Part shown: piece by piece, positions 1-64,000 of the stretch
Position numbering within the stretch: the first letter of the stretch is position 1
Layout: each line of letters begins with the position of its first letter
Sequence record: MW373745.1
Reading direction: 5' to 3' (one strand)
DNA: 64,000 nt
The notes under the pieces: model-generated
What the model was told of the DNA's origin: nothing
What the model saw: only the letters and a program-made list of their open reading frames with translations
Database searches by the model: none
Made by a program: the position numbers and the translations under genes

Positions 1-143
1 AGTTCGATTCAATAGAGTTTAGACTTTGGTTCTAAACTTAAAAGCTTAAATTTTAAAATAATTTAAACTAGAGTTTTAGTTTTTAACATAAGATTCATAG
101 AACTTTAAGTTCAATTATAATATAATAAACAAAAAGGAGTTAT

Positions 144-920
144 ATGCTTGTTTCTCACGAAGTTCCGTTAAGTCTTTTAGAAAAATCAAGAACGTTTAAT
201 GATTATGATTATGCTTTAGTTCATTTATTTGAAATCTACCCAGAATACAAACAATTTTACATAGATTCATTAAAAAAGCGTAGAACAGTTTATTTAGATA
301 ATTCTTTATTTGAATTAGGAACATTATACGATCACGATAAGTTTGCTAAAGAAGCAAATGAATTAGGTTCTATCAATCCTAGTAATTTCTATTATATAGT
401 CCCTGATGCTTTAGGCAATGCTAGTGCAACAATACAATCTTTTAGAGACTTTTCTAAGTTTAGTATACCTGGTAAGAAAATAGGCGTTGTTCAAGGTAAT
501 ACTTTAGAAGAATTAACAGATTGCTTTAAGTTTATGAAAGAAAATGCAGATATGGTAGCTATTTGTTTTTCAGGAGACTACTTCTATGAATACGAAGGTG
601 ATACTAAAGAAGCTAAATTAACACAAGCAAGGATAGATTTTATAAAACATTTAGATAAATTAAATCTATTAAAAGATTCTAAAATACATTTATTGGGTTG
701 TCAAGTTCCTCAAGAATTTAAAAATTATAAGAACATTCCAGAGATTGTATCTTTAGATACTTCTAACCCAATTGTTCACGGTATATATAATGTAAGATAT
801 TCTAAAGATGGTTTAAGAACTAAAATAAGTACTAAATTAGTAGATCTTATAGATTATAAAGGTTCCGCCAATACTATTTTATTAAATATTATGGATTTTA
901 GAACTATTAATGGCCTTTGA
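144..920 (+). CDS. TGT-fold (DpdA/tRNA-guanine transglycosylase-like) protein, probable 7-deazaguanine transfer enzyme
   Basis: Motifs YLDNSLFELG, IVPD, IGVVQG, IHLLG and SLDTSNP resemble TGT/DpdA barrels; folE, queD and queC lie in the same window. Confidence 0.6.
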   Translation: MLVSHEVPLSLLEKSRTFNDYDYALVHLFEIYPEYKQFYIDSLKKRRTVYLDNSLFELGTLYDHDKFAKEANELGSINPSNFYYIVPDALGNASATIQSFRDFSKFSIPGKKIGVVQGNTLEELTDCFKFMKENADMVAICFSGDYFYEYEGDTKEAKLTQARIDFIKHLDKLNLLKDSKIHLLGCQVPQEFKNYKNIPEIVSLDTSNPIVHGIYNVRYSKDGLRTKISTKLVDLIDYKGSANTILLNIMDFRTINGL

Positions 921-961
921 TATGGTTTAAATAGCCAAAATTAGGTTTTAAAGGGGTTTAA

Positions 962-1504
962 ATGAAAATAGGATTTACAGGAGTTTCAGGTTCTGGAAAG
1001 ACGACTATAGCCAAATTATTAAAAGAACGATATAATTTGGATATTATTCCAGGGCCTGGAAGAAAATTAAAAGAATTGGGTTTTAATATAAATGAAGATG
1101 GTGATATGGAAACTCAAAAAGCAGCTTTGCAAATTCATATAGAAGATCTTAACAAAGATGGTATATACGAAAGAACAATATTAGATGCTGTAGTTTATAC
1201 TAAGTATTTAGTAGAGATTAAAAAATCAATACCTGATGTATTTTTAGATTTAGCTGAAATAGTTTCTATTGAATTAATGAAAAAATATGATATAGTTTTT
1301 TATATTAAACCAGAATTTGATTTAGTTCCGGATGGTGTCAGATCTACTGATTTAGAATTTAGAAATATTTGTAGTAATTACTACGATTACTATATAGATA
1401 CCTACGGTATTAATGTAGTTAATTTAAGTGGTTCTGTAGACGAAAGATTTAAAGCAGCTGTCAAAATTATCGACAAAAGATTTGAAAATTTAAGGAACTT
1501 TTAA
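962..1504 (+). CDS. P-loop nucleotide kinase-like protein (AAA_28/NadR-like)
   Basis: N-terminal Walker A GVSGSGKTT, ERTILD motif, DGVR lid region; follows the TGT-fold gene. Confidence 0.7.
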   Translation: MKIGFTGVSGSGKTTIAKLLKERYNLDIIPGPGRKLKELGFNINEDGDMETQKAALQIHIEDLNKDGIYERTILDAVVYTKYLVEIKKSIPDVFLDLAEIVSIELMKKYDIVFYIKPEFDLVPDGVRSTDLEFRNICSNYYDYYIDTYGINVVNLSGSVDERFKAAVKIIDKRFENLRNF

Positions 1505-1570
1505 GGATACTTAGTATATAATTATAAATATAAATAAATTAGATCTTTTAAATATCATTGTTAAACAGAT

Positions 1571-1627
1571 TTAGAATATAACCAAAATTGTGAGCATTTC
1601 GGATTTCCTGACAGAGAAAATCATCAT
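1571..1627 (-). CDS. Candidate 18-aa small ORF MMIFSVRKSEMLTILVIF
   Basis: Hand-translated; AAGGAG six nt before the ATG; 3' end lies inside a 23-bp inverted-repeat arm. Confidence 0.3.
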   Translation of the reverse strand: MMIFSVRKSEMLTILVIF

Positions 1628-1734
1628 AGTGTGCTCCTTTTTCTTTAGATTGCAATGTAACTTAATTGAAAGATTAAAAAATTTAAAAAGTTTAAAAATC
1701 TGAACAGAGAGATGCTCACAATTTTGGTTATATT
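1575..1734. repeat. Perfect 23-bp inverted repeat (1575-1597 / 1712-1734)
   Basis: aatataaccaaaattgtgagcat ... atgctcacaattttggttatatt. Confidence 0.9.
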
Positions 1735-1761
1735 TTAGTTTTAAATTCTAAACTTAGAATG

Positions 1762-1866
1762 TTAGAACTATAAAGACTTTTATGTGCAGAACATCATACA
1801 TACTTCTTATTTAATCGGGAATTTGTTAGTATAAACTTAGCACACCGGAAGTCTTTATAGTTCTAA
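1762..1866. repeat. Perfect 18-bp inverted repeat (1762-1779 / 1849-1866)
   Basis: ttagaactataaagactt ... aagtctttatagttctaa. Confidence 0.9.
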
Positions 1867-2058
1867 TCAATGTTCAGAATAGTCTCTACCTTGCTAAGAC
1901 ATATGTCGATAAGCGAACTGTGGATACTTCTATAATATTTTTATGAAGGACTGGGAGGTAGAACACTACCACAAACTCAAGACATTCTTTAGAACTCGTA
2001 TATCTTTTCTATCCTTATATTTTTGAAGGACCATTACTTGCTCCTATCAGAAGATTTC

Positions 2059-2090
2059 ACACTATAGTGTAAAGTTTAACACTATAGTGT
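2059..2090. promoter_or_regulatory. Tandem 12-bp palindromes ACACTATAGTGT, 20-bp period
   Basis: Copies at 2059-2070 and 2079-2090; motif recurs at four other intergenic loci. Confidence 0.6.
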
Positions 2091-2182
2091 CGTATTTTAA
2101 TTTTAGAACTTAAAATAATCTTAAACCATAAAAATCATCAAAATAATAAATAAAACAAAAGCAAAGGAATGGTTTAACAGTT

Positions 2183-2773
2183 ATGTCTAACAAAATTGAA
2201 GAAATTAAAAACGCACTAAAATCTGGTGCAAAAGCTACAAAATACCGTGTTAAACTTTCATTTCCAACAGAAGTGCAACATAAAATGGAATTACAAAGCT
2301 TGAACTGCTTAGCTAAAGCTACTAGTTTTCCAGGTGTAACTATTGGACAAATTGAAGTATTTAACCAAGGAAGAAAGCTTCCTATACCTGGTGATACTTC
2401 GTATGATACACAATGGACTGTGACATTTTATATGGATAATGCACACCAAACTCGTAAAGACTTCTTAAGTTGGATGAAAGCTTGTGATAACTTCCAAGCA
2501 AATACACATTCTGGTAATCCAGGAGGTTTATTTACAGAAGTTTCGGTTTGTCAATTAGATTCATTAGAAAATGAAGTTGCTGAATATACTTTAAGAAACT
2601 GCTGGCCAAGTGGTGTTGGTGAAATTAGTGTTGGTGCTGATCAATTAGATACATTACAAGAATGTGATATCACATTTAGCTTCTCAGATTGGATTATTTC
2701 TAATGGATCTGAATTTAATATGCCACAAGATGGTAAATCAGCTGCTACTAACGTAGTTTCTGTAGACCAATAA
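2183..2773 (+). CDS. Tail tube protein, T4 gp19-like
   Basis: gp19-like pattern (AKATSFPG, GRKLPIPGD, WTVTFY, WP..VGEI, ITFSFSDW); AATAAATA late-type promoter upstream. Confidence 0.75.
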   Translation: MSNKIEEIKNALKSGAKATKYRVKLSFPTEVQHKMELQSLNCLAKATSFPGVTIGQIEVFNQGRKLPIPGDTSYDTQWTVTFYMDNAHQTRKDFLSWMKACDNFQANTHSGNPGGLFTEVSVCQLDSLENEVAEYTLRNCWPSGVGEISVGADQLDTLQECDITFSFSDWIISNGSEFNMPQDGKSAATNVVSVDQ

Positions 2774-2780
2774 TTCTTAA

Positions 2781-2800
2781 GAGTCTGGAAATCCAGACTC
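2781..2800 (+). terminator. Stem-loop after tail tube gene
   Basis: gagtctgga-aa-tccagactc. Confidence 0.55.
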
Positions 2801-2825
2801 ATAAATACTTCAAAACAGTCAGAAA

Positions 2826-3326
2826 ATGGATAGTTTAAAGTTAGTTAAAAATCTTATTAAAACCAAATCGGTTGAAAAAGGACAAATTTTAAAACCTGGT
2901 AATTTAGTAATTTTTAAATATAATCCTAAAGATACCAGTGTTAAATATGATAGAACTCCATTGTGCCTGGTACTCAGAAAATCTAAATCTTATACCTTAG
3001 GTATAAATTTTCACTGGTGCCCGATACCAATGAGAAAAATGCTTTTAAATGCCATATTTCGACTAAATAAAAAGAATATTAAAGAGAATAAACCATTAGA
3101 TATAGATTGGTATAGAATTAAGCCTATGCTCAAAAAGTTTGGATTTTTTCCAATAATAAGACTTTATATTAATAGCAGAATATATAGAAGAGCAGTCAAA
3201 ATACCTAATGAAAATATGAAACAAATTATAGAAACTAAAACAGAAACTTTTATAGGTGTTTCTGCAGAAGCTTTGTATAAGAAAGCGCTTAGGGATTCAA
3301 AAGTTTCAAGTAAATCTAAAAAATGA
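2826..3326 (+). CDS. T4 gp2-like DNA end protector
   Basis: FKYNPK, YDRTPL and LGINFHW resemble the gp2 family. Confidence 0.6.
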   Translation: MDSLKLVKNLIKTKSVEKGQILKPGNLVIFKYNPKDTSVKYDRTPLCLVLRKSKSYTLGINFHWCPIPMRKMLLNAIFRLNKKNIKENKPLDIDWYRIKPMLKKFGFFPIIRLYINSRIYRRAVKIPNENMKQIIETKTETFIGVSAEALYKKALRDSKVSSKSKK

Positions 3327-3499
3327 AACATTTTTTAATTTAAAGCTTATAAGATTATAATATTATAATATCATAACATATAAACAATCTAAACTAAAGT
3401 TCAAAGCTTTTAAAACAACTAAAACTAAAGTTTAAATTTTTGTAATTTAAAACTCAAGGTTATTAAATCATAAATAAAATCAAAAGACAAAAGGCTCCA

Positions 3500-4951
3500 A
3501 TGAAAACTTATGTCGTTGATACCAACATCATTTTAGATGATGTAAATAATCTCTCACGTTTATACGATAGTGAAAATCGTATTATAATCCCCGAAACAGT
3601 TATTGATGAATTAGATGCTAAAAAATCATTATTCGATGAAGTTGGATACCAAGCCCGTAATTTTGCAAGACTTTTATCAAATCTTGATGTCATTGAACTT
3701 AATAAATTCAATGACTATACTGAGACAACACTGGGTGATTCTCTTTTAAAAGTAACTATTACTAGTAAAAAAGAATATAAACACGCAGATGAACCTATTA
3801 ATATTCTAAATGATAGAAAAATTATAGAAGTTGCTAAGTTATATCCAGATTGTATTTTTATAACATATGATAGTATGTGCAAGATAAGAGCTATATCTGA
3901 AGGGGTAAAAACTGAGACATTCGGTTTAAAAAAAGATTTTAATGAAGTTCCAGAGTTTTTTAAAGTTCTCGATGTTGAGAAATTACCAGAAAATCTTAGC
4001 AGCATTTTAAGTGTAGATCCAGATTATAAACACGAAAATTATAACTACTTAATACAGAGTAAAGATGGTAATAAAAAACTAGCAAGGATACAAAATCACA
4101 GAATTAATTACATAGACGAAAAACACTTGGAAAAACAAGATGTCAAACCTATTAATATCCGTCAAAAATATTTCGTGGATGCTATGCTAGATACTAATGT
4201 AGATTTACAAGTTGTTTCTGCAGTTTCAGGATCAGGTAAAAGCTTATTAGCTATTGCGACTGGTATCAGATTAGTTAAAGAAAAACAATATAGTAAAATT
4301 GTTTATATACGTAACTCAATTGAATCTTTAGATAAAGGTGAAGATATTGGATATCTTGCTGGAAATGACGAAAAGTTTGCGGTTTTTAATCACCCACTAT
4401 ATGATTCTTTAGAATATATTGTTAGAAAAAGACTTGAAAAATCTAATGATAATAAATCAAGAAAAGTTAAAATTGATAATTTAAAAATACAAGAAGGTAT
4501 TAAAGAAATTATTGAGTTATCTGGTATCGAAACTATGTGGATTGGTGCTTTGCGTGGTAGAACAATTTCGGATGCGTTTGTTATTGTGGATGAATCCCAA
4601 AATATCTCTACTAAGTCAATGAGCACCATATTAACAAGAGTTGACAAGGATTGTAAAGTTATAATAATTGGTTCAAACTCACAAATAGACAATCAATATA
4701 TTAATAAGTATAACAACGCTTTAACAGTTCTTCAAAATGCAGTTAAAAATCCTAGCATAATTAATACTTGGGGTGGTGAGTTAATTAATGTGGTTCGTGG
4801 ACCTATAACTGAGTTTGCTGAACAAATTTTTAATAAAGATTCAAAACAAGAACCAGAGACTATGAAATCTTTTGTAGATTCTGGTATTAGCACACTTGAA
4901 GTGAATACAAATACTGAGAACTTAGAAATAAAATTAGACTCTGCTAGCTAA
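3500..4951 (+). CDS. phoH: PIN-domain/PhoH-family ATPase
   Basis: N-terminal PIN (YVVDTNIILDD, VIDELD, NDRKI) plus Walker A AVSGSGKS, LRGRT and IVDESQN. Confidence 0.9.
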   Translation: MKTYVVDTNIILDDVNNLSRLYDSENRIIIPETVIDELDAKKSLFDEVGYQARNFARLLSNLDVIELNKFNDYTETTLGDSLLKVTITSKKEYKHADEPINILNDRKIIEVAKLYPDCIFITYDSMCKIRAISEGVKTETFGLKKDFNEVPEFFKVLDVEKLPENLSSILSVDPDYKHENYNYLIQSKDGNKKLARIQNHRINYIDEKHLEKQDVKPINIRQKYFVDAMLDTNVDLQVVSAVSGSGKSLLAIATGIRLVKEKQYSKIVYIRNSIESLDKGEDIGYLAGNDEKFAVFNHPLYDSLEYIVRKRLEKSNDNKSRKVKIDNLKIQEGIKEIIELSGIETMWIGALRGRTISDAFVIVDESQNISTKSMSTILTRVDKDCKVIIIGSNSQIDNQYINKYNNALTVLQNAVKNPSIINTWGGELINVVRGPITEFAEQIFNKDSKQEPETMKSFVDSGISTLEVNTNTENLEIKLDSAS

Positions 4952-5016
4952 TTTAATATTATTTTAAGTTTATTACTATATAATTACATTGATAAATTAA
5001 ATCAAAGGAGATTAAA

Positions 5017-5232
5017 ATGAAATTTGAAATGATGATAATTAACGCAGATGAGTTAAAAGGCGTTACAGCAGATGAAGCTTTTGTAATTTATGAAAACTTG
5101 TATAATACAGAGCAAGAAAAATTCATAAATAGTTTTTTAAAAAATACTGACAAGATAGAAATTGTAGAAAAAATACTAGAAAATTGTTCCAAAGAAGAAA
5201 AAGAAGAAATTAAAAAATTGTTAGAAGATTAA
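5017..5232 (+). CDS. Hypothetical acidic protein
   Basis: AAGGAG RBS and TATAAT promoter upstream. Confidence 0.65.
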   Translation: MKFEMMIINADELKGVTADEAFVIYENLYNTEQEKFINSFLKNTDKIEIVEKILENCSKEEKEEIKKLLED

Positions 5233-5412
5233 AAATGAAAATTGGTTTGATAAAGATGGAAAGAAGATTAAAAGATTTTGATTTTAGATTTAGTATATAG
5301 ATTATAATATTGGAAAGAAGTATATTAATACATAATTTGTAATAAATAAGTTTATTATAAGGTTAATCTGTTATAATTATGTATAAAATTAAACTATTAA
5401 AAAGGGTAACAA

Positions 5413-5922
5413 ATGACGTTTACGAAATTTATTAATGAAGCCATTATTAATGAAGCTGCTATTGATGATATGCTCAAGGAGATTAATGTAGCCAATAACA
5501 AATCAGGTCTGGCCTTCAAAAAAGATTATAAAGATATAGAATCGCTTGGGAAGAAAGCTTTAAAAATTCTACACAAGCTTGCTGATGGTCCGCATAGCAA
5601 CAAACAATATTATAAACTTTATAATGACTTACTGAACGAAGTATGGAATATAAATCAATATCTACTTAGCTATAAAGACAAGATGCCTTGGTATAGAGAG
5701 GAACTCCAATCACAAGAATTGAAAAGATACAAAGAAATCATCAAAGATTATATAGATGAAATCAAGCAAGCTATGAAAGAGTTAAAATCCGATTATGTTT
5801 CTGTTTCTCACATTAGTAATAGAAATCTGGAAGCTATCATAAAATCTATTATAGACGAATATAAAAGATTATATAAAATAGTTGAAAAAATGGCAAGACA
5901 AGCCAATAAAGCCAATAAGTAA
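5413..5922 (+). CDS. Hypothetical helical protein, possible internal head protein
   Basis: Open ORF; N-terminus MTFTKFINEA resembles T4 capsid-targeting leaders. Confidence 0.6.
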   Translation: MTFTKFINEAIINEAAIDDMLKEINVANNKSGLAFKKDYKDIESLGKKALKILHKLADGPHSNKQYYKLYNDLLNEVWNINQYLLSYKDKMPWYREELQSQELKRYKEIIKDYIDEIKQAMKELKSDYVSVSHISNRNLEAIIKSIIDEYKRLYKIVEKMARQANKANK

Positions 5923-6180
5923 AATTATTAGAAAATAAACTTATTGGAGAACTTTATCGTATTACAAGAGTAGGTTGCTTATGAAACGTTAAAAAATTAA
6001 AAGAATCGTTAGAAGGTAAAGATCAAGGAAAATATTTCTGTGAGATATTCAATAATAACGTTGATATCTTGGTTATTGATGGTGGTATGAAAAAACACGA
6101 AGCTATAGTTCAAGTTTTAGAAGATGTGAAGATGTTATACAGAAATGATTAAGTAAGAATTAAAAGTTTAAGGGTTCATA

Positions 6181-6465
6181 ATGCTATTAACACAATTGTG
6201 TATACCTATACCACCAATAAATTGCAATCTTAATAAAAATTCAGAGGATAGTTATATACTTACATTATCATATAAAAATAAAACTATTTTATTTAAACAA
6301 ATTGATATTGATATATTTAATAAACTATATAATAAAAATCATATAGCTTGCATATTAGCTGAATTAATAATATTTAAATATCAATTAAGTGATGAAGCTC
6401 TGAAGTTATATAGATTAGATGCGTTTATTGAATACTTAAAATTTAAATTAAAGGAGATTGATTGA
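6181..6465 (+). CDS. Hypothetical protein
   Basis: ORF overlaps the next gene's start. Confidence 0.55.
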   Translation: MLLTQLCIPIPPINCNLNKNSEDSYILTLSYKNKTILFKQIDIDIFNKLYNKNHIACILAELIIFKYQLSDEALKLYRLDAFIEYLKFKLKEID

Positions 6466-6944
6466 AATCTTATTTAGAAGACTACTTAGAATCTATCTAT
6501 GAAAACGAGGACAAAATTCCTAAATACAATGTAAATCAATATTTTAGATCAAGTGAAGAAATTGAATCTTTAGATATAGATTATGAAACTATTCTTATAG
6601 CTAAGGATATTTTGAGAAACCCAGATGCTTATACAGAAGAAGAAATAGATTTAGTTTTAAGTGGTATTTTTTATATTGCAAATAATTTAAATAAAATTTG
6701 TGAAATAATAAACACCTCAGAAACAAATTATCTCTTAGACACAGAACACTTAATTGATATGCTTATGTTAGGTGAAAATAGACTACAAAAATTAGACGAC
6801 GTTACTTTAAAATTTGCGTTGAATGCTATAGTGGGTGCTACTATCGATTTGGTAGATTCTTTGTTATTTGGTTTAGAAACTTTAGCTTCAATTAAAGCTG
6901 AGTCTAAAATTGAATCTAAGACTGAAGCTAAAACTAAAAATTAA
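6462..6944 (+). CDS. Hypothetical acidic protein
   Basis: AAGGAG before TTG start. Confidence 0.65.
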   Translation: MKSYLEDYLESIYENEDKIPKYNVNQYFRSSEEIESLDIDYETILIAKDILRNPDAYTEEEIDLVLSGIFYIANNLNKICEIINTSETNYLLDTEHLIDMLMLGENRLQKLDDVTLKFALNAIVGATIDLVDSLLFGLETLASIKAESKIESKTEAKTKN

Positions 6945-6999
6945 TTTTGTTTTAAGTAATTTTAATATATAATAATGTAAATCCATTCAAGGAATATTA

Positions 7000-7986
7000 A
7001 TGAAAACAGAAAAAGTTATTTTAGGTGTAGACATAGGTTACAGCTTTGTTAAAGTTTGTGTAGGCACTGGTGATGGTCAAATAATTAAAAAGTTTAAATT
7101 TCCAAGTGTTATAGGCCAAACCAAAAAACTTGAAGGTGTTCAAAATGATAATATAGTTCATTACAATGAACGTTATTATATGGTAGGTGAAGATGCCAAA
7201 CATTTACCAAGTTCTAATATCATAGATTTAGATACTTATAAGAATTTAGAATATTTTGGACCATTGTTATTGAATCACGCAGTGAAAATTGCTAAACTCA
7301 GTAAAGTAGATTTAATAGTTTCAGGATTAAGTATTGCAGAAATTAAACAATCTGGATATTTTCAAAATGTACTAAGTCATTTTGTGGTTGATGGTACTGA
7401 ATACAATTATAATGTAATGTTGTTACCTCAAGGAGCTGGAGCTAAGTTAAGTTATGAAAAATTCGGAAATGATTTTCCAAATCTTCAAAAAGAATACTTA
7501 GGTGATTCAACATATTGTATTGTGGATATTGGATTCAATACATTAGATTTAGTTCTTGTTAATAAAGGAGTTACTTCACCAGAATTATTCGAAGGAATTT
7601 CACAACACGGATTGATGAAAATAGCTTCGCAAGTTGCTAAATTAGTAAATGAAAAACACAACAGATCTATTTCATTGCCAGAGGCTAGAGAAATCTTAGA
7701 TACGGGTGTTTATAAACTAAGAGGCCAAAAATATGATTATACTAAAGAAATTGAAGGTATTAAAAAAGAATACTTAAGAGAAATTTTAGCATTAGTAAAT
7801 GAAAGATATAGCAATATATTGGATAAACTAGATTTCTTGGTTGTGCTAGGCGGTGGTGCACACATTTTCAAATCTTCAAGTGATGGTTATATTCGTTGTG
7901 TTATTAAAGATACTGAGTATTATAATGCTATTGGAGAATTTATATTTGGAACTAATAATATAGATTCTATTGAAGTGAATGATTAA
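7000..7986 (+). CDS. Actin-like ATPase, ParM/StbA family
   Basis: Phosphate-1 GVDIGYSFVK, connect LPQGAGA, phosphate-2 VDIGFNTLD, adenosine VLGGGA. Confidence 0.8.
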   Translation: MKTEKVILGVDIGYSFVKVCVGTGDGQIIKKFKFPSVIGQTKKLEGVQNDNIVHYNERYYMVGEDAKHLPSSNIIDLDTYKNLEYFGPLLLNHAVKIAKLSKVDLIVSGLSIAEIKQSGYFQNVLSHFVVDGTEYNYNVMLLPQGAGAKLSYEKFGNDFPNLQKEYLGDSTYCIVDIGFNTLDLVLVNKGVTSPELFEGISQHGLMKIASQVAKLVNEKHNRSISLPEAREILDTGVYKLRGQKYDYTKEIEGIKKEYLREILALVNERYSNILDKLDFLVVLGGGAHIFKSSSDGYIRCVIKDTEYYNAIGEFIFGTNNIDSIEVND

Positions 7987-8000
7987 GACAAGGAGATTTT

Positions 8001-8060
8001 ATGTTTAATATAAGTAAAACATTTGAATGTTGTTACGGCCATAGGGTTTGGAATCAATAG
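8001..8060 (+). pseudogene. 5' fragment of a second queD allele (MFNISKTFECCYGHRVWNQ*)
   Basis: AAGGAG RBS; peptide aligns with the start of the intact QueD at 8844 (KQFDFCMGHRVWTQ). Confidence 0.7.
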
Positions 8061-8070
8061 GATTATTTAA

Positions 8071-8804
8071 TTGAATAATTTAGATTTTGAAGAATTCAAA
8101 TTAAAATATAATTTTATTGATCAAGCTGATGAAGTATTTAAATCTTATGTATATGAAGTAACTTCAAATATTGATAATAAAAAATACATAGGATTTAGAA
8201 CTTCTAAACAAACTGATCTGATATCGGATTTTTGGAGTTACGGTTCTTCAAGCTGTAGAAAAATGATATTTTAAAAAATCCTGACAATTACAGTTTAAAA
8301 ATACTTAAAGTTTTTAACAACAGGTTAGAAGCACTTTATTACGAAGCTTTTCTACATAAAAAATTAAATGTGGTTATAAACGACGATTATTTTAATAGAG
8401 CTAATAGTGAATGTGAATGTGGGTATGCTGACGTTACTGGCACAGTTTCCGTTGTTGTAAAAAATACAGGTGAAAGAAAACGCGTAAACGTTTATAATAG
8501 AAAATTAGAGATTTATGAAAGTATATTCAACGATTCTTTAGAAAATTACCACGAGATAATAAATGAATCTTTGATTAAATGTATGTTAGACGGTAAAATT
8601 TTAAAATTACCATCATCTATATATAAAAAATTTAAAGAACAAAAACGTAATATTGAATACTTAGGTGCACCTAAAGGTGTAGTTCCAGTATTTGATACAT
8701 TAACTAATAAAAATACTAGAATACATAAGGATATCTTTTATGCTAATCGTGATAGATATATTGCGTTAAGTTCTAAGAAAATGCGAAATTTAAATAGAAA
8801 TTAA
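8071..8804 (+). pseudogene. Frameshifted GIY-YIG (Seg-like) homing endonuclease
   Basis: YVYEVTS..NKKYIG in one frame (8071-8274); the catalytic half (NDILKNPDNYSLKIL..EALYYEAFLH..YFNRAN) continues in the frame of ORF 8370-8804 after ~8260. Confidence 0.7.
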
Positions 8805-8843
8805 GATTTGTTATATTATAATAAAGAAAATTAAGGAGTAAAA

Positions 8844-9449
8844 ATGAAAACATTTAAATGGACTATAGACAAACAATTTGATTTTTGTATGGGTCACAGA
8901 GTTTGGACTCAAACATTAGATCCAAAATATAGTATCGATAGTATTTGTGCTTGCAGACATCATCATTCGCACAGTGGCGTAATAAAACTATTCTTAGGTT
9001 CAGATGAACTAATCAATAATATGGTTTTAGATTTCAAATTTTTAAATTGTTATAAAAAACTAGTTGATGAAGTTATTGATCATAAATTTGTTTGGGATTT
9101 TAATGATCCAGGTCATATCCACGAATTACCAGAATTATATTCAGAATCTTTAGATGGTTTAGATCCACAATATTTCGATACTCAAGAATATGGATATAAA
9201 ACTATTAAACAATCTGTTATTGATGAAATAAAATCTAAATACAACCAAACAAAACATAAAAATGCTATACAAGAAAAATTAGAAGGTTTTGTTTTCGTTG
9301 ATTTTTGTCCTACTAGTGAAAACTTATGTAAGTGGTGGTTAGAAATAGCTGAAAAAATGTTAAAAGATTTAGACGTCAATGTTGTAGCAGTTGAATATTG
9401 GGAAACACCAAAATCACATTGTAGATTTTTAAACCCTAAATTTTCATAA
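8844..9449 (+). CDS. queD: 6-carboxy-5,6,7,8-tetrahydropterin synthase
   Basis: CMGHRV, HHHSHS metal ligands, VLDF, DH, PTSENL and ETPKS motifs. Confidence 0.85.
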   Translation: MKTFKWTIDKQFDFCMGHRVWTQTLDPKYSIDSICACRHHHSHSGVIKLFLGSDELINNMVLDFKFLNCYKKLVDEVIDHKFVWDFNDPGHIHELPELYSESLDGLDPQYFDTQEYGYKTIKQSVIDEIKSKYNQTKHKNAIQEKLEGFVFVDFCPTSENLCKWWLEIAEKMLKDLDVNVVAVEYWETPKSHCRFLNPKFS

Positions 9450-9458
9450 TGTAAATTC

Positions 9459-9479
9459 AAGGAGCTTTTACAGCTCCTT
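9459..9479 (+). terminator. Stem-loop after queD
   Basis: aaggagct-tttac-agctcctt. Confidence 0.55.
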
Positions 9480-9542
9480 AATTAATTTTTAAGCTTTTTT
9501 TTATATAATAAAACAATTTTAGATTCTAGTTCTAAGCATACG

Positions 9543-9554
9543 ACACTTTAGTGT
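9543..9554. promoter_or_regulatory. Palindrome ACACTTTAGTGT
   Basis: Member of the ACACTWWAGTGT family. Confidence 0.5.
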
Positions 9555-9677
9555 TATATGTCTGGCTCTAAAATATAAAACTAGAATCTAAATACGGTTA
9601 TAACCACTCAAAAACACGGTTAAAATCGACTTTAATTTTTTTGTTATGTAAAAAAAAACATTTAAAGGAGTTTAAAA

Positions 9678-10346
9678 ATGATTTCTGCAATTGAATTATC
9701 TAATATTGCCGTCAACCCAAGTATTCAAACTATTCGTTTCTTTAAAGACTACGAAGAAACAAGTCCGGGTAAGTTCGAATTATCCGATGATTTTGATCTA
9801 AGTACTGAATTATTTTTTATAGATACTAAAGAATCTATTGATAATATTATTAAATTAATTATTTTGGATCCAGAATTAACACAAAGTGTAAAGTTTGGTT
9901 CAATTAAATATGATTTTATTATAAACAATAAAAATTTATATAGAAAAATTGTTATTGACTCAGGCTCTATTATTGACAAGTTTAGTACTATACCATTTGA
10001 ATATGGTTATGAAGAACCATCTAAGGATACACTAAAAGAATTCAATGAATTTATAGAATTAACTACACGCAATTATTTATTCAATACAAAGAACCCAAAG
10101 GGTATAATTATTACAAATACAAAAGATTTAAAATTCGATGAACTTAATGATTTTTTAAGAAATTCAGGATCGCAAACATTTTTCAATACCGATGCTAGAG
10201 ATTTTGATATTCTTAGACGCGAATCAACTATGGTAACTCCGGATAATATTTTCTTTAATCGTGAGGGTGAATTAGTTTGTGTTAATGATTTTATTGACCC
10301 ATTAAATGTTTTTAAACGTACTACAGCAATGCTGTTAGCATCTTAA
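9678..10346 (+). CDS. Hypothetical protein
   Basis: AAGGAG RBS; 222-aa ORF. Confidence 0.65.
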   Translation: MISAIELSNIAVNPSIQTIRFFKDYEETSPGKFELSDDFDLSTELFFIDTKESIDNIIKLIILDPELTQSVKFGSIKYDFIINNKNLYRKIVIDSGSIIDKFSTIPFEYGYEEPSKDTLKEFNEFIELTTRNYLFNTKNPKGIIITNTKDLKFDELNDFLRNSGSQTFFNTDARDFDILRRESTMVTPDNIFFNREGELVCVNDFIDPLNVFKRTTAMLLAS

Positions 10347-10385
10347 GTATTTTAGTATTTAGAATGTGCTAGCAGCTTAAAATGT

Positions 10386-10393
10386 TATAAATA
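10386..10393 (+). promoter_or_regulatory. T4-type late promoter TATAAATA
   Basis: Exact T4 late consensus just upstream of the gp5-like gene; AATAAATA variants precede other virion genes. Confidence 0.6.
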
Positions 10394-10409
10394 TACATAA
10401 AGGTACCTG

Positions 10410-11294
10410 ATGAATAAATCAGAATTTAGAATATATCGTGGTATTGTTGTTAATAATGATGACCCTAAAAAAGGAGGTAGAGTTCAAGTTCGTATATTTG
10501 AACTTCACGGAATGAGTGAAAATGCTACTCCTGGCCAATATCCAGTAACTTCTGGAGAAAAGGACACTAAATATAATCAAATACAGGAAAGTGATTTGCC
10601 TTGGGCAGAAGTTATGCAAAGTATTGATTATATTGGTTATTACCCAGCACCTTCAGATGGTTCTGATGAATATGCCAACAATATAGATGGTAAAGGTTCT
10701 AAATCTGGATACAAAACTATAACAAGATCTGGAAAATATCCAGGATTTGGTTATAACGTTATATTAACACCAGGAACTTGGGTATTTTGTGTTTTAGACA
10801 ATAATAACCCAAACTTACCTATTGTTATAGGCTGCATTGCAAGTGAAAACGAAATACACAAAAATACAAAACCTAAAAATACTAGAGTATATGATAGTAT
10901 TACAGGTCATTACGAAGAATGGAGTGACGAAGATGGTAATATTATTTTTCACCACAGAACTGGTACTACAATTACTATGAATAAAGATGGTGAAATGACT
11001 ATCAATACTGTAAAGAATAAAAAAGAATATACACAAGAAAATAATTTATTACATATCGATGGTGAACAAAATGAATACGTTAAAAAAGACGTTAATGAGA
11101 AATATGACGCTAACCACAATTTAAATGTTAAGTCAAACGAAAAGTTAGAGGTAGGTTCTGATAGAACACGTAAAGTAGGAGGTAATGAAAATGTAACAAT
11201 TTCTGGTAACCAGAATATAAATGTGTCCGGCAGCGAAACAATTTCAGCAGGACCTAGTATTACTATGTCTGCTGGAGTCATCAAGCTAAACTAA
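10410..11294 (+). CDS. Baseplate hub/spike, gp5/VgrG-like, without lysozyme domain
   Basis: YRGIVVNNDDP..GRVQVRIF, LPWA OB-fold; C-terminal VG...T..ISG beta-helix repeats. Confidence 0.85.
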   Translation: MNKSEFRIYRGIVVNNDDPKKGGRVQVRIFELHGMSENATPGQYPVTSGEKDTKYNQIQESDLPWAEVMQSIDYIGYYPAPSDGSDEYANNIDGKGSKSGYKTITRSGKYPGFGYNVILTPGTWVFCVLDNNNPNLPIVIGCIASENEIHKNTKPKNTRVYDSITGHYEEWSDEDGNIIFHHRTGTTITMNKDGEMTINTVKNKKEYTQENNLLHIDGEQNEYVKKDVNEKYDANHNLNVKSNEKLEVGSDRTRKVGGNENVTISGNQNINVSGSETISAGPSITMSAGVIKLN

Positions 11295-11323
11295 ACTAAA
11301 CTAAATTCAATGAAAGGAATTAA

Positions 11324-11749
11324 ATGAAAATATTCAAAAATATTAAGTTCTCATTTTATATAATACTAATAATATCAATTATTTGTGATATAGTGTCTTT
11401 AATTACAGCAGGTAAGGTTGTCGTAGAGCCAGCAACTTATGCTTTGATTTTAGTAGCTATTTGTATAGAAGAAGTTATATGCACTCGCAATAAAATTATA
11501 GAAGAAATTAAAGGTATTGACGTTCATATTAAATTAAATGATTATTTAATATCTACTAGTAATGCCAAAACTAGATATTTAAATACAAAGTCTGAAACCG
11601 AAGCCGGGATAACTAAAACTAAAACTAAAGTCAAAGATGTTAAAACTGAGTCTAAAGCTAAAGAAAGTAAGTCTAAAGCATCAAAAGCTAAAACTAAATC
11701 TAAAACTGATAAAGAGATATTAAAAGATATGTTAAACGGAGCTAAATAA
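11324..11749 (+). CDS. Hypothetical membrane protein with Lys-rich tail
   Basis: Two hydrophobic N-terminal segments and KTKS-rich C-terminus; stop overlaps the PAAR start. Confidence 0.6.
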   Translation: MKIFKNIKFSFYIILIISIICDIVSLITAGKVVVEPATYALILVAICIEEVICTRNKIIEEIKGIDVHIKLNDYLISTSNAKTRYLNTKSETEAGITKTKTKVKDVKTESKAKESKSKASKAKTKSKTDKEILKDMLNGAK

Positions 11750-12042
11750 TGCCTCCTTTAACTAGAGTTGGTGTTGATTTTAGTACAGGGCATTCTTCGT
11801 TTCCGCCTAATACAATTTCGAGTGGTTCTACGAATGTCTTGACTAATTCAATTAGTACAGTTAGACAAGGTGATCCTATGATACCACACCCAAGTCCTAG
11901 CCCGTCACCACCACACGGTGGAAGCATTGTTACAGGTTCTGGTACTGTTATGGTCAATTCAAAACCTGCTTGTAGAATAGGTGATGCCATTAGTTGTGGG
12001 CAAGCTGTAGCGCAAGGATCTGGAAATGTTATTTGTGGATAA
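11749..12042 (+). CDS. PAAR-repeat spike tip (gp5.4-like)
   Basis: TGH, V.TN, RQGD..IPH, HGG, PACRIGD.ISCG, GS.NV. Confidence 0.9.
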   Translation: MPPLTRVGVDFSTGHSSFPPNTISSGSTNVLTNSISTVRQGDPMIPHPSPSPSPPHGGSIVTGSGTVMVNSKPACRIGDAISCGQAVAQGSGNVICG

Positions 12043-12066
12043 AAATTTCTAATTAAGGAGTAATAT

Positions 12067-12318
12067 ATGTATTTTATTTCTTTTAGTGAAAGTATAAGCA
12101 AAGATGTTGAATTAACGTTATTTGATAATAATTTTCAACGTATTGCTAATAATTTTTATATAAACACTTCTCCTAAAAGTATGGCCGATACATATAACTT
12201 CCTTTCTGAAAATTATTTTGAAAATGTAAAAATATATTATGGTAGACTTGGAGATCTTTCAGTTTGTGAAGATGGTAATCTTAAATTTTTAGAAGTTGAT
12301 AATATATCAAAGTTCTAA
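12067..12318 (+). CDS. Hypothetical protein
   Basis: AAGGAG RBS. Confidence 0.6.
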   Translation: MYFISFSESISKDVELTLFDNNFQRIANNFYINTSPKSMADTYNFLSENYFENVKIYYGRLGDLSVCEDGNLKFLEVDNISKF

Positions 12319-12367
12319 CCTATGCTTGTTATACTAAAAAGGCTGAAAATACTAGACTTATAAAGCT

Positions 12368-13156
12368 ATGAATACGAATGCTATTTTAATAGGACCTTGC
12401 AAATCGAGAATCCCCATAGATGGGTCACTTTCGAATGCTTTTGAATATTTTTATTTCTCTTGGTTATATAATAAAAATATTATTCTTATAATAGATACTA
12501 CTTTTGAATCTCTTGAGATTGTTAAAAAATATCTTGAAATTAAATATAATATTAATAAAGATTGTTTTAAGAATATTATAATATTTAAAAAATGTTTTAT
12601 GTCTATCAATAATTTAATTTTATTTGAAATGTACTGTATAGATCATTTCGATAGATATAAACCATTTTTAAAATGCAAGAATTTATATGCTTTAAGTGGC
12701 TCAAAAAATCATACACTCGAGTGTAATTATTTTGTGGAATACGAGCATTTAAAACCTGTCGGTAAATCAGTTAATTATAGAAGTAAAATATTTTTTGAGA
12801 TATTGAATAAACCTAGATTTCAAAAGAATCAAAAATTTATTAATACCAGAGCAAAATACATTAAAAAAGAATCTGAAATAACTAGAAGTGATTTAAATAT
12901 TATGTCTAATATATTCGAACAATTTAATGAAATGTTATATATACAAGATCCTGTATTTTTTGATGTAAAACCTAGATTATTTCAAGAATGTCAATATTTT
13001 GGTGTCCCTTATGAGTTTGTTGAACATAAAGATTGTTTTGATGGTGCTAATTTGAGAGCATTTGACTATGATTTAGAATCCAGATTTATGAGCCTTGAAG
13101 ACCCTATAATATCATTATTAGTGGATTCCAATAGTGCTGGTAATGTTAGTTCATAA
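12368..13156 (+). CDS. Hypothetical protein, possible glycosyltransferase-like; paralog of 47755-48534
   Basis: Shares GS...AFEYFY and PR.F.EC.Y.G motifs with 47755. Confidence 0.5.
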   Translation: MNTNAILIGPCKSRIPIDGSLSNAFEYFYFSWLYNKNIILIIDTTFESLEIVKKYLEIKYNINKDCFKNIIIFKKCFMSINNLILFEMYCIDHFDRYKPFLKCKNLYALSGSKNHTLECNYFVEYEHLKPVGKSVNYRSKIFFEILNKPRFQKNQKFINTRAKYIKKESEITRSDLNIMSNIFEQFNEMLYIQDPVFFDVKPRLFQECQYFGVPYEFVEHKDCFDGANLRAFDYDLESRFMSLEDPIISLLVDSNSAGNVSS

Positions 13157-13174
13157 ATATATCAAAGGAGTTTA

Positions 13175-13498
13175 ATGAAACTTATAGATTGTTTTAAAGA
13201 TAATAATGATTCTGCTTATATTTTTAAAGGTTTTATATATTATTATATTTTTAAATATAGAATACAAATGCTTCAAGGTAAAAGCTATATTATCATAACT
13301 TGTTATCGTGGTAAAGATAATGAATACGTAGCTATAAAACCAAAAAAATTCAAAAAAATTATTAATAAATTAATGGAAGAAAAACAAGCAGATATATTCG
13401 TGATGGAAGGAACTATTAAATTAAACTCAGTGAATTCTAAAAATTTTAGATTTACTTTAGATTCTGGAATGTATTTGTATATAAGAAATAAATCCTAG
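13175..13498 (+). CDS. Hypothetical protein
   Basis: AAGGAG RBS. Confidence 0.6.
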   Translation: MKLIDCFKDNNDSAYIFKGFIYYYIFKYRIQMLQGKSYIIITCYRGKDNEYVAIKPKKFKKIINKLMEEKQADIFVMEGTIKLNSVNSKNFRFTLDSGMYLYIRNKS

Positions 13499-13647
13499 AT
13501 TAATCTGGGTACGAAAGTACTCAAGATTTTCAAATTACGAACCGTATTCGCATTTGCTAATCGTAAGCTAATTAACGACTTATTTTATGTTTTACATTTT
13601 TTTTTGATTTTATCACAATTTCTACTTCTTTTAATAAGGATTTTAAA

Positions 13648-13875
13648 ATGAATTTAAAAAGTCGAATTTGTAGAATTTTTAATGAATCTGTTTTTGAAAA
13701 GATTTTGGTACTATTTTGTTTGAATGTATTCTTTTTGTGTATAACTATGTTTATGACATTTTTATATTTAAGTGTATTTTTATATTTAAGTGTTGTTATA
13801 GGCTCACCTATGATTGCTTTGCTATTATGCATAGTTTTTGCAATTGCATCATTTTTTGTTATTTCGATGATATAG
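13648..13875 (+). CDS. Small membrane protein, tandem paralog A
   Basis: AAGGA RBS; MNLKSRIC start; two hydrophobic segments. Confidence 0.65.
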   Translation: MNLKSRICRIFNESVFEKILVLFCLNVFFLCITMFMTFLYLSVFLYLSVVIGSPMIALLLCIVFAIASFFVISMI

Positions 13876-13933
13876 TTTAATAAACTTTTAAGTTATTTCT
13901 TTATATAATATAATTTTAATAAAGGATTTTAGA

Positions 13934-14167
13934 ATGAATTTAAAAAGTCGAATTTGTAATATTTTCAGTGAGTTTTCTTTTGAGAAGTTAATAGAAAGAT
14001 TTTTTACGGGGTTATTTGTTTTGCTTATAGCTATATTTGTAGTTGTTTTATATACGTTTATGTTCTCGTATTTAGTCAGTGTCATAGGTTCTATAACTAT
14101 TGCTATATTATTGTGTGTAGTTTTTACAATTATAGTGTTGTTTTTAGGATCACTCTTAGCTGTATAA
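13934..14167 (+). CDS. Small membrane protein, tandem paralog B
   Basis: Near-identical start and RBS to 13648; TATAAT promoter upstream. Confidence 0.65.
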   Translation: MNLKSRICNIFSEFSFEKLIERFFTGLFVLLIAIFVVVLYTFMFSYLVSVIGSITIAILLCVVFTIIVLFLGSLLAV

Positions 14168-14203
14168 TATATAAATAAATTAAAGTTGTTTATATAATAT
14201 TGA

Positions 14204-15148
14204 ATGTTTATAATAGGTCAAAATTTGTTTAAAACACTAGAAGTTAAAAATTATAATAATAATCCAGATTTGAAAATAACGTTAAAACCTACTTATAAAT
14301 GTAACCAAATGTGTTCGTTTTGTTGTGAATACGACAATACATTCCCGGAATGGGATAGATCGACCATTACACGACTCGTAGATAAATTAAAAGATACCCC
14401 AGATAGATTTCAAAAAATATTTGTGTACTATTATGGGGGTGAACCCACATTGTTTAAACACCTTGAAGAACTTACCGAAAATCTTTTTGAAGTTTACAAA
14501 GATAGAGATTTGTTTATACAATGTCAAACAAACTTAAGTATAGATAAAAATAGACTTTATAATTTTAAATATAATAATTTTGAGTTTTGTTCCTCTTATC
14601 ATATGAATAAACAAAAAGTTGAAGATTTTATTGAAAAACTTAATATATTAAAAGAATTAAATATATTAGGTTATTGTTTTATGAATACGTATTTAGATCA
14701 AGAACAACAATTCATAAAAGAATTTAATGCTTTAGCGCAAGCAATACCTGATAAATTAAAAATGAGATTTACAGTAGATAATGCTAACCCAGGTTCAAAA
14801 CATATGAATTATGAAAAACTAATAAAAACTTATCCATTTTTAAATAATTATTTGGAAACACAATTTACATTTTTAATAGATTCTAAAGAAGTTATTTACG
14901 ATAAAGCATATAACGAAGGATTATATAAACAATGTAGATTTTGTAAATGTGAAGTTGGATCTAAAAGCTTGGTTATCAATTATGATGAATTGTGTTACCA
15001 TTGTGATGATGAATCTAATAAATTTAATAATAAAGAAATAAAAGGTTTACCTTTAAAAGACTTAGATTTAAATAATTTTTTTGTACCTTATAAAATTTGT
15101 AGAGTTAAGCAGTGCCATAGAGGGCTTGAATTTAAAAAGTGGAGATGA
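14204..15148 (+). CDS. Radical SAM protein
   Basis: CNQMCSFC (CxxxCxxC), GGEPTL, QTN; Cys-rich C-terminus. Confidence 0.9.
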   Translation: MFIIGQNLFKTLEVKNYNNNPDLKITLKPTYKCNQMCSFCCEYDNTFPEWDRSTITRLVDKLKDTPDRFQKIFVYYYGGEPTLFKHLEELTENLFEVYKDRDLFIQCQTNLSIDKNRLYNFKYNNFEFCSSYHMNKQKVEDFIEKLNILKELNILGYCFMNTYLDQEQQFIKEFNALAQAIPDKLKMRFTVDNANPGSKHMNYEKLIKTYPFLNNYLETQFTFLIDSKEVIYDKAYNEGLYKQCRFCKCEVGSKSLVINYDELCYHCDDESNKFNNKEIKGLPLKDLDLNNFFVPYKICRVKQCHRGLEFKKWR

Positions 15149-15149
15149 G

Positions 15150-15731
15150 ATGATCGAAATTTTTTGCACAACCAAATGTAATTGGAATTGCTATTATTGT
15201 TGTGAAAATATACATAATTCTAAAAAAACACCTAATTATGAAGATATTATATTAAAAGTTAAACAAAATTTGGATAACCCTATTATATTAAGTGGTGGTG
15301 AACCTGGTCTGATACCAGAAAATATAATTAAAACTATATTCAGTATACATAGTGATGTTTCTGTTAATACGAATGGAACATTTATAAAAAAATATAAAAA
15401 TTTTGTAGATAAAGCAACTAAAATTTATTACCATTGTACTGTAGATTTGGAACCCATTGAAAATACATACACTGAGAATAACATAGAATATTTAGTTATC
15501 GTAACTGATGATAACATTCATAAATTAGATAATTTTTTAAAAACTTATAATTATATATATTTTGATGTTATACCCTGTAATATACCACAAGATATTAAAT
15601 ATTATAAAAATTTATCATTAGAAAATATAAAATTATTGAAACAAATTATTAAAAATAATAAAAATGTTTATAAAAAATCTTTATTGTATTTAATGAATAA
15701 AAATAGATATAATATAAAAAAATTTATATAG
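15150..15731 (+). CDS. Radical SAM protein (short)
   Basis: CNWNCYYC, SGGEPGL, NTNG; start placed at the ATG after GGAG (ORF track begins at 15081). Confidence 0.85.
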   Translation: MIEIFCTTKCNWNCYYCCENIHNSKKTPNYEDIILKVKQNLDNPIILSGGEPGLIPENIIKTIFSIHSDVSVNTNGTFIKKYKNFVDKATKIYYHCTVDLEPIENTYTENNIEYLVIVTDDNIHKLDNFLKTYNYIYFDVIPCNIPQDIKYYKNLSLENIKLLKQIIKNNKNVYKKSLLYLMNKNRYNIKKFI

Positions 15732-15740
15732 GATTTAGCT

Positions 15741-16712
15741 TTGATTGATGTTAATTGTCACACAACTTTTGGTGACCTTAAAACAGTAATTGTCGGCATA
15801 GAAACAAGTAAATTAGTAAGAGATTTAACATCTATTGGTGCTAACTTCTATGGTATTAAATCTAAGCTAATAACACACCCATTAAATAGAGTGTTAAAAC
15901 GTATAGAACAATTAGATTCATTAAGTTTAATCTTAGAACAAAATGGCATAGAAGTATTGAGACCAGATTATATAAATGATGATATAATTCCTTCAAATGT
16001 TAGAGATATATTATTCTGCTTTGGTGATACTCTTTATAAAATGGCTTTGCCATTAAAATACAGAGTAAATGAATTTAAATGTCTTGAAAATATTTTTAAA
16101 AATATAAACAAAATTGTAGAATTTAAGCAAATACAAAATGAACCATCTGTAGAATCTTTAAATTATATAATAAAAGAAAATAACAAGGTTGAAGCTTGTA
16201 TGGATGGTGCTAACATAATACCTTTAGGTAAAGACTGGATAGTTAATGTAGCATCAGATTCTCAATACAATATGTTTTTAGAATTAAAAAAAATTAATCC
16301 AGATATTAATATGCATATAGTTACTATGGATACTAGTCATTTAGATGGTTCTTTTAGAATAGTTAGACCGGGGTTAATATTTGTAAAAGATTTATCTTAT
16401 ATCACTAATAGGATACCGAAAATATTTAAGAACTGGGAAATAGTTAAAATTGAACATATAAAAGGTCATCGTAAGGATGGTGTTTGTCTTTGTTCTGAAA
16501 TGGGTATGAATCTTAATTTTTTAATGTTGTCTACAAATAAATGTATAATATCAAAAAGTAACAATTCGTATAATAAAGTTAAAATAGAATTAGAAAAACG
16601 TGGTATAGAAACTATAGAAGTTGACTTAGAAGATTCTGAGTTTTTTGGCGGTGGTATACATTGTTCTACTTTAGACTTGAATAGAGCGGATGAATTAATA
16701 AAATATGTGTAA
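15741..16712 (+). CDS. Amidinotransferase (glycine/inosamine-phosphate amidinotransferase family)
   Basis: N-terminal VN.H..F..LK.VIVG, RD, MDG, H.DG and C-terminal GGGIHCST catalytic motifs. Confidence 0.85.
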   Translation: MIDVNCHTTFGDLKTVIVGIETSKLVRDLTSIGANFYGIKSKLITHPLNRVLKRIEQLDSLSLILEQNGIEVLRPDYINDDIIPSNVRDILFCFGDTLYKMALPLKYRVNEFKCLENIFKNINKIVEFKQIQNEPSVESLNYIIKENNKVEACMDGANIIPLGKDWIVNVASDSQYNMFLELKKINPDINMHIVTMDTSHLDGSFRIVRPGLIFVKDLSYITNRIPKIFKNWEIVKIEHIKGHRKDGVCLCSEMGMNLNFLMLSTNKCIISKSNNSYNKVKIELEKRGIETIEVDLEDSEFFGGGIHCSTLDLNRADELIKYV

Positions 16713-17505
16713 AGTCATAGTTTTAAATTTAATAGATTATTGTGGTTTTAATTGTGAATATTGTTCATCAAGTCAAGTTAAAAAAGTGAATTCAAACCCT
16801 CTAACTAAACTTAATTTTTTAATGTTGATAAAGCAAATTGAAAAAAGTCTAAGTCGTTTTATAATAAAAGTTACTGGTGGGGAGCCTACTTTACACCCTA
16901 ATTTTTTAGAATTTATTGAAAAATTAAATAACGTTAAAAATATACAGCGGGTGATAATAACTACTAATGGTAGTTGTAATAATTTAGAAAAATTAAATAA
17001 TTATAAAAAAGTACATACCATTATTAGTTACCATCCTAATCAGATTGATGAAGATAGTTTTATAAACATAATAAATAAACAAACAATAAAACAACTATAT
17101 GTAGCGTTACCAGTTTTAGGTTACCCTACAAAAATAATTGATTTTCTCAGTACAAATAATTATCATTTTTTTCTAATTTTTTTAACGGATAAAAAAGGAT
17201 TGAAAGTTCCTGTTGAAGAAAAATGTTTTAATTTTTTTGAACAAATCTTCTTAAACAATAAAAATATTTTAACCAATAGATTTAATCTAACTAGGGATGA
17301 ACAATATTTTAATATTTTTAAAAATAATCTGAATAAATCACTGGGTTGTCTATGCAACCCCAAATTGATATATTATGATAATGGCATATTTACGTCTAAA
17401 TGTCGTAACTTAAAATCTAATAAATTAGAAACAATGTTCGGTGTTGATATAAATTGTAAAAAAATAGCTTGTGAAGATTATGAAATAATGGAGTACCGCA
17501 AATGA
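16705..17505 (+). CDS. Radical SAM protein
   Basis: CGFNCEYC, TGGEPTLHP, TTNG, SYHP. Confidence 0.9.
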   Translation: MCKVIVLNLIDYCGFNCEYCSSSQVKKVNSNPLTKLNFLMLIKQIEKSLSRFIIKVTGGEPTLHPNFLEFIEKLNNVKNIQRVIITTNGSCNNLEKLNNYKKVHTIISYHPNQIDEDSFINIINKQTIKQLYVALPVLGYPTKIIDFLSTNNYHFFLIFLTDKKGLKVPVEEKCFNFFEQIFLNNKNILTNRFNLTRDEQYFNIFKNNLNKSLGCLCNPKLIYYDNGIFTSKCRNLKSNKLETMFGVDINCKKIACEDYEIMEYRK

Positions 17506-18302
17506 AATTGGTAAGAGGTTTTGAAGAAGTTTTACCTATAATTAGCATAAACGTCACAGACGCTTGTAATTTCAATTGTTCATATTGTATTGGTTATCAC
17601 AATAATATTAATAAATCTAAATTTATAAAAATATCAACTTTGATGTTATTTTTAAAAAAACATATCCACAGACCAGTTAATATACAATTAGTTGGTGGGG
17701 AGCCTACTTTACACCCCAAATTGAATAAAATTGTGGAAATACTAGTGCATAATAATTATATAAATCAGATTGCTCTCATAACAAATTTAACAGCACCTCT
17801 ACATTCATATAATTTTAACAATAGCAAAGTTTTTATAGTTGCATCCTACCACGGCAAAAACTTTTTTAAATTTATTTTAAAATATTATAAAATTAAGACT
17901 CGTAAAATAATATCACTTAACACGGTAAAACTCAAACTTGTAGAAAATGTTGTAGCGTTGTTCGATAAACATAATATTAACTATTTTATAAATCCTATAC
18001 ACGATTGTAATGGAGTGCCATTGGATAGTATTGCAAAAAAACATAGCAAAATTTTATATATGTTTGATTGGAATCTCAAATACAAAACACACGACAATAT
18101 TTTGGATGATAATTTTGAAATATTACGACTAAATACCAAAGATATAAAATGCAAACCTTTAAATTTTTTATTAGATATTGATGGCACTTTTATGAATGAT
18201 TGTTTTAAGCATATTAAAAATATAGATGATAATATTGTAGTAACCTGCCCACATAAAAATTGTAAATGTTTAGAACTATGTTGGTATCCAAAATATGAGT
18301 AA
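17502..18302 (+). CDS. Radical SAM protein
   Basis: CNFNCSYC, GGEPTLHP, ITN, SYH; C-terminal Cys cluster. Confidence 0.9.
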   Translation: MKLVRGFEEVLPIISINVTDACNFNCSYCIGYHNNINKSKFIKISTLMLFLKKHIHRPVNIQLVGGEPTLHPKLNKIVEILVHNNYINQIALITNLTAPLHSYNFNNSKVFIVASYHGKNFFKFILKYYKIKTRKIISLNTVKLKLVENVVALFDKHNINYFINPIHDCNGVPLDSIAKKHSKILYMFDWNLKYKTHDNILDDNFEILRLNTKDIKCKPLNFLLDIDGTFMNDCFKHIKNIDDNIVVTCPHKNCKCLELCWYPKYE

Positions 18303-18927
18303 CATTTTAAATTTCTCAGAACTTGAGAATATTGAAAGAAATATTGTTTTTTTTAATGTTTACGATTATTGTGGTGTAAAAGGTATTCTTAAATACTTAA
18401 ATTTTCGCAATCATAATGTATATACATATAGTTATGATGATTTGAACCAATCATTTTATAATAATGTATTTGATACTAAGTTTAATTTAAAAAAGTTTAA
18501 AAAATACTATAATATTTTAAAAAATTTACAAGCAAAAAATGATTTGTGGTTAAAAGGATTGGCTGAGAAGCGTGGCAAATACGAAGTATTAAAATTTGAC
18601 ATAAAATATTTTAATTATTTTGATGATGACTGGTTAAAAATATGTGTGTGGCGCGACCCTGTGATAGCAATATCTTTAAACTTTTTTACAGCTGAGAGTG
18701 ACGATCAATATAACATAAATATAATTAAAAAATTTAAGAAGTTTATGGTTGATATCAATGAATACGCAAATGTTATTTGTTATGATGATTTTTTAAATCA
18801 TCTTGGTATAGACAAATATACAGACATTGATAAAAGTGTGGTGACCAGAGAAGCTTTAAACTACTCTATAAATTTATGTAAACAATATTTAAATTTGAAT
18901 TATGAGGTTTATAATGAATTACTTTAA
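18295..18927 (+). CDS. Hypothetical protein, weakly sulfotransferase-like
   Basis: WRDP...S and ICYDDF resemble sulfotransferase-fold motifs. Confidence 0.35.
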   Translation: MSNILNFSELENIERNIVFFNVYDYCGVKGILKYLNFRNHNVYTYSYDDLNQSFYNNVFDTKFNLKKFKKYYNILKNLQAKNDLWLKGLAEKRGKYEVLKFDIKYFNYFDDDWLKICVWRDPVIAISLNFFTAESDDQYNINIIKKFKKFMVDINEYANVICYDDFLNHLGIDKYTDIDKSVVTREALNYSINLCKQYLNLNYEVYNELL

Positions 18928-19759
18928 TGTGAATAATTATTTAGAAATGAGAGAATCTTTACACAAAGAATCAAAAAATTTTGAAGAAATAGAAATTAAT
19001 ATATCACGTAAGTGCAACCGAACTTGTACAATATGTCCACACAGTAATGTTGAATATCAAAAATTTTTAAACAATTTTAATAATTTATTTATGGATAAAT
19101 TAATTTTTAAACGTATAGTAGATGAAATATCAAACATAAAAGATTTCAGTTTTAATATCGATATCATAGGCAGTGGTGAGCCTACATTACACCCTAATTT
19201 TTTAGAATTTATTGAATATATATTAAAAAAAACTACAAATTATATAAGAATTACAACCAATGGTGATAAATTACTAAAAGATTTTGATTTTCGTAAAAAA
19301 TTATACAACTTAATTGAAAATCAAAATGTAATATTAAACATTTCAGTTTATGATTCTAAACAAGTTGAAAAATATACTGGACTAAAAACATTAGAAAATG
19401 TTGTAATAAAGGATATGTTTTTAGACAAAAGTATCAATTTAAAGGATAAGCATATAAACAACCGCGCTGGTAGTGTAGATAATTCATACATAACCAGAGT
19501 AAACAAAACAACTTGTAACTACCCCTTTTATGCGTTATATGTAGATATCGATGGTGATATACAATATTGTCCACACGATTGGGAAAAACGTTTAGTGTTT
19601 GCTAATATAAAGGATATGAGCTTATTAAAAGCCTGGTCTATCGAAACTAAACACAGGTCGCTGATGTTAGCTCACAAACGCAGCGAGATTTATCCTTGTT
19701 ATAAATGTTCAGTAGATGGATGTAAAATAGGCAATAAAAAAAGGAAAATGTTTGAATAA
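18914..19759 (+). CDS. Radical SAM protein with SPASM/twitch-like C-terminus
   Basis: CNRTCTIC, GSGEPTLHP, TTNG, NRAG, CNYPF...DGDIQYC...PCYKC. Confidence 0.9.
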   Translation: MNYFNVNNYLEMRESLHKESKNFEEIEINISRKCNRTCTICPHSNVEYQKFLNNFNNLFMDKLIFKRIVDEISNIKDFSFNIDIIGSGEPTLHPNFLEFIEYILKKTTNYIRITTNGDKLLKDFDFRKKLYNLIENQNVILNISVYDSKQVEKYTGLKTLENVVIKDMFLDKSINLKDKHINNRAGSVDNSYITRVNKTTCNYPFYALYVDIDGDIQYCPHDWEKRLVFANIKDMSLLKAWSIETKHRSLMLAHKRSEIYPCYKCSVDGCKIGNKKRKMFE

Positions 19760-20441
19760 TATACTATTAAATTTAACTTATGAAAAAAATGCTAGAAATA
19801 ATATGTTAAAAACAATACATAAGCCTAGACATTATTATAATGAATTACTACATTGTATTGATTGTTGGCGCAACAATGGTGGATCACTAAAAAACATAGA
19901 CATATTGGTTTGCACTGACGATACCACACTAAAATTACCATTTGATAATATTAAATATTTATATGTTAATTTTGACAACAGCTTATCTGACTATGGCTTC
20001 GTAAATATTTACAAGGCAGGTCAAGCAGCAACTAATAATTATCCAAATTTTACACATATACATATAGATTTAGATATGTATGTTTTAAGAGACCCTTCTG
20101 AGATATTGCTTTTTAGAGGAAATACTGCATTAGGTGTATATTCAATTGAGGATGAAAATTATCAAAGAAAAAAAATATTTGGGACAAGGCTTGCTGAGAC
20201 TGATCTGATAATAACAAAACCGGGTTCAAATTTTTATAATCTTTATTTGAAAGAGTTTAATAAAATAGCAAAAATATTGAGGGCTCGAAACACATCCGAG
20301 TATGACATAGAAGAATATGTCGCGGATTGGATGTTATTTAAAAATGAATATGAAATGATAGAGGAATACGAATATGGTGAAAGTTTCAAATGTAAACCAG
20401 CCAACCCCCTATTTTTACATCATCATAAATATTATAATTAG
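19752..20441 (+). CDS. Glycosyltransferase-like protein (GT-A, DxD)
   Basis: LVCTDD and IHIDLDMYV DxD motif. Confidence 0.5.
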   Translation: MNNILLNLTYEKNARNNMLKTIHKPRHYYNELLHCIDCWRNNGGSLKNIDILVCTDDTTLKLPFDNIKYLYVNFDNSLSDYGFVNIYKAGQAATNNYPNFTHIHIDLDMYVLRDPSEILLFRGNTALGVYSIEDENYQRKKIFGTRLAETDLIITKPGSNFYNLYLKEFNKIAKILRARNTSEYDIEEYVADWMLFKNEYEMIEEYEYGESFKCKPANPLFLHHHKYYN

Positions 20442-20442
20442 A

Positions 20443-21231
20443 TTAAATTAAAAGGTCTTTATCAATCACACTAAATCGTTTATAATACCCAAAATCCCTA
20501 GTGTCATATGTATTAAAATCCTTAGACAGCGCTAAAAAAGGACCTTCAGTATCAAAAATTAAAAAACTACGAAACTTATCAATGAAATATTGTTTTGATT
20601 TTTTTATTGTATCGGTGTGTTTATCTATTATGGGTTTGTTCCATAAACTGTCTATCACCAACTTGGAATGGCTTGTAATTTGCCAGGGTTGAGTGTTATT
20701 AAAAGGTTCTAAATTATTTGTGTTACAAAAACCTACACGTAAACCAGGAAGGCCTAGTGTTTTTGAAGGGCCATAAATAACAAAAAAACCTTTACTTTTT
20801 AATTTTTCTACCATATGCTGAAAATCTGTAAAATCTCTACATTGGGAGGTATATATATAATAACTTAAATCAATTATTTTAATTTTATTAGTTAATTCCC
20901 AAATATTATATCGTGGAAAATTTAACGTACAACCATTAGGATAAGTCACATACACCACATCTGCTTGATTAATATTGGTTAATTTCATTTTGAAAAGATT
21001 GGCATAGACGTCAATCATTTTATAATTGGGTAAATCATAATATATTGATAATCCTCGAAAATAATTGAATAAATCTCTTATAATACCATCAGTACCAAAA
21101 TTAATGTAATCACAACCATATAACTCCGGATTTATATCACTACAATATTGGTAAATATTATAAAAATTAATGTTGACATCATAATCTAATATAAATTTAG
21201 AAGCCGGTACGTTGTTATCAGTTTTAAACAT
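20443..21231 (-). CDS. PLP-dependent aminotransferase (class I/II, HisC-like)
   Basis: YVTYPN, IDLSY, SKTLGLPGLRVG PLP-lysine motif; start placed after AAGGAG. Confidence 0.8.
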   Translation of the reverse strand: MFKTDNNVPASKFILDYDVNINFYNIYQYCSDINPELYGCDYINFGTDGIIRDLFNYFRGLSIYYDLPNYKMIDVYANLFKMKLTNINQADVVYVTYPNGCTLNFPRYNIWELTNKIKIIDLSYYIYTSQCRDFTDFQHMVEKLKSKGFFVIYGPSKTLGLPGLRVGFCNTNNLEPFNNTQPWQITSHSKLVIDSLWNKPIIDKHTDTIKKSKQYFIDKFRSFLIFDTEGPFLALSKDFNTYDTRDFGYYKRFSVIDKDLLI

Positions 21232-21288
21232 AATTTGTATGCTCCTTATATTTTTCAATATATTTATAATTTTTAGTGGTGTATTTTT

Positions 21289-21759
21289 TTGTTGAAAAAT
21301 AAATATATAAAAAGAGTGATAATGGAATTAAGCAAAAAGAGATTAAATAAAATAATAAAAATATATAATTTAGCAACAAAGCCGTACAGCGACTCCAAAT
21401 ACACAGATGGTTCTAAATCATATTGGTATTGTTTGGATATAAAGTTTAGACATTTTGCATTTGCTAAAATATTTAAAATAGAATTAAATAATTATGGTGA
21501 TCAGGAAATCATTTATTTTTTTATAAGGACACCTGCATACGAATTTATTAACCCACCTTTAAAAATGTTAGATTTCAAATCGTATCTTTTTAATGCATTG
21601 AAAATGAATAAAATTGAAATGATTTCAATTGAGGATGTGCAAGATTTGACAAATATTGATGGATATATCAATTATAAGGATAAACAAATACATAAGAGGG
21701 GTGTTAGAGAGTTTACCAGTTATTGTTATATATGTCTGTTAAATAATTTTTTAAAATAA
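21289..21759 (+). CDS. Hypothetical protein
   Basis: 156-aa ORF; true start may be 21322. Confidence 0.55.
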   Translation: MLKNKYIKRVIMELSKKRLNKIIKIYNLATKPYSDSKYTDGSKSYWYCLDIKFRHFAFAKIFKIELNNYGDQEIIYFFIRTPAYEFINPPLKMLDFKSYLFNALKMNKIEMISIEDVQDLTNIDGYINYKDKQIHKRGVREFTSYCYICLLNNFLK

Positions 21760-21851
21760 CACCTAATACATAAAAATATGGATATATGTTTGTGAAATAA
21801 AGCCAAACAAAGTAATAACTAATTTATCAAATAAAACCAAAGGTTTAAAAA

Positions 21852-22346
21852 ATGAATATAAATTATGGTTCAATCAAAAAGTTTTTTGGGTTAGATCCAG
21901 ATGAAATTGACGTAATCCAAGAAGTAGGTGATATTTTTCAATTTGGTACTCTTTGGATAGCTTTATTTTTTATAGCTTTATATCCTACGAATATGACAAT
22001 TACACCTATGGTGTGGCTTTATGTAGCTGCAGGACAATTATTGGTATCCGCTAGTCTAAAGAAATTAGTTTCTAAATACTTTCCTAAATTATCAGTTAGA
22101 CCCAATGGAGGTAAAGATTCAATGCCTTCGGGTCATACGTGTGCTGCTTACGCTGGTTTTGGTTGTTTATTTTTTGGTATAAATGAATATAATACAATTT
22201 TAATTATAGCTACTGTGATATTATTAGCTTTAGCTGTTTTTACTGGATTTTCGAGAATAGCTGCGAAAAAACATCATTTTAGAGATGTTTGTGCGGGTGC
22301 TGCTATAGGTTTAATAAGTTCTTGGATTATTATTAATACCAACTAA
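21852..22346 (+). CDS. PAP2-family membrane phosphatase
   Basis: RP, PSGH and SRxxxxxHxxxD motifs with transmembrane segments. Confidence 0.85.
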   Translation: MNINYGSIKKFFGLDPDEIDVIQEVGDIFQFGTLWIALFFIALYPTNMTITPMVWLYVAAGQLLVSASLKKLVSKYFPKLSVRPNGGKDSMPSGHTCAAYAGFGCLFFGINEYNTILIIATVILLALAVFTGFSRIAAKKHHFRDVCAGAAIGLISSWIIINTN

Positions 22347-22704
22347 ACCATTATAAAATATTATAAAGAACTATAAAATTCTTTACATTTTTAATAGTTT
22401 TTCTTGCTTCATAGTTCTTCTCAGACTTTATCTGAGCTTTCTAAGAACTCCACAAGCTTTGATTTTTTAAAGTGGTTCCAGCTGTTGTATCTGTAGCCAC
22501 TGTTTTAAGTCCAGAATATATAATATTTGATATAAATTATATAGTTTTTCTCAATTTCTTAAGGTTGCCTTAGTAACACCTATAATTTTAGAAAATTCTC
22601 CAATAATATACATTTAAAGTCTTTTTAAGAAAACTTATAATATAATTATAGATATTTATATATTCTTATATATTTCACAAATTATATTAAAAAAGGAGAA
22701 TACA

Positions 22705-23292
22705 ATAGCTAACTTTAAAGAATTTTTATTGCTGCAAGAGTCTTTGACTAAAAAGACTAATTATATTAAGCTCGGTGAGAAATACATTAATATGTTTAAT
22801 CAAGTTCTGGATGCAAAGAAATATCTGCAAATATCTCTTTTTAATGTAGATAATAAACAATACTATTGCATCCTAATAATGAAGGATTCAAAGTTGGAAC
22901 CACATTTTGGAGTCTTTTATGAAAATAAATTCAATGAGTTGGTAGAAGCTTTTAAAAATAAAGACACGAAGAGAATCAGTGATTTAGTGAATAGTGAGCT
23001 TTTTATTCAAAAAGATGGTTATCTAAATTCTGATGTAAATTTTCTAAAAGTATTATCATATGTGTTTTCAGTTTTAGTGGATTACCTGGCAATAAAGCCG
23101 ATAGGATTTGTAAAAATTATGGGGATACCGAGAAAGTTCAATCTTTATCAAAAGGTAGTAAAAAATATCATCCAAAAAAATGAGATACCATATCATATTG
23201 TAGTAGAAGAGCAAGATGATAGCTATTCTGGTAAAATTACTGGGCAAACAAACCCTGCCAAGTCAATGATTTTAAAGTATAATTTTGCTTAG
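22705..23292 (+). CDS. Hypothetical protein, paralog of 62093-62644; apparent ATA start
   Basis: AAGGAG six nt before an in-frame ATA; EPHFG and VLSYV.SVL.DY shared with 62093. Confidence 0.6.
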   Translation: MANFKEFLLLQESLTKKTNYIKLGEKYINMFNQVLDAKKYLQISLFNVDNKQYYCILIMKDSKLEPHFGVFYENKFNELVEAFKNKDTKRISDLVNSELFIQKDGYLNSDVNFLKVLSYVFSVLVDYLAIKPIGFVKIMGIPRKFNLYQKVVKNIIQKNEIPYHIVVEEQDDSYSGKITGQTNPAKSMILKYNFA

Positions 23293-23391
23293 TGTGAACA
23301 AAATGCTAAAATATGCTAAAATCTACTAAAACTTCAGTTTAATTTAAGATTATTATTATATAATTATATTGATAAAAACAAAGGAGATAAA

Positions 23392-23688
23392 ATGTACGTT
23401 GCTAGATTTAATGAGTATTTTGGTTATGACTACCAATTAATGGATGTTGAAACAGTTGATATTTTAGAAAATATCTACGATAGTTTAGGATATATGCCTA
23501 GAGACCCAGAACCAATTGATTTAGAAATTGTTTTAGAAGAATTCTATAATACAGATAAAATCTATGTTTTATGTGAAGCTGATGATGAAGAAATTGAATT
23601 TTGTTCTTGTATTGATGAAGTAGAACCAGAAGTTATCATAGATTTTTTGAAATCCAAGGGTCATACTTTTATGGATTCAAATGCTTGA
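23392..23688 (+). CDS. Hypothetical acidic protein
   Basis: AAGGAG RBS; promoter ttaagattattattatataat. Confidence 0.7.
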   Translation: MYVARFNEYFGYDYQLMDVETVDILENIYDSLGYMPRDPEPIDLEIVLEEFYNTDKIYVLCEADDEEIEFCSCIDEVEPEVIIDFLKSKGHTFMDSNA

Positions 23689-23729
23689 TTGCGTTCAATT
23701 AAACTTGATTATAAAATAAAGGAAAAATT

Positions 23730-24121
23730 ATGTTATTATCGTTTTTATATATTTAGCTGGTGTTTTTGATGCTCTTAAGGACACAGCTGAAGTAGTAATT
23801 TGTTTAACATTTGTTGTTTTTTGTTTGTCTTTTGCATTTAACGTGGCATCACACGCCGATAGAGAGGATCGTTTATATAAAATGACATCAAAAAGTATAA
23901 AAATTTGTGTGATAGCTGGTATAATATTTGGTGCTGTAGTTATTTTAGTACCTAGAAGCAGCACTATGTATTTGATGGCTGGTGCTTACGTTGGAACAGA
24001 AGCGATAGAAAATCCGAATATTGTTAATAAATTATCTAAAGTTAATAAAATTATAGATTATAAACTTGACGAAATGTTAAAGGAGCTTGAATCTAAGAAA
24101 TTAGAATACGAAACAAATTAA
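23730..24121 (+). pseudogene. Membrane protein gene with apparent frameshift just after its ATG
   Basis: RBS-led ATG at 23730 is one base out of frame with an open hydrophobic frame from 23732 that joins ORF 23825-24121. Confidence 0.5.
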
Positions 24122-24206
24122 TTTTGTGCCGGCTAATACTAGCTGGTACCAGTTTGTGGCCATCAGTGTAAAACACACAAAATAAATAATCACAAAAAGA
24201 GAGATT

Positions 24207-24656
24207 ATGGACTACTTAAACCCGGGATATGAAGCTCCTAAAAAAGGTAATATTAAAATTACATTAGCATCTTTGGTAGATAGCTTTCAAGAATTTTTAA
24301 CAAAACGTAATTATTTTTTATATAATATAACAACTAAAACTCAAATAAATGATATCAAACAAACGAAAGTTTATAGTGATTTGCACGAACAGTTGAGATC
24401 TATAACTTATAGTCATTTTTATGACGATTATACTTTTTATGCTAAAGATACCTTTGATATTGAGCGTGTTAAATTAATTTTTATGACTTGTTATTTAGAT
24501 TTACTTGAAGAAAATGATATTGATTTATCTAATAATGAATTAGTTACAAATAACGACGTCAACATCGAACATTTTGATTTAGCTTATAAATGGTGCGATT
24601 TCAATACTGAATTGATAAGAACAAAAGCATACGAAATGGGTATATTTAAATCTTAA
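24207..24656 (+). CDS. Hypothetical protein
   Basis: 149-aa ORF. Confidence 0.6.
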   Translation: MDYLNPGYEAPKKGNIKITLASLVDSFQEFLTKRNYFLYNITTKTQINDIKQTKVYSDLHEQLRSITYSHFYDDYTFYAKDTFDIERVKLIFMTCYLDLLEENDIDLSNNELVTNNDVNIEHFDLAYKWCDFNTELIRTKAYEMGIFKS

Positions 24657-24670
24657 GCTAAAGGTTCTAA

Positions 24671-24907
24671 ATGGATGAAATCAATTATGATGTATTAGAA
24701 TATATCATTCAAGATCATTTAAATTGTTCTTTGACTCGTGAAAAATCTGTATTAGATTACTTGAATTTAGAAGCAACTAAAAGAAACCAAAAAATCACGG
24801 GTGAGACTGAATCATTTGTAGTCTACAAATTCAAACCATATATGTTAAGTGATGATATTTTAAAACCTTTTATTCTGTGTACAAATAAAAATAATAAAGG
24901 TTCTTAA
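24671..24907 (+). CDS. Hypothetical protein
   Basis: Stop overlaps the next start. Confidence 0.55.
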   Translation: MDEINYDVLEYIIQDHLNCSLTREKSVLDYLNLEATKRNQKITGETESFVVYKFKPYMLSDDILKPFILCTNKNNKGS

Positions 24908-25584
24908 TGATTTATAATATCGACAAATACGATATAAAACTCTACAATGAATTTTTGAATAATTTATCTAAACATAACGTAGATTACACAGAATACGTGT
25001 GTACAAGAGATAATAAGTTCTATTTATCAACTCAATTAGAGCCTTTTATTCTGGATTATATCCCTATTCAAAATGCTTCTAAAATGTTTTTGATATCTAA
25101 AACAAAAGGAGTTAATAACCAAGATGTATACCAATATAGAAGACAAAAAGTGACAGCTTCTAAAGATAATTTAAAATTATGCATTAATGATGCTTATCAA
25201 TATTTCATAGATTTAAATCAAAAACAAAAAAATTCTATATTTTACTTTGTTAATATATCGAATAAAGAACGTGCCGAAGCTTTATCTAAACAACTAGGTA
25301 GGCTTTATTATTTTGGGTTTTATTATAATAAGTACAGAGTTTATTTGACCAATAATCAATACACAACAAATTACATAGATTCTGAAAATATTTTAGTAAG
25401 TTCTAATGATTTGTTTGATGCTGAGATGCAATTGAATTATAATATATTTAGATTGCAGGATAGACTTAAAAAATTTAGTCAAACACCCTATAGAGAAAAT
25501 GGTACTACAGTGTTACCAAAATATATAGATCCATTTTTTAGAACTCAGGTTAAAGTTCAAACTAATTCAAATGCTAAAAATTAA
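24907..25584 (+). CDS. Hypothetical protein
   Basis: 225-aa ORF. Confidence 0.6.
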   Translation: MIYNIDKYDIKLYNEFLNNLSKHNVDYTEYVCTRDNKFYLSTQLEPFILDYIPIQNASKMFLISKTKGVNNQDVYQYRRQKVTASKDNLKLCINDAYQYFIDLNQKQKNSIFYFVNISNKERAEALSKQLGRLYYFGFYYNKYRVYLTNNQYTTNYIDSENILVSSNDLFDAEMQLNYNIFRLQDRLKKFSQTPYRENGTTVLPKYIDPFFRTQVKVQTNSNAKN

Positions 25585-25655
25585 AACTTTAAATATAATA
25601 TATAATATAAAATTTAAAACTAAAATTTAAAACACAAACATTCAAAGGAGACAAA

Positions 25656-26615
25656 ATGTCTAAAGAATCGAGATATACAAAAGTTAAAAAAGCACCAAAA
25701 ATGATTTCAGATGAAGACTTTGCTGAATTCTTCCAAGCAGCTATAGATTCTAATCTTAATGAAGATTTTAAAAGACCACTCATAGAATCTAAATATAAAC
25801 TTAAATCTAATATTTTATACTTAACAGATGCTTGCAATTTTGATTGTGATTATTGTTATCAAAAAAATGATAGAGATCGTTTAATAAAAAACACGTATAT
25901 CTCTGAAAGAGAAATTAATGATTTTTTTAAAGATCTTATTAAGAGAGAACCAGATAAGCCTAGCACTGTAGTTATATTTGGGGGAGAACCATTTTTAAAC
26001 CCAGATATTGTTTATTATATTTTTGATTTAACTGATAAAATAACATTTCATACCAAGAAGAAATTCAATCTATCATTAACTACAAATGGTGCATATTTTA
26101 AAAATACTAAAAATGCTGATTATTTTATAGAAAGAACCCGCAAATTATTAAACCATTTTTCTTTGGAAATATCTTATGATTTATCAGGGAACTCCAGAAG
26201 AGTTTACAGAAATGGTAAAGATTCTACAAAAGATACTGAGTTTGTTTTAAGTTATTTTAAATCTAAAGACTATAAATTAACTATCCGTTACACTGTACAT
26301 AAATTAAATTATATGAATGCTTTAAAAGATTTAATAACATTAAGTTTAGATTCTAATTATAAAAAAATTGTAGTTAATTTCTATGAAACTGAATTAGAAC
26401 AATATATAAATGTATCTGAGTTTAAAGAAACCCTGAAAAGGCAAACTTGTGAAGTGTTTAAAAGAACTAAAATGCCTATTTGTCATTTAAATTGTTTGGC
26501 TTGTATGGGTTGTAATTTTGCAGATTTTGATGGTATATATTACCAATATAATGATAAATCATTTGAAGTGCAAGAAAATGCAAAGATATTTGAATCTTTT
26601 ACAGAACATTCTTGA
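25656..26615 (+). CDS. Radical SAM protein (stand-alone)
   Basis: CNFDCDYC, FGGEPFL, TTNG, SYD; C-terminal CHLNCLACMGC. Confidence 0.9.
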   Translation: MSKESRYTKVKKAPKMISDEDFAEFFQAAIDSNLNEDFKRPLIESKYKLKSNILYLTDACNFDCDYCYQKNDRDRLIKNTYISEREINDFFKDLIKREPDKPSTVVIFGGEPFLNPDIVYYIFDLTDKITFHTKKKFNLSLTTNGAYFKNTKNADYFIERTRKLLNHFSLEISYDLSGNSRRVYRNGKDSTKDTEFVLSYFKSKDYKLTIRYTVHKLNYMNALKDLITLSLDSNYKKIVVNFYETELEQYINVSEFKETLKRQTCEVFKRTKMPICHLNCLACMGCNFADFDGIYYQYNDKSFEVQENAKIFESFTEHS

Positions 26616-26664
26616 TTTTAGCTTGTGTGAGTTACAAATATATTATAAAACTAAGACAAGGAAA

Positions 26665-26814
26665 ATGATGATAATTCGAGGTGATTGTTTGTAAGCACTA
26701 AAATCAATTACAACGGCACTTGCCAGCAAAAATCTGAATTACAATTATATTACTATAGAAAAAGAACCTAAAGATATAGACGTTATTTGACAAAGACCAG
26801 AATCAAATAATTAA
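26665..26814 (+). pseudogene. Internally deleted DNA methyltransferase remnant
   Basis: MMIIRGDCL*ALKSI joined directly to TTALASKNLNYNYITIEKE..I*QR, the N- and C-terminal motifs of N4/N6 MTases; two stops. Confidence 0.55.
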
Positions 26815-26952
26815 AATACAATTCAGCTTTTTGTAAATATAATATTATTATGAAGATATGATATTAATATATGCACTTTGTTGCAGTTGTTAATTCAATA
26901 TTTTTATAAGTGTTTTAGCACAAAAGTGTAAATTTAAAATGGAAGGTTAAAA

Positions 26953-27750
26953 ATGAAATTCAAAGATTTTTTATTTAATAGCGTCAATAGTGATACTTTA
27001 AATGAAAATGTGCAAAATTATATAGCACAAAAAATACCGGGTTTGGGTGGGAAGCAATTAAAAAGTTTAATACAGGCGTTGCACGATCGTGTAGATTTAC
27101 AAAACGCCGACATCAAATTACTTACAGCAGCAGAAGTTAATAATTTAAAAAAGAACACATCAAGTGAATTTGATTATCTCTTTGTTTACCCTGATGAAAA
27201 ATCCTCAATCTATCACGATATTGGATATGTGTTTATCCACGGCGATCTTGGCTATATACTTAGTACAATGTATCGAAAGAAAACATTAACAGCCACGCTC
27301 AAAACGTGTATAGCAGATTTTAATGACCAAAGTGCGACTTCGAGAGTATTCTGCTTTGCTATCGATAGTGAAAGTAGGAGAAATATGCGCGATAAGCAAA
27401 CACATAGACGAAATTCAAAATCATCTGAATTAGAAAGAGTGAAAGATTCCGGTTCAAGTTGGGTTGAGTTAGACAAAAGTGGTTACAATATAGACGACGC
27501 CTCCAAAAAATTTAATGATCGTTTAAGGGTTCGTTTAAGTAAAATGGGGCTTTCAAAATACGAGAATGTTATCCGAAACCAATTTGAGGCTGCATTAGAA
27601 GATATTTTTAATTCTGACATCATAGACAGCAGCGGAATAGACAAGCTTTATACAATGGTGAAGTTATTAAAAGATGCGAAAACACAATTAACTTATTACA
27701 ATGACGGCCCTAAAAATTTCTTAGAAATAATGCGCAAATTTAAAGCATAG
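26953..27750 (+). CDS. Hypothetical protein, possible internal head protein
   Basis: MKFKDFL...LNE leader. Confidence 0.6.
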   Translation: MKFKDFLFNSVNSDTLNENVQNYIAQKIPGLGGKQLKSLIQALHDRVDLQNADIKLLTAAEVNNLKKNTSSEFDYLFVYPDEKSSIYHDIGYVFIHGDLGYILSTMYRKKTLTATLKTCIADFNDQSATSRVFCFAIDSESRRNMRDKQTHRRNSKSSELERVKDSGSSWVELDKSGYNIDDASKKFNDRLRVRLSKMGLSKYENVIRNQFEAALEDIFNSDIIDSSGIDKLYTMVKLLKDAKTQLTYYNDGPKNFLEIMRKFKA

Positions 27751-27777
27751 TTTTCAAGGATAATTTATCCTTGAAAA
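27751..27777 (+). terminator. Stem-loop
   Basis: ttttcaaggataa-t-ttatccttgaaaa. Confidence 0.55.
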
Positions 27778-27850
27778 CAATTTTATAAATCTATAATAAC
27801 AAATAATACCTTGATTTGGTTCACAATAAATAAACTAAAAGTATGAACTA

Positions 27851-29017
27851 ATGAAATTATCTGAATTAATACTTATTTTAGAAGGTGGCAATACCACAAC
27901 AATCAATAAAAAAACGGGTGAATCTAAAAGTGCTGAAAAAATAGATTTTAATAGATTGTCAATAGAATCTTTTAGAGCTGAATTCATAGATTTATTCACA
28001 AGTCTTAATAGATTGTTTTTAAACAAATACAAAGAAAAACTTTGGGCTAATGATTCTTTGATTAAAAAAGGTCTTGTTTTTAATGGTTCCACGAGTTATA
28101 TTATGAACCCTAAAATGGATCCAAAAGAAATCTTTAAATATAAACAAAGTTCCGGTGATATTGATATTGTTATACCTGCTGAACACCAAGAAAAACTATG
28201 GGATTTATTAGATTCTTTAGAAGGTAAAACAATAGGTAATTTTGAATATCACGGATGCTTTTCACAAAATCGTGAAAAATTAGGAGATCAATTATTAACA
28301 ATATTCGTGTATAAACCCGAAAACATAGCTTGCCAAATAGATTTTGAAAATGCCGACTTTAAAGATGGAAAACCAACGGAATTTGCGAGATTTAGTCACG
28401 GTTCAAGTTTCGAGGATGCCAAAGAATCTATAAAAGCATTTGCACATAAGTTATTATTAAGAGCGTTAGTAGGAGCTATTTCAGCAAATCCAAATATAGT
28501 TGTAGCTACTAAGAGTTCTAAACCAGGCAATATCAAATTAAAAGCAGATAAAAGCACACCTAGAATGGCTCAATTCAGTGTTACCCGGGGTTTGAGATTT
28601 GGTTTGGTTCCTATGTTAGATAAAGGTGAACCCGTTTATTACGAAGGTAAACAAGTATATCAAGAACAAGATACTAGTGATTCAGAATTTATAACAGATT
28701 TAAAAGAAATATTTAAATATATGTTTAAATCAAACGTGGGAATAAAAGATTTGCATAGTTTTATTGGTGTTGTTAAATTAATGAAAAAATACTGCGATGA
28801 AAAAACTATTAAATTAACACAAGAAAGATTCTTTGATATCATTTTTGGAATGCCAGCACAATTCATAGAGCCAAATGATTTGAAATTAGATAGACAAGTT
28901 AAATTAACTGCTTATAATTATTTCTTAAAAGAATTACGTTTAAGACATCCAGGATTAGAAGCAGATATAGATAGATATTATGTTGTTAAAGGTTCTAAAG
29001 CTAAAGCTAAAGCTTAA
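27851..29017 (+). CDS. Nucleotidyltransferase-like protein (Pol-beta superfamily motif)
   Basis: GS...SGDID plus downstream QIDF acidic residue; LEGGN N-terminus. Confidence 0.45.
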   Translation: MKLSELILILEGGNTTTINKKTGESKSAEKIDFNRLSIESFRAEFIDLFTSLNRLFLNKYKEKLWANDSLIKKGLVFNGSTSYIMNPKMDPKEIFKYKQSSGDIDIVIPAEHQEKLWDLLDSLEGKTIGNFEYHGCFSQNREKLGDQLLTIFVYKPENIACQIDFENADFKDGKPTEFARFSHGSSFEDAKESIKAFAHKLLLRALVGAISANPNIVVATKSSKPGNIKLKADKSTPRMAQFSVTRGLRFGLVPMLDKGEPVYYEGKQVYQEQDTSDSEFITDLKEIFKYMFKSNVGIKDLHSFIGVVKLMKKYCDEKTIKLTQERFFDIIFGMPAQFIEPNDLKLDRQVKLTAYNYFLKELRLRHPGLEADIDRYYVVKGSKAKAKA

Positions 29018-29072
29018 AAGCTTGAACTAAAATAGCTTGACTCAGCAATAAATATACAAAAAGTAGGGTTAA

Positions 29073-31544
29073 ATGGCTGAAATAAAAACTGGTATTTTAT
29101 TAAGACGTAATCTTAAAAAACATTTTGTAAATGACGCAAAACCAACACAAGGTGAAATCGTTCTTGCTATCGATACAAATGAAATTGGTATGCTTGTAAA
29201 TGATGAAATACAATGGACTCCTATCCAAGGTGTTGTTAACACGGTTGCGGGTAAACAAGGTGACGTTGAATTAAACAAAAAAGACGTAGGTCTTGAAAAC
29301 GTTGATAACACTGCTGACATTGACAAGCCAATTTCTAATTCTACAAAATTAGAATTTCAAAGACATTATACAGCTGAAAACCCACACAATATAACAAAGA
29401 AAACGCTTGGTTTAGAAAACGTTGATAACACTGCCGACATCGACAAGCCAATTTCTAACTTGACTCAAATTGAGTTAAATAAGAAAATTTCTTGGGATGA
29501 TGCTAGAAAGCAAGCCGGTGGGAAAGACCCAGTTTTTACAGATACTACTTATACTATTAAAGATGGTGAACTTTCAGAATTTAACTTTAATTCATATTAT
29601 AAGAATTTCATAGATACTTTTAATACTAATTCCAGAGTTTTACCAAGCACACAAGCTCTTACTGCCAATGGTAGAATAATAACCTTAAGAAGAGCTGACG
29701 GCTCGAGTGAAAGCATAGAAACGCAAGATACTTTATATGATGATTCTGAACTTAGAGCATTAATTGAACAAGCTAAAATAGATTTACATATAAACATACA
29801 AGATAATTTAGAATCAGATTCTACTAAAGATGCTTTAAGTGCTAATCAAGGTAAAGTTCTTAAAGGTATAATAGACGAAATAAAGAAAGTAATTAATATT
29901 ACAGATGATGATTTTAAAAATCTTCAAGATATTATTAATTATATAGAAGAAAATCGCGAAAAATTTGATGATTTAACAATTGCTAATATCAAAGGCTTGC
30001 AAGCTGCTTTAGATTCTAAATTAAATAGGGATGATTCTACATATGTTGCACCAAATTCAGCATTATTAGAATCACACCCAGCTAGTGATTTTGTATTAAA
30101 TACAAATTATAATGCTAAGTTAATAGAAATACAAGATTCTTTAAATTCTATTAATTCACAAATTAAATTATTTGAAACGCAATCAGGTGTAGATTCTAAA
30201 ATAAACCAAGCAATCAGAGATTTAAATTTCACTGAAACTATACAGAGTATTAATGAACAAATCGCAAGATTACAAGGCTCTTTAGATGGTATTGATTTGG
30301 ATGCTATAACAGAAAATCTCCAAAAAGTTCAACAAGATTTAACAAGCAAGATAGAACAATTAGAAACCAATACATCTAAAAAAATAGAAGAATTTGAAGT
30401 TATTATTAATAATTTTGATATGTCTGAAATACAAACTAATATTAATAATTTTAAAGATCAAATTACTCAAAATATCAATAGTATACAAGGTGTTGTTGAT
30501 TCTGTTTCTGAATCATTATCAAACGTTGAAAATAATGTTCAAACCAGTTTAGAAAACAAAGTTTCAAAGGATGAGTTAGCTGCTGAGGTTAAAACTATTA
30601 ATGATAACATTACTCGCTTATCAAGCATAGCAAATGAAGCAAAATGGCAAGATAATTTTTATAGTAAAGTTGAAAGAAAACGACAATCTTTATGGTCAAT
30701 TATATCAATTTCAAAAGACTTTTTCAAAGGTTCATATAAAAAACCAAATACTTATAATTACTGGGAAGCAAAATATAAAAATCTTAAGTATATCAATGAT
30801 AATTTTGATAGCTTAGAAACAATATCTAATGCACCTACATACGACGTTGTTACTAATCAGGTTATTAAATTAACTTTTAGTGATATTGCGGAAGCATCAT
30901 TTTTAATTGGAAGTCCTAAGAATAAAATTCAAATAGCTAAAATTATAGCAGTAAATGCTAATACTAAAAAAGCTGTGTTTATATATGGGTACCCAAGTTT
31001 TATGACCGACGATTTGTCAAAAATTATGGTAACTATAGAAAAAGATTCAAGTTTTGGTAATTATCTATCAAGAGCTAATAAAACAGATCCAGAAACTTTT
31101 CAAAAAATTGTAACCACGCAAGAATTTGATTTACCTGACGATACTGATGATTATTCATATTTTGAAGCTAGTTATGAAATATCTGGAAATATAATAACAT
31201 TGACTATGCCAGAAACTGTATTTTTAGAATTCTATGGTAATATGACAGCAGTAGAAACGACTGTTACAGGTTCTGGTACTTCTCAAGTTTGGTCATCAAC
31301 TTTAAAATCTACAGATTATGAAGGTAATAAGCTATTCTCAAATGGTGTGTTGATAGGAAAAGATTTAACCGGAGAAATCTTAACTATATATGATAATAAA
31401 TCTACATACATAAATACCTTGGGTGAAGCTAGAACCAATTATAATGATTTTCAAATAATACGCGAAGAATACGAAGATATTATGTATACAAGGGATTTTT
31501 TACCAGGAACTATAGGACCAGGGGATGATGAGTTAGAATGGTAA
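29073..31544 (+). CDS. Tail fibre/baseplate-associated structural protein
   Basis: Duplicated LENVDNTADIDKPISN repeat, LSANQGKVL module, coiled coil; late-type promoter. Confidence 0.65.
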   Translation: MAEIKTGILLRRNLKKHFVNDAKPTQGEIVLAIDTNEIGMLVNDEIQWTPIQGVVNTVAGKQGDVELNKKDVGLENVDNTADIDKPISNSTKLEFQRHYTAENPHNITKKTLGLENVDNTADIDKPISNLTQIELNKKISWDDARKQAGGKDPVFTDTTYTIKDGELSEFNFNSYYKNFIDTFNTNSRVLPSTQALTANGRIITLRRADGSSESIETQDTLYDDSELRALIEQAKIDLHINIQDNLESDSTKDALSANQGKVLKGIIDEIKKVINITDDDFKNLQDIINYIEENREKFDDLTIANIKGLQAALDSKLNRDDSTYVAPNSALLESHPASDFVLNTNYNAKLIEIQDSLNSINSQIKLFETQSGVDSKINQAIRDLNFTETIQSINEQIARLQGSLDGIDLDAITENLQKVQQDLTSKIEQLETNTSKKIEEFEVIINNFDMSEIQTNINNFKDQITQNINSIQGVVDSVSESLSNVENNVQTSLENKVSKDELAAEVKTINDNITRLSSIANEAKWQDNFYSKVERKRQSLWSIISISKDFFKGSYKKPNTYNYWEAKYKNLKYINDNFDSLETISNAPTYDVVTNQVIKLTFSDIAEASFLIGSPKNKIQIAKIIAVNANTKKAVFIYGYPSFMTDDLSKIMVTIEKDSSFGNYLSRANKTDPETFQKIVTTQEFDLPDDTDDYSYFEASYEISGNIITLTMPETVFLEFYGNMTAVETTVTGSGTSQVWSSTLKSTDYEGNKLFSNGVLIGKDLTGEILTIYDNKSTYINTLGEARTNYNDFQIIREEYEDIMYTRDFLPGTIGPGDDELEW

Positions 31545-31638
31545 TAACTTTTAAACTTTAATTTAAACATTAAAAGCTCTAAGATTTAAGAATTATTTAA
31601 GTAAAAATATAATATAATTAAAACAAAAAAGGAATTAT

Positions 31639-32067
31639 ATGTTAGAATTAAGCAATTTTCTTAGATCACCATTCTTAGATATGCCTAGCATATCATTTAA
31701 TAACAAAAATCTTCAAGATTTATTAAAAAATGTTTCAGAAACAATGGAAACATATCCATCATCAGTTACTTCGTATTTAACAACTGAAACTAGTTCGGGA
31801 ATTGATGTTGTTGTATTGGCTCCAGGAGTTCAAGAAGATGGTTCTAAAACAATTGAATTAGACTTTAAACCTGATGAAATTGTAGTTAGATATAAAGTTA
31901 TAGATGATGCTAAATCATTTTTTATAACTGGTTATAATACAATCAGAGTTAGTTTGGATTCTGTTAATAACTTTAAACTTAAACAAAATTCATTTAAAGC
32001 TAGAAATGGCATTATAACCTTTTCGTTAGAATCTATTAAAGAAACTAAAAATACATACACATTCTAA
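31639..32067 (+). CDS. Small heat-shock (Hsp20/alpha-crystallin)-like protein
   Basis: VLAPGV and C-terminal NGIITFSL resemble ACD strands; ~140 aa. Confidence 0.45.
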   Translation: MLELSNFLRSPFLDMPSISFNNKNLQDLLKNVSETMETYPSSVTSYLTTETSSGIDVVVLAPGVQEDGSKTIELDFKPDEIVVRYKVIDDAKSFFITGYNTIRVSLDSVNNFKLKQNSFKARNGIITFSLESIKETKNTYTF

Positions 32068-32142
32068 TAACTTAAGCCTTTGGGTAAATACTAAAGGCTT
32101 ATTAACCACAATTCATAAATAAATATACAAAAAGCAAGGATT

Positions 32143-33660
32143 GTGATGGCTTTTACACACAAAAATCAAAAAACCTTTTATACTGATTATGCTATTAAAC
32201 ACGGTATGGTACCTACTGAAGATACTATAAATCTATTTCAAGTTCGTCTTAAAAAAGAGACAACTGATATCTACAATAAATTTCAAATAGTAAACGGAAA
32301 ATCACCACTCGAGTGGAATCAATCTGAAAACTATGAGGTTAATGAAATTGTAAGATATAATGAAGTAGATTATAAATGTGTGCAAGAATGTGTTAATAAA
32401 GTTCCTAGTGAGGAACCTAGTTTTTGGGTCGTTACAAAATATCAAGAATATACTGAATTTCCTGCCAGTAATTACCTAGCTAAAGATAATCAAGATCCTT
32501 ATGATCCTAGTTCAATACAAGATTATGAAGAATCTAATACTTTTCACCCAACAACCGTTAAACACGTTGAAGATCGTCTAAAACATTGGTTTGATAATGA
32601 AACTGTTACAAATGCTGATAGACTTGATGGTGAACACAAAGATTATTTCTGCTCTAAACAAGAGTTTGATGATTTTGTTAGAATAGCATTGACTGAAGAA
32701 TCTGTCGTTGATAGTTTAGAATCTGATAATCGCAGATTACCGTTAAGCGCTTACCAAGGTAAGGTTCTTAAAGGATTAATAGATCATATTAACACAATTT
32801 TAACTTCAAATGACATAAACTTAGATGAACTTCAGGAAATTGTTAACTGGATTAAAACAAATAGAGATATGATTGAATCTTTGGGTATTGATTCTATTAA
32901 AGGATTAAGAGATTATTTAAATCGCATAGATTCTGATCTGAAAAAAAGAGTTACTTACGATTATTGGAATGCTGAATTTCTCAATAAAATTAAAGAAGTG
33001 GATGGGCATTTATCTGGAGTTGATGCTGATACATTAGATGGTCAACACGCAGGTTATTTCTTACCAGCAAGTAGATTTACACCAGAAGAAATTGCTTTAT
33101 TACTTCAAAAAGTACCAGGATCTTTGGGTAAAATAGATGCTGATAAATTAGATGGATTAGATTCTAAAGATTTCTTGAGACGTTCAACCAGTGATACCCC
33201 TACTCAAGATAATAAATTTAGTTTAGGATCTACAGCTTTAAGATGGTCTAATATATATGCTGTTAATTTTCAAGGAACTGCTTTGCGAGCTAAATATGCT
33301 GACTTAGCTGAGTATTATGAAGTTCCAGAATCTATTAAATCGAATATAAAAGCAGGTCATATATTAGGCATAGATGCTTGTGGTGTAAATTTATTTAACC
33401 CAGGTATGAAATTATTTGGTGTTGTTTCAAAAAATCCTGGTGTAATTCTGAATAATGAATGTGATGGTGTTCCAATTGCATTGAAAGGTAGAACTCCAGT
33501 TTATTGCAAAAATAAACCTAGTATAGGTGATTATATCTATGCTGATTCTAATGGGTTGGGTATTGCAAGTGAAACTGAATTAGATTTACCATTAGTGGGT
33601 ATTTGTATAGGTTCTATAATAAATTATAAAGATTTTTGGATTTGCGAGATCAAAATCTAA
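32143..33660 (+). CDS. Tail fibre-like structural protein
   Basis: DADTLDG/DADKLDG repeats, LSAYQGKVL module, LG....RWSNIYA and ADLAEYY C-terminal domain. Confidence 0.7.
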   Translation: MMAFTHKNQKTFYTDYAIKHGMVPTEDTINLFQVRLKKETTDIYNKFQIVNGKSPLEWNQSENYEVNEIVRYNEVDYKCVQECVNKVPSEEPSFWVVTKYQEYTEFPASNYLAKDNQDPYDPSSIQDYEESNTFHPTTVKHVEDRLKHWFDNETVTNADRLDGEHKDYFCSKQEFDDFVRIALTEESVVDSLESDNRRLPLSAYQGKVLKGLIDHINTILTSNDINLDELQEIVNWIKTNRDMIESLGIDSIKGLRDYLNRIDSDLKKRVTYDYWNAEFLNKIKEVDGHLSGVDADTLDGQHAGYFLPASRFTPEEIALLLQKVPGSLGKIDADKLDGLDSKDFLRRSTSDTPTQDNKFSLGSTALRWSNIYAVNFQGTALRAKYADLAEYYEVPESIKSNIKAGHILGIDACGVNLFNPGMKLFGVVSKNPGVILNNECDGVPIALKGRTPVYCKNKPSIGDYIYADSNGLGIASETELDLPLVGICIGSIINYKDFWICEIKI

Positions 33661-33704
33661 TCAAACGTAAGGAGTATTATAATGAAATTAATGATTTAAT
33701 TACT

Positions 33705-33743
33705 AAAAACTCGAGTTTAATTTTTTTTTAAACTCGAGTTTTT
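33705..33743. terminator. Bidirectional terminator-like inverted repeat
   Basis: aaaaactcgagttt ... aaactcgagttttt between convergent genes. Confidence 0.55.
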
Positions 33744-33793
33744 AATTCTTATATATTATATAATATTATATTTTAAATTTAAATTTTTAAGTT

Positions 33794-35545
33794 TTAAATT
33801 TCGGGTAATAATATGCAGCGAGTTCCAAATTCAACACCTTGTGTATCTTTTTGGAATTGAACACTTGAATAAAAACTATCTTTAAAACTTGAACCTACTA
33901 TAGGAAATGTTAAAGTATCTTTATACGTTGGATTTCCTCTCCATTGAAAAGTTTGTCTTGTGGTGTCTACGGTAGCATCTTGTAAAACACTCCATTTTGG
34001 AATACCGCAAGAATCTATTTTATACTCAGAAGTTGTTCTTACATTTGTGTTATTGTACTTGGCACCAACATCCTTAAAATAACCTAATGGGCTATCAGAG
34101 TCACTGTTTATATAAGTTATAATCTCTGCTGGTAATGTAGTTTCATCATAATTATTAGTATCTACTAAAGATTCTAAATCTAAATCTGTTATATTAGTGC
34201 TTTCTTTGATAACACCAAAATAACTTCTATCTAATATATAACCATACATAGCGCCTATAGCCAGATTAAATAACCCGCCTACTAAATCAACAACCCCGCA
34301 CGCGTGACCATTATGACTAATTTTACCCATTTTAGAATCTGAAACACTACCTGTTCTATACAACGCGTTAGTACCATCCGTATACCCAGCAGTTTTATAA
34401 TCTAAATTATGAATAGCTTGAATATCTCTTTGCACACTTTGCATAGTATTCATACCTTGAATAAATGCAAATCTATCTGTTCTTGATTTAGCAAACTCAA
34501 TATTATTGAAATTATTTGTATTATAAGCATTTTGATATATACATTTAGACAACAAAATCAAATAATTATAAGCAAATATAGTTAATACTTGAAATTCAGG
34601 GCCTCTATTTTTAACAGCTTCTAAGAAGCTTGAATTTCTATTCTTAATAGATTTTAAATCATCAGAATCTAAATCAGAATCTTCTGTAATTTTATTACCC
34701 AAAGCAACCTTTGCAGAAACTCCTGAGATTAAAGCTACAGAGTTAAATTTAGAATCACAGGTTAAAGGCACTGTATTACGCCTAGAACCTAAAATACCCC
34801 CTTGGTTAGATGCTAGATATTTGTCTATAAAAAAACCTGGAATTTCTTTACCATTATTAATAAATGCTCTATGGCACCAAAAACCTTCTTCTTGAGTAGC
34901 GGAAACTTCAACTTTTAATCCGCAATATGGTGCAGCGTCTACATTTGAAGTCTTAATATAAAGTTTAGGTATCCAAACCATAACATTACCGTGGATATCA
35001 GTATAATTTCCATAATTCATATGACCAGGAGTAAAAGTTCCTAGCATAGGATACATATTATATTTGTTAGTAATTTCTTTAGGTGCAATACCCACTCCAA
35101 AACCAATATCACCAAGATTTGGATTACTTGGAAGTGCACCAGCAACTTCTCCGTTTCCGTTTATCCAGCGATTTTTATTTTTTGTTTTATCTATACAAGT
35201 CCAAATAACTCCAGTAGCTGTATTTAAAAAAGTTGCACTATCGATTGTAGGATTTATAGAAGCTGTGGGATCATTTGATTGCTTATAGTTTATAGAATAA
35301 TTATCAACTTGTGTATGCAAAGCTTTAACATCTTCTTTAACCGGATCTAATTTTTGATCTATTAAGAAATTAGCGGTATTGGTATCTATAGAATTTTTAA
35401 TTTTTTCATAATTATCTTTAAGTTCATTTATGGCTCCTACTGCTGTAGTTTTTGCTTCGGTTTTTAATGTTGTTACATCACCAATAGTATTGACTTTTTT
35501 GGTTAAATCTTTTTGCGTGTAAGCACCAAGAGCTAAATCTCTCAT
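33794..35545 (-). CDS. Tail fibre/receptor-binding protein with FGE/C-type-lectin-like domain
   Basis: IGD..TLKT..K..VGAINEL fibre motif; VMVWIPK, HRAFI, GFFIDKY, GVVDL.G. Confidence 0.6.
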   Translation of the reverse strand: MRDLALGAYTQKDLTKKVNTIGDVTTLKTEAKTTAVGAINELKDNYEKIKNSIDTNTANFLIDQKLDPVKEDVKALHTQVDNYSINYKQSNDPTASINPTIDSATFLNTATGVIWTCIDKTKNKNRWINGNGEVAGALPSNPNLGDIGFGVGIAPKEITNKYNMYPMLGTFTPGHMNYGNYTDIHGNVMVWIPKLYIKTSNVDAAPYCGLKVEVSATQEEGFWCHRAFINNGKEIPGFFIDKYLASNQGGILGSRRNTVPLTCDSKFNSVALISGVSAKVALGNKITEDSDLDSDDLKSIKNRNSSFLEAVKNRGPEFQVLTIFAYNYLILLSKCIYQNAYNTNNFNNIEFAKSRTDRFAFIQGMNTMQSVQRDIQAIHNLDYKTAGYTDGTNALYRTGSVSDSKMGKISHNGHACGVVDLVGGLFNLAIGAMYGYILDRSYFGVIKESTNITDLDLESLVDTNNYDETTLPAEIITYINSDSDSPLGYFKDVGAKYNNTNVRTTSEYKIDSCGIPKWSVLQDATVDTTRQTFQWRGNPTYKDTLTFPIVGSSFKDSFYSSVQFQKDTQGVEFGTRCILLPEI

Positions 35546-35627
35546 TACGAACCTTTTATGTTATTTATTTGAATCTATATAAGAAGCCTTTAAGATATTT
35601 TATAATATAATATCCCAAAGGATAAAA

Positions 35628-36236
35628 ATGAAAGGTAAAAATTTTAGCTTAAACTCAAATAAACGTAATAAAAATGACTATTACCAAACACCTTATAGTA
35701 TGACTAAACAATTATTAGAAGTTGAAAATTTCGAAGGAAGTATACTAGAACCTTCTTGTGGTGCTGGAGCAATAGTCAAAGTTCTAAAAGATTATAATAA
35801 ATCTGTAGATTATTGTGATTTAAACAATGATTTTAGTTTAACAGGTATCTTCAAAGATTTCAAAGATTTCATTAATGATGATTTTGATAGATATGATAAT
35901 ATTATAACAAATCCGCCATTTAGTTTAGCAAAAGAATTTATATTAAAAGCTAAACAAATAGCAAATAATAAAATTGCAATGTTATTACCATTGAATTATT
36001 TACACGGGGTTTCAAGATATAATGAAATATACAAGGATACTGATTTTCCATTAAAAACTGTTTATGTTTTTTGTAGATATGGTTTACTTGAAGATACTAT
36101 TAGAGAAGATGGAACTTATAAAGCTGGTATGATGGTATATGCTTGGTATATTTGGGATAAATCTTATAAAGGAGAACCTATAATAAGATGGCTAAATAAC
36201 AACGATTATATAGTCAAATCAAATAAAGGATCTTAA
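35628..36236 (+). CDS. DNA N6-adenine methyltransferase-like protein
   Basis: DYYQTP, ILEPSCGAG SAM motif, ITNPPF catalytic motif. Confidence 0.85.
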   Translation: MKGKNFSLNSNKRNKNDYYQTPYSMTKQLLEVENFEGSILEPSCGAGAIVKVLKDYNKSVDYCDLNNDFSLTGIFKDFKDFINDDFDRYDNIITNPPFSLAKEFILKAKQIANNKIAMLLPLNYLHGVSRYNEIYKDTDFPLKTVYVFCRYGLLEDTIREDGTYKAGMMVYAWYIWDKSYKGEPIIRWLNNNDYIVKSNKGS

Positions 36237-36955
36237 TGGCTAAGTTCGTTACTCCCGCAGGGAATTTACTTAATTCTTTAAATTCTAAGAACCTTAGAAA
36301 TGTTCAAAATTATAGCCAAACGATAGTTTGGTCTTTTGAAACTAATGAAGAGTTTATATCTGCTAGAATAGTTGATGAAGGTGTAGAACACGTCCCTAAA
36401 GGCCTAAAGAAAACTTGGACACCCACTTCTTTAACTCTTTCTGGTCTGCCAGATGATGTTGATTTGTATCATCCAAAAATGATCACATATCTTTGGAGTG
36501 GCTTTAAGTTAGATGGAACTGAATTTAAGGATACTAATTATGAAGAAAAAGCTACTATAGAAGATATTAAAAATCAAGATATGCACTATACTGGCAAATC
36601 CTGGGGAACTAAAGGTATTGCTGGATATTATAGGGATAATAATATACTAACATTTCCTTTTACTGTAGAAGTTACTTATTGGGAATATTCTAATTCGGGT
36701 TCAAACTCAAGTTCTGGCTCTAAAAATACTCGTGAATCTGGTTCTGGTGGACTTAAGGTTCAAAGAACTATAGCTCAAAATTATTATATTACAGTAGTTC
36801 CTAATATGGATCCAGCATTATTTTGTAAAAAATATGGCGATGCTCACGGATTTAAAGGGCCTAAAGGTGAAGACTTTAATTATGATCAATATAAAGCTTA
36901 TATGGTTTCTTTAGGCTTAGATTTCTTAACTATAGATAGAACCCAAGCCACTTAA
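36236..36955 (+). CDS. Hypothetical protein
   Basis: Translationally coupled to the MTase; Ser/Gly linker. Confidence 0.65.
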   Translation: MAKFVTPAGNLLNSLNSKNLRNVQNYSQTIVWSFETNEEFISARIVDEGVEHVPKGLKKTWTPTSLTLSGLPDDVDLYHPKMITYLWSGFKLDGTEFKDTNYEEKATIEDIKNQDMHYTGKSWGTKGIAGYYRDNNILTFPFTVEVTYWEYSNSGSNSSSGSKNTRESGSGGLKVQRTIAQNYYITVVPNMDPALFCKKYGDAHGFKGPKGEDFNYDQYKAYMVSLGLDFLTIDRTQAT

Positions 36956-37125
36956 TATATTGAAATATACTTAAATATCACTTTAAATCTAAAATCGATT
37001 TAAGCCGATTTTTGAGCCTCTATACATATATTTAAATATTACTAAAAATACGCAAAAATATCTGAAACTTCAATTTAATTTAAGATTATTATTATATAAT
37101 TATATAAATTAAAAAGGAGATTCAG

Positions 37126-37287
37126 ATGTTACAAGACAAAGTTTTAAAAAATTACAGGGATTCTTTAAATCAAAGATTATCAATCTTGATCAAAGACCCA
37201 GAAAGTAACAAAGATATCATATCTGATATTAAAGTTGAAATAAAAAAGATCAATAATATATTAAACAGATCTTACAACCGCGGTTAA
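37126..37287 (+). CDS. Small hypothetical protein (53 aa)
   Basis: Hand-translated; AAGGAG RBS and TATAAT promoter. Confidence 0.55.
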   Translation: MLQDKVLKNYRDSLNQRLSILIKDPESNKDIISDIKVEIKKINNILNRSYNRG

Positions 37288-37326
37288 TTCAAACAAGACT
37301 AGTAATGGTTAGACAAAGGAAATATA

Positions 37327-39414
37327 ATGGTAGATTTTAAAAATTTTTTAACAGTAAACAAAGTTTATATCGATAAATCAGATATAAAACCATCGCAAAG
37401 AAATGTAAACTCAGTTCTTTATAAGTTGCTTTTAAAAGGTTATAAACCAAGCCAGACATTGTTAGAAGCTATTAATAATGCTTCAGATTCTGATCTTAAA
37501 TCATTTGAAGAATCTATAGTATTAGCTGCAGGCACAACATTCTATAAAAAATATACTCATAAATTAAGAGATATTTCAGATTATGAAGATCAATTCTATC
37601 ACTATGTCTTAAGATATATTTTTAACTTAGATACTCACGATTATACTCTAAGTATTAATTTTAGTGATCTAATACCAAACAAAGAACTAGTTGAATTAGA
37701 TTTAATACAAGAATCTGAAATTGAAAAAATTACAAAAAACATCCTAGAATCTCAATTCAATCCTACGGATAATGAAAAAGATATCATAATAAAATATGGT
37801 TTTAAATATATGCCAAGTAAGATTCCAAATAAGTTAGCTTTAGAAACTTTGATTTCTAATTTAAATCCTAGTGAAGCTCTGGAATTCTCTAAAAAATACA
37901 AACCAGAAAATGTTAATGCGGTCAGAACTATTACTAAATGCTTAATTAAATCTGAATACGATTTAGATATAGACAAATTAGATAGAATTTACACAAAAGA
38001 ATTCAATTTACCTAGATATATTAAAACTTTTGTTATGAATTCTATTAATGAATTAAAATTGGATCGTGAAACTATATTAAATGAAATGTTAATATACAAG
38101 AAATTCTGGCAAAATATACAGTATTTAATTGTTACAACACAAAAAAGATATAAAAATCTAATAGTTGCAAACTATGTTTTTAACAAAATATTAAAAAGAG
38201 ATTATAAACAAACGGGTACTTATAGAATCAGAACTTTACTAAATAACCCAGTAAAATTTAATAATGCTTTTATTGAAATTTATAAGTATAATATAAATTT
38301 AGCTTATAAAAATGTTTTTAATTTAGCAGCTAAAACTAATAACAATGATTTTAGTATTTTGTTGTATCATAGACCTAAAACACTCAAACAATTATTGGAT
38401 TTAGTTCTTAATTATAAAAGAACTGGTAAAGTTCGTATGTCTAATATCAAAGGAAATATTTTATATTTTGATGAAGCTAAAAAACCAAGCGGTAATCTTT
38501 GGGAAGTCTTAAGTAAATTATTTTCAATTTTATTACAATCTAAAAAAGATTTAATTGATTTTGGCTCAGCTAAAAGAATAGCAATTTCTGATGATTTAGA
38601 AACTATGGTTCCTCCAATTAAACCTAAAGATTCTTTAAAAACTGATATATTCTTTCCAAAAGGATCCAGCCTTAGAATAGATTCTAAATTTCAAGTATTC
38701 GTTGCTTGGAAAAGGAAGGATAATTCTAAAGGTTGGTTAGACTTAGATTTATCTTGTTTATTCAGAGATAGTTCAGGTTCACTAAAGAATGTTTTGGATT
38801 ATACAAAACTTGAAACTAGCATAGATGGTAAGATTCAAATACACTCTGGTGATTGGGCCAGTTCAAGAAGTTTTGATCCTAAAAATCCATTAATTACAGC
38901 AGAGTTTTGTACTTTGACTTTAGATCCTAAATCAGATTTAGAAGTATATGTAAATGTTCATAGTTACAACAAAGTTTCACTCAGTGAATATGATGTAATT
39001 GTTGGTGTTCTACCAGGTGATACTAAAAATAATGATGGTGTTATAAATCTCCAAGATGCTATTTTTCAATTCAATGTTGATGTAGATTTCAAAGATATGT
39101 GTGCGTTTAGAATTCAAAATGGTTTTCTACAAGTTATTGGTGAACCATTTAATATGAGAGGTTCTCACTCAGGAGGTTATGGTTTTAATCAAATTGCTCC
39201 AATATATGATTATTATAAAGTTTATAATCAAATGAGTTTAAAAAGATTATTTGAATTAATTGTAATTCATAAAGGTTTAAAACTTGTGGATATCAACGAC
39301 AATCCAGATTTAGTAGTTAGTTCTAAACTAAGTTCTAAATACAGCTCTGAATATAAAGTTTATAATGTAAGTGAAAACGCAAACGAACTCAAAGAGTTAA
39401 TGGTAAAAGATTAA
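37327..39414 (+). CDS. Large protein with C-terminal TerD-like domain
   Basis: VAW...DLDLS, HSGD, AEF and NVHSY resemble TerD-fold motifs. Confidence 0.55.
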   Translation: MVDFKNFLTVNKVYIDKSDIKPSQRNVNSVLYKLLLKGYKPSQTLLEAINNASDSDLKSFEESIVLAAGTTFYKKYTHKLRDISDYEDQFYHYVLRYIFNLDTHDYTLSINFSDLIPNKELVELDLIQESEIEKITKNILESQFNPTDNEKDIIIKYGFKYMPSKIPNKLALETLISNLNPSEALEFSKKYKPENVNAVRTITKCLIKSEYDLDIDKLDRIYTKEFNLPRYIKTFVMNSINELKLDRETILNEMLIYKKFWQNIQYLIVTTQKRYKNLIVANYVFNKILKRDYKQTGTYRIRTLLNNPVKFNNAFIEIYKYNINLAYKNVFNLAAKTNNNDFSILLYHRPKTLKQLLDLVLNYKRTGKVRMSNIKGNILYFDEAKKPSGNLWEVLSKLFSILLQSKKDLIDFGSAKRIAISDDLETMVPPIKPKDSLKTDIFFPKGSSLRIDSKFQVFVAWKRKDNSKGWLDLDLSCLFRDSSGSLKNVLDYTKLETSIDGKIQIHSGDWASSRSFDPKNPLITAEFCTLTLDPKSDLEVYVNVHSYNKVSLSEYDVIVGVLPGDTKNNDGVINLQDAIFQFNVDVDFKDMCAFRIQNGFLQVIGEPFNMRGSHSGGYGFNQIAPIYDYYKVYNQMSLKRLFELIVIHKGLKLVDINDNPDLVVSSKLSSKYSSEYKVYNVSENANELKELMVKD

Positions 39415-40193
39415 CTCTTTGATTCTATTAAGTTTGATTCTGGATTTATAGGTTCTACCATTGGCTCAATTGGAATAGGTACTGCTGGTTCATTTGGTAT
39501 ACTAGGAGTGTTATCATTAGGATTAGAATCAAACTCTAAAGATTCTACACCTCTTGGGTCTATATAATATACTTTAAAATGTCTATCATTTTTAACTGCT
39601 TCATTTAAAACATTAATCAAATCTTTATTATTTTCTATTCTATCGTCTATCCCATTTTTATTAATATCTTTTTCTGGTGCAAACTTACTAGCTTGATAAA
39701 CAATTTTTTGACCAGAAACATATAAGATTATCGACCCACCAAAAGATACTAACAAAGGTTCTAATCCTAGATTTGCATCAAAAAATCTATTAAGAATTAA
39801 AGCCAAAGAACATATAAAAAAGTTCTGTATTATAATATGTCTATTTCTTTCTGGGTTACCATAATTAGCAGAATCTTTAGTTCCTTTAAAAGTGGCAATA
39901 ACAGAAGTTGTTCTGTCGACACCCACATATACACAACATAGGGTAGCATATAGTGTGGTTAGTGTTTCCATTGGGACTTGAAAGTTTTTATTAAAGATAC
40001 CCGAACCTGGTATATAATAATCTATGATATAATCTAAGCATTGAAATATTAAACAAACTGCTGTGAATATACCAAAGAATATAACATAACCAGCAGTGCC
40101 TTTAATATTTTTATGTAATTTATTAGTAAAATAATCAGATTTAATTTCTTTTGCTGTATACGTAGATTCGTTAGTTTCTTTATTTAAATACAT
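39411..40193 (-). CDS. Multi-pass membrane protein (holin candidate)
   Basis: About four hydrophobic segments, DINKNGIDD motif, Pro-rich tail; next to spanins. Confidence 0.45.
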   Translation of the reverse strand: MYLNKETNESTYTAKEIKSDYFTNKLHKNIKGTAGYVIFFGIFTAVCLIFQCLDYIIDYYIPGSGIFNKNFQVPMETLTTLYATLCCVYVGVDRTTSVIATFKGTKDSANYGNPERNRHIIIQNFFICSLALILNRFFDANLGLEPLLVSFGGSIILYVSGQKIVYQASKFAPEKDINKNGIDDRIENNKDLINVLNEAVKNDRHFKVYYIDPRGVESLEFDSNPNDNTPSIPNEPAVPIPIEPMVEPINPESNLIESKS

Positions 40194-40255
40194 ATGAACC
40201 TTTTATATTATTTATGTCGTTTTAGAGTTTAAGTTTATATTAAGTTTCAGATATA

Positions 40256-40435
40256 NNNNNNNNNNNNNNNNNNNNNNNNNNNNNNNNNNNNNNNNNNNNN
40301 NNNNNNNNNNNNNNNNNNNNNNNNNNNNNNNNNNNNNNNNNNNNNNNNNNNNNNNTGCTAGGATATATAGCATTGTTATATACTACTAAAAAGCCAAGCA
40401 TTTTTTATACTTTTTAATATTAGTTTAAGATTTAA
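40256..40435 (-). repeat. Assembly gap plus reverse-orientation copy of the ~85-bp repeat unit
   Basis: N run 40256-40355; 40356-40435 is the reverse complement of the unit at 42.3 kb. Confidence 0.85.
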
Positions 40436-40479
40436 TTATGATAGCTGTATTAGTATATAAATAAACTAAAAGAGGAACT

Positions 40480-40842
40480 ATGCAAAAATATGTAGCTATT
40501 GCTTTCATTATTGTTGCTATGCTAGGATATATAGGATGGCTTAAATATGATAATGCTCAATTACAAACAACTATTTCGAGCTTAGAAGCCAAAAACAAAG
40601 GTTTAGAAACTTCTCTAAATATCCAGGTTAATTTAAATAAAATACAAGACCAAAAGAATCGAGAACTTGTTAACAACATTAAAGAACTTGAAAATAAACC
40701 TATTAAAACTGAAACAAAATATGTAACAGTCAAGGATTGTAAAGTTCAAATATCTAAAGTAGACACCAATATTACCTCAGCTAAAGGTATACCTTTATTT
40801 TTAGGAAATATAGGTAAAACTCAAATATCTAACCAAAAATAA
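40480..40842 (+). CDS. Inner-membrane spanin (Rz-like)
   Basis: N-terminal TM helix, coiled coil, C-terminal Cys; followed by a lipoprotein gene. Confidence 0.7.
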   Translation: MQKYVAIAFIIVAMLGYIGWLKYDNAQLQTTISSLEAKNKGLETSLNIQVNLNKIQDQKNRELVNNIKELENKPIKTETKYVTVKDCKVQISKVDTNITSAKGIPLFLGNIGKTQISNQK

Positions 40843-40851
40843 GGAATCTTT

Positions 40852-41130
40852 ATGAAGTTTAAAAAGTTTTTATTGGCCTTAATACCTTTTATTTTTATAG
40901 GCTGTACCACTGTTAGAACTGAGTTTGTATACCCAAAAATACCGGATATTAAAGAACCGCCTATAACACAAGATTATAATCTAACTGTAATAAAAATAAA
41001 TAACATAGAATATTATTCGTTGAGTGCTGAAGATGCTAAGATTTTGTCAGAGAACTGGATCAAGTTTAAATCCTGGGCTGAGACGAATTATGAATTATTA
41101 AAAATAATTAAAAATAAGGACTTAAAATGA
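40852..41130 (+). CDS. Outer-membrane spanin lipoprotein (Rz1-like)
   Basis: Signal peptide with lipobox FIGC; Pro-rich mature region. Confidence 0.75.
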   Translation: MKFKKFLLALIPFIFIGCTTVRTEFVYPKIPDIKEPPITQDYNLTVIKINNIEYYSLSAEDAKILSENWIKFKSWAETNYELLKIIKNKDLK

Positions 41131-41855
41131 GTTTCAAAGACACATTATTAAACCTAGTTTATGAGAATTCTAGCTGTGAAGTGCTGGATTATAAAGACCC
41201 TGAAATCAAAGAAACTGATTCTGGTGATATAGATACAACACCTACCACTAAAGCAGATATTGTTAAACGCAAAGATTCTAAAATCGATGAAGATGATTCT
41301 GGCGATGATTCAGAGCTTGAACCACTATCAAAGGAAGAATTCGACGATATAATTAATTCTTTAGATCCAGATACGATTGCATTAATTATAAGTATTCTTA
41401 ACGATAATGGATATATAGTTGCTTCCAAAGAAGAAATTTTATCAGCAGAAGATTTTGAAGATATTGGCTATCTTGTTTTAGAAGTTCTCGAAGAAATTTC
41501 TGAGTATGAAGCTAACAATTATGAACAATATGGTGCAACTCCAGTAGATGAATCATTTGATGATGCTGAAGTTCTTAAAGAAGCTGCTATGATTTTAGAA
41601 GCTAATGATTTAAGTGATTTAAGTGAACAATTAGTAGATATTGCACATACTAAACAATTAAGACGTGATAGAAAAAGATCAGCTTGGAAAAGATCAGCAG
41701 TTTTAAGAGCAAGATTTAGAAAAACTGGTGAAGGTAGAAGAGAACGCAAAAAAGCGCTTAAATACCTTAAAAAATATAGAAGACAACATAAAGCTCGTAT
41801 GAAGAGATATTCACAAAAATATACACAAGTTTGGAAAGGTAATACTAAAAACTAA
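41127..41855 (+). CDS. Hypothetical protein, possible prohead core component
   Basis: Very acidic N-terminal part, Arg/Lys-rich C-terminus, MSFKD..L..E leader. Confidence 0.45.
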   Translation: MSFKDTLLNLVYENSSCEVLDYKDPEIKETDSGDIDTTPTTKADIVKRKDSKIDEDDSGDDSELEPLSKEEFDDIINSLDPDTIALIISILNDNGYIVASKEEILSAEDFEDIGYLVLEVLEEISEYEANNYEQYGATPVDESFDDAEVLKEAAMILEANDLSDLSEQLVDIAHTKQLRRDRKRSAWKRSAVLRARFRKTGEGRRERKKALKYLKKYRRQHKARMKRYSQKYTQVWKGNTKN

Positions 41856-42133
41856 TGATATTTTGTGAAGATTTAGAACCAATATATGAGGTGGTAAAAA
41901 AGCTACCTCTTTATAAACAGAGAGCTAAGGAAGAAGTGTTTTTAGGTATTTTAAAATCAAAATCTAAGAAATGGGTCGGATGGAAATACCTAAAAGAACT
42001 TAAAAAAGATAAAAGCTTTGACGACAGCGCTATTTTTATTGAGCTTTATGAGCTTGCATTAAATTACTACTGGATTAAATCTCAAAACGACTCTATCAAA
42101 TACGATAACTTAATAAAAAACTATAAATTTTAA
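41855..42133 (+). CDS. Hypothetical protein
   Basis: Stop/start overlap with the upstream gene. Confidence 0.6.
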   Translation: MIFCEDLEPIYEVVKKLPLYKQRAKEEVFLGILKSKSKKWVGWKYLKELKKDKSFDDSAIFIELYELALNYYWIKSQNDSIKYDNLIKNYKF

Positions 42134-42255
42134 ATTTATTAATATTCTAATTTAATATTAAAGAGTTTGAAATTTTTTAAAAAATTTTACCCTTTAATAT
42201 GATATTATAATATAAAAAACTTTTTTAAAAATTTTTAGTAGTTTTATTGGTACTT

Positions 42256-42550
42256 AAAAAATGCTTGGCTTTTTAGTAGTATATAACAATGCTATATATC
42301 CTAGTACATGCTTAAATCTTAAACTAATATTAAAAAGTATAAAAAATGCTTGGCTTTTTAGTAGTATATACTATAGTATCATNNNNNNNNNNNNNNNNNN
42401 NNNNNNNNNNNNNNNNNNNNNNNNNNNNNNNNNNNNNNNNNNNNNNNNNNNNNNNNNNNNNNNNNNNNNNNNNNNNNNNNNNTATATCTAAAACTTAAAG
42501 CAATATTAAAAAGTATAAAAAATGCTTGGCTTTTTAGTATATACTATAAT
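42256..42550 (+). repeat. Tandem ~85-bp repeat array containing an assembly gap
   Basis: Core aaaaaatgcttggctttttagta at 42256, 42341 and ~42517; N run 42383-42482. Confidence 0.85.
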
Positions 42551-42630
42551 ACTAAAAACTCACTAAAAATTAATAACATTTTAAGTTTTAATTTTATATA
42601 ATAACAATATTTCAAATCAAAAGGATTTAT

Positions 42631-43290
42631 ATGAAAGATACAGTTTTAAGCCTAAGTGGTGGTTTAGACTCAAGTGCTTTACTATTTGAGTTTAAAGATC
42701 GTATTAAGATTGCTGTAAGTTTTAAATACGGTTCAAATCATCAAGAAAAAGAACTAGCAGCTGCTAAAAAAGTCTTGGATGAAGTAAATAAATTAGGTGC
42801 TGAAATCGAACATAGAATAATCGATTTAACAGAAGCTTTTGGAACTTTTAAAAGTGCTTTATTAAGCGGTTCTAAAGCAGTTCCCGAAGCTGGTTCAACT
42901 GAAGTTTCAAATGTAATTGTTCCGTTTAGAAATGGTATATTCTTAAGTATCTTAACGGGTATAGCAGAATCAGAAGATTGTAGATTTATTGCTATAGCAA
43001 ACCACAGTGGTGATTCTAACGTATTTCCAGATTGTAGATATGATTTTATCGATGCTATGTTTAAAGCCATTGGTTCAGGAACCGAAGACAGAGTTCAGGT
43101 ATTCGCACCGTATACAAATATTACAAAAACTGATTTGACAATCCGTGGTATATCTAATGGTTTAAACCCAGATTGGACTTACAGCTGCTATAAAGGTGGT
43201 AATAAACCTTGTAATGAATGTTCTGCTTGTGTTGATCGTAACAAAGCAGTTCAAGAAGCCGCAACAGTTCTAAAACATTTTAGTTCTTAA
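42631..43290 (+). CDS. queC: 7-cyano-7-deazaguanine synthase
   Basis: SGGLDS, VPFRNGIFLS, FPDCR and TYSCY..PC..C..C zinc site. Confidence 0.9.
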   Translation: MKDTVLSLSGGLDSSALLFEFKDRIKIAVSFKYGSNHQEKELAAAKKVLDEVNKLGAEIEHRIIDLTEAFGTFKSALLSGSKAVPEAGSTEVSNVIVPFRNGIFLSILTGIAESEDCRFIAIANHSGDSNVFPDCRYDFIDAMFKAIGSGTEDRVQVFAPYTNITKTDLTIRGISNGLNPDWTYSCYKGGNKPCNECSACVDRNKAVQEAATVLKHFSS

Positions 43291-43336
43291 TTTATAGACT
43301 ATTAAGTTTTAATATATTATAATATTCTAATCGTTT

Positions 43337-43389
43337 ACACTAAAGTGTAAAGCAACAACACTTTAGTGTTAATTTTAGAACTTTAGTGT
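43337..43389. promoter_or_regulatory. Two full and one partial ACACTWWAGTGT palindromes upstream of the polymerase
   Basis: 43337-43348, 43358-43369 and partial 43378-43389; 20-21-bp period. Confidence 0.6.
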
Positions 43390-43420
43390 AAGTCACTAAA
43401 ATTAGAACCAAAGGAGAAAT

Positions 43421-45628
43421 ATGAAACTATTCGAAGCTTGCTTCAATTTAGGTAATTTTGAAACTTATGAAAGATTCTATAATACAGAAACTAATAAGTC
43501 TGAAATTCAAAAAGTCTTTCTTAAGAATCAAGTTTTTATTGAGGATCCTAAAGGAGAATATACATTTTTATTAGATCCAAATATTAAACTAACAAAAGTT
43601 CAAGCTAATCAAGCTAAAGATTTAGAAACTTATGGTAAGACTAATATTGCTGCTGAACATATTAGGCAGAACTATTGGAAACTCAATGATTCAAAATATA
43701 ATAAAAATATAAGTATTTTTTATCTGGATATAGAAACTACGGCACACTCACCTATTGACACCGAAGCTTGTAGAGAAAGAATAGTTTCAATTCAAGTATA
43801 TCATAACTTAACGAATACAAATTATATTTTTACAAATGAGTTCTTTGACACCGAAGCTCATACTAAAGATTCTAAATATATTTTCGATGATAGGACTTAT
43901 GATTTTAAACTTAAATACTATCAAGTAGAAGGTGAACATAATTTATTAATTGCTTTATTTAAACTTATAGAAGCTTTAAAACCTTTATTAGTATTAGCTC
44001 ACAATGGTGAAGGTTTTGACTTTGCTTATCTTTGGAGAAGAACTGAAAAGTTAGGTTTAACTGAAGGATTTAGTCCATTTGGAAAATCTGAATTTCAAAT
44101 AAATGAATTAGATAATGGAACTAAAAAATACAGTATAAAAGCGCCCGGTGTTTTCTATATGGATACTATAGATATCTATAAGAAGTTTAGACTTAAACCG
44201 AGAGAATCTTATTCATTAGATTATATTGCAGAAGTTGAATTAGGTGAAAGAAAAGTTAATCACGATTGTTTTAAAACTTTTGATGGTTTTAGAACCGGTG
44301 AAGGATTTATTAGACCAGAAGTTGAACCTAGCAAAGAATCTATTTTAGAATATAAACTTTATAATGCTAAAGATTCTGAAGAAATAAAAAGAATTTCTAA
44401 AGAATATTTTATTCATTATAGTATTATAGATACATACTTATTATATAGAATAGATAATGCAATTAAATTATCTGATATTATGATTAGTATTGCTTCTATT
44501 ATGGGTATTCAATTACCTCAAACACTTGGAACAACAACTCCTTGGAGTACATTTATCCGAAATTATGCAATGCAAGATAAAATAGTATTACCAAATCCAA
44601 GTGAATTTAGTGGTGATGTAGAATTTAAAGGGGGCTTTGTAGCTGAACCATTAATTGGTAGATATGATTGGGTTTTTTCAGCGGACGTTACCAGTATGTA
44701 TCCTAGTCAAATTATGGCATTTAATTTAAGTTCTGAAACATTTATACCATTTTATAAATTGCCAAATGATTTACAAGAAGCTATAAATGAATTAGATCTT
44801 AATGAAGATGAACAATATCATATTAATAATTATTATAAAAATCCCGAAGCTTATAAAAAATACACGGATTTACTTATAAAGTATAATTATTGCGGATCAT
44901 TAACTGGATCTGTGTATGATAAATCTAAAAAAGGTATTCTACCAATATTAACAGAATTAGTTTTCAATCTTAGAAAAGCAGCTAAAAAAGAAATGTTAAA
45001 ATATGAGCAAATGGCTGAAGATGCTAAAGAACCTGAATTAATACAAAAATACCAAGCATTAGCAACTGAATTGGATGTCAATCAATTGACATTTAAGATT
45101 TTAATTAACTCATTATATGGAGCTTGTGGAAATAAACATTTTATTCTATATAATAAAGAAATCGCTAAAGCTATCACAGGAAATTCAAGATTTTATATAA
45201 ATCTTATGAGTAAAAATATCAATAATTTTTTGTGCGATTTATGTGGTTCTGGAAATTATATAATTTATAATGATACTGACTCCGTTGTTGGGGATTCAAT
45301 TATTAAAGTAAATGGTAAAAATATTAAAATAGAAGATTTTTATGATTCTATAAAAGTTGATCCTATTGTTACAAAATCTGGTAATAATGTAAAATTAGTA
45401 GATAATTGTTTTACAGATTCTGTAAATAAAAACTTACAAATTGAAACTAAAAAAATTAATTATATAATGAAACATAAAGTTAAGAAGGAATTTTTTAAAA
45501 TAAAAGTCAATAATAAAGAAGTGGTCGTAACCGAAGATCATAGCATTATGGTTTTAAGAAATTCTGAATTAATTGAGGTTAAACCAAGAGATATTAAAAC
45601 AGGAGACTTAATAATATTAAATGACTGA
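43421..45628 (+). CDS. Family B DNA polymerase N-fragment fused to split intein IntN (45281-45625, 115 aa)
   Basis: DIET exonuclease, DVTSMYPS motif A, KILINSLYG motif B, YNDTD followed by SVVGDS...TEDHS intein; T4 gp43-like. Confidence 0.95.
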   Translation: MKLFEACFNLGNFETYERFYNTETNKSEIQKVFLKNQVFIEDPKGEYTFLLDPNIKLTKVQANQAKDLETYGKTNIAAEHIRQNYWKLNDSKYNKNISIFYLDIETTAHSPIDTEACRERIVSIQVYHNLTNTNYIFTNEFFDTEAHTKDSKYIFDDRTYDFKLKYYQVEGEHNLLIALFKLIEALKPLLVLAHNGEGFDFAYLWRRTEKLGLTEGFSPFGKSEFQINELDNGTKKYSIKAPGVFYMDTIDIYKKFRLKPRESYSLDYIAEVELGERKVNHDCFKTFDGFRTGEGFIRPEVEPSKESILEYKLYNAKDSEEIKRISKEYFIHYSIIDTYLLYRIDNAIKLSDIMISIASIMGIQLPQTLGTTTPWSTFIRNYAMQDKIVLPNPSEFSGDVEFKGGFVAEPLIGRYDWVFSADVTSMYPSQIMAFNLSSETFIPFYKLPNDLQEAINELDLNEDEQYHINNYYKNPEAYKKYTDLLIKYNYCGSLTGSVYDKSKKGILPILTELVFNLRKAAKKEMLKYEQMAEDAKEPELIQKYQALATELDVNQLTFKILINSLYGACGNKHFILYNKEIAKAITGNSRFYINLMSKNINNFLCDLCGSGNYIIYNDTDSVVGDSIIKVNGKNIKIEDFYDSIKVDPIVTKSGNNVKLVDNCFTDSVNKNLQIETKKINYIMKHKVKKEFFKIKVNNKEVVVTEDHSIMVLRNSELIEVKPRDIKTGDLIILND

Positions 45629-46623
45629 ATCATATTTTAACGATTTCAAACAATTTTTAAAATCTGAAGTTAAAAATGGTAAATTGCCTTATACAACTAT
45701 GTACAAATATTTACTCACGTTTAGCGAATACAGACCTAAAAATTTATACGCGCGATACCGACGTTTACGCAAATACACTAAGGGTGTTATAACGAAATAT
45801 AAATGTTTGCTGCTATACGGTAAAACCGGAGCGCTAAAAAAAATGGACAAGTTATTGTAATAGACAAGCATATACAAATACAAAAGAATATAAAATGAAT
45901 GTGCTGGGTATGAGTGATTATGAAGTAGATTGTTATAATCAATCCAGAGCGGTGACTAAGAAAAATTTAATAATGCGTTACGGTGAAGACCTAGGTAATA
46001 AAAAATGGGAGGATTATAGACATAGACAGGCATACACAAATACAAAAGAATACTTTGTTGAAAAATATGGTGAAATTGTAGGCGAACAGAAATATTATAA
46101 CATCAACGCAAGTAAAGCAATCACTCGTGAAAATCTTATTAAAAAATATGGTGAATACCTAGGTAATGAAAAGTGGCTTAATTTTTTAAATAACAAAAAG
46201 TGTATAGGTTATTCAAAAATGGCTACAAAATTATTTGAAGAATTGGAATCCAAATTAGGAAATAATTATACTTTTTATTATGAACCAAAAACAAGAGAAA
46301 TAGTATTAAATTCTAACGGAACTCCGTATTTTTATGATTGTTATATCAAAGAATTAAAATTAATAATAGAATTTAATGGTGATGTATTTCACGCAAATCC
46401 TAAAATATTTAATAGCCACGACAATCCCAATCCATTTGACAAGACATTGACTACTGAGGAAATATGAGAAGCAGATAATAGAAAAATTAATCACGCTTTA
46501 GATAATGGCTATAAAATTATAATAATTTGGGAAAACGAACTTAGAATTAATACAAATTTAAGTAATATTATTATAGAATATATAAAATCGAATAATTTAT
46601 TAGATTTAAAGGAGTTTATTTGA
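45621..46623 (+). pseudogene. Vsr/DUF559-like homing endonuclease disrupted by a frameshift (A8, ~45836-45843) and a TGA (46465-46467)
   Basis: KW..Y..RQAYTNTKEY repeats continue across the frameshift; YDCY..IIEFNGDVFH then EEI*EADNRKI..ALDNGYKIIIIWE in frame to 46623. Confidence 0.75.
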
Positions 46624-47525
46624 TAGTAACTGAAAATTTCCAAGTAGAATCTTTAGGTATCCAAGAATTAGATGTCTATGATATTGAAGTAGATTCTAAT
46701 CATAATTTTTTTGCTAATGATATATTAGTTCATAACAGTTGTTATGTTCAAGTACCTAATATTATAAACGAAAAATTACCAAAAGACCCACAATTAGCAA
46801 CAGATATAATTGATAAATTTATAGAAACTAAAATACAACCGGTAATTAACACAAGCTCACAAGAATTAGGGTCTATTTTTAATGCTTTAGATGCTTCAAG
46901 AATTTCTGCAAAGCGTGAAGCGATTGCAAGCTCTGCTGTGTTTGTAGCAAAGAAAAGATATTTTATGAAAGTTATAGATTCTGAAGGTGTTAGGTTCAGT
47001 GAACCTTATCTTAAAACAATGGGTATCGATATTGTCAGATCCAGTACACCAGCATTTTCTAAAAAATATCTTAAAAAATCCGTCAATATTATATTAGAAA
47101 GTACAGAAGAAGAACTTAAAGAATGGTTAAAAAATATTAGATCATTATACCTGGGTCAAAATCTAATGGATATTGCTAAGATATCTTCGGTCAGTTCTAG
47201 CAAATATAAACTTGGTGTGGATAAATCCATACCGATTAATTCAAGAGCTTTCTTGGTATCAAATCATTATATAAATAGTCTAAATACAGGTGAGTTTCAA
47301 CCATTAGAATTAGGCGAAAAGGTTCGTATGCTATATCTTAGAGAACCTAACCCATTAAAATCTAACATTTTTGCTTTTAATAATGAAAAATTTGCAAATG
47401 TATTTAAAGATTATATAGATTGGGATACTAATTTTAATAAGTTCTTTTTAAAACCACTTGAAATAATGACAGACCCACTTAATTATAATTTACATAAAGA
47501 AACTGAAACTTTGGAGGAATGGTAA
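46620..47525 (+). CDS. Split intein IntC (39 aa, 46620-46736) fused to DNA polymerase C-fragment
   Basis: VYDIEV..NHNFFAN.ILVHN followed by SCY; AKKRY and MGIDIVRSSTP PolB motifs; AAGGAG RBS, TTG start. Confidence 0.95.
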   Translation: MIVTENFQVESLGIQELDVYDIEVDSNHNFFANDILVHNSCYVQVPNIINEKLPKDPQLATDIIDKFIETKIQPVINTSSQELGSIFNALDASRISAKREAIASSAVFVAKKRYFMKVIDSEGVRFSEPYLKTMGIDIVRSSTPAFSKKYLKKSVNIILESTEEELKEWLKNIRSLYLGQNLMDIAKISSVSSSKYKLGVDKSIPINSRAFLVSNHYINSLNTGEFQPLELGEKVRMLYLREPNPLKSNIFAFNNEKFANVFKDYIDWDTNFNKFFLKPLEIMTDPLNYNLHKETETLEEW

Positions 47526-47755
47526 TGGATATACTCGGTGTTTACAATTATATTAAATCTTATATTTTAAAAGGATACAATTATTTAAAAAGTAATTATT
47601 CTTTTATTACTATAATGATATTATTATTTGGCACTATTTGGTTAGCTTATAATTTATTATTTGCTGTAATTTTTATTGTTTTCTTTTTAATAGGTTCGTT
47701 TGTTTTATTTGCATATCTTGATTCTGCAATAGACGACATTAATTTTAAAAAATAA
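47519..47755 (+). CDS. Small membrane protein
   Basis: Hydrophobic C-terminal half; GAGG RBS. Confidence 0.6.
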   Translation: MVMDILGVYNYIKSYILKGYNYLKSNYSFITIMILLFGTIWLAYNLLFAVIFIVFFLIGSFVLFAYLDSAIDDINFKK

Positions 47756-48534
47756 TGATTAATAGGGCTGTTATAACTAGGTGTTTCAAATATAATGGCT
47801 CTATGTTCGATGCTTTTGAATATTTTTATAGACTTTGGGAATTAGATCCTGATACTAAATTTGTTTCATTGTACAGTCATATCAATAAAGATTTTTTAAG
47901 CATTAAATACAACGTAGATCCAAAATGTTTTGATAATTTTATATATAAAGATCCATATGATTTAGAATTTAACAAAGTTTTATTATTCGATACTCACGAT
48001 TTCTATAATATAAATCACCCAAAATCCCTTAAATTAAATAAGTTATATGTAATCGCTAACAGCACCATAGGGTTCAAAGAAAATACTGAATATTTTGATG
48101 AATATTTTTTAAATAAAAATTATATTAATAAAATATATTATCAGATTCACAGAATATTTAATCATTTAGATAATGTATATGTTAATTGTATGGATAATTG
48201 CTGCAAGAGTTATTTAAATATTCTTAAAATGTATCCGAAAGCAATTATCAAAGATCCTAAAAATAATTTTCAACATTACACAATGACTAAGAATTTTATA
48301 CCGGATATTTACAAGTATTTTAATAAGTACATATATGTTAAAACTGGTAGAACTTATGATAGACACCCAAGACAATTTACAGAATGTGCTTACCAAGGCA
48401 TTGATTGTGAATATATTTCTGAAGGTTCTAAATTCACAAAAAATGATAATTCATATTATAGATTCGAAGATAGATATGATTTTGATAAGAGATCTATATA
48501 CAACGATATAGTTATATCTAAAATGCTCGATTAA
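47755..48534 (+). CDS. Hypothetical protein, possible glycosyltransferase-like; paralog of 12368-13156
   Basis: GSMFDAFEYFY and PRQFTECAYQG. Confidence 0.5.
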   Translation: MINRAVITRCFKYNGSMFDAFEYFYRLWELDPDTKFVSLYSHINKDFLSIKYNVDPKCFDNFIYKDPYDLEFNKVLLFDTHDFYNINHPKSLKLNKLYVIANSTIGFKENTEYFDEYFLNKNYINKIYYQIHRIFNHLDNVYVNCMDNCCKSYLNILKMYPKAIIKDPKNNFQHYTMTKNFIPDIYKYFNKYIYVKTGRTYDRHPRQFTECAYQGIDCEYISEGSKFTKNDNSYYRFEDRYDFDKRSIYNDIVISKMLD

Positions 48535-48565
48535 TACCAAAAATAAATAAGTTAAAAGGTTTATA

Positions 48566-49165
48566 ATGAGATTCTTAGAATATTATAGATTAAAAGAAGC
48601 TGAAGAATTTAGTAGAAATGACATTAAAACCATCGTTAAACAATACAATAAAGTATTCACAAGAATCTTGAATGCAAAATTCTATTTAGTTAATGAGGTT
48701 GAACATTGTACTTCAAATGGTTCAAAATTAATAGGTATTAGATTTGCCAGTGCTGATGGCTATATGATAAGATTTAATTACACTACAAAAAACGCTAAAC
48801 AAATTCAGAAAATTAACAAAGCTACTAAAGAATTTCACGTTGAAAGTATAGATTTTTGGAATCCAATAACTGGACATTTAAATAAACCAAGTATCAGAGT
48901 TTCTGTGATTTCGAGTTTATCTCTCAAATATTTTATAGAAGACATTACAACTTCTATTAAAAAGAATCTTTTAGGAACTTTTTATTATAAAGATCTTAAA
49001 TTTACAGACGATATAAAATCAGAAAAATATGTGATTAACCCAGATGAAATCATATTCATTAATACTAAAGGATTTAAAGAATCCAATGATTTTACATTAA
49101 ATTCACAAGATCCTAATATTCAACTTATACTTAATAACATCAAAGAAGTTTATGGAGAAGCTTGA
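48566..49165 (+). CDS. Hypothetical protein
   Basis: MRFLEY..LKEA leader; overlaps the neck gene. Confidence 0.6.
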   Translation: MRFLEYYRLKEAEEFSRNDIKTIVKQYNKVFTRILNAKFYLVNEVEHCTSNGSKLIGIRFASADGYMIRFNYTTKNAKQIQKINKATKEFHVESIDFWNPITGHLNKPSIRVSVISSLSLKYFIEDITTSIKKNLLGTFYYKDLKFTDDIKSEKYVINPDEIIFINTKGFKESNDFTLNSQDPNIQLILNNIKEVYGEA

Positions 49166-49872
49166 TGAAAAGAATCTTAACCTTATCAGATCTTAGGCAA
49201 TATATCAAGGAAGAACTCGGATATCCACAATTACAAGTTGAACTTACAGATAATCAATTAGACCACTGTATTGAAAAAACAGTTCAAATGTTTTGTAATG
49301 TTGCATATGATGGAGAATTAACAAGATATATAAAATTTGAATGTCAGGGCCAAGGCAATTATTTTGTAGATCCTGAAGTTGAAGAAATATTACAAATATG
49401 CCAAAGTGGTATTTTTGTAGGTTCTGATTTAAATGGATTAATAGATCAAAATCTATCTAATTATATACTATCTACTTCTGGTGTTGCTTTAAGTTACTTA
49501 GTTACTTTAAGTTCTACAAGATCCTTAGTCGACAAATACTTTGGTCAACGTATTAATTTCGAGTTTAACTCTCATAAGGGATTATTATCAATATATCAAA
49601 ATTACCACGGGCCTTTGTTAATTGAAGCTAAATGTAAATACATACCAGATGAACACGATAAAATATATGACCAAGAATGGGTCAAAGCAATGTCTGTGGC
49701 TCAAGCCAGATTGATGCAAAGTGTAGTCTTAGGAAAATATTCAGCACCTTTAATTAATGGTTCGCAAGTTAATTATAGTGATATTAGACAATTAGCCCAA
49801 GATGAAATACAAAGATTAAACGAGGAACTTTCCAATAAATTTACAGAACCTGCTGTATTTATCGTTGGCTAA
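49162..49872 (+). CDS. Neck protein, T4 gp13-like
   Basis: YIKEELGYP.LQVELTDNQLDHCI; C-terminal W....A..Q...LGKY..ING. Confidence 0.8.
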   Translation: MMKRILTLSDLRQYIKEELGYPQLQVELTDNQLDHCIEKTVQMFCNVAYDGELTRYIKFECQGQGNYFVDPEVEEILQICQSGIFVGSDLNGLIDQNLSNYILSTSGVALSYLVTLSSTRSLVDKYFGQRINFEFNSHKGLLSIYQNYHGPLLIEAKCKYIPDEHDKIYDQEWVKAMSVAQARLMQSVVLGKYSAPLINGSQVNYSDIRQLAQDEIQRLNEELSNKFTEPAVFIVG

Positions 49873-49934
49873 ATAATTTTATATTTAAGGAACTCTTAAG
49901 ATATTTTATATTATAATTATCAAAAGGAGATAAT

Positions 49935-50255
49935 ATGAGAGTTTCTAAATACAAAATGTTGAGTTCCTTAAAAGACTCAGAATACAACTTAGTTTTAACA
50001 AATTACAAATACCCACAATCTAAAATAGATTTAGAAGAATTTAACGAGTTTGGAGAACGCTTCTTAAAAGATAATGCAATTATCGATGTTAAAAAACTCA
50101 AAGATCCTGAATTAAATCTTAGATATGATTATGTTTTAATACTTAGAACAAAACTTACTGATACTGCTTTAGAAATTATAAAAGAAGCTTATCCTATGCT
50201 AAAAACTATTGACGAATATAAAGCTTCATTAACAGGAGATTTTAATGAATTATGA
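49935..50255 (+). CDS. Hypothetical protein
   Basis: AAGGAG RBS. Confidence 0.65.
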   Translation: MRVSKYKMLSSLKDSEYNLVLTNYKYPQSKIDLEEFNEFGERFLKDNAIIDVKKLKDPELNLRYDYVLILRTKLTDTALEIIKEAYPMLKTIDEYKASLTGDFNEL

Positions 50256-50919
50256 TAAACTAAATAAAATTGGAATAATTTTGATTATTATTTTATCAGT
50301 TGTTTATTTTATGCTTGATATTAATAATACAAAAGTTAAAAATTTAGAATTTAAAATTCAAGATCTCCAAACAGAACTTAATAAAACCAAAAAAGAATTA
50401 AATGATACCAAAATTAATTTAAATCATTTAAGTTCTAAAGTTCAAGATTTAAAAATATCTTTAATGAAAGATATGTCGTCAATGTATCACTTAAGTGATA
50501 AACAACAATCTCTAATACTTGATGAAATATGGAAACAATCTAAAAAATACAAAATAAATCCAGCATTCTTATACGCAATACTGTGGAAAGAATCAAGATT
50601 TAGAAACGACGTTATCCATAAACCTACTTATGTTAGAACACTTAAAAAAGAAATACAAGCCCAAGGTATGGGTGCTATTGTTTGGGATTTCTGGGGAGAT
50701 AAACTCAAATCTAATACAAGTTTAAAATCTAAAAAAGATCTTAAAAATTGGAAAAAGAATATAGAAGGAACTGCATATATACTTAGTTATTTGAAATCTT
50801 TACCAAAGGTATCTAATACAAAAAATAAGTATGAATCAGCGGCTTCAAGATACTATGGAAAATACCAAGCAAATTACGTGAATAAAACAATGTCAAAATT
50901 TAATGAACTAAACTCTTAA
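50245..50919 (+). CDS. Membrane-anchored lytic transglycosylase (SLT-like)
   Basis: N-terminal TM and coiled coil; AILWKESRF catalytic Glu motif, GMG, NI..TAY.L, Y..K. Confidence 0.65.
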   Translation: MNYDKLNKIGIILIIILSVVYFMLDINNTKVKNLEFKIQDLQTELNKTKKELNDTKINLNHLSSKVQDLKISLMKDMSSMYHLSDKQQSLILDEIWKQSKKYKINPAFLYAILWKESRFRNDVIHKPTYVRTLKKEIQAQGMGAIVWDFWGDKLKSNTSLKSKKDLKNWKKNIEGTAYILSYLKSLPKVSNTKNKYESAASRYYGKYQANYVNKTMSKFNELNS

Positions 50920-51038
50920 TGCTGAAATTAAAGTGGGTTTAAATAACGATTTTGAACCGATATGATTGTCTAATAATTAAGTACATTTTAAGTGCTAATA
51001 TGTTATAATATTGTTAGATTTCAATAGAAAGGAGAACT

Positions 51039-51350
51039 ATGAATGAATTAAGTTTTGTACCAAAATCAGAAATTCTTAATAAATCACAAGAAACTTGTAT
51101 TAAAGAATGCCAAGATATTGTATTTCAAGAAACAAAAGAAGTTTCTAAAGACCTCATATTAGATACATTATTAGGTATGATAGATTCTGTCAAGATTTCA
51201 GATTCTGCAGTTCATATAAAATTCAATAAATCTTTAATCATACAAAGTGAAAACATTGTTTTAGGTGCGGATAATTTAAATATACAACTTGCAGGAAACC
51301 GAGTAGAATTACAACCAAGAATCAAACAAAATCCAAAGGAGATTAAATGA
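51039..51350 (+). CDS. Hypothetical protein
   Basis: AAGGAG RBS. Confidence 0.6.
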   Translation: MNELSFVPKSEILNKSQETCIKECQDIVFQETKEVSKDLILDTLLGMIDSVKISDSAVHIKFNKSLIIQSENIVLGADNLNIQLAGNRVELQPRIKQNPKEIK

Positions 51351-52039
51351 TCACAAAAGATTTCATTAAAGAACTTTCAAAAATGTCGAGTATAACTGAT
51401 AAAGTTATTCTTAAGTATCCAATAACAACATTAAATTCTGAAGCTATAGATATGCTTGTAAATATAGATGCGTCTAAATTAGGATGCCAAGAATTCCCAG
51501 ATACTGGTATATATGAATTAAATAAGTTTGTTCATATGTTCGCATTATTTGATAATCCAGAAATTACAAGAACAAACAATGCAATAGAATTTGAAACACC
51601 GGGTACAAAAAGTGTTTATACAATTTCAGATTTGTCTGTAATGGAAAACTTTGATCAAAAAGCTTCAATTATTGAAAGTTTAGATAATTTTCCAGAAGTT
51701 GCCAGAGTTGACATTAGTATTGAAGTCATAAAACAAATTAAACAAGCTTCAAGTATTTACAACGAATTAAATGTTTTAAGTATAGAAGGTAAATCAAATG
51801 ATTTATATTTGTATTTAGATGCACATAATAGATTTAATTCTTCTAATAATACATTTAGCAAAGAGTTTTTAAATCATTCAACTATGGATTTTAAACTGAA
51901 AATCAATATTGAAAATTTTGTTAAACTGCCGGTAACAAATTATACTTTAAAGATTAAATATAATGAGAGTAAAAACGCATTTAGAATTCTCTTTGAATCT
52001 GAGTTTTCTAAGATTTTGATCTCAAAAATTGCAGATTAA
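51347..52039 (+). CDS. Sliding clamp, T4 gp45-like
   Basis: Size (~230 aa) and residue pattern of gp45; replication context. Confidence 0.7.
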   Translation: MITKDFIKELSKMSSITDKVILKYPITTLNSEAIDMLVNIDASKLGCQEFPDTGIYELNKFVHMFALFDNPEITRTNNAIEFETPGTKSVYTISDLSVMENFDQKASIIESLDNFPEVARVDISIEVIKQIKQASSIYNELNVLSIEGKSNDLYLYLDAHNRFNSSNNTFSKEFLNHSTMDFKLKINIENFVKLPVTNYTLKIKYNESKNAFRILFESEFSKILISKIAD

Positions 52040-52063
52040 AGATTTTACACCAAGGAACAATAA

Positions 52064-52495
52064 ATGGATAATTTAAAACAACTTTCAGCTACGTGTATGC
52101 AAATCTTTATTAAATTAAATGGAATGCATTACTTAGCCAAAGGCAATCAATTTCACAGACTTCACGAAATAACACAAGAATATTATGAATTTTTTCAAGA
52201 GTCGTTTGATACATTCAATGAAAGATTGGTTCAATTGAGTTTAACACCCTGTGTTAATATACAAGAAATCCACGATCTGAAAAATCCATATATTTTAGAT
52301 CTACAAGCTACAAAACTTGATTTGGATACCATAGCTAGCACATTAATAAATGATTTTAAATTAGTTGACAATTCAGTAGCAGTTCTTATTCAAGAAGCTA
52401 TTAAAATTGAAGATACTGTTACAGAAGACATCTTAAGAACATTTAGAATTCGTCTCCAAAAATATATTTGGATGCTCGAATCTATGCAAAGTTAA
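52064..52495 (+). CDS. Dps/ferritin-like protein
   Basis: H...KG.QF..LHE...E.Y, D..NER and KYIWML Dps signature. Confidence 0.8.
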   Translation: MDNLKQLSATCMQIFIKLNGMHYLAKGNQFHRLHEITQEYYEFFQESFDTFNERLVQLSLTPCVNIQEIHDLKNPYILDLQATKLDLDTIASTLINDFKLVDNSVAVLIQEAIKIEDTVTEDILRTFRIRLQKYIWMLESMQS

Positions 52496-52504
52496 GGAGG
52501 TATA

Positions 52505-53284
52505 ATGTTAAAAGAAGATAAATTTATTTGGAGTTTATTTCAGAAAAAATTTCCAGAAGTTTCAAGAGAAGCTTATGAAGATTTTGTAGAAGAATATTTA
52601 AATATCAAACCATTTAAAGCTAGTGAAAATATATTTGAAACCAATCAAAGTATTTCAAACGAAGCTCATTTTATTATGAGAGCATTAGCTACTAAAAAAT
52701 TACAAGAAGTTTTTGAAATACTTAAAATTGATTTAGAAGACCCAAATGTTAAAGCAGATTTTGAAAATGGTAATTTAGGAACACCAGGCAGAGTCATTAA
52801 GCTAATGGCTGGTGCCAACACTGATGATGATACTGAGTGTGGCTCTGGTAGATTTATGAAACCTGTTAGAATAGCAACTTTTCCAAATAAAGACGCAGCT
52901 AAGATTCCAATTACTAAAAGGATTAACATAGCAAGCAATTGTAGTCATCATTTATTACCATTTAATACAGATTTTGCGGAAGATTCCTATGCAATAGTTA
53001 GTTATATACCTAAAGATTATGTTCTGGGTATTTCTAAGTTACAAAGATTAGCAGATTTCGTCTCGAGGCGTTATTGGTTGCAAGAAGATTTGACTAAAGA
53101 AATCTACAATAAAATTAAAGAAGCAGCACAAACTGAAGATGTTTATGTTAAGTTATGTAATATTAAACATACTTGTGAATGGATTAGAGGTGCAAGAAAC
53201 ACTGAGGGGGGATTTACTTCAGAATTCTACGGGGGTGCTTTTGGTGATCCTGAATTAAGAAAACAGGTTCAAATCCGAGTTTAA
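52505..53284 (+). CDS. folE: GTP cyclohydrolase I
   Basis: TP.RV, SNCSHHLLPF, GISKLQRL, LQEDLT, HTCEWIRG. Confidence 0.9.
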   Translation: MLKEDKFIWSLFQKKFPEVSREAYEDFVEEYLNIKPFKASENIFETNQSISNEAHFIMRALATKKLQEVFEILKIDLEDPNVKADFENGNLGTPGRVIKLMAGANTDDDTECGSGRFMKPVRIATFPNKDAAKIPITKRINIASNCSHHLLPFNTDFAEDSYAIVSYIPKDYVLGISKLQRLADFVSRRYWLQEDLTKEIYNKIKEAAQTEDVYVKLCNIKHTCEWIRGARNTEGGFTSEFYGGAFGDPELRKQVQIRV

Positions 53285-53291
53285 TGTTAAT

Positions 53292-53325
53292 ACACTATAG
53301 ATCTTAGCATTTAACACTTTAGTGT
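53292..53325. promoter_or_regulatory. One half-site and one full ACACTTTAGTGT palindrome upstream of the helicase
   Basis: acactatag at 53292; full palindrome at 53314-53325. Confidence 0.5.
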
Positions 53326-53439
53326 AATTTGCTAGATCTTTAGTAAAAAATTTAATTAAATTTTAATCGTTCTTTATATATAATATCATATTAAAAATTT
53401 AAATTTAAATTTTAAAAGTCTAAATCAAAGGAGTTTAAT

Positions 53440-54789
53440 TTGGATAATTTTGAATCGGTTCTTCTAAAAAATATTATAGAATCTAAAGATTTTTTTAATA
53501 AAGTAAGGCCAATCTTAAAACCTAGTATTTTCACAGATTTTGGTAACCAAAAAATCTATGAATTAATAGATAATTTTTATTCTAATTATAATACAACTCC
53601 TAGCATTCAAGAAATAGCACTTCAAATTAAAGATATTCCCAATAAAGAAGCAAGAACCCAGATTGCTACTAAACTTAATGATGCTAGAAACTCAGAAAAT
53701 ATCAATAAAGAATTCTTAGATGATTTAACTGTTAAATTCATTAAGGACCAAATGTTCACAAAAGCATTAATGTTAGGTGCTGAGTTCATTGATAAAAAAG
53801 ATGAAACTTATAAACAAAAAGCCAAAGATCTTATAGATGCTTCACAACTTGTGAATATTCATAAAGATCTTGGTAATGAATATAATAATATAGAAGAACG
53901 CATTGATTATTATCAAAATCCAAGAAAAGGTATCAAATATTTAAGATTCAATACTTTAAATGAGTATATCGGAGAAGGCTTTCTTAACGGAACTTTGAAT
54001 ATTTTTATGGCTCCTGCAGGTATTGGTAAAAGTTTATTAATGAGTACCAGCATTGGTGATTTTCTTAAACAAGGTTTAAATGTATTATTAGTCAGCTTAG
54101 AATTATCTAATTTTGAGTTCTTAAAAAGAATAGATGCTGACTTATTAGATATACAAATTAATGCTTTAAAAGACGTAGACCCTAGTGTTATCAGAACTAA
54201 GTTTGAAGAACTAAAAAGATCTGGTATTGGTAGCTTATATGTTCAAAACTTCCCAGCTGGTTCTTTTAGTTCAAATGATTTAAAATCTTTATTAGAAATG
54301 TATAAAGCTAATAATATAAAATTCGATGCAATATTCTTGGATTACTTAGGCTTGATGAAATCTGATAGAGTTTCTGCAAGTGCAGGTTTATATAGTTATA
54401 TTAAGGCCATTGGTGAAGAAGTTCGTGCTATTGCAGTCACAGAAAATATTCCGATATTTTCTTGTTCTCAATTAAATAGATCAGCTGTAAATAATACAGA
54501 TTCTAACAATGAAGCTATTTCAGATTCTATGGGTACTGCTATGACTGCTGATTGGATTTGTTTCTTATTACAAACTGAAGATCTTAAAAAGAAAAATACT
54601 ATTAGATTTAAAATAACTAAGAATCGTTATAATGGTAGAACTTCAAGTTTTGATATGCATATTAATTATAATAATATGCGTATAGAAGATATAGTTTCAA
54701 ATGATATACAAATGTTAAGTAATGCTGATATTAAAAACGTTCCACAATTAGAAATACAAAAACCTAAAACTGATTGGAACTTTAATTAG
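53440..54789 (+). CDS. Replicative DNA helicase, T4 gp41/DnaB-like
   Basis: APAGIGKS, VSLEL, FLDYLGLM, SQLNR, S.G..MTAD, KNRY. Confidence 0.9.
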   Translation: MDNFESVLLKNIIESKDFFNKVRPILKPSIFTDFGNQKIYELIDNFYSNYNTTPSIQEIALQIKDIPNKEARTQIATKLNDARNSENINKEFLDDLTVKFIKDQMFTKALMLGAEFIDKKDETYKQKAKDLIDASQLVNIHKDLGNEYNNIEERIDYYQNPRKGIKYLRFNTLNEYIGEGFLNGTLNIFMAPAGIGKSLLMSTSIGDFLKQGLNVLLVSLELSNFEFLKRIDADLLDIQINALKDVDPSVIRTKFEELKRSGIGSLYVQNFPAGSFSSNDLKSLLEMYKANNIKFDAIFLDYLGLMKSDRVSASAGLYSYIKAIGEEVRAIAVTENIPIFSCSQLNRSAVNNTDSNNEAISDSMGTAMTADWICFLLQTEDLKKKNTIRFKITKNRYNGRTSSFDMHINYNNMRIEDIVSNDIQMLSNADIKNVPQLEIQKPKTDWNFN

Positions 54790-54803
54790 TCTCATAAAGA
54801 TTG

Positions 54804-54815
54804 ACACTATAGTGT
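54804..54815. promoter_or_regulatory. Palindrome ACACTATAGTGT upstream of the tRNA region
   Basis: Exact family member. Confidence 0.5.
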
Positions 54816-55001
54816 TAAATGTTTTAAATTTAATTAAACTTTAAGTTTATATATTATATAATTATATTGTTTAAAAAGTTTTTTTTTAAACGGTTAGATT
54901 CTAATCAGGATTTTCAAACTGTTAATGTAAAAGTTGCAGTTTGAATCCTTTTTAAATTAATTAAACTTTAATTATAAATATGATTGAAAATTTATAATTT
55001 T

Positions 55002-55079
55002 CGGGGTGTAGCGCAGTCTGGTTAGCGCACTTGGTTTGGGACCAAGGGGCCGAAGGTTCGAATCCTTTCACCCCGACCA
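55002..55079 (+). tRNA. tRNA-Pro (UGG)
   Basis: cggggtg/caccccg acceptor stem, cttgg-tttggga-ccaag anticodon arm, ggttcgaatcc T arm, encoded CCA. Confidence 0.95.
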
Positions 55080-55090
55080 TTCTAACATTA

Positions 55091-55129
55091 GTAAGCATTC
55101 GGGTAATTGGTAACCCACTAGACTGTAAA
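55091..55129 (+). pseudogene. 5' half of tRNA-Tyr (GUA), broken at the anticodon loop
   Basis: gtaagca acceptor strand, gggtaattggtaaccc D arm, ctaga-ctgtaaa; no matching 3' half seen. Confidence 0.7.
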
Positions 55130-55315
55130 CACATTTAAGATTTCAGTAGAAGTTTTAAATGTGTTTATGATGTCAGCGTTATATTATATAACTAAAACTG
55201 ATGATTGTAAACACAATTAAAAATCATTTGTAAGTTTTACCCATGTTTATTAAATTGTGATACTATATGTTTATATAACCAATAAATATATTTAAATATA
55301 TTTTGGAGGATTAAA

Positions 55316-55720
55316 ATGACATTTAAAGATTATTTAAACAATATTGCTTTAAATGAAGCGTTGAAAACGGATGTGTCTGCTATAGAGGAACTCAGAAATA
55401 GATATCAAGAAGTAGCCAAAAAAAAGATGGAATTGCAAGCCGAAATAAGTAAACTAGAAGCTGCACAGACTACAGCTTACTTTAAACTAGGTGGCTTAGC
55501 TGCACAGATTGCACCCGATAACGTTGATAATGAAAAACTCAACAAAGGTTTAGAACAATACGACAGTGAAATTGAGAATATTGAGAAAAAGTTAGAACCT
55601 CTTTATAAAAAACGAGAATCTTTACTAGACGAGCTTAAAAAAATAAGCAGAGTTGCTAATAACTTAGTAACAAGAAATGCAAAAAAAAGCTGGTGTAAGC
55701 CCTTTGAATTATGTTTTTAA
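55316..55720 (+). CDS. Hypothetical coiled-coil protein
   Basis: GGAGG RBS; MTFKDYL..LNEA leader. Confidence 0.7.
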   Translation: MTFKDYLNNIALNEALKTDVSAIEELRNRYQEVAKKKMELQAEISKLEAAQTTAYFKLGGLAAQIAPDNVDNEKLNKGLEQYDSEIENIEKKLEPLYKKRESLLDELKKISRVANNLVTRNAKKSWCKPFELCF

Positions 55721-55794
55721 ACATAATTTATCATTTTAATAAAGTTAAAGAGTCATCGTATAGAATTAAACTCTATACAATGACTGAATATAAT

Positions 55795-55870
55795 GCCTGA
55801 TTAGCTCAACTGGTAGAGCATTCGCCTTGTAAGCGAAAGGTTGAGAGTTCGAGTCTCTCATTAGGCTCCA
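55795..55870 (+). tRNA. tRNA-Thr (UGU)
   Basis: gcctgat/attaggc acceptor stem, ttcgc-cttgtaa-gcgaa anticodon arm, gagagttcgagtctctc T arm, CCA. Confidence 0.95.
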
Positions 55871-55879
55871 TTGTCCTTT

Positions 55880-56032
55880 ATGTGGGAATTAATCTACGTT
55901 TAAGGGAATTGATAGTTAAGGTAACGGTAAATATGATCGTTGTGGTATTACAGACCTAAGAGCTTCCTTGTAGCTCAAACCTTATAAGTAGACATAAACC
56001 TTATAAGACGTATAGCTTTATATGACCCACAT
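55880..56032 (+). ncRNA. Candidate structured RNA after tRNA-Thr
   Basis: Closing stem atgtggg/cccacat, internal gagct/agctc hairpin, duplicated aaaccttataag. Confidence 0.3.
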
Positions 56033-56048
56033 TTACTAATAAACTTAA

Positions 56049-56729
56049 TTATTCCCATTTAATTTTATCGACAGATTTAACAGTTTCAGATGAATTAATT
56101 TTTTCTTTTAATGTATTCGCTTTAAATATTACTTCCTGAGTATATTCGGTTACTTTTGAAACAAATGTTAAAAATTCTTGAGGTGTAAAATTAACCTTTT
56201 CATCATTCAAGTCAATCCAAGTAATCTCAGTTATTGAATTAGTACCACTTTGTATATCTAACAATATATTAGCGGCCATTCCGTTAATATTAAGTTTATC
56301 CTTTTCCCTAGTTTGGAATGTATGGTCTTTGAATACAAAACCAGATTCTAAAGCTACGTCCCTTTTTGTTTGTATTTCAAACTTCTTCTTTTCTTTAATT
56401 ATATTAAGTTTTTCAGATTCACTTGCAGTATTTAGTACATATTCATAATACAAATCCATAAGATTATTAGCTAAGCAGTATTCTTTGACTGCTTGTGTAC
56501 CCGCTTGAATTTCTTCAGGTGTAATGTCATCTATATGCTTTATGATATACTTATCAGATAAACTTGTATCCGTGGTTAAAGGTCTGTTTAATACACACAA
56601 TTCAGTATTAGCTTCAATAGCCCATTTAATTACATCTGAATTTAATACACCTTGGTCACTTAAAGTTTTTTTTGCTACTATCATTTTTACTCCTATATAT
56701 TTGTTGAAATGTAACCTGATGTTGTCCAT
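56049..56729 (-). CDS. Tail fibre assembly/chaperone protein (DUF4376-like)
   Basis: FQTRE.D..NI, W.D.....FT..EF pattern; follows a fibre gene. Confidence 0.65.
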   Translation of the reverse strand: MDNIRLHFNKYIGVKMIVAKKTLSDQGVLNSDVIKWAIEANTELCVLNRPLTTDTSLSDKYIIKHIDDITPEEIQAGTQAVKEYCLANNLMDLYYEYVLNTASESEKLNIIKEKKKFEIQTKRDVALESGFVFKDHTFQTREKDKLNINGMAANILLDIQSGTNSITEITWIDLNDEKVNFTPQEFLTFVSKVTEYTQEVIFKANTLKEKINSSETVKSVDKIKWE

Positions 56730-58504
56730 TGCCCAGGTGTTTGTGAAAATTTAGTTCCAATATTTCCAGTCATAGCAATGCTAGGATTATTTATTACGCC
56801 TCCACCAACTACCTGTAACCCAACTTTATAATTACCGCTTATATCTATACCTGTATGCCACCATACTGAACTTATCTTTGAATTAGTCGCTGCGCTAATA
56901 GCTACTAGTTTTTCAGGATTATTTGATAAAAATTTAACATTAGCACCTATTTGAAGATTGGCATTTAATACTGATAAATCATAGCATTCTTCAGCTCCTT
57001 GATAATTATTTTGAATATTAATGTTACTCACTTCTATATTTCCTGAGGAAGCTATCACTAAATTAGTGAGTGACATTCCTATTAAATCAACATTATATAT
57101 ACTTCCATTTGTACCAGTAGATATGTATATTGATGAGCAATTGTTAGAAGATGCTCTTATTGTAATATCGTGTATATGAACCTCGCACATCACGATATAT
57201 AACCCAAATTGCGCCCAAGCTGTATTATTTAAATCTATTATAAGTTCATCACTTCTTCCATTTTCACCAACTATATTGACGCCTAAAGGTAAGTTATAAA
57301 ATGTAGTAGGTTTAGTAATAGTATATCCATTCTTTATTTTTAATGTTATATCATATATAGACTTACCATATTTATATATTTCATTAATTGCATCATCTAT
57401 ATTTTCAAAATTACCTCCCTCTCCGACAGTCCATTCTAATTTTTGTGTTAATAATGTAGAGTATCTGTTATCCGCTTGTGTCAACACATCTTGCAATTTA
57501 GTATCGATTTCAGATTTATCATAAACAGATTCGGCACTTGCTTTAAGTTCCATAAAAGAATCTATAGTAGATTTATTATAATATGAATTAAATTTAGTAT
57601 TAATTTCAGATTTATTATAAACATTACTTGTGTTGGCTTTAGTATCTAATTTAGAATCTACTTCAGATTTATTATAATAATTAGATAAATCTACACTTAG
57701 AACTGCATTTTTCCATTTTTTAGTATTTGAATCATATTGTAAAATATGATTGTTTGTCGGGTCAACAATACTTGCATCAATTAAGTTAGCAATACTTGTT
57801 TTATGTGGGTTATTAAAGTCTGTCTTATGAGTATTAATTAAATCTACATTAAAATTCTTTTTGGCGTAAGCTAAATTAATAGCGTGCCAATCACTTGTTG
57901 GGTCTGCAACATTAAATACTTGCGTTTCAGAACCACCCAGATTTGCTTTTGTATTTAAATTATTATTGATGCTAAGAATGTTATTTTCTATATTTTTTTT
58001 AAATTGGGTATACTCACTATACCTAGTATCTTCTAATTCTTTATTTGCAGCAATGGTATTTTCAGCAGTTGTCACTCTTCTTTCTAATTTATAATGTTTA
58101 TCTTCTATATCTTTTTCATTAGTACCTACTGTAGTTTCTAATTTGGTAAGCCTAGAATCATTAGCTTCCTTATAAGTTTCAAAAATTATTTTTCGAAGGA
58201 AATTATCTTCTATATATTTAGAACTGTATAATAAATCTTTTGAAGCTTCTTCTGGATTTTCAGTTGTATGTCTAAAAATTGCTTGAAGATCTATTAATTC
58301 ATCTGATGCTTCCATAGTCTCCTTAGTTTCAGAATCCATACAAATCCAATATTTACCATTAACTATATCGTGAATATTAGCGATATAACTAATACTAGGA
58401 TTTGATTCTTTGCTTATTTTATTAAGTTCTGTTAGAACTTTTTCTTTTAACTGTTCTTTTGTGAGATTTTCTGATATTAAAACATCAACTTTTTTAAATT
58501 GCAT
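56693..58504 (-). CDS. Tail fibre/receptor-binding protein
   Basis: Four YNKSE.D.K repeats; VG.GG.F.NIDDAI followed by a beta-helix-like C-terminus. Confidence 0.7.
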   Translation of the reverse strand: MQFKKVDVLISENLTKEQLKEKVLTELNKISKESNPSISYIANIHDIVNGKYWICMDSETKETMEASDELIDLQAIFRHTTENPEEASKDLLYSSKYIEDNFLRKIIFETYKEANDSRLTKLETTVGTNEKDIEDKHYKLERRVTTAENTIAANKELEDTRYSEYTQFKKNIENNILSINNNLNTKANLGGSETQVFNVADPTSDWHAINLAYAKKNFNVDLINTHKTDFNNPHKTSIANLIDASIVDPTNNHILQYDSNTKKWKNAVLSVDLSNYYNKSEVDSKLDTKANTSNVYNKSEINTKFNSYYNKSTIDSFMELKASAESVYDKSEIDTKLQDVLTQADNRYSTLLTQKLEWTVGEGGNFENIDDAINEIYKYGKSIYDITLKIKNGYTITKPTTFYNLPLGVNIVGENGRSDELIIDLNNTAWAQFGLYIVMCEVHIHDITIRASSNNCSSIYISTGTNGSIYNVDLIGMSLTNLVIASSGNIEVSNINIQNNYQGAEECYDLSVLNANLQIGANVKFLSNNPEKLVAISAATNSKISSVWWHTGIDISGNYKVGLQVVGGGVINNPSIAMTGNIGTKFSQTPGQWTTSGYISTNI

Positions 58505-58513
58505 TTTTCACCT

Positions 58514-58777
58514 TTAAACTAAAGATTTTATAAGTCTATCTATTCTTTTATCCTGAACGATATTATTACTAGTATTATTTATGATCTTACCATCAGAGTT
58601 TATTAAAATAACTCTACCTTGATCTACGTCTGTTACTCTAACATATACTGGTGCACCATCATTTTTAGCAACTAATCCCTGCATTTCATCAACAGCTTCT
58701 TTTGTAATTTGACTTAATGTTTTAGTTGTTTCGTATACGAAATCTATTATTTTTATTTTAGATGCTTCTAATGCCAT
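58514..58777 (-). CDS. Hypothetical protein
   Basis: AAGGA RBS; late-type promoter. Confidence 0.6.
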   Translation of the reverse strand: MALEASKIKIIDFVYETTKTLSQITKEAVDEMQGLVAKNDGAPVYVRVTDVDQGRVILINSDGKIINNTSNNIVQDKRIDRLIKSLV

Positions 58778-58798
58778 TTAATTTTCCTTGTATATTTT

Positions 58799-59488
58799 TT
58801 ACCATTTAGATACTAAATTTTCAAAAGTATCTTGAACTGCATTCTGCGCTGCGCTTAATCCATTTTTTAACATATTACTAAAATATGAACTTGCTTTAGA
58901 TTGTACACTATCATTCCCGGTTGTGTTGGAAGTGCTTGCTAATTGAATATTTTTAATATCTGTATTATCGTGATTTGGTTGGTTCATTTTAAAACTAACA
59001 TTGAATTCTATAATTTCATTGTTATCTTGAGATAATTGTATTTGTGAAACATCTGTCAACAATGCATCCTGCGTCTCCATTACTAAGATGTTTTTAGAAC
59101 CATTGCTTAAATAAACCTGAATTAGCCAAGCACAGACATCATTGTAGTTACCTTTTGAAATTTGAAAAGCATTGACAAATCTACGATACATACTAGCATT
59201 ATCAAAATCTCTGAAGGTCATATCCACTTGGTATACTGGGTCTGCACCACGTGCTAAAACCCAAGTCCCTCCAATTAATAATTCTTCAAATCTACCGGTA
59301 TATTGTGGCAAATTAATACTTTTTAAACAAATATCTATACTATTTTGTGTTTCGGTAGGGTTTCCCCAGTTTATAAGATTTTGGAAAGTAGCATTAATAG
59401 GTTTCATAATAACTATAAAATCAGAGGTTTTACTCCATTTGATAGTATTAATAACACTAGCAAGTTTATTTAAGGTAACAGTTGCCAT
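58799..59488 (-). CDS. Second tail-tube-like protein (gp19/gp54/gp48-type)
   Basis: LKSINLPQY, V.MTFRD, VSQIQLS...IIEFNVSF; AATAAATA promoter. Confidence 0.55.
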   Translation of the reverse strand: MATVTLNKLASVINTIKWSKTSDFIVIMKPINATFQNLINWGNPTETQNSIDICLKSINLPQYTGRFEELLIGGTWVLARGADPVYQVDMTFRDFDNASMYRRFVNAFQISKGNYNDVCAWLIQVYLSNGSKNILVMETQDALLTDVSQIQLSQDNNEIIEFNVSFKMNQPNHDNTDIKNIQLASTSNTTGNDSVQSKASSYFSNMLKNGLSAAQNAVQDTFENLVSKW

Positions 59489-59619
59489 TTATCCTACTTT
59501 TTTGTATATTTATTTTCGATTTTTGGAGCTAACATTTGTCGTTTAAAGGCCATAATTTAAGCTTCTTTTAAGCGGTGTTTAGTTATAATAACTTCAATTA
59601 AAAAGTTAAGGAAATTAAA

Positions 59620-60078
59620 ATGATAATAAAAGAAACCATTTCCTCAACATCTTTTAGAGAATACTTATATGAACAAGCTTTTAGTAAAGATGTAATGATC
59701 TCTAAATTTACTAACAATTCAGACAACATTTTTAATCATATTTTAAAAGTCTTAGTATATGATGATAATTTAAATAATAAAAAACATTTAAGAGAGATGT
59801 CAGGAATAGTAAGATCTTTACAAAACAAAACTATCAAATCAAAAATAACACCGGAAGACTTGTATCATATTTTCTATGGAAATATTGAAGAAGATTCGAA
59901 TCTGAAACAATATATCTTGGATTTAGAGATTAATTACGGTTCTCTTCAAAAATCTAAGCTATCAGAAAATGAGATACATTTCAGACTAGCTAGAATCTTT
60001 AAAAGATTATCAAGTGAGATATTAACAAAGTCATTCAAGTCTTTTGAAAAATATCCAGAACTAAGGGATAGATTTTAA
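59620..60078 (+). CDS. Hypothetical protein, DUF29-like
   Basis: IFNHILK.L.Y...H..EM helix pattern; FREYLYEQA leader. Confidence 0.35.
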   Translation: MIIKETISSTSFREYLYEQAFSKDVMISKFTNNSDNIFNHILKVLVYDDNLNNKKHLREMSGIVRSLQNKTIKSKITPEDLYHIFYGNIEEDSNLKQYILDLEINYGSLQKSKLSENEIHFRLARIFKRLSSEILTKSFKSFEKYPELRDRF

Positions 60079-60178
60079 AACAACAGGCTTTGATATAATT
60101 TATACCCGATTATATCAAAGCTTTAAATACACAAATGATTGAATCATAAATATTTAACCAACGATTAAAGGACTCAAT

Positions 60179-61783
60179 TTGAATTTAGACACTATACATA
60201 TTGTTAAAAATAACGGAGAACGTGAAATATTCGATGCTGAAAAAATACATAAACACTTACATTTTGCTTGTCAAAACCTCGATGTAGATATTATTAGCAT
60301 TATTAAAGATGCTAGATTAAAAATATTTGATGGTGCCAAAAGTGTAGACATACAAGATTCTTTAATTAAATCTGCACAAGAAAAAATCAGTGAAGATTCT
60401 CCAGATTATGAGTTAGTTGCTGGTAGATTATTAAATCAAAAACTCAGAAAAGAAGTTTATAAACAATACACACCATTAGATTTTAAATCACAAGTTAAAG
60501 AACGTATTAAAAAAGGTTTCTATACTGAAGATCTTAATGCTTATAGTGATGAAGAGCTTGACTATTTTGGATCTTTAATTAATTATGAATTAGATAACGA
60601 ACTACCTTACAGCGCATTAAATCAAATGTATTCTAAGTACTTGATCAAACATAATAAAAAATGCATTGAGGTTCCTCAAGAAGTTTTTATATTGATACCA
60701 ATGGCTATTTTTTATAATACCGATATAGAATATAGAAAAAAATATGTTAAACTTGGGTATGAATTATTATCACAGCGTAAAATTTCTTTACCTACTCCTA
60801 TTATGAATGGAGCAAGAACAAGTTATAAGAAATTTATATCTTGTAATTTATTAAACTTTGGTGATTCAGTTGAAAGCTTTGCTAGGGGTTTAGAAGCTGT
60901 TTTAAAATGCACCAGTGCTAAAAGTGGTTTAGGTATCAATACAAGTTTCATCAGAGGTTTAGGAGCTCCAGTAGGTAAACCTTCAAGATTAGATCATACT
61001 GGTATGCTGCCGATCGTTAAAGCCATTGAATCTGCTACGTCTGCGCTGATTCAGCACGGCAGGGGCGGTGCAAGCAATCTGTCAATGCCTTTCTTTCACT
61101 ACGAAATAGAATTATTTTCACAACTAGGTGATTCTAAAGGATCTTTAGAAAATAGGGCTAGACATACTGATCAAACTATTATCATCAATAAATGGTTCTT
61201 AGAAAAAGCTCTTAATAAAGAGGATATATTTTTATTCCATATGAATGCTGTAGGTAATAAGGATCCCAAATTAGATTTATATGATGCCTTAGGTGATTAT
61301 AAAAGATTCGATGAATTATATAAACATTATAGCGCTAAAGTTCCTAATAAAAGTAAAAAGAAAATTAATGCTTATGATTTATTATCTTTAATTATAAATG
61401 AGAGAATGATTACTGGTAGAGTTTATATTGTTTTTGCGGATAACTTCGTTAATTCAAGTTTTAAAGAAAATCTATATATGACAAATCTTTGTTGTTTAGC
61501 AGGTGATACAATTGTTGAAACTTCACAAGGGCCTAAATTTCTCAAAGATATTAAAAAAGGAGATCTTGTTTTAAGTTATAATCAAGATACAAAAAAATAT
61601 GAATACAAAGAAGTACTAGCAGCTGTTTTAACAAATCCGGAAGCTGAAGTTTTTGAAGTAGAATTCAATGGTAAAGTGGTCATTTGCACTAGTGATCATA
61701 AATTCTTAACCCAAAGGGGTTATATTGAAGCTCAACATCTTTTAGAAAGTGATACAATAGTAGAATGTTCCTCCCGTATTTAG
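60179..61783 (+). CDS. nrdA: Class Ia ribonucleotide reductase alpha N-fragment fused to split intein IntN (61493-61780, 96 aa)
   Basis: ATP cone, PTPIMNGART, SCN, GRGGA; TNLC followed by CLAGDT...CTSDHKFLT.RG intein. Confidence 0.93.
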   Translation: MNLDTIHIVKNNGEREIFDAEKIHKHLHFACQNLDVDIISIIKDARLKIFDGAKSVDIQDSLIKSAQEKISEDSPDYELVAGRLLNQKLRKEVYKQYTPLDFKSQVKERIKKGFYTEDLNAYSDEELDYFGSLINYELDNELPYSALNQMYSKYLIKHNKKCIEVPQEVFILIPMAIFYNTDIEYRKKYVKLGYELLSQRKISLPTPIMNGARTSYKKFISCNLLNFGDSVESFARGLEAVLKCTSAKSGLGINTSFIRGLGAPVGKPSRLDHTGMLPIVKAIESATSALIQHGRGGASNLSMPFFHYEIELFSQLGDSKGSLENRARHTDQTIIINKWFLEKALNKEDIFLFHMNAVGNKDPKLDLYDALGDYKRFDELYKHYSAKVPNKSKKKINAYDLLSLIINERMITGRVYIVFADNFVNSSFKENLYMTNLCCLAGDTIVETSQGPKFLKDIKKGDLVLSYNQDTKKYEYKEVLAAVLTNPEAEVFEVEFNGKVVICTSDHKFLTQRGYIEAQHLLESDTIVECSSRI

Positions 61784-62139
61784 AAGAAATAACATATTTA
61801 GATAAACCGAATAAACATAATCTTAATTTCTTTAGAAAAACATATTTAATGGATTTCTTTGAATTAGGATTAGTATTCGACGAAAATGAAGATTTAATTG
61901 GTATTAAAAATGAAGATACTACATCAGGCTATTTACCACTACATTTTAATAGTATATTAGAACTCTCAGAGTTTTTATATGCTTTTAATGGCGCGTGGGT
62001 AGCAAAGAAAGTATTGGATGATTGCCAGAAAATGGATATGGTGATTAAGCAAATGTCTGAAGAACTCGGTATACCAGAAGAGGTTATTAGAAATGGCAAG
62101 TTTCAAAGAAAGGGCTATTTTAAGAATGGCTACATTTAG
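61765..62139 (+). CDS. Hypothetical protein inside the split nrdA
   Basis: 124-aa ORF overlapping both neighbours; no nuclease motif recognised. Confidence 0.6.
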   Translation: MFLPYLEEITYLDKPNKHNLNFFRKTYLMDFFELGLVFDENEDLIGIKNEDTTSGYLPLHFNSILELSEFLYAFNGAWVAKKVLDDCQKMDMVIKQMSEELGIPEEVIRNGKFQRKGYFKNGYI

Positions 62140-62644
62140 ACACAATAACTTGTTATATTATGTTATAATTGAAAGGAGAAGGGGTGTCAAAGGTGACCAT
62201 ACTTGTGTAGAACCACATTTTGGTGCTTTTGTAACTGATATAGAAAATATCTTAAAAATTTCTGATACTAAGCAATTGTTGTTACAACTCAAACACAGAA
62301 AGGATATTTTAAAGATTTTAAACCCAGATAAAATAGAAACAAATTCTCAATTAGTTTTATCCTATGTATTAAGTGTTCTAAGAGATTATATTAAAGAACA
62401 TTATACATTGTTTATTAAGCTTGTGACTAATGAAGAATTAATGAAAAAATATATAAAATTATTACCTTATGTTTGTACTGATTTAAAGTATACTCCTATA
62501 GATATTTCAAATGAAATTAGAACGGATTTTGATGGAACTAGGAAGCGTTTTCTTGTGCTATTGCTCAGAAAATCAAAAGATTTAGACAAACAAGATGTAC
62601 TAAAATCACTTAGTAATATCAATTTAAGTAATTATATATTATAA
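62093..62644 (+). CDS. Hypothetical protein inside the split nrdA; paralog of 22705-23292
   Basis: EPHFG.F and VLSYVLSVL.DY. Confidence 0.65.
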   Translation: MASFKERAILRMATFRHNNLLYYVIIERRRGVKGDHTCVEPHFGAFVTDIENILKISDTKQLLLQLKHRKDILKILNPDKIETNSQLVLSYVLSVLRDYIKEHYTLFIKLVTNEELMKKYIKLLPYVCTDLKYTPIDISNEIRTDFDGTRKRFLVLLLRKSKDLDKQDVLKSLSNINLSNYIL

Positions 62645-62663
62645 TAACAATAAAAGAGGTGCT

Positions 62664-63707
62664 ATGATAAAAATAACTAAAAAAACTGAAAAAATACCTG
62701 TATACGATATAGAAGTTAAGGATAATCATAACTTTTTTGCAAATGGATTGTGTGTTCACAATTGTGAAATATCTGTGCCTAGTCATAGTTTAGATAATTA
62801 TAGGGGTATACCAGGAGAACTAGGAACTTGTATCTTAGGTAATATAAATTTTGGACATTCTAAAGAATCTGACATCCCAAAAGTTGCTGATTTCTTAGTT
62901 AGGTTCTTAGATAATATGATTGATATTTCTGATTTTGCTATGCCAGAAATTGAATACTCAGCTACAAAACGTAGAACATTAGGTATTGGTGTTTCTAACT
63001 TATTTGGATATCTTGCTAAATCGAAATTATTTTACAATACAAAAGAAGCACGCGAACATATTAATGATTTAATGGAATTATTTTATTTTAACTTAGTTAA
63101 AACTTCAATAGATTTAGCAAAAGAACGAGGTGCTTGTGAATTATATAATGAATCTTTTTATAGTGATAATAAGTTTATATTCGAAAGATATTTAGAAGCT
63201 GGGATTAAACCTGAATTTAAAACAAAATTAGATTGGGAGTCACTTCGTGAAGAATTATCTAAATACGGTATGCGCCATTCAAGCTTGTCAGCTGTACCGC
63301 CCGCTGGGAACAGTTCAAAGCCAAGCTCAGCAACACCTGGTATCGAACCTCCAAGAGAATTAGTAACTATTAAAACAGAAAAAAGTTCTACTGTAAAACA
63401 GTTGGTTCCTTTCTATAAAACAGCCAAAAAATATTATACGACTGCTTGGGGTGTTGACTTTAATAATAAAGATTATCTTAAATTAGTGAGTACAATACAA
63501 AGATATGTAGATCAAAGTATTAGTACAAATCAATATTATAATATCGTAGAAACTAAAAAAGTTAATATTGAAGATGTTATAGAAGAATTTATAGAATGCT
63601 TCAATTTAGGTGTCAAATCATTGTATTATGCTAATTTTAGAACTACAGATGATGCAGATGGTGATCAAGTAATTGAAGGTTGTGGGTCTGGAGGTTGTAG
63701 CGTTTAA
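62664..63707 (+). CDS. nrdA: Split intein IntC (33 aa, 62664-62762) fused to NrdA C-fragment
   Basis: VYDIEV..NHNFFANG..VHN followed by CEI; TCILG, RRTLGIG, PPAGNSS, KSLYY and C-terminal CGSGGC. Confidence 0.93.
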   Translation: MIKITKKTEKIPVYDIEVKDNHNFFANGLCVHNCEISVPSHSLDNYRGIPGELGTCILGNINFGHSKESDIPKVADFLVRFLDNMIDISDFAMPEIEYSATKRRTLGIGVSNLFGYLAKSKLFYNTKEAREHINDLMELFYFNLVKTSIDLAKERGACELYNESFYSDNKFIFERYLEAGIKPEFKTKLDWESLREELSKYGMRHSSLSAVPPAGNSSKPSSATPGIEPPRELVTIKTEKSSTVKQLVPFYKTAKKYYTTAWGVDFNNKDYLKLVSTIQRYVDQSISTNQYYNIVETKKVNIEDVIEEFIECFNLGVKSLYYANFRTTDDADGDQVIEGCGSGGCSV

Positions 63708-63829
63708 AAACTTTTAGGTTTAAGCTTTTAAGACTTTTTAAGCTTAAACTTTAAGATTCGGTTTGTATTTCAGAAACTTTTAAGTTATTTTATATTATAA
63801 TTATTTCATTAAAAGATAAAGGAGATAAA

Positions 63830-64000
63830 ATGAAACACATTACAAAAATATTTTTAGGATATAAAAACGACAAAGCATATTTCAATAGAACACAAAGACA
63901 AATTACGTGTGCTATCAAAAATCTTGAACGTTTAAAACCTTCATTTAATATTAACGAAGCTAGATTTGAAGAAATCTACGAAGCTAAACAAATTGAAACA
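63830..64000 (+). CDS. Hypothetical protein, runs off the window end
   Basis: AAGGAG RBS and TATAAT promoter; frame open to 64000. Confidence 0.55.
   Translation, partial: MKHITKIFLGYKNDKAYFNRTQRQITCAIKNLERLKPSFNINEARFEEIYEAKQIET

Follow-up and report, generated by a model that had tools for sequence, protein, structure and literature searches.

A putative trans-splicing intein in the DNA polymerase of Campylobacter phage CJLB-13 and its alleles in related phages

Organisation of the split polB locus

Campylobacter phage CJLB-13 (Firehammervirus) is the source of the 64,000-nucleotide stretch of DNA analysed here (the window), in which the cut in a T4-type PolB gene falls within motif C, between YNDTD and SCY. 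This cut had been proposed in the initial annotation, and both its coordinates and its residues were verified. Seven sister phages in which the site is empty encode a single 882-amino acid (aa) polymerase that reads ...YNDTDSVYVQV... unbroken, which fixes the insertion point, and the two exteins of CJLB-13 are collinear with this uninterrupted polymerase of the intein-free phages (CP220 and others). The locus comprises the following features.

43421-45628, + strand: N-fragment open reading frame (N-extein and IntN)
43421..45280, + strand: PolB (T4 gp43-like) N-extein, 620 aa (Pfam DNA_pol_B_exo1, E 2.4e-13; DNA_pol_B, E 1.8e-22)
45281..45628, + strand: IntN, 115 aa and TGA stop (coding 45281-45625; stop 45626-45628)
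45621..46623, + strand: gene for a Vsr-like free-standing endonuclease, 1003 nt, a predicted pseudogene in CJLB-13
45836..45843, + strand: A8 homopolymer, endonuclease lesion 1 (from the alignment of CJLB-13, F379 and CP21)
46465..46467, + strand: in-frame TGA, endonuclease lesion 2 (TGG in CP21)
46609..46614, + strand: AAGGAG, Shine-Dalgarno-like, 5 nt before the TTG of the C-fragment (read from the sequence)
46620..46736, + strand: IntC, 39 aa, TTG start (Pfam Intein_splicing; DNA identical in CP21 and F379)
46737..47525, + strand: PolB C-extein, 262 aa and stop (from translation; Pfam DNA_pol_B)

The N-extein contains the exonuclease domain, motif A (DVTSMYPS), motif B (KILINSLYG) and both catalytic Asp residues of motif C (YNDTD), and ends as ...IIYNDTD at position 45280. 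The C-extein starts with Ser+1 (AGT, 46737-46739), followed by C-Y-V-Q-V, and includes a KKRY motif. IntN, the endonuclease gene and IntC occupy three mutually different frames with overlapping stop and start codons; specifically, the endonuclease ATG (45621) overlaps the IntN stop and its original TGA stop (46621-46623) overlaps the IntC TTG.

No intrinsic terminator was found within positions 43200-47800, from which we infer that the locus is probably one transcription unit. Promoter-like matches near the locus are uninformative in DNA of 27% GC. Regulatory hairpins of the kind described by Dassa et al. are absent at both junctions, with fold z-scores of +0.97 (IntN/endonuclease) and +0.24 (endonuclease/IntC). 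The annotation of phage F379 places a ribosome-binding site at the position equivalent to the AAGGAG of CJLB-13.

Identity and catalytic residues of the intein

IntN begins S-V-V-G-D-S, with Ser1 directly after ...YNDTD and aligned with the Ser1 of the Aes and CP21 inteins. It contains a single Cys, C43 (in DNCF), at a position that is not conserved. IntC has no Cys and ends V-H-N (H38-N39), followed by Ser+1; the Cys at +2 belongs to the C-extein and not to the intein. The description of a 115-aa IntN starting with Ser and a 39-aa IntC ending in HN, with Ser at +1 and DNCF as the site of the only Cys, was thus borne out in full. Block B reads T84-E-D-H87 (T-x-x-H) and is invariant in 20 aligned relatives, the NX motif is K64-H65 (within ...NYIMKHKVKK...) and lines up with its counterparts in Aes123 and in every relative, and the block F Asp lies in VYDIEV, IntC as a whole reading VYDIEV...HNFFAN...LVHN.

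Against the Pfam profile PF14890 (Intein_splicing), IntN matches at E 8e-11 with 42.4 bits (cut-off 35.8) and IntC at E 9e-7 with 29.2 bits, a score below the cut-off for the whole domain, as a piece of only 39 aa would be expected to give. The two matches cover profile positions 6-94 and 131-155, so that the halves are complementary. IntN also matches a solved Aes-type intein (PDB 9hth_A) at E 2.8e-23, with an identity of 50%. Judged by these scores, the match to inteins is far above chance level.

The Cys-independent subgroup of inteins has been defined by the lack of a catalytic Cys and by an NX-motif His that follows Lys or Arg (PMC10189870). CJLB-13 conforms to this definition, having Ser1 and Ser+1, no catalytic Cys and a Lys before the NX-motif His. 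It is also split in the full sense, since IntN and IntC are encoded in separate open reading frames, each fused to one half of PolB, with the split at the canonical endonuclease site. On sequence criteria the element is therefore confirmed as a naturally split class-1 (HINT) intein of the Ser1/Ser+1 type inside motif C of PolB. The catalytic blocks are unchanged between CJLB-13 and the related phage CC_R7, and a dN/dS of 0.235 for this pair indicates that the intein is under purifying selection.

The nearest described relative is CP21 PolB1, whose published coordinates (NC_019507.1:179333-177122 and 176131-175225; PMC12707363) are those of the locus compared here with CJLB-13. Over the locus the two phages share 99.1% DNA identity, and they agree in gene, insertion point, split point, lengths of 115 and 39 aa, Ser1/Ser+1, C43 and SCY. 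IntC is identical at 39 of 39 residues and IntN at 113 of 115, the two conservative substitutions (D46 and T107 in CJLB-13, E46 and N107 in CP21) both falling at variable positions. IntN is identical in CJLB-13 and F379. The CJLB-13 IntC is also the sequence of the published CP21-C construct, and the supplement likewise gives SCY. The published work describes CP21 PolB1 as a 115/39-aa intein with Ser1/Ser+1 and C43 (Angew Chem 2025, PMC12707363). In vitro this intein needs no reductant for trans-splicing, which proceeds with a half-time of 35.7 s at 37 °C (PMC12707363). Its yield is ~40%, limited by aggregation of IntN, of which 80-90% is aggregated when purified (PMC12707363). By this degree of identity, what CJLB-13 carries is an allele of CP21 PolB1, and as a published intein it is already known and ordinary. 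The suggestion that it could be a candidate new engineering tool was consequently overtaken, as the near-identical CP21 intein had been published and measured in 2025. The two loci also differ in the endonuclease gene, which is intact in CP21 and broken in CJLB-13.

The endonuclease gene between the intein halves

In CP21 the endonuclease is an intact open reading frame of 333 aa (CP21_248), whereas in CJLB-13 and F379 it is broken. Neither this gene and its decay nor the contiguous and empty alleles described below had been noted in the initial annotation. The first lesion is a run of eight A residues in CJLB-13 where CP21 has seven, with loss of the frame, and the independent isolate F379 carries the same lesion. 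The second is a change of TGG to TGA at W282 (CP21 numbering), a Trp that is invariant in the family. With both a frameshift and a nonsense codon, the gene is predicted to be dead in CJLB-13 and F379. Truncation of the frame would abolish any coupling of translation into the C-fragment, leaving expression of the C-fragment to the putative AAGGAG/TTG signal. A paralogue of the endonuclease was sought as the source of a patch of substitutions in F379 and none was found, each Campylobacter phage genome holding one copy.

The encoded protein is 34% identical to the ‘putative VSR endonuclease’ of Aes123 (E 4e-42), 28% identical to the product of a gene in the corresponding position of Vibrio phage VPALA (E 4e-23), and matches phrog_22677 at E 7e-164. 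As a single-sequence query the CP21 endonuclease gave no Pfam match and no useful PDB match, and its Aes123 homologue scored 20.5 bits against DUF559 (cut-off 20.6). A profile built from five genes returned three E. coli Vsr structures as its top matches, which were weak (E 0.05-0.08). The Vsr-type core, sought as the residues equivalent to Vsr Asp51, His69 and Asp97, may correspond to D239, E250, G253-D254 and H257, which are invariant in five homologues and aligned to Vsr within that weak match. The protein may resemble the Vsr-like homing endonucleases, a family studied through I-Bth0305I (PMC3239194), in a C-terminal core with an invariant Asp, Glu..Gly-Asp..His and Trp aligning to the active-site region of E. 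coli Vsr. It differs from them in that its N-terminal half consists of ~30-aa repeats (...KYGE..G..KW..Y...), and the likeness, drawn from the E. coli Vsr structures, is itself marginal (E ~0.05).

Alleles in related phages

Four states of the insertion site occur within one genus: it is empty in some phages, holds a contiguous intein in CC_R7, and holds a split intein in CP21, where the endonuclease is live, and in CJLB-13 and F379, where it is dead. Among the empty sites, that of CJLB-14 represents the common form and that of CP220 a variant. In CC_R7 the intein is a contiguous mini-intein of 153 aa, exactly 115 + 38 aa, which differs from the CP21 and CJLB-13 inteins at 16 residues, 11 of them at positions 107-123. 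Between CC_R7 and CJLB-13 the intein core differs by 4% and the host gene by 7%, and the ~30 nt on either side of the cassette differ by ~40%. The divergence looks as if the cassette had brought these flanks along, together with a stop codon and a start codon. The derivation of CC_R7 from a CJLB-13-like allele by simple deletion is disfavoured, because the junction flanks are ~40% divergent against 4% elsewhere in the intein.

In the wider family, a tree built from only 100 residues in a quick search requires at least four independent switches between contiguous and split forms, one pair being 98.8% identical. IMG/VR, JGI metagenomes and GTDB genomes yielded no further Campylobacter-phage alleles beyond a second copy of CP21, and the next relatives there are at most 53% identical. 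We consider the chances about even that the split and contiguous states represent a fast polymorphism, in which a Vsr-like cassette enters a working mini-intein and may leave again, as opposed to a slow one-way adaptation. If this is true, CC_R7 and CP21/CJLB-13 would form a natural matched cis/trans pair, allowing a direct test of which changes, if any, are required for trans function.

Proposed mechanism and alternative explanations

We propose, as the very probable reading of the locus, a fractured polB whose split intein rebuilds the 882-aa polymerase by trans-splicing. A class-1 HINT intein lies in motif C, after the catalytic DTD and before the next Ser, and the Vsr-like homing endonuclease gene breaks it at the canonical site of endonuclease insertion. 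The predicted products are an N-fragment of 735 aa and roughly 85 kDa (exonuclease, palm and fingers with IntN) and a C-fragment of 301 aa and roughly 35 kDa (IntC with the thumb). IntN and IntC would associate into one folded intein, which would join ...YNDTD to SCYVQ... via oxyester intermediates, that is, by an N-O shift at Ser1, attack by Ser+1 and cyclisation of the terminal Asn. The end product would be a normal 882-aa polymerase, presumably also in infected cells. The endonuclease may have been the past spreader of the element through homing; with its death in CJLB-13 and F379 the element would now be a fixed, immobile passenger, one that the phage tolerates, we suggest, only because splicing works. 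The fractured-gene model of Dassa et al. fits the way in which stop and start codons overlap at either end of the endonuclease gene.

The two PolB fragments could instead work as a non-covalent heterodimer, with the intein halves doing no more than dimerise them at high affinity and splicing being dispensable. A precedent exists in T4-like Aeromonas phages that run PolB as gp43A and gp43B, split by a GIY-YIG endonuclease and with no intein (Aes508 annotation; cited by Dassa et al.), and all three of the motifs that bear catalytic Asp residues lie on the N-fragment of CJLB-13. We nonetheless regard such an arrangement as unlikely. All residues for splicing are conserved, selection on the intein is purifying (dN/dS 0.235), the CP21 protein splices in vitro within seconds (PMC12707363), and a folded 154-aa intein placed directly at the catalytic motif-C DTD would be an implausible permanent insert; moreover, the contiguous CC_R7 allele must free the identical site by cis splicing.

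It is very unlikely that the locus is simply a dead or mis-assembled polymerase gene of a draft record. Admittedly, the CJLB-13 record is a scaffold that lacks annotation and has gaps of 100 N, two of them in the window, many frameshifts are found in polB of the CP21 record, and the CJLB-12 polymerase has a 1-nt frameshift at the insertion site. The structure is nevertheless present base for base in F379 (Denmark) and CP21 (Germany), which were independently isolated and sequenced, each polymerase fragment has a complete open frame, and distant phages have the same arrangement. Nor is it credible, in our view, that recoding (TGA read as Trp, or frameshifting) makes one polypeptide of ~1370 aa from the three reading frames, that is, a bifunctional intein with an endonuclease domain. 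Although the internal TGA of the endonuclease stands for a Trp codon and the A8 run could slip, IntN, the endonuclease and IntC are in three frames with overlapping stops and starts, Trp is encoded by TGG at all seven extein positions with no in-frame TGA in the polymerase exteins, and CP21 has a plain TGG and A7 at the two sites, yet is still split. A single read-through polypeptide was rejected on these grounds.

With trans-splicing retained as our reading, what it means for replication can be considered. CJLB-13, CP21 and F379 are cultured lytic isolates, and the split gene is their only polB. We strongly infer that replication depends on trans-splicing; the further claim of the initial annotation, that the split provides a post-translational control point for replication, was found to be unsupported.

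Comparison with other systems and significance

The kinship with Aes123 PolB1, from T4-like phages of Aeromonas salmonicida (engineered as CL and CLm), had also been proposed and holds, given that IntN is 48% identical, that it matches 9hth and that Aeromonas loci have the same layout. The two systems share the motif-C site (Y-x-DTD / S), Ser1/Ser+1, the NX-motif His and an IntN / Vsr-like endonuclease / IntC order with overlapping open reading frames, the intein being 48% and the endonuclease 34% identical. They differ in that the Aes123 IntN has 120 aa (115 aa in CJLB-13) and that sequence identity is only ~50%. Unlike that of CJLB-13, Aeromonas polB has an additional upstream split (gp43A/gp43B) and, in some alleles, a group I intron. 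The annotation of the Aeromonas loci reads ‘intein-containing split DNA polymerase precursor’, and the three-part layout is found in phages of Aeromonas, Vibrio and Tenacibaculum. The intein-less gp43A/gp43B genes of Aeromonas phages 25, Aes508 and their relatives are likewise a T4-type PolB in pieces around a homing endonuclease gene, but they have no intein at the split, assemble non-covalently and are divided between domains and not in motif C.

Fractured genes were described from ocean metagenomes, mostly with Cys-type inteins (gp41-1, NrdJ-1, IMPDH-1 and others; Dassa et al., 2009, PMC2677866), and a Vsr-like endonuclease family is present in them (Dassa et al., 2009, PMC2677866). As in those genes, a same-strand endonuclease gene splits the host gene of CJLB-13 within an intein and provides the upstream stop and the downstream start. 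In contrast to them, the CJLB-13 locus comes from cultured phages, in which contiguous, intact-endonuclease, decayed-endonuclease and empty alleles can be compared.

Published work already covers the intein, along with the serine chemistry, the kinship with Aes123 PolB1 and the application as a tool, so that, on the comparisons made here, CJLB-13 adds little as a discovery, and the published verdict on CP21 PolB1 as a tool is lukewarm, being that it is fast but aggregation-prone. What remains of value is a natural experiment, since related cultured Campylobacter phages show every proposed stage in the life cycle of a fractured gene: the empty site, the contiguous mini-intein, the split with a live endonuclease and the split with a decaying one. 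Thanks to these alleles, homing, endonuclease decay and the transition from cis to trans become testable at the bench, and to engineers the contiguous CC_R7 allele may help explain why the IntN of CP21 aggregates.

Locus and intein

A sequence search matched 43421-47525 (4.1 kb) to Campylobacter phage CJLB-13 (MW373745) with 100% identity, to phage F379 with 99.5% and to phage CP21 with 99.1%, all three being Firehammervirus members, T4-like "group II" Campylobacter myoviruses. The neighbouring genes are consistent with this genus, with queC upstream of polB and a DnaB-type helicase, PhoH and nrdA elsewhere in the window. The record also has two scaffold gaps, runs of exactly 100 N at 40256-40355 and 42383-42482; the second is located upstream of queC, at a place where the F379 annotation has a tandem 'core repeat unit' region.

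Features of the polymerase locus (/, splice junction)
43421-45628: N-fragment ORF; PolB exonuclease domain, motif A, motif B and ...IIYNDTD of motif C, then IntN
IntN: 115 residues, beginning S-V-V-G-D-S; stop TGA at 45626-45628
46620: TTG start of the C-fragment ORF, with AAGGAG five bases before it
IntC: first 39 residues of this ORF, up to ...D-I-L-V-H-N; polymerase sequence resumes with Ser-Cys-Tyr-Val-Gln and includes KKRY

The initial annotation had described a motif C cut by a split intein with Ser1, halves of 115 and 39 aa, an HN end, Ser+1 and a single Cys, and all of these items were found in the sequence, the sole Cys of the intein being C43. The Pfam intein profile gives complementary matches at positions 6-94 (E 8e-11) and 131-155 (E 9e-7), IntN matches 9hth, an Aes-type intein of solved structure, with E 2.8e-23, and the intein aligns with its relatives at Ser1, K64-H65 (the "NX" histidine, a mark of serine-type inteins), block B T84-x-x-H87, the block F Asp and the terminal His-Asn. 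These residues and matches, together with an uninterrupted 882-aa polymerase in sister phages, confirm the split intein. Its proposed resemblance to Aes123 PolB1, a natural split intein found in T4-like phages of Aeromonas (IntN 120 aa, IntC 39 aa), is also correct, as the insertion site Y-x-DTD/S is the same and the IntN identity is 48%.

The intein is real and was correctly interpreted, and it is already published. In 2025 the Mootz laboratory described a split intein of phage CP21 under the name "CP21 PolB1": its IntN has 115 aa and its IntC 39 aa, it is of the Ser1/Ser+1 type, its one Cys (C43) is not conserved, and its identity to Aes123 PolB1 is 52.4% (PMC12707363). The coordinates in the supplement of that paper (NC_019507.1:179333-177122 and 176131-175225) are those of the CP21 locus aligned here, and the IntC construct is shown there with SCY after it. 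IntC of the window is identical to that of CP21 at the DNA level, and IntN has two differences at variable positions (D46 vs E, T107 vs N). At 37 °C without reductant, CP21 PolB1 trans-splices at 19.4e-3 per s (half-time 35.7 s), with only ~40% of the N-precursor reacting because most purified IntN was in soluble aggregates (PMC12707363). The suggestion of a new protein-engineering tool is thus overtaken, since this near-identical intein has already been tried and another preferred (PMC12707363).

A decayed endonuclease gene between the halves

Inside the same interval lies a gene that the initial annotation did not mention, an endonuclease ORF between IntN and IntC. In CP21 it is the 333-aa CP21_248, whose ATG overlaps the IntN stop and whose TGA overlaps the IntC TTG. 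CP21_248 is 34% identical (E 4e-42) to the Aes123 gene in this position, a "putative VSR endonuclease", and 28% identical (E 4e-23) to the same-position gene of Vibrio phage VPALA, with further relatives in phages of Tenacibaculum, Prevotella (Lak), Klebsiella and Desulfovibrio. D239, E250, G253-D254, H257 and W282 are invariant across five homologues, and a profile of these five ranks E. coli Vsr structures first, as a weak match (E ~0.05). By homology, the gene is assigned as a putative homing endonuclease of the Vsr-like type. The polB layout as a whole matches the "fractured gene" described by Dassa et al. (2009), in whose model the upstream half takes its stop codon, and the downstream half its start codon, from an invading endonuclease element.

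In the window this gene carries a frameshift in an A8 run at 45836-45843 (A7 in CP21) and a TGA at 46465-46467 in place of the invariant Trp282 codon (TGG in CP21). Both lesions are real rather than sequencing errors, because they are common to F379, an independent Danish isolate, and the gene is, to judge from its reading frame, dead. A search of these genomes for an endonuclease paralogue found none. The window and F379 pseudogenes have 19 differences, 18 of them within 264 nt (46130-46393) and mostly synonymous, which looks like recombination from another allele of the element; the polymerase exteins of the two are 99.9% identical.

Allelic states within Firehammervirus

The intein locus has four allelic states within the genus. 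The decayed endonuclease and this allelic series are modest additions, consistent with the existing model.

Allelic states of the intein locus
Empty site: CP220, CPt10, CP20, IBB_35, WX1, CJLB-14; CJLB-12 likewise save one extra T
Contiguous mini-intein: CC_R7; one 1035-aa polymerase with a 153-aa intein (115 + 38 residues), no endonuclease gene
Split, endonuclease gene intact: CP21
Split, endonuclease gene broken: CJLB-13 (the window), F379

Seven sister phages have the uninterrupted polymerase (...YNDTDSVYVQV...; in CP220 ...GDTDSNYVQV...), whose 882 aa equal the 620 + 262 extein residues of the window. The CC_R7 intein, not mentioned in the paper describing that phage, has a dN/dS of 0.235 against that of the window, with all catalytic residues unchanged, and 11 of the 16 amino-acid differences are found near the split, from position 107 to position 123. 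Nucleotide divergence is 40% in the 30 nt preceding the cassette and 38% in the 24 nt following it, and the rest of the intein diverges by 4% (16/405), less than the exteins at ~7%. We read this as the cassette having come with its own short flanks into a CC_R7-like mini-intein, as the model of Dassa et al. (2009) predicts, although the same pattern could have arisen in reverse, by a foreign endonuclease-free segment replacing the cassette.

The three codons after the junction are AGT-TGT-TAT in occupied alleles and TCC-GTG-TAC in empty ones, so the spliced polymerase has Cys where empty alleles have Val; this difference fits co-conversion.

In CJLB-12 the polymerase has 100% identity to the window exteins but lacks the 1456-nt intein and endonuclease element, which implies a very recent gain or loss. 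Its junction (GAC TCC GTG T TAT GTT; 2149-2200 of its locus, equivalent to window 45278/46737) is the empty-site sequence with one T added; this T, an error of sequencing or a genuine defect, shifts the frame in motif C, and the polymerase is annotated as two CDS. In CP220 the empty site (2131-2215 of its locus) lies inside a ~60-nt patch of dense, GC-richer substitutions (IKYGDTDSNYVQVPPKICEKL vs IIYNDTDSVYVQVPNIINEKL), which could be a remnant of co-conversion or a target variant that resists the endonuclease; CC_R7 has the right-hand part of this patch too (3820-3870 of its locus, PPKICEKL).

Splicing in the phage

The N- and C-fragments would be translated separately, plausibly from a single transcript, because no terminator or significant hairpin was found between them. 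IntN and IntC would then fold together and, by the class-1 oxyester pathway, join ...YNDTD to SCYVQ..., restoring motif C. Activity in vitro is demonstrated for the CP21 allele (PMC12707363). For the window intein we infer splicing in vivo from the conservation of every catalytic residue and purifying selection, from the fact that the insert sits on the catalytic DTD, and from its presence in three cultured lytic phages without another polB. The main rival, that the fragments work as a non-covalent heterodimer, has a precedent in Aeromonas phages, whose polymerase is split into gp43A/gp43B with no intein, and we consider it quite improbable here. For the regulatory role also proposed for splicing there is no evidence.

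The wider intein family

IntN searches of IMG/VR and JGI metagenomes gave 160 loci, which were classified after removal of duplicates where both intein halves were visible; none of those classified has an in-frame endonuclease domain.

Classified loci
Split, gap >=700 nt, recognisable Vsr-like gene: 31
Split, large gap, no gene recognisable as Vsr-like: 3
Split, 300-700 nt between the halves, with a remnant of a Vsr-like gene: 2
Split, <300 nt between the halves, endonuclease gone or only a remnant left: 19
Mini-intein, contiguous: 7

The family occupies two insertion registers in motif C, DTD/S and YGD/S...HN/TDS. A rapid tree was built from residues 1-100 of the intein, a short alignment with many unresolved forks; on it the contiguous state requires 6 changes, at least 4 forced by well-supported branches. 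Two IMG/VR contigs, the contiguous L058 and L063, which a 334-aa Vsr-like gene splits, have 98.8% nucleotide identity in IntN and a clean cassette insertion; in both (~3001-4430) the register is YGD/S...HN/TDS, and L058 reads ...CLKGKKMD... through the L063 cassette point. Aeromonas phage Aes516 (2501-3026 of its locus) shows another route, in which the split is kept without the endonuclease: the gene is mostly deleted, and IntN (141 aa) ends in the former endonuclease's C-terminal tail (...VVVWDNEYLANKDGT) and overlaps IntC. In Pseudomonas jumbo phage PA5oct (1302-6528 of its locus) polB is split at a related intein by a 560-aa gene annotated as a homing endonuclease of Hef-like rather than Vsr-like type, so this intein position may be used by more than one endonuclease family.

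A second fractured gene in the window is nrdA (ribonucleotide reductase large subunit, 60179-63707). Its N-part ends ...YMTNL/C-L-A-G-D-T..., a Cys1 IntN, its C-part (62664-63707) opens with an IntC ending ...NGLCVHN/C-E-I-S, and two ORFs of 124 aa (61765-62139) and 183 aa (62093-62644) lie between them. The insert is polymorphic among Firehammerviruses, with CP21, CJLB-14 and CP220 matching just 64% of 60179-63707.

Follow-up and report, generated by a model that had tools for sequence, protein, structure and literature searches.

Two split inteins of different lineages, probably orthogonal by inheritance, in Campylobacter phage CJLB-13

Two genes of Campylobacter phage CJLB-13 (Firehammervirus), those for the family-B DNA polymerase (Pol) and for NrdA, are each interrupted by a split intein. 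The window, meaning the whole 64,000-nt stretch of DNA that was analysed, is 100% identical to this phage. A first-pass annotation of the window had reported the co-residence of two split inteins, which is confirmed, and had seen in their similar C-terminal tails a natural orthogonality problem, which dissolves on closer comparison. Two fractured genes with inteins of different lineages and inherited orthogonality are the best explanation and, taken as a whole, a likely one. The mechanism proposed is as follows. (i) In each of two essential replication genes of this Firehammervirus, a split intein interrupts the coding sequence at a catalytic motif. (ii) Free-standing ORFs lie between the halves, and each half would be translated separately. 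(iii) Cognate IntN and IntC would meet through a strand-to-strand charge zipper. (iv) The paired halves would then form a single HINT domain and splice in trans, yielding the intact enzyme. The C-terminal tails (block F/G of class-1 inteins) would carry little pairing specificity. Mis-pairing would be disfavoured because the IntN halves diverge by about 77% and because like charges would repel each other in either non-cognate pairing. The orthogonality would have been inherited from the two lineages and not have evolved within CJLB-13.

Gene layout

Pfam and NCBIfam intein models match all four intein halves. Three of the four lie above the curated NCBIfam cut-offs (24.5 bits for TIGR01445, 15.6 bits for TIGR01443), the exception being the NrdA IntN. 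Splice boundaries in both genes were set by the uninterrupted alleles of phage CP220, and natural contiguous relatives and solved homologues served as comparators for intein fold and pairing. The halves form separate ORFs, with a stop codon after each IntN and an own start for each IntC. The split point is the endonuclease-insertion loop, at which contiguous natural versions are joined (CC_R7 for Pol, P0210 for the NrdA type). Class-1 features are complete at the ends: VHN/S in Pol and VHN/C in NrdA. The window showed no further intein, either by phmmer or when all six frames were scanned for the block F/G pattern.

In neither gene are the halves separated by a terminator-like site, and a scan for sigma-70 promoters was uninformative in DNA of 27% GC (158 against 130 expected). 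A T4-type late promoter was reported near intervening ORFs by Dassa 2009 (PMC2677866). The corresponding motif, TATAAATA, is absent near the intervening ORFs of both loci and is depleted across the window (11 against 30.7 expected). Literature searches found no Firehammervirus infection transcriptome or proteome; the two pairs are presumably co-expressed.

The polymerase locus

All features of both loci are on the + strand. The polymerase N-extein (43421–45280) matches Pfam DNA_pol_B_exo1 and DNA_pol_B and ends in YNDTD, a boundary drawn against CP220 pol. It is followed by an IntN of 115 aa and a stop codon (45281–45628; 45281–45625 without the stop). This half begins with Ser1 (SVVGD), carries TEDH in block B and has a single cysteine, Cys43. 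It matches the Aes123 PolB1 intein (PDB 9hth) with an E-value of 3e-23 and TIGR01445 with 29.6 bits, above the cut-off. The C-half ORF (46620–47525) opens at a TTG codon with an IntC of 39 aa (46620–46736; TIGR01443, 32.2 bits), which has an acidic head and the end VYDIEVDSNHNFFANDILVHN, closing in VHN. SCYVQ follows directly: the C-extein (46737–47525) starts SCYVQVP, with Ser+1, and was delimited by comparison with CP220 pol, being 98% identical to its residues 620–882. The insertion falls within the catalytic motif, at DTD/S.

The Pol intein is of the cysteine-less PolB1 type (Ser1/Ser+1, no catalytic Cys, homology to Aes123 PolB1). The CP21 and Aes123 PolB1 cysteine-less split inteins are known from the Mootz laboratory (PMC12707363, PMC11923092; PDB 9hth), and the intein described here is the published CP21 split intein (115 + 39 aa, Ser1/Ser+1, C43). 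Its IntN is 98% identical, with two substitutions, and its IntC is the same except for the start codon. The cysteine at position 43 of the CP21 intein is single and non-conserved. The first-pass annotation had allowed for one of the two inteins being inactive. For Pol this fails: the CP21 PolB1 intein trans-splices in vitro with a half-time of ~36 s. The CP21 IntN is prone to aggregation in vitro, and the yield is only ~40%.

Between the Pol halves lies a broken gene (45621–46622) for a predicted free-standing homing endonuclease of the Vsr-like (I-Bth0305I) type, recognized from its intact CP21 form, a profile and a model. Two single-base frameshifts disrupt the CJLB-13 copy, which has no uninterrupted catalytic domain; at the CP21 locus the gene is intact. 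The intact product has 333 aa in CP21 (P0001) and bears the UniRef name 'VSR endonuclease', and Vsr is matched by a profile of the endonuclease family. In an AF2 model of the CP21 protein (pLDDT 91.8), the C-terminal domain was matched by Foldseek to 1vsr and 3r3p_B with a probability of 0.99 and weak E-values (0.04–0.13). The N-terminal two thirds of the model consist of helical repeats that lack a solved counterpart. A Vsr-fold catalytic domain is thus predicted for the intact relative, in likeness to the I-Bth0305I/Vsr-like (EDxHD) endonucleases (PMC3239194; PDB 3r3p). These differ from the CJLB-13 copy, which is broken, and offer no counterpart to the helical N-terminal part. The presence/absence polymorphism within the genus is consistent with mobility of this putative homing endonuclease.

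The NrdA locus

The NrdA N-extein (60179–61492) was delimited by Pfam, the CP220 allele and alignment to solved R1 proteins. It comprises the ATP-cone, the all-alpha domain and the first half of the barrel, and ends in TNLC, the last residue being the thiyl-radical Cys. Next come an IntN of 96 aa and a stop codon (61493–61783; 61493–61780 without the stop), with Cys1 (CLAGD), TSDH in block B and an acidic strand. First residues of Ser in the Pol IntN and Cys in the NrdA IntN, as previously annotated, are borne out. The nearest solved relative of the NrdA IntN is the NrdJ-1 intein (8ubs; E 4e-8). It scores 36.9 bits with Pfam PT-HINT, against a cut-off of 27.7, is also matched by Pfam Intein_splicing, and reaches 23.5 bits with TIGR01445, just under the 24.5 required. 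The C-half ORF (62664–63707) begins with an IntC of 33 aa (62664–62762; TIGR01443, 39.1 bits), which has a Lys-rich head and the end VYDIEVKDNHNFFANGLCVHN, closing in VHN. The C-extein (62763–63707; Pfam Ribonuc_red_lgC, E 2e-56; CP220 allele) starts CEISVP, with Cys+1. The insertion, NLC/C, is one residue past the thiyl-radical Cys. Judged by Cys1/Cys+1, the acidic IntN strand and the Lys-rich IntC head, this intein is of a NrdJ-1-like lineage.

ORF comparison places two reading frames between the halves: ORF 1 of 124 aa (61765–62139; 113 aa in relatives) and ORF 2 of 183 aa (62093–62644; 217 aa in relatives). Together they carry one 102-bp deletion relative to F379. ORF 1 has no family match in Pfam, PHROGs or NCBIfam. 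ORF 2 is a near-ORFan whose AF2 model (pLDDT 75) has no convincing structural match. Searches of Pfam, PHROGs, NCBIfam and PDB sequences, HMMER run exhaustively over 1.8 billion representatives, and AF2 modelling with Foldseek against PDB and BFVD returned nothing convincing for the pair; the GNAT-like matches reached a TM of about 0.3. Neither of the two is a recognisable nuclease.

Earlier authors read the nrdA of CPt10 as a remnant or pseudogene. Were the NrdA locus of CJLB-13 likewise decaying, Pol would be left with the one functional intein, and the pairing problem would fall away. With an RNR in the host, the phage may be able to do without its NrdA; the deletion in the intervening ORFs and the IntN score just below the TIGR01445 cut-off would also fit decay. 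This reading is nevertheless very improbable. Both half-ORFs are intact in CJLB-13 and at least seven other phages, and the locus retains Cys1, TxxH in block B, the HN end and Cys+1. Throughout the genus the IntC protein is 100% conserved (0 nonsynonymous codon changes, at most 3 synonymous ones), and the split architecture recurs in independent metagenome contigs. Literature searches found no trans-splicing data for a Campylobacter phage NrdA intein. Earlier papers took the split intein in Campylobacter phage NrdA for a sign of gene decay. It looks like a conserved, functional intein of the NrdJ-1-like kind, is probably active, and shares the phage with a cysteine-less one.

The C-intein tails

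The near-identical IntC tails of the first-pass annotation are present: 16 of the last 21 residues are the same in Pol and NrdA. This is far above chance for random peptides and near the upper limit of what distinct inteins share. The cis-intein of Spirulina DnaX (7cfv), cyanobacterial and unrelated, shares 17/21 residues with the NrdA tail and 16/21 with the Pol tail. In phmmer comparisons the two IntCs score 30.9 and 29.2 bits against 7cfv, compared with 27.9 and 27.0 bits against the co-resident. With the generic model of intein C-termini, both also score about double the curated cut-off. Recent gene conversion was considered for the tails and rejected: codons agree at 8 of the 16 shared residues, against 9.8 expected from codon usage, and neither tail is a recent copy of the other. 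The likeness is that of the catalytic block F/G motif found in most inteins, experimentally orthogonal pairs included. Because look-alike tails of this kind are so common, mis-pairing is unlikely to follow from them.

Charge pattern and pairing specificity

The heads of the two IntCs differ as first described, acidic in Pol (net charge −4) and Lys-rich in NrdA (+3). Windows of 20 residues in the IntN halves reach +4 to +5 in Pol, where they are Lys-rich, and −4 in NrdA. The charges of the interacting strands are therefore inverted, with a basic IntN and acidic IntC in Pol and an acidic IntN and Lys-rich IntC in NrdA. Dassa 2009 (PMC2677866) described two such charge-polarity classes on the interface strands of fractured genes, N-negative/C-positive being the ancestral polarity of NrdA and NrdJ split inteins. 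A polarity contrast of the same kind is seen between gp41-1 and Npu DnaE. Plausible determinants of specificity are the divergent heads of the IntCs and their counterpart strands in the IntNs. The earlier suggestion that short divergent segments enforce pairing survives to this extent, although the tails pose no special problem for them to solve. Charge polarity is not sufficient proof, because a strand-charge swap alone in Npu DnaE left splicing with the wild-type partner possible.

Meaningful cross-reaction between the Pol and NrdA pairs would give chimeras, which might be a cost that the phage tolerates or might tie replication to dNTP supply in a regulatory way. Such cross-reaction might be expected from the shared tail residues, from the shortness of both IntC halves (a 16-residue C-terminal fragment is enough for splicing in Npu DnaE), from the finding that the strand charge network of Npu DnaE does not by itself set partner choice, and from precedent among allelic DnaE inteins. 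The known cases, however, concern alleles of one intein or atypically split inteins. The Pol and NrdA IntN halves are only ~23% identical, and like charges face each other in both non-cognate pairs. Inteins of different families proved orthogonal when tested. Orthogonality is the rule among non-allelic split inteins (15/16 in one screen); gp41-1, gp41-8, IMPDH-1 and NrdJ-1 were mutually orthogonal in tests, as were two PolB inteins. Some viable sister phages also carry either intein in the absence of the other, its sequence unchanged, so that no dependence or adaptation is visible. Nothing was found that points to the Pol–NrdA chimeras or the regulatory role previously envisaged. Cross-reaction is very improbable, and cross-splicing would not be expected.

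It is very improbable that this phage lineage came under selection for orthogonality once a second split intein had arrived (the evolved orthogonal pair of the first-pass annotation), despite the exactly inverted strand charges: the lineages are separate and their polarities were described in 2009, the NrdA polarity being ancestral; an acidic Pol IntC already exists in an Aeromonas-phage relative; phage WX1 has two co-resident split inteins of the same polarity; and the NrdA IntN and IntC are DNA-identical between CJLB-13 and its sister phage CJLB-12, which has no Pol intein, so that nothing suggests orthogonality evolved in place.

Diversity within the genus

Some sister phages encode NrdA as three polypeptides, which two split inteins join. 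The middle piece of this WX1-type NrdA is flanked by an IntC and an IntN, one at each end. The two inteins share their charge polarity, so that specificity there would have to lie outside simple electrostatics. Three sites of the genus (Pol, NrdA site b and NrdA site c) occur in empty, contiguous or split states, and each has a contiguous counterpart intein in a relative as well as empty alleles. It is a real but tentative possibility that the three form a natural set of mutually orthogonal split inteins. The contiguous counterparts and empty alleles at these sites would constitute a natural series for cis-inteins becoming trans-inteins. The three-piece NrdA and the states at the three sites are new by-products of this work, useful for the study of intein evolution.

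Comparison with known systems

The Pol–NrdA pair is largely ordinary, orthogonality between unrelated split inteins being the documented norm. Both loci resemble the fractured genes of Dassa et al. 2009 (PMC2677866; NrdJ-1, NrdA-2, gp41-1). The order of N-half, free-standing ORF(s) and C-half on one strand is the same, and replication or nucleotide-metabolism genes of T4-like phages are affected in both. Opposite strand charges are likewise shared, both known polarities being present in CJLB-13. The Pol locus has a predicted Vsr-like endonuclease gene, frameshifted in this copy; the ORFs between the NrdA halves match no known endonuclease family. The insertion point in CJLB-13 NrdA is that of NrdJ, but the NrdJ-type point is here occupied in a class Ia NrdA. 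The fractured genes came from marine metagenomes, in contrast to the cultured Campylobacter phage considered here.

Engineered orthogonal sets (Pinto et al. 2020, PMC7090010; Protein Sci 2024, PMC11168065) also combine several split inteins without cross-reaction, with partner choice likewise set outside the block F/G tail. Those sets were assembled by humans, whereas co-residence in Firehammervirus is natural, with two split inteins here and three in sister phages. Protein engineering could draw orthogonal pairs from the inteins of the genus.

Layout of the split loci

The polymerase (Pol) and ribonucleotide reductase (NrdA) genes of the window are each divided into two plus-strand ORFs that carry the halves of a split intein. 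The family-B DNA polymerase is encoded by an N-half at 43421–45628 and a C-half at 46620–47525, and NrdA by an N-half at 60179–61783 and a C-half at 62664–63707. Pfam polymerase and RNR domains fall on the expected halves, and Intein_splicing is found on all four. Both loci are 100% identical to phage CJLB-13 (MW373745.1) and 99–99.9% identical to phage F379; the polymerase locus is 99% identical to CP21. Annotated close relatives belong to the genus Firehammervirus of the T4-like Eucampyvirinae. The GC content of the window is approximately 27%. The CJLB-13 record is unannotated and comprises 210 kb, its relatives being shorter (157–183 kb).

The two loci lie approximately 12.6 kb apart, with an intervening minus-strand block; genes for a DnaB-like helicase, GTP cyclohydrolase I, a ferritin-like protein and an SLT transglycosylase are located between them. 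No terminator-like sites were seen inside either split locus. The replication and nrd genes of T4 provide the model on which, by analogy, the Pol and NrdA halves are expected to be co-expressed. The T4-type late-promoter octamer TATAAATA is rarer across the whole window than in shuffled sequence (11 observed, 30.7 expected). A QueC-like gene (42631–43290) and the GTP cyclohydrolase I gene (52505–53284) flank the replication genes, an arrangement consistent with 7-deazaguanine modification of the DNA in these phages.

Splice boundaries and the likeness of the IntC tails

Splice boundaries were set by the uninterrupted pol and NrdA alleles of phage CP220. Alignment of CP220 pol (GDTDSNYVQVP) with the window (NDTD/S...VHN/SCYVQVP) defines an intein with Ser1 and Ser+1. 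The equivalent NrdA alignment (TNLCCEISVP with TNLC/C...VHN/CEISVP) defines one with Cys1 and Cys+1. The IntN segments are 115 aa (Pol) and 96 aa (NrdA) long, and the IntC segments 39 and 33 aa. The span named in the first-pass annotation (46620–62762) opens with the first base of the Pol IntC and closes with the final base of the NrdA IntC. Extein residues beside the Pol intein (45260–45280 and 46737–46780) differ between intein-bearing and empty alleles, as compared with related loci L001 and L006. One of these differences exchanges Gly for Asn within Y-G-DTDS, a polymerase motif that is highly conserved. Phage CC_R7 is intermediate. The pattern resembles that of a co-conversion tract or of target-site immunity.

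The first-pass annotation drew attention to near-identical IntC tails and took them to pose an orthogonality problem. The observation itself stands: 16 of the last 21 residues are identical, the N-terminal heads of the two IntC segments differ in charge (net −4 in Pol, +3 in NrdA), and IntN begins with Ser in Pol and Cys in NrdA. The likeness is generic rather than special, however. The cis-splicing DnaX mini-intein of Spirulina (7cfv) ends in a sequence identical to the NrdA tail at 17 of 21 positions and to the Pol tail at 16. The pattern NHNFFAN..L.HN also occurs in NrdJ-1, gp41-1 and a bacterial ADP-ribosyltransferase HINT domain. In phmmer comparisons the two IntC segments score higher against the DnaX intein (30.9 and 29.2 bits) than against each other (27.9 and 27.0 bits). 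Against TIGR01443, a generic model of 24 positions, the tails score 32.2 and 39.1 bits (cut-off 15.6), and they resemble one another because both are close to the family consensus. The tails are kept alike as proteins and do not stem from a recent copy: identical codons encode eight of the 16 shared residues, with 9.8 expected from local codon usage.

Two intein lineages

Outside the tails the inteins are distant. Their IntN segments share 23% identity, essentially confined to blocks A and B. The Pol IntN matches PDB entry 9hth (E 3e-23), which is cited in the paper on the crystal structure of the cysteine-less Aes123 PolB1 split intein. The nearest match of the NrdA IntN is the NrdJ-1 intein (8ubs, E 4e-8), followed by gp41-1 and DnaX/DnaE inteins. 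The first Cys of NLCCEI aligns with the conserved NLC motif of solved R1 proteins, placing the NrdA intein one residue past the thiyl-radical Cys. Its relatives from outside the genus include P0208 and P0209, which are split N-halves with 56% identity; P0210, a contiguous mini-intein that occupies this site in an 864-aa NrdA; P0212, a homologue inserted one residue upstream; and P0213, a copy within a terminase. Empty NrdA alleles (L003, which is CP220, and L013; NLC-C-EI) already carry Cys at +1, a residue that is variable in solved R1 proteins; this is either a trace left by an earlier intein or a target that was pre-adapted.

Pairing specificity

In the IntN alignment, Lys recurs at alternating positions of the strand just before block B in Pol, as Glu does in NrdA. 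The IntC heads are reversed relative to these strands, the Pol head being acidic and the NrdA head Lys-rich. The net charge is +3 (IntN) and −8 (IntC) for Pol, and −5 and +1 for NrdA. This pattern is identified with the β3/β6 ‘charge zipper’ of the gp41-1 structure, the polarity of which is opposite to that of Npu DnaE. Both non-cognate pairings would, from their sequences, bring like charges face to face. Charge alone is insufficient to explain pairing, because a charge-swapped Npu DnaE IntN continued to splice with wild-type IntC. Orthogonality of non-allelic split inteins is nevertheless the norm as a rule: 15 of 16 were orthogonal in one screen, as were two PolB split inteins with 35% mutual identity. 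The Pol and NrdA inteins are probably orthogonal.

The first-pass interpretation holds up only in part. The suggestion that such orthogonality evolved in this phage is not borne out; it was probably inherited instead. The Aeromonas-phage relative already has an acidic IntC, and the NrdA-type polarity is ancestral for its group (Dassa et al. 2009). The NrdA IntC protein is invariant throughout the genus, with no nonsynonymous and up to three synonymous codon changes. In CJLB-12, where the Pol site is empty, the DNA of the NrdA IntN and IntC is identical to that of the window.

Intervening genes

The region between the Pol halves (45621–46622) matches a single 333-aa ORF of CP21 and many metagenome contigs. 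UniRef names this ORF ‘VSR endonuclease’, and some of its 227 relatives are called very-short-patch repair endonucleases. A profile of 36 relatives matches E. coli Vsr at E 0.04. The AlphaFold model (pLDDT 91.8) has helical repeats in its N-terminal part and, at the C-terminus, an α/β domain whose top PDB matches are Vsr (probability 0.99–1.0) and the I-Bth0305I catalytic domain (probability 0.99, TM 0.68 (target)). The copy in the window has two single-base frameshifts relative to CP21, identical in F379, and the endonuclease is therefore probably dead. The Pol split intein must still be functional despite the broken gene. Weak helical-repeat similarity (BLASTP E ~4e-4) connects the Vsr-like endonuclease (L002, 2726–3727) with a 372-aa ORF inside the split intein of a further NrdA site, site c (phage WX1, L008, 3874–4992), and the two may be distant relatives.

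Two overlapping ORFs separate the NrdA halves (61765–62644). In F379, WX1 and CC_R7 their products are 113 and 217 aa long; the window has a deletion of 102 bp relative to F379, and CJLB-12 one of 83 bp. The ORFs match no known family, homing endonucleases included, and are near-ORFans: 1.8 billion representatives contain just two relatives, both of them distant. An EPHFG motif is invariant and an α/β fold is predicted, although no convincing structural neighbour was found for the model (pLDDT 75). Their position suggests mobility genes.

Site states across the genus

Site states were read directly in fetched loci; other records were assigned by the share of query covered. The Pol site is empty in CP220, CPt10, CP20, IBB_35, WX1, CJLB-12 and CJLB-14, holds a contiguous 153-aa mini-intein in CC_R7 (L006, pol CDS 316–3423), and is split around ORF(s) in the window, F379 and CP21. 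NrdA site b (NLC/C) is empty in CP220, CJLB-14 and CP21 and split around ORF(s) in the window, F379, CJLB-12, CPt10, CP20, IBB_35, WX1 and CC_R7; no contiguous mini-intein occurs there within the genus. Site c (AGN/S) is empty in the window, F379, CJLB-12 and CJLB-14, carries a contiguous 146-aa mini-intein in CP220, CPt10, IBB_35 and CC_R7, and is split around ORF(s) in CP21 and WX1. For every split intein, some relative naturally carries a contiguous mini-intein at the same site (CC_R7 for Pol, CP220 for site c, P0210 for the b type), so that every site has empty, contiguous and split states.

Two split inteins are thus commonly co-resident: Pol with site b (window, F379), Pol with site c (CP21), or sites b and c (WX1). 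In vB_CjeM_WX1 (L008, 325–5482) NrdA is encoded in three pieces of 534, 324 and 166 aa, which two different split inteins would join; the middle piece begins with an IntC and ends with an IntN. An independent Logan assembly (L014, 255–5403) has the same gene order and sizes. Both WX1 inteins are N-negative/C-positive and their tails are quite different. This pair, outside the window, is the sharper natural pairing problem; more interest attaches to two by-products of the analysis, the polymorphism of the genus and the NrdA made in three pieces.

Earlier papers labelled the CPt10 nrdA allele a disrupted remnant. At least eight phages, along with several metagenome contigs, have the two halves of the gene as intact ORFs, every catalytic intein residue is kept, and changes in IntC are solely synonymous. 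These sequence features argue against that reading; the intein looks functional.

Comparison with known systems

The Pol intein corresponds to a characterized system. The PolB1 split intein of the sister phage CP21, described in 2025 (CP21 and Aes123 PolB1 inteins: PMC12707363, PMC11923092), has an IntN of 115 aa, an IntC of 39 aa, Ser at positions 1 and +1 and, at position 43, its sole Cys; its identity to Aes is 52%. Trans-splicing at 37 °C has a half-time of ~36 s, but the yield is only ~40% because the IntN precursor aggregates. The window intein shares all of these features and differs at two IntN residues, so the Pol half of the finding is already known and active. The NrdA insertion point is the NrdJ point of Dassa et al. 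(PMC2677866), which lies one residue further downstream than the point they gave for NrdA, and the ORF family of the Pol locus is the Vsr-like family first described there with fractured genes. Pol and NrdA are a fractured-gene pair of known kind, one member of which has already been characterized.

Follow-up and report, generated by a model that had tools for sequence, protein, structure and literature searches.

A fractured nrdA gene in Campylobacter Firehammervirus phages with two middle genes unlike known homing endonucleases

Introduction

Fractured genes first became known from metagenomic fragments. In the loci reported by Dassa et al. 2009 (PMC2677866), among them NrdA-1 to NrdA-7, NrdJ-1 and gp41-1, a split intein interrupts the host gene and a free-standing endonuclease gene lies between the two halves. 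A related case is known from Campylobacter phages, where trans-splicing of the PolB1 split intein of phage CP21 has been shown experimentally (Angew Chem 2025, PMC12707363). A phage nrdA can also be divided without an intein, as in Aeromonas phage Aeh1, whose nrdA is split by the HNH endonuclease gene mobE and still gives an active reductase, the two NrdA chains being assembled non-covalently (Friedrich et al. 2007; Crona et al. 2011, PMC3045599). For Campylobacter phage CPt10, the interrupted nrdA has been reported as a pseudogene (CPt10 GenBank annotation; Dwivedi et al. 2013), and the gene is stated not to be maintained (PMC3653736).

Here, we analyze an nrdA locus of this kind in a 64,000-nucleotide stretch of record MW373745.1, referred to below as the window. 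The stretch belongs to a Campylobacter Firehammervirus and is 100% identical to CJLB-13 and 99.9% identical to F379. The arrangement of the locus is that of the fractured genes of Dassa et al., and its unusual part is the pair of middle genes, which are unlike known homing endonucleases.

Results

A class-1 split intein interrupts nrdA after the thiyl-radical cysteine

The class Ia nrdA gene of the window is cut after the thiyl-radical Cys, as NLC|CEI, by a class-1 split intein, and the coordinates given for the split locus in a preliminary description of this DNA all hold (Table 1). The host gene lies in two co-oriented ORFs, the first ending and the second starting with an intein half.

Table 1. 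Coordinates of the split nrdA locus and of related features, counted from the first nucleotide of the window
Feature	Position	Strand	Description
Free-standing ORF B paralogue, core phrog_26017 copy	22729..23292	+	phrog_26017 E 2.6e-125; 25-28% identical to ORF B; shared invariant residues
PolB1 split intein	45281-46739		In the DNA polymerase gene
N-half ORF	60179-61783	+	438-aa extein ending TNLC, then IntN
nrdA N-extein, 438 aa	60179..61492	+	ATP-cone, all-alpha domain, first part of barrel; ends TNLC
IntN, 96 aa + stop (61781-61783)	61493..61783	+	Cys1 (CLAGD), block B T-S-D-H
Nearly invariant stretch, ~140 nt	61717..61860	+	IntN tail, IntN stop, ORF A start, ORF A codons 1-28
ORF A, 124 aa here	61765..62139	+	Overlaps IntN end by 19 nt; acidic, pI 4.8; orphan
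ORF B, 183 aa here	62093..62644	+	Basic, pI 9.1-9.5; divergent phrog_26017 member
18-nt direct repeat, single remaining copy	62093..62110	+	Marks 102-nt in-frame deletion relative to F379, WX1, CC_R7 and IBB35
Shine-Dalgarno-like AAGAGGTG	62653..62661	+	3-10 nt 5' of IntC start codon; read from sequence
C-half ORF	62664-63707	+	IntC of 33 aa ending VHN, then Cys+1 (62763-62765) and EI
IntC, 33 aa	62664..62762	+	Basic N-terminus; block F VYDIEV..NHNFF; block G ending H-N
nrdA C-extein, 314 aa	62763..63707	+	Starts Cys+1, E-I; rest of barrel; C-terminal Cys pair

The ATP-cone, RNR all-alpha and RNR barrel domains are distributed over both nrdA ORFs in Pfam and NCBIfam, with PF03477, PF00317 and PF02867 spanning both halves (profile positions 2-213 and 222-522) and NF006578 matched by the two halves at 4-428 and 440-760 of its 761 positions. 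Together with the N-x-C-x-E active-site loop, these domains place the gene in class Ia NrdA. Cys+1 corresponds to position 440 of the NCBIfam NrdA model (761 positions); if the model positions follow the E. coli NrdA numbering, as we assume, the residue preceding the intein would be the thiyl-radical Cys439. The Glu of the E-I that opens the C-extein is the equivalent of the catalytic Glu441.

The two intein halves, always searched separately, are both recognized by intein profiles. The Cys at 61493-61495 opens the block A sequence CLAGD and is where the Hint and intein N-terminal profiles begin (PT-HINT, E 5e-9; Intein_splicing; intein_Nterm, 23.5 bits), the Pfam and NCBIfam matches of this kind covering residues 438-530 of the first nrdA ORF. 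The block B motif T-S-D-H reads T-G-D-H in L047. For IntC, intein_Cterm is matched on residues 12-34 of the second ORF (TIGR01443, 39.1 bits against a cut-off of 15.6; E 5.6e-10), as are positions 124-155 of the Intein_splicing profile, and block G ends in V-H-N directly before Cys+1 at 62763. Moreover, when the halves are compared with the contiguous 146-aa mini-intein of CP220, IntN aligns to residues 2-107 and IntC to residues 126-146. The first ORF terminates at 61781-61783 and the second begins at 62664, which places the halves on separate polypeptides, and the break falls at the endonuclease insertion loop. Thus, the splicing residues are intact on both sides of the NLC|CEI junction, in agreement with the preliminary description of an IntN of 96 aa with Cys1 and an IntC of 33 aa followed by Cys+1. 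The nearest relatives of this intein sit in canonical fractured genes, flanking PD-(D/E)xK-like, GIY-YIG-like or HNH genes.

Every part of the locus is under purifying selection. The dN/dS is 0.02-0.04 for the N-extein (compared with CPt10, WX1, CC_R7 and L047) and 0.02-0.06 for the C-extein, the exteins of split-bearing lineages remaining at 0.02-0.06 with dS up to 0.83. For the intein, it is 0.15 for IntN compared with L047 and 0-0.02 for IntC. These values, 0.02-0.15 on intein halves and exteins, support trans-splicing indirectly, and the split intein very probably rejoins NrdA.

Also, the end of IntN and the beginning of ORF A form a nearly invariant stretch (Table 1), which shows one or two substitutions even in CC_R7 and L047, where the neighboring dS is 0.3-0.8. 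One substitution in the overlap of both frames is silent in ORF A and alters an IntN residue, in favor of ORF A being coding. No special RNA fold is detected around the ORF A start (z 0.24), nor a hairpin of the kind described by Dassa et al. Regarding expression, the F379 record has a ribosome binding site annotated where AAGAGGTG lies upstream of IntC. Promoter and terminator scans found no terminator-like site and no TATAAATA motif inside the nrdA locus, and promoter-like sites are no commoner there than in shuffled sequence.

Two overlapping middle genes lack recognizable endonuclease features

The space between the intein halves, where a fractured gene carries a free-standing endonuclease gene, contains two ORFs (ORF A and ORF B) in which no endonuclease family, motif or fold was detected. 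Both are coding and under purifying selection (dN/dS 0.16-0.53). ORF A has 111-114 aa in relatives and ORF B 215-217 aa; ORF B, which is equipped with a Shine-Dalgarno sequence of its own, overlaps the stop of ORF A. A fusion of the two proteins by a +1 frameshift at the T-T-T-T-A-A overlap was considered and rejected, since the ORF B start codon and its Shine-Dalgarno sequence are conserved and codons 2-3 vary.

The search for nucleases comprised Pfam, NCBIfam, PHROGs, a profile search of the PDB, a fold search and hhalign comparisons with endonucleases from other fractured loci. No match was found for either ORF in Pfam or NCBIfam, nor to an endonuclease PHROG at E up to 1. The PDB profile search gave nothing below E 0.39, this value being a non-significant match of ORF B residues 6-57 to the winged-helix N-domain of ribosomal protein eS10 that serves as a lead only. 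With hhalign, the middle ORFs matched one Vsr-like and one PD-(D/E)xK-like gene of other fractured loci with a probability of 0.2% or less. In consequence, neither ORF can be assigned to the known homing endonuclease families (LAGLIDADG, HNH, GIY-YIG, His-Cys box, PD-(D/E)xK, Vsr-like/EDxHD). The lack of LAGLIDADG, HNH, GIY-YIG or Vsr motifs, at first noticed by eye, was borne out by every method and extends to PD-(D/E)xK. Nevertheless, calling the two ORFs "non-nuclease" expresses absence of evidence and not a demonstration.

The structural predictions differ between both proteins. ORF A has a confident predicted fold without a match in the fold search, and no relatives were found outside this locus. 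The model of ORF B cannot be relied upon (pLDDT 50); the best fold matches are acetyltransferase-like and not nuclease-like, with GNAT toxins among the weak ones. The protein atlas gave no usable match for either protein, and the predicted complex of ORF B with ORF A scored 0.02 (mark 0.32), which counts neither for nor against binding.

ORF B belongs to a phage family with a free-standing core member

ORF B is a divergent member of phrog_26017, a family without assigned function seen only in Campylobacter Firehammervirus and similar metagenome contigs. Its direct match is weak by itself (E 2.6e-4 with the window copy, 2.8e-4 with the 217-aa form). Reciprocal searches support it, since the ORF B profile retrieves P0041 at E 6.9e-6 among 1.8 billion proteins and P0041 retrieves phrog_26017 at 1.5e-41, and the joint alignment contains about 30 invariant columns. 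ORF B is 25-30% identical to its paralogues in the family and shares with them the E-P-H-F-G-x-F motif, the L-S-Y-V-x-S-x-L-x-D-Y helix and the order of predicted secondary structure. It differs in a distinct C-terminal tail of about 20 aa, and no other subfamily lies within an intein or is accompanied by ORF A.

The distribution of the family looks sporadic, one subfamily being present in several different gene neighborhoods, including directly upstream of nrdA in CC_R7. The core paralogue of the window occupies a fixed place in 15 of 15 related phage records (it is broken in CP21).

In the window, ORF B has been shortened by the deletion between 18-nt direct repeats (Table 1). The BLAST pieces overlap by 18 nt at this point, and the extra 102 nt are present in contigs from three other sequencing runs. 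The deletion is in frame, so that ORF B is reduced to 183 aa while ORF A is lengthened from 113 to 124 aa. As a result, the first 34 residues of ORF B are missing, including the family-invariant E11, S12, L14, K17 and Y20. The N-terminus has been lost repeatedly, by a frameshift in CPt10/CP20 and by deletion in the window and CJLB-12, and ORF B is shortened or frameshifted in approximately half of the isolates sequenced. Such repeated loss is consistent with a selfish gene that decays after its spread.

The element is present or precisely absent in near-identical backgrounds

IntN, ORF A, ORF B and IntC form an element of 1.27-1.37 kb (1.27 kb in the window). In CP220, CP21 and CJLB-14 the whole element is precisely absent, and these alleles read NLCCEI without interruption. 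The N-extein of the window shares 99.8-99.9% identity with its counterparts in CP21 and CJLB-14 and 98.2% with that of CP220, all of them empty alleles. In contrast, it is only 97.7% identical to that of the element-bearing CPt10, yet the element itself is 98-100% identical to the one in CPt10. Presence and absence in near-identical backgrounds can also result from ordinary homologous recombination in mixed infections, without a dedicated nuclease.

Both middle ORFs are present in every occupied allele found, and the lengths and overlaps of the ORFs are unchanged even in L047, the most divergent relative. Neither a contiguous nor an ORF-less version of this intein was found; scans of metagenomes and IMG/VR for a contiguous close relative returned CPt10 itself (99%), all other matches being at most 45% identical. 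The earlier proposal that the intein was fractured first and then received cargo genes is not supported by these observations. Nor is it favored by the neighboring second nrdA intein site, which has a mini-intein in CP220 and is ORF-split in WX1 and CP21; there, fracture corresponds to the insertion of an ORF into a mini-intein.

Discussion

Comparison with described fractured loci

The nrdA locus shares with the loci of Dassa et al. (PMC2677866) the interruption of a T4-like phage DNA-metabolism gene at an active-site motif, an IntN of about 100 aa and an IntC of about 35 aa separated at the canonical endonuclease insertion point, and independent ORFs with their own translation signals between the halves. 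The charge distribution is also similar: the acidic IntN (net charge -5) and the Lys-rich start of IntC resemble the negative IntN and positive IntC of NrdA-2 and NrdJ-1. However, the gap contains two coupled ORFs without GIY-YIG or Vsr-like similarity, and the overlaps are found at IntN/ORF A and ORF A/ORF B, whereas in the Dassa loci the end of the endonuclease gene overlaps IntC. Moreover, the integration point lies one residue after the thiyl Cys, which is the NrdJ point of Dassa et al., while the usual NrdA point is before this Cys (PMC2677866). Finally, this locus belongs to cultured phages that also offer natural empty-site alleles.

The PolB1 intein of CP21, a phage of this group, is fractured in the same manner and ends in an IntC block F/G tail very similar to that of the nrdA intein, although it is a cysteine-less Ser1/Ser+1 intein in a DNA polymerase gene and the similarity between the IntN halves is only local. 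Its gap contains two pieces of a single phrog_22677 protein with the Vsr-like motif E-F-N-G-D-x-F-H. The Aeh1 locus is alike in that an inserted selfish gene divides a phage nrdA in two and an active reductase is nevertheless made, as would be the case here. It differs in having no intein; given the intein halves of the window, covalent ligation is expected here, unlike in Aeh1.

A proposed homing-derived module as the origin of the split

The reading that we put forward, to which we give roughly an even chance, is that nrdA is a working fractured gene and that its middle module is the invader that split the intein, providing, or once having provided, homing by a protein type unrelated to the known families. 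According to this, nrdA-N/IntN, ORF A, ORF B and IntC/nrdA-C would most likely be co-transcribed, as the lack of terminator-like sites and TATAAATA motifs within the locus suggests. The acidic IntN and the basic IntC would then bring the NrdA pieces together, and class-1 protein trans-splicing would link Cys439 to Cys440 and so produce the 752-aa large subunit of a class Ia reductase. ORF A, overlapping the IntN stop, and ORF B, overlapping the ORF A stop, would constitute a translationally coupled module, and the element from IntN to IntC would act as one mobile unit. Because ORF B lacks its conserved N-terminus in this phage, the mobility function is probably impaired and splicing retained. 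The fixed ORF B paralogue in all 15 phages is not typical of a homing endonuclease and counts against a homing role.

A more specific form of this proposal, that ORF A and ORF B make up a homing endonuclease system of a new type, possibly with two components and without relationship to the established families, with the phrog_26017 paralogues being selfish genes scattered in Firehammervirus genomes, is offered only tentatively. A new nuclease type is at least as likely as cargo, both being among the possibilities that the preliminary description had raised for the middle genes.

If the genes are cargo, the split intein would be functional and ORF A and ORF B would not be nucleases, representing instead a captured duplicate of an accessory phage gene of the phrog_26017 family and its small acidic partner, perhaps a regulator, an anti-defense pair, or a toxin/antidote-like or acyltransferase-like pair. 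The gap would be protected because its deletion would kill nrdA, and the element would move only by general recombination. This is conceivable, if doubtful. In its favor, the paralogues of ORF B are free-standing genes of the phages, among them a fixed core gene, and no method gave a nuclease signal. Also, a small acidic protein encoded ahead of, and coupled to, a basic one is reminiscent of antidote/toxin or inhibitor/enzyme pairs, with which the GNAT toxins among the weak fold matches would agree, and purifying selection (dN/dS 0.17 at dS 0.5) is stronger than expected of a purely selfish gene. Nonetheless, cargo leaves unexplained how a non-mobile gene came to the exact canonical endonuclease insertion point of an intein and why the intein is never seen without the ORFs, and the frequent truncation of ORF B indicates that it is dispensable to the phage.

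It is very improbable that trans-splicing, and hence dNTP supply, is timed or gated by ORF A or ORF B binding to one of the halves IntN and IntC. The coupling of ORF A translation to the end of the IntN ORF and the near invariance of the first 28 ORF A codons and of the 140 nt around them would be circumstantial evidence for such a regulator, but helpers are not needed for splicing by known split inteins, among them the published PolB1 intein of CP21 from the same phage group, and several isolates dispense with ORF B. Scarcely tenable is the published view that nrdA was destroyed by two hypothetical genes and is decaying while the phage uses the host reductase: the CPt10 record does mark a pseudogene disrupted by two CDS, but the extein dN/dS of split-bearing lineages argues against it, the catalytic and splicing residues are all intact, the break coincides exactly with the intein boundaries and a separate ribosome binding site serves the second half.

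Implications for Campylobacter phages

Instead, the selection data indicate that these phages would make a working reductase by protein trans-splicing, which bears on the replication of Campylobacter phages considered for biocontrol. The DNA polymerase gene of the window also has a split intein, so that both enzymes would depend on trans-splicing, as the preliminary description had anticipated for dNTP supply and DNA synthesis.

The culturable phages with a fractured nrdA, natural empty-site alleles and a contiguous mini-intein allele at the second site make the creation of split inteins by homing genes testable by simple phage crosses. Moreover, the Cys1/Cys+1 pair (96 + 33 aa) is a candidate tool beside the PolB1 intein already characterized from this phage group. 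If the homing origin proposed here for ORF A and ORF B is true, this site and the second nrdA site would represent living before-and-after stages of the birth of a split intein in cultured phages. Finally, if the middle genes cut DNA, they would define a new endonuclease family, and if they do not, the gap of an intein can hold other genes.

A split intein interrupts nrdA beside the catalytic cysteine

Over the nrdA region (60179-63707), the window matches Campylobacter phage CJLB-13 at 100% identity, F379 at 99.9% and eight more Campylobacter myovirus records, mostly Firehammervirus, at 92-99%. Domain searches placed the ATP-cone, the RNR all-alpha domain and RNR barrel profile positions 1-213 in residues 1-438 of the N-half, and matches to Hint/intein N-terminal models in residues 438-530. 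In the C-half, residues 2-33 match the C-terminal end of the intein splicing domain, with a TIGR01443 match above the cut-off at residues 12-34, and the remainder of the RNR barrel lies beyond. The N-terminal intein half (IntN, 96 aa) starts with Cys and contains T-S-D-H, and the C-terminal half (IntC, 33 aa) ends in H-N, followed by Cys-Glu-Ile. Cys+1 aligns to position 440 of the NrdA model NF006578 (761 positions), whose numbering we take to be that of E. coli NrdA, so the residue preceding the intein would be the thiyl-radical Cys439. Moreover, three related phages with an uninterrupted nrdA have N-L-C-C-E-I at the intein site. The preliminary description had proposed a split intein at NLC/CEI with halves of these sizes, and this is correct to the base: ORFs, domain matches and empty alleles agree, and neither the split intein nor its position is in doubt. 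In all searches the intein and NrdA pieces were used separately.

Positions of the features discussed (window coordinates unless a related record is named)
Feature	Position	Length	Remark
nrdA N-half ORF	60179-61783	534 aa	
ORF A	61765-62139 (+)	124 aa	
ORF B	62093-62644 (+)	183 aa	
nrdA C-half ORF	62664-63707	347 aa	
phrog_37306 gene	59620-60078		variable stretch upstream of nrdA
Free-standing phrog_26017 gene	22729-23292		ORF B paralogue (195-aa subfamily); adjoins radical-SAM cassette
Polymerase split-intein gap ORF, smaller	45621-45860		phrog_22677 profile positions 31-98 of 353
Polymerase split-intein gap ORF, larger	45895-46467		phrog_22677 profile positions 114-307 of 353
Second-site nrdA intein in related records	L001:3361-3798; L003:4735-6260; L005:3362-4892		

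Constraint on nrdA and its published annotation

Pairwise Nei-Gojobori comparisons against increasingly distant relatives (synonymous divergence up to 0.83 in the most distant) gave dN/dS values of 0.02-0.04 for the N-extein and 0.02-0.06 for the C-extein, the two NrdA parts, and of 0.09-0.35 for IntN and 0-0.02 for IntC. Judged from its sequence, the nrdA of the window is free of decay. Also, the architecture is preserved nearly residue for residue in L047, a metagenome contig and the most divergent relative: the first half has 534 aa and shares a 19-nt overlap with a 111-aa ORF, which in turn has a 14-nt overlap with a 216-aa ORF; after a spacer of 19 nt comes the second half, of 347 aa. IntN has a net charge of -5, IntC begins with a Lys-rich segment, and trans-splicing by the DNA polymerase split intein of the same phage group has been demonstrated experimentally (PMC12707363). 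Low dN/dS, kept architecture, charge polarity and the proven polymerase case together make functional trans-splicing of NrdA very likely, and the split intein would almost certainly be functional.

The GenBank record of CPt10, an element-bearing relative, annotates the same locus as a pseudogene "disrupted by" two CDS, and Dwivedi et al. 2013 regarded nrdA as destroyed by two inserted genes, a reading that is highly improbable under the constraint described here. The IBB_35 record marks a single long "intein" across the ORFs, its paper describes nrdA merely as interrupted by inteins, and in the literature searched no paper calls the nrdA locus of these phages a split intein. The locus has been misread, and the arrangement itself belongs to a known class, the "fractured genes" of Dassa et al. 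2009 (PMC2677866), in which a split intein breaks phage DNA-metabolism genes and a free-standing endonuclease gene lies between the halves, NrdA accounting for seven of the loci. In that work the integration point is directly before the thiyl Cys in NrdA loci and one residue later in NrdJ. The intein reported here occupies the later, NrdJ-type point, and its halves share the charge polarity of NrdA-2 and NrdJ-1.

Recent movement of the element

Relative to the empty alleles, the insertion (the element: IntN, ORF A, ORF B and IntC) corresponds exactly to 61493-62762. The window N-extein is 99.9, 99.8 and 98.2% identical to those of the empty-site phages CJLB-14, CP21 and CP220, against 97.7% for CPt10, and the first 548 nt of the C-extein are 99.1, 98.7 and 98.5% identical, against 96.0%, whereas the element, absent from the three empty-site phages, is 98-100% identical in CPt10. 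Moreover, the nearest informative SNPs on the downstream side, at only 8 and 14 nt from the element, place the window with the empty-site phages. These identities and SNPs give the element and its flanks different histories, and on such comparisons the element is one unit that moved recently, a pattern that could be produced by homing or by ordinary recombination.

An orphan module between the intein halves

The unusual feature is a two-gene, translationally coupled orphan module where a recognisable endonuclease is expected. Relatives of the acidic ORF A (pI 4.8) were found solely at the nrdA locus, with 75-100% identity, and its AF2 model is confident (pLDDT 84.6, pTM 0.73), with a predicted topology of a helix, three strands and three helices. 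Codons 1-28 are invariant in protein: the two nucleotide changes seen leave the ORF A product unaltered, and one replaces the IntN residue encoded by the overlap, in support of a start at 61765. About 140 nt spanning the IntN stop and the ORF A start (61717-61860) are almost invariant in all relatives, the neighbouring dS being 0.3-0.8, and no RNA fold or promoter motif was found to account for this. The T4 late-promoter octamer TATAAATA is depleted in the whole window (11 occurrences, 30.7 expected from shuffles), which is what a role as a signal in this phage would predict; the nrdA locus contains none of the 11.

ORF B is basic (pI 9.1-9.5), usually 215-217 aa long in relatives, and has a dN/dS of 0.16-0.17. 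When 1.8 billion representative proteins were scanned in full with HMMER, a single distant relative emerged, P0041 (E 6.9e-6), which, like the gene adjoining it, belongs to phrog_26017, the family of ORF B. A profile search of 5.8 billion proteins gave 129 family members, none with a Pfam domain, and every named one comes from a Campylobacter phage or assembly. Three subfamilies are present: the intein copy (ORF B), a 195-aa copy found in 15/15 related phage records and broken into three pieces in CP21, and a 197-aa copy that has several different neighbourhoods, one of them the stretch immediately before nrdA in CC_R7. Family-invariant residues include E11, K17, E74-P-H-F-G, D92, K108, D132 and K143. 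In the window, 102 nt are missing between two 18-nt direct repeats, which removes 34 residues of ORF B, five of them family-invariant, and alters the ORF A tail; the full form occurs in contigs of three other sequencing runs (isolate, pig gut sample and bird sample). CPt10 and CP20 carry a 1-nt frameshift in the same region, so the ORF B N-terminus has been lost at least twice, and because of the deletion the middle module is probably impaired in the window phage.

Immediately before nrdA lies a stretch that is hypervariable even among phages almost identical elsewhere (the window and related records L001-L009), and metagenome contigs L010, L011 and L042 carry phrog_37306, phrog_31822 and phrog_26017 members in tandem arrays.

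The closest intein relatives elsewhere, at most 45% identical, reside in canonical fractured genes, with a PD-(D/E)xK-like gene, a GIY-YIG-like gene containing NUMOD repeats or an HNH gene between the halves, and one relative is a contiguous LAGLIDADG-type intein. The chances are roughly balanced that the ORF A/ORF B module is the element's homing function, as a new protein type; that it is non-nuclease cargo seems rather unlikely.

Order of events and other inteins

A second nrdA intein site, at ~63309, is polymorphic among phages and empty in the window. CP220, CPt10, CC_R7 and IBB35 have a contiguous 146-aa mini-intein there. WX1 and CP21 carry this intein too (91-98% nucleotide identity), interrupted by a 1.1-kb insert that splits it, so that NrdA comes in three pieces in WX1. 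The 372-aa ORF of the WX1 insert is of unknown family and weakly matches phrog_5104/23051 (function unknown). These alleles show that fracture in nrdA happens by ORF insertion into a mini-intein, which argues against the earlier proposal that, at the first site, fracture came first and cargo later. IBB35 has a third nrdA intein, of 169 aa, at approximately extein residue 297.

In the polymerase gene, both gap ORFs match phrog_22677 in successive parts and thus are pieces of one broken gene, the larger with a Vsr-like E-F-N-G-D-x-F-H motif. The sole match of a high-depth pig gut contig is a 47-nt segment of IntC block F/G (62699-62745), which fits a near-identical IntC tail common to other inteins, e.g. 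the polymerase intein. Conceivably, the nrdA and polymerase split inteins could cross-react when both are in one cell. On a contig of a related phage, taken from a Campylobacter assembly (L045:1-921), the gene for a UvsX/RecA-like protein gives a faint match to an intein. In this phage group, replication and recombination genes may often carry inteins.
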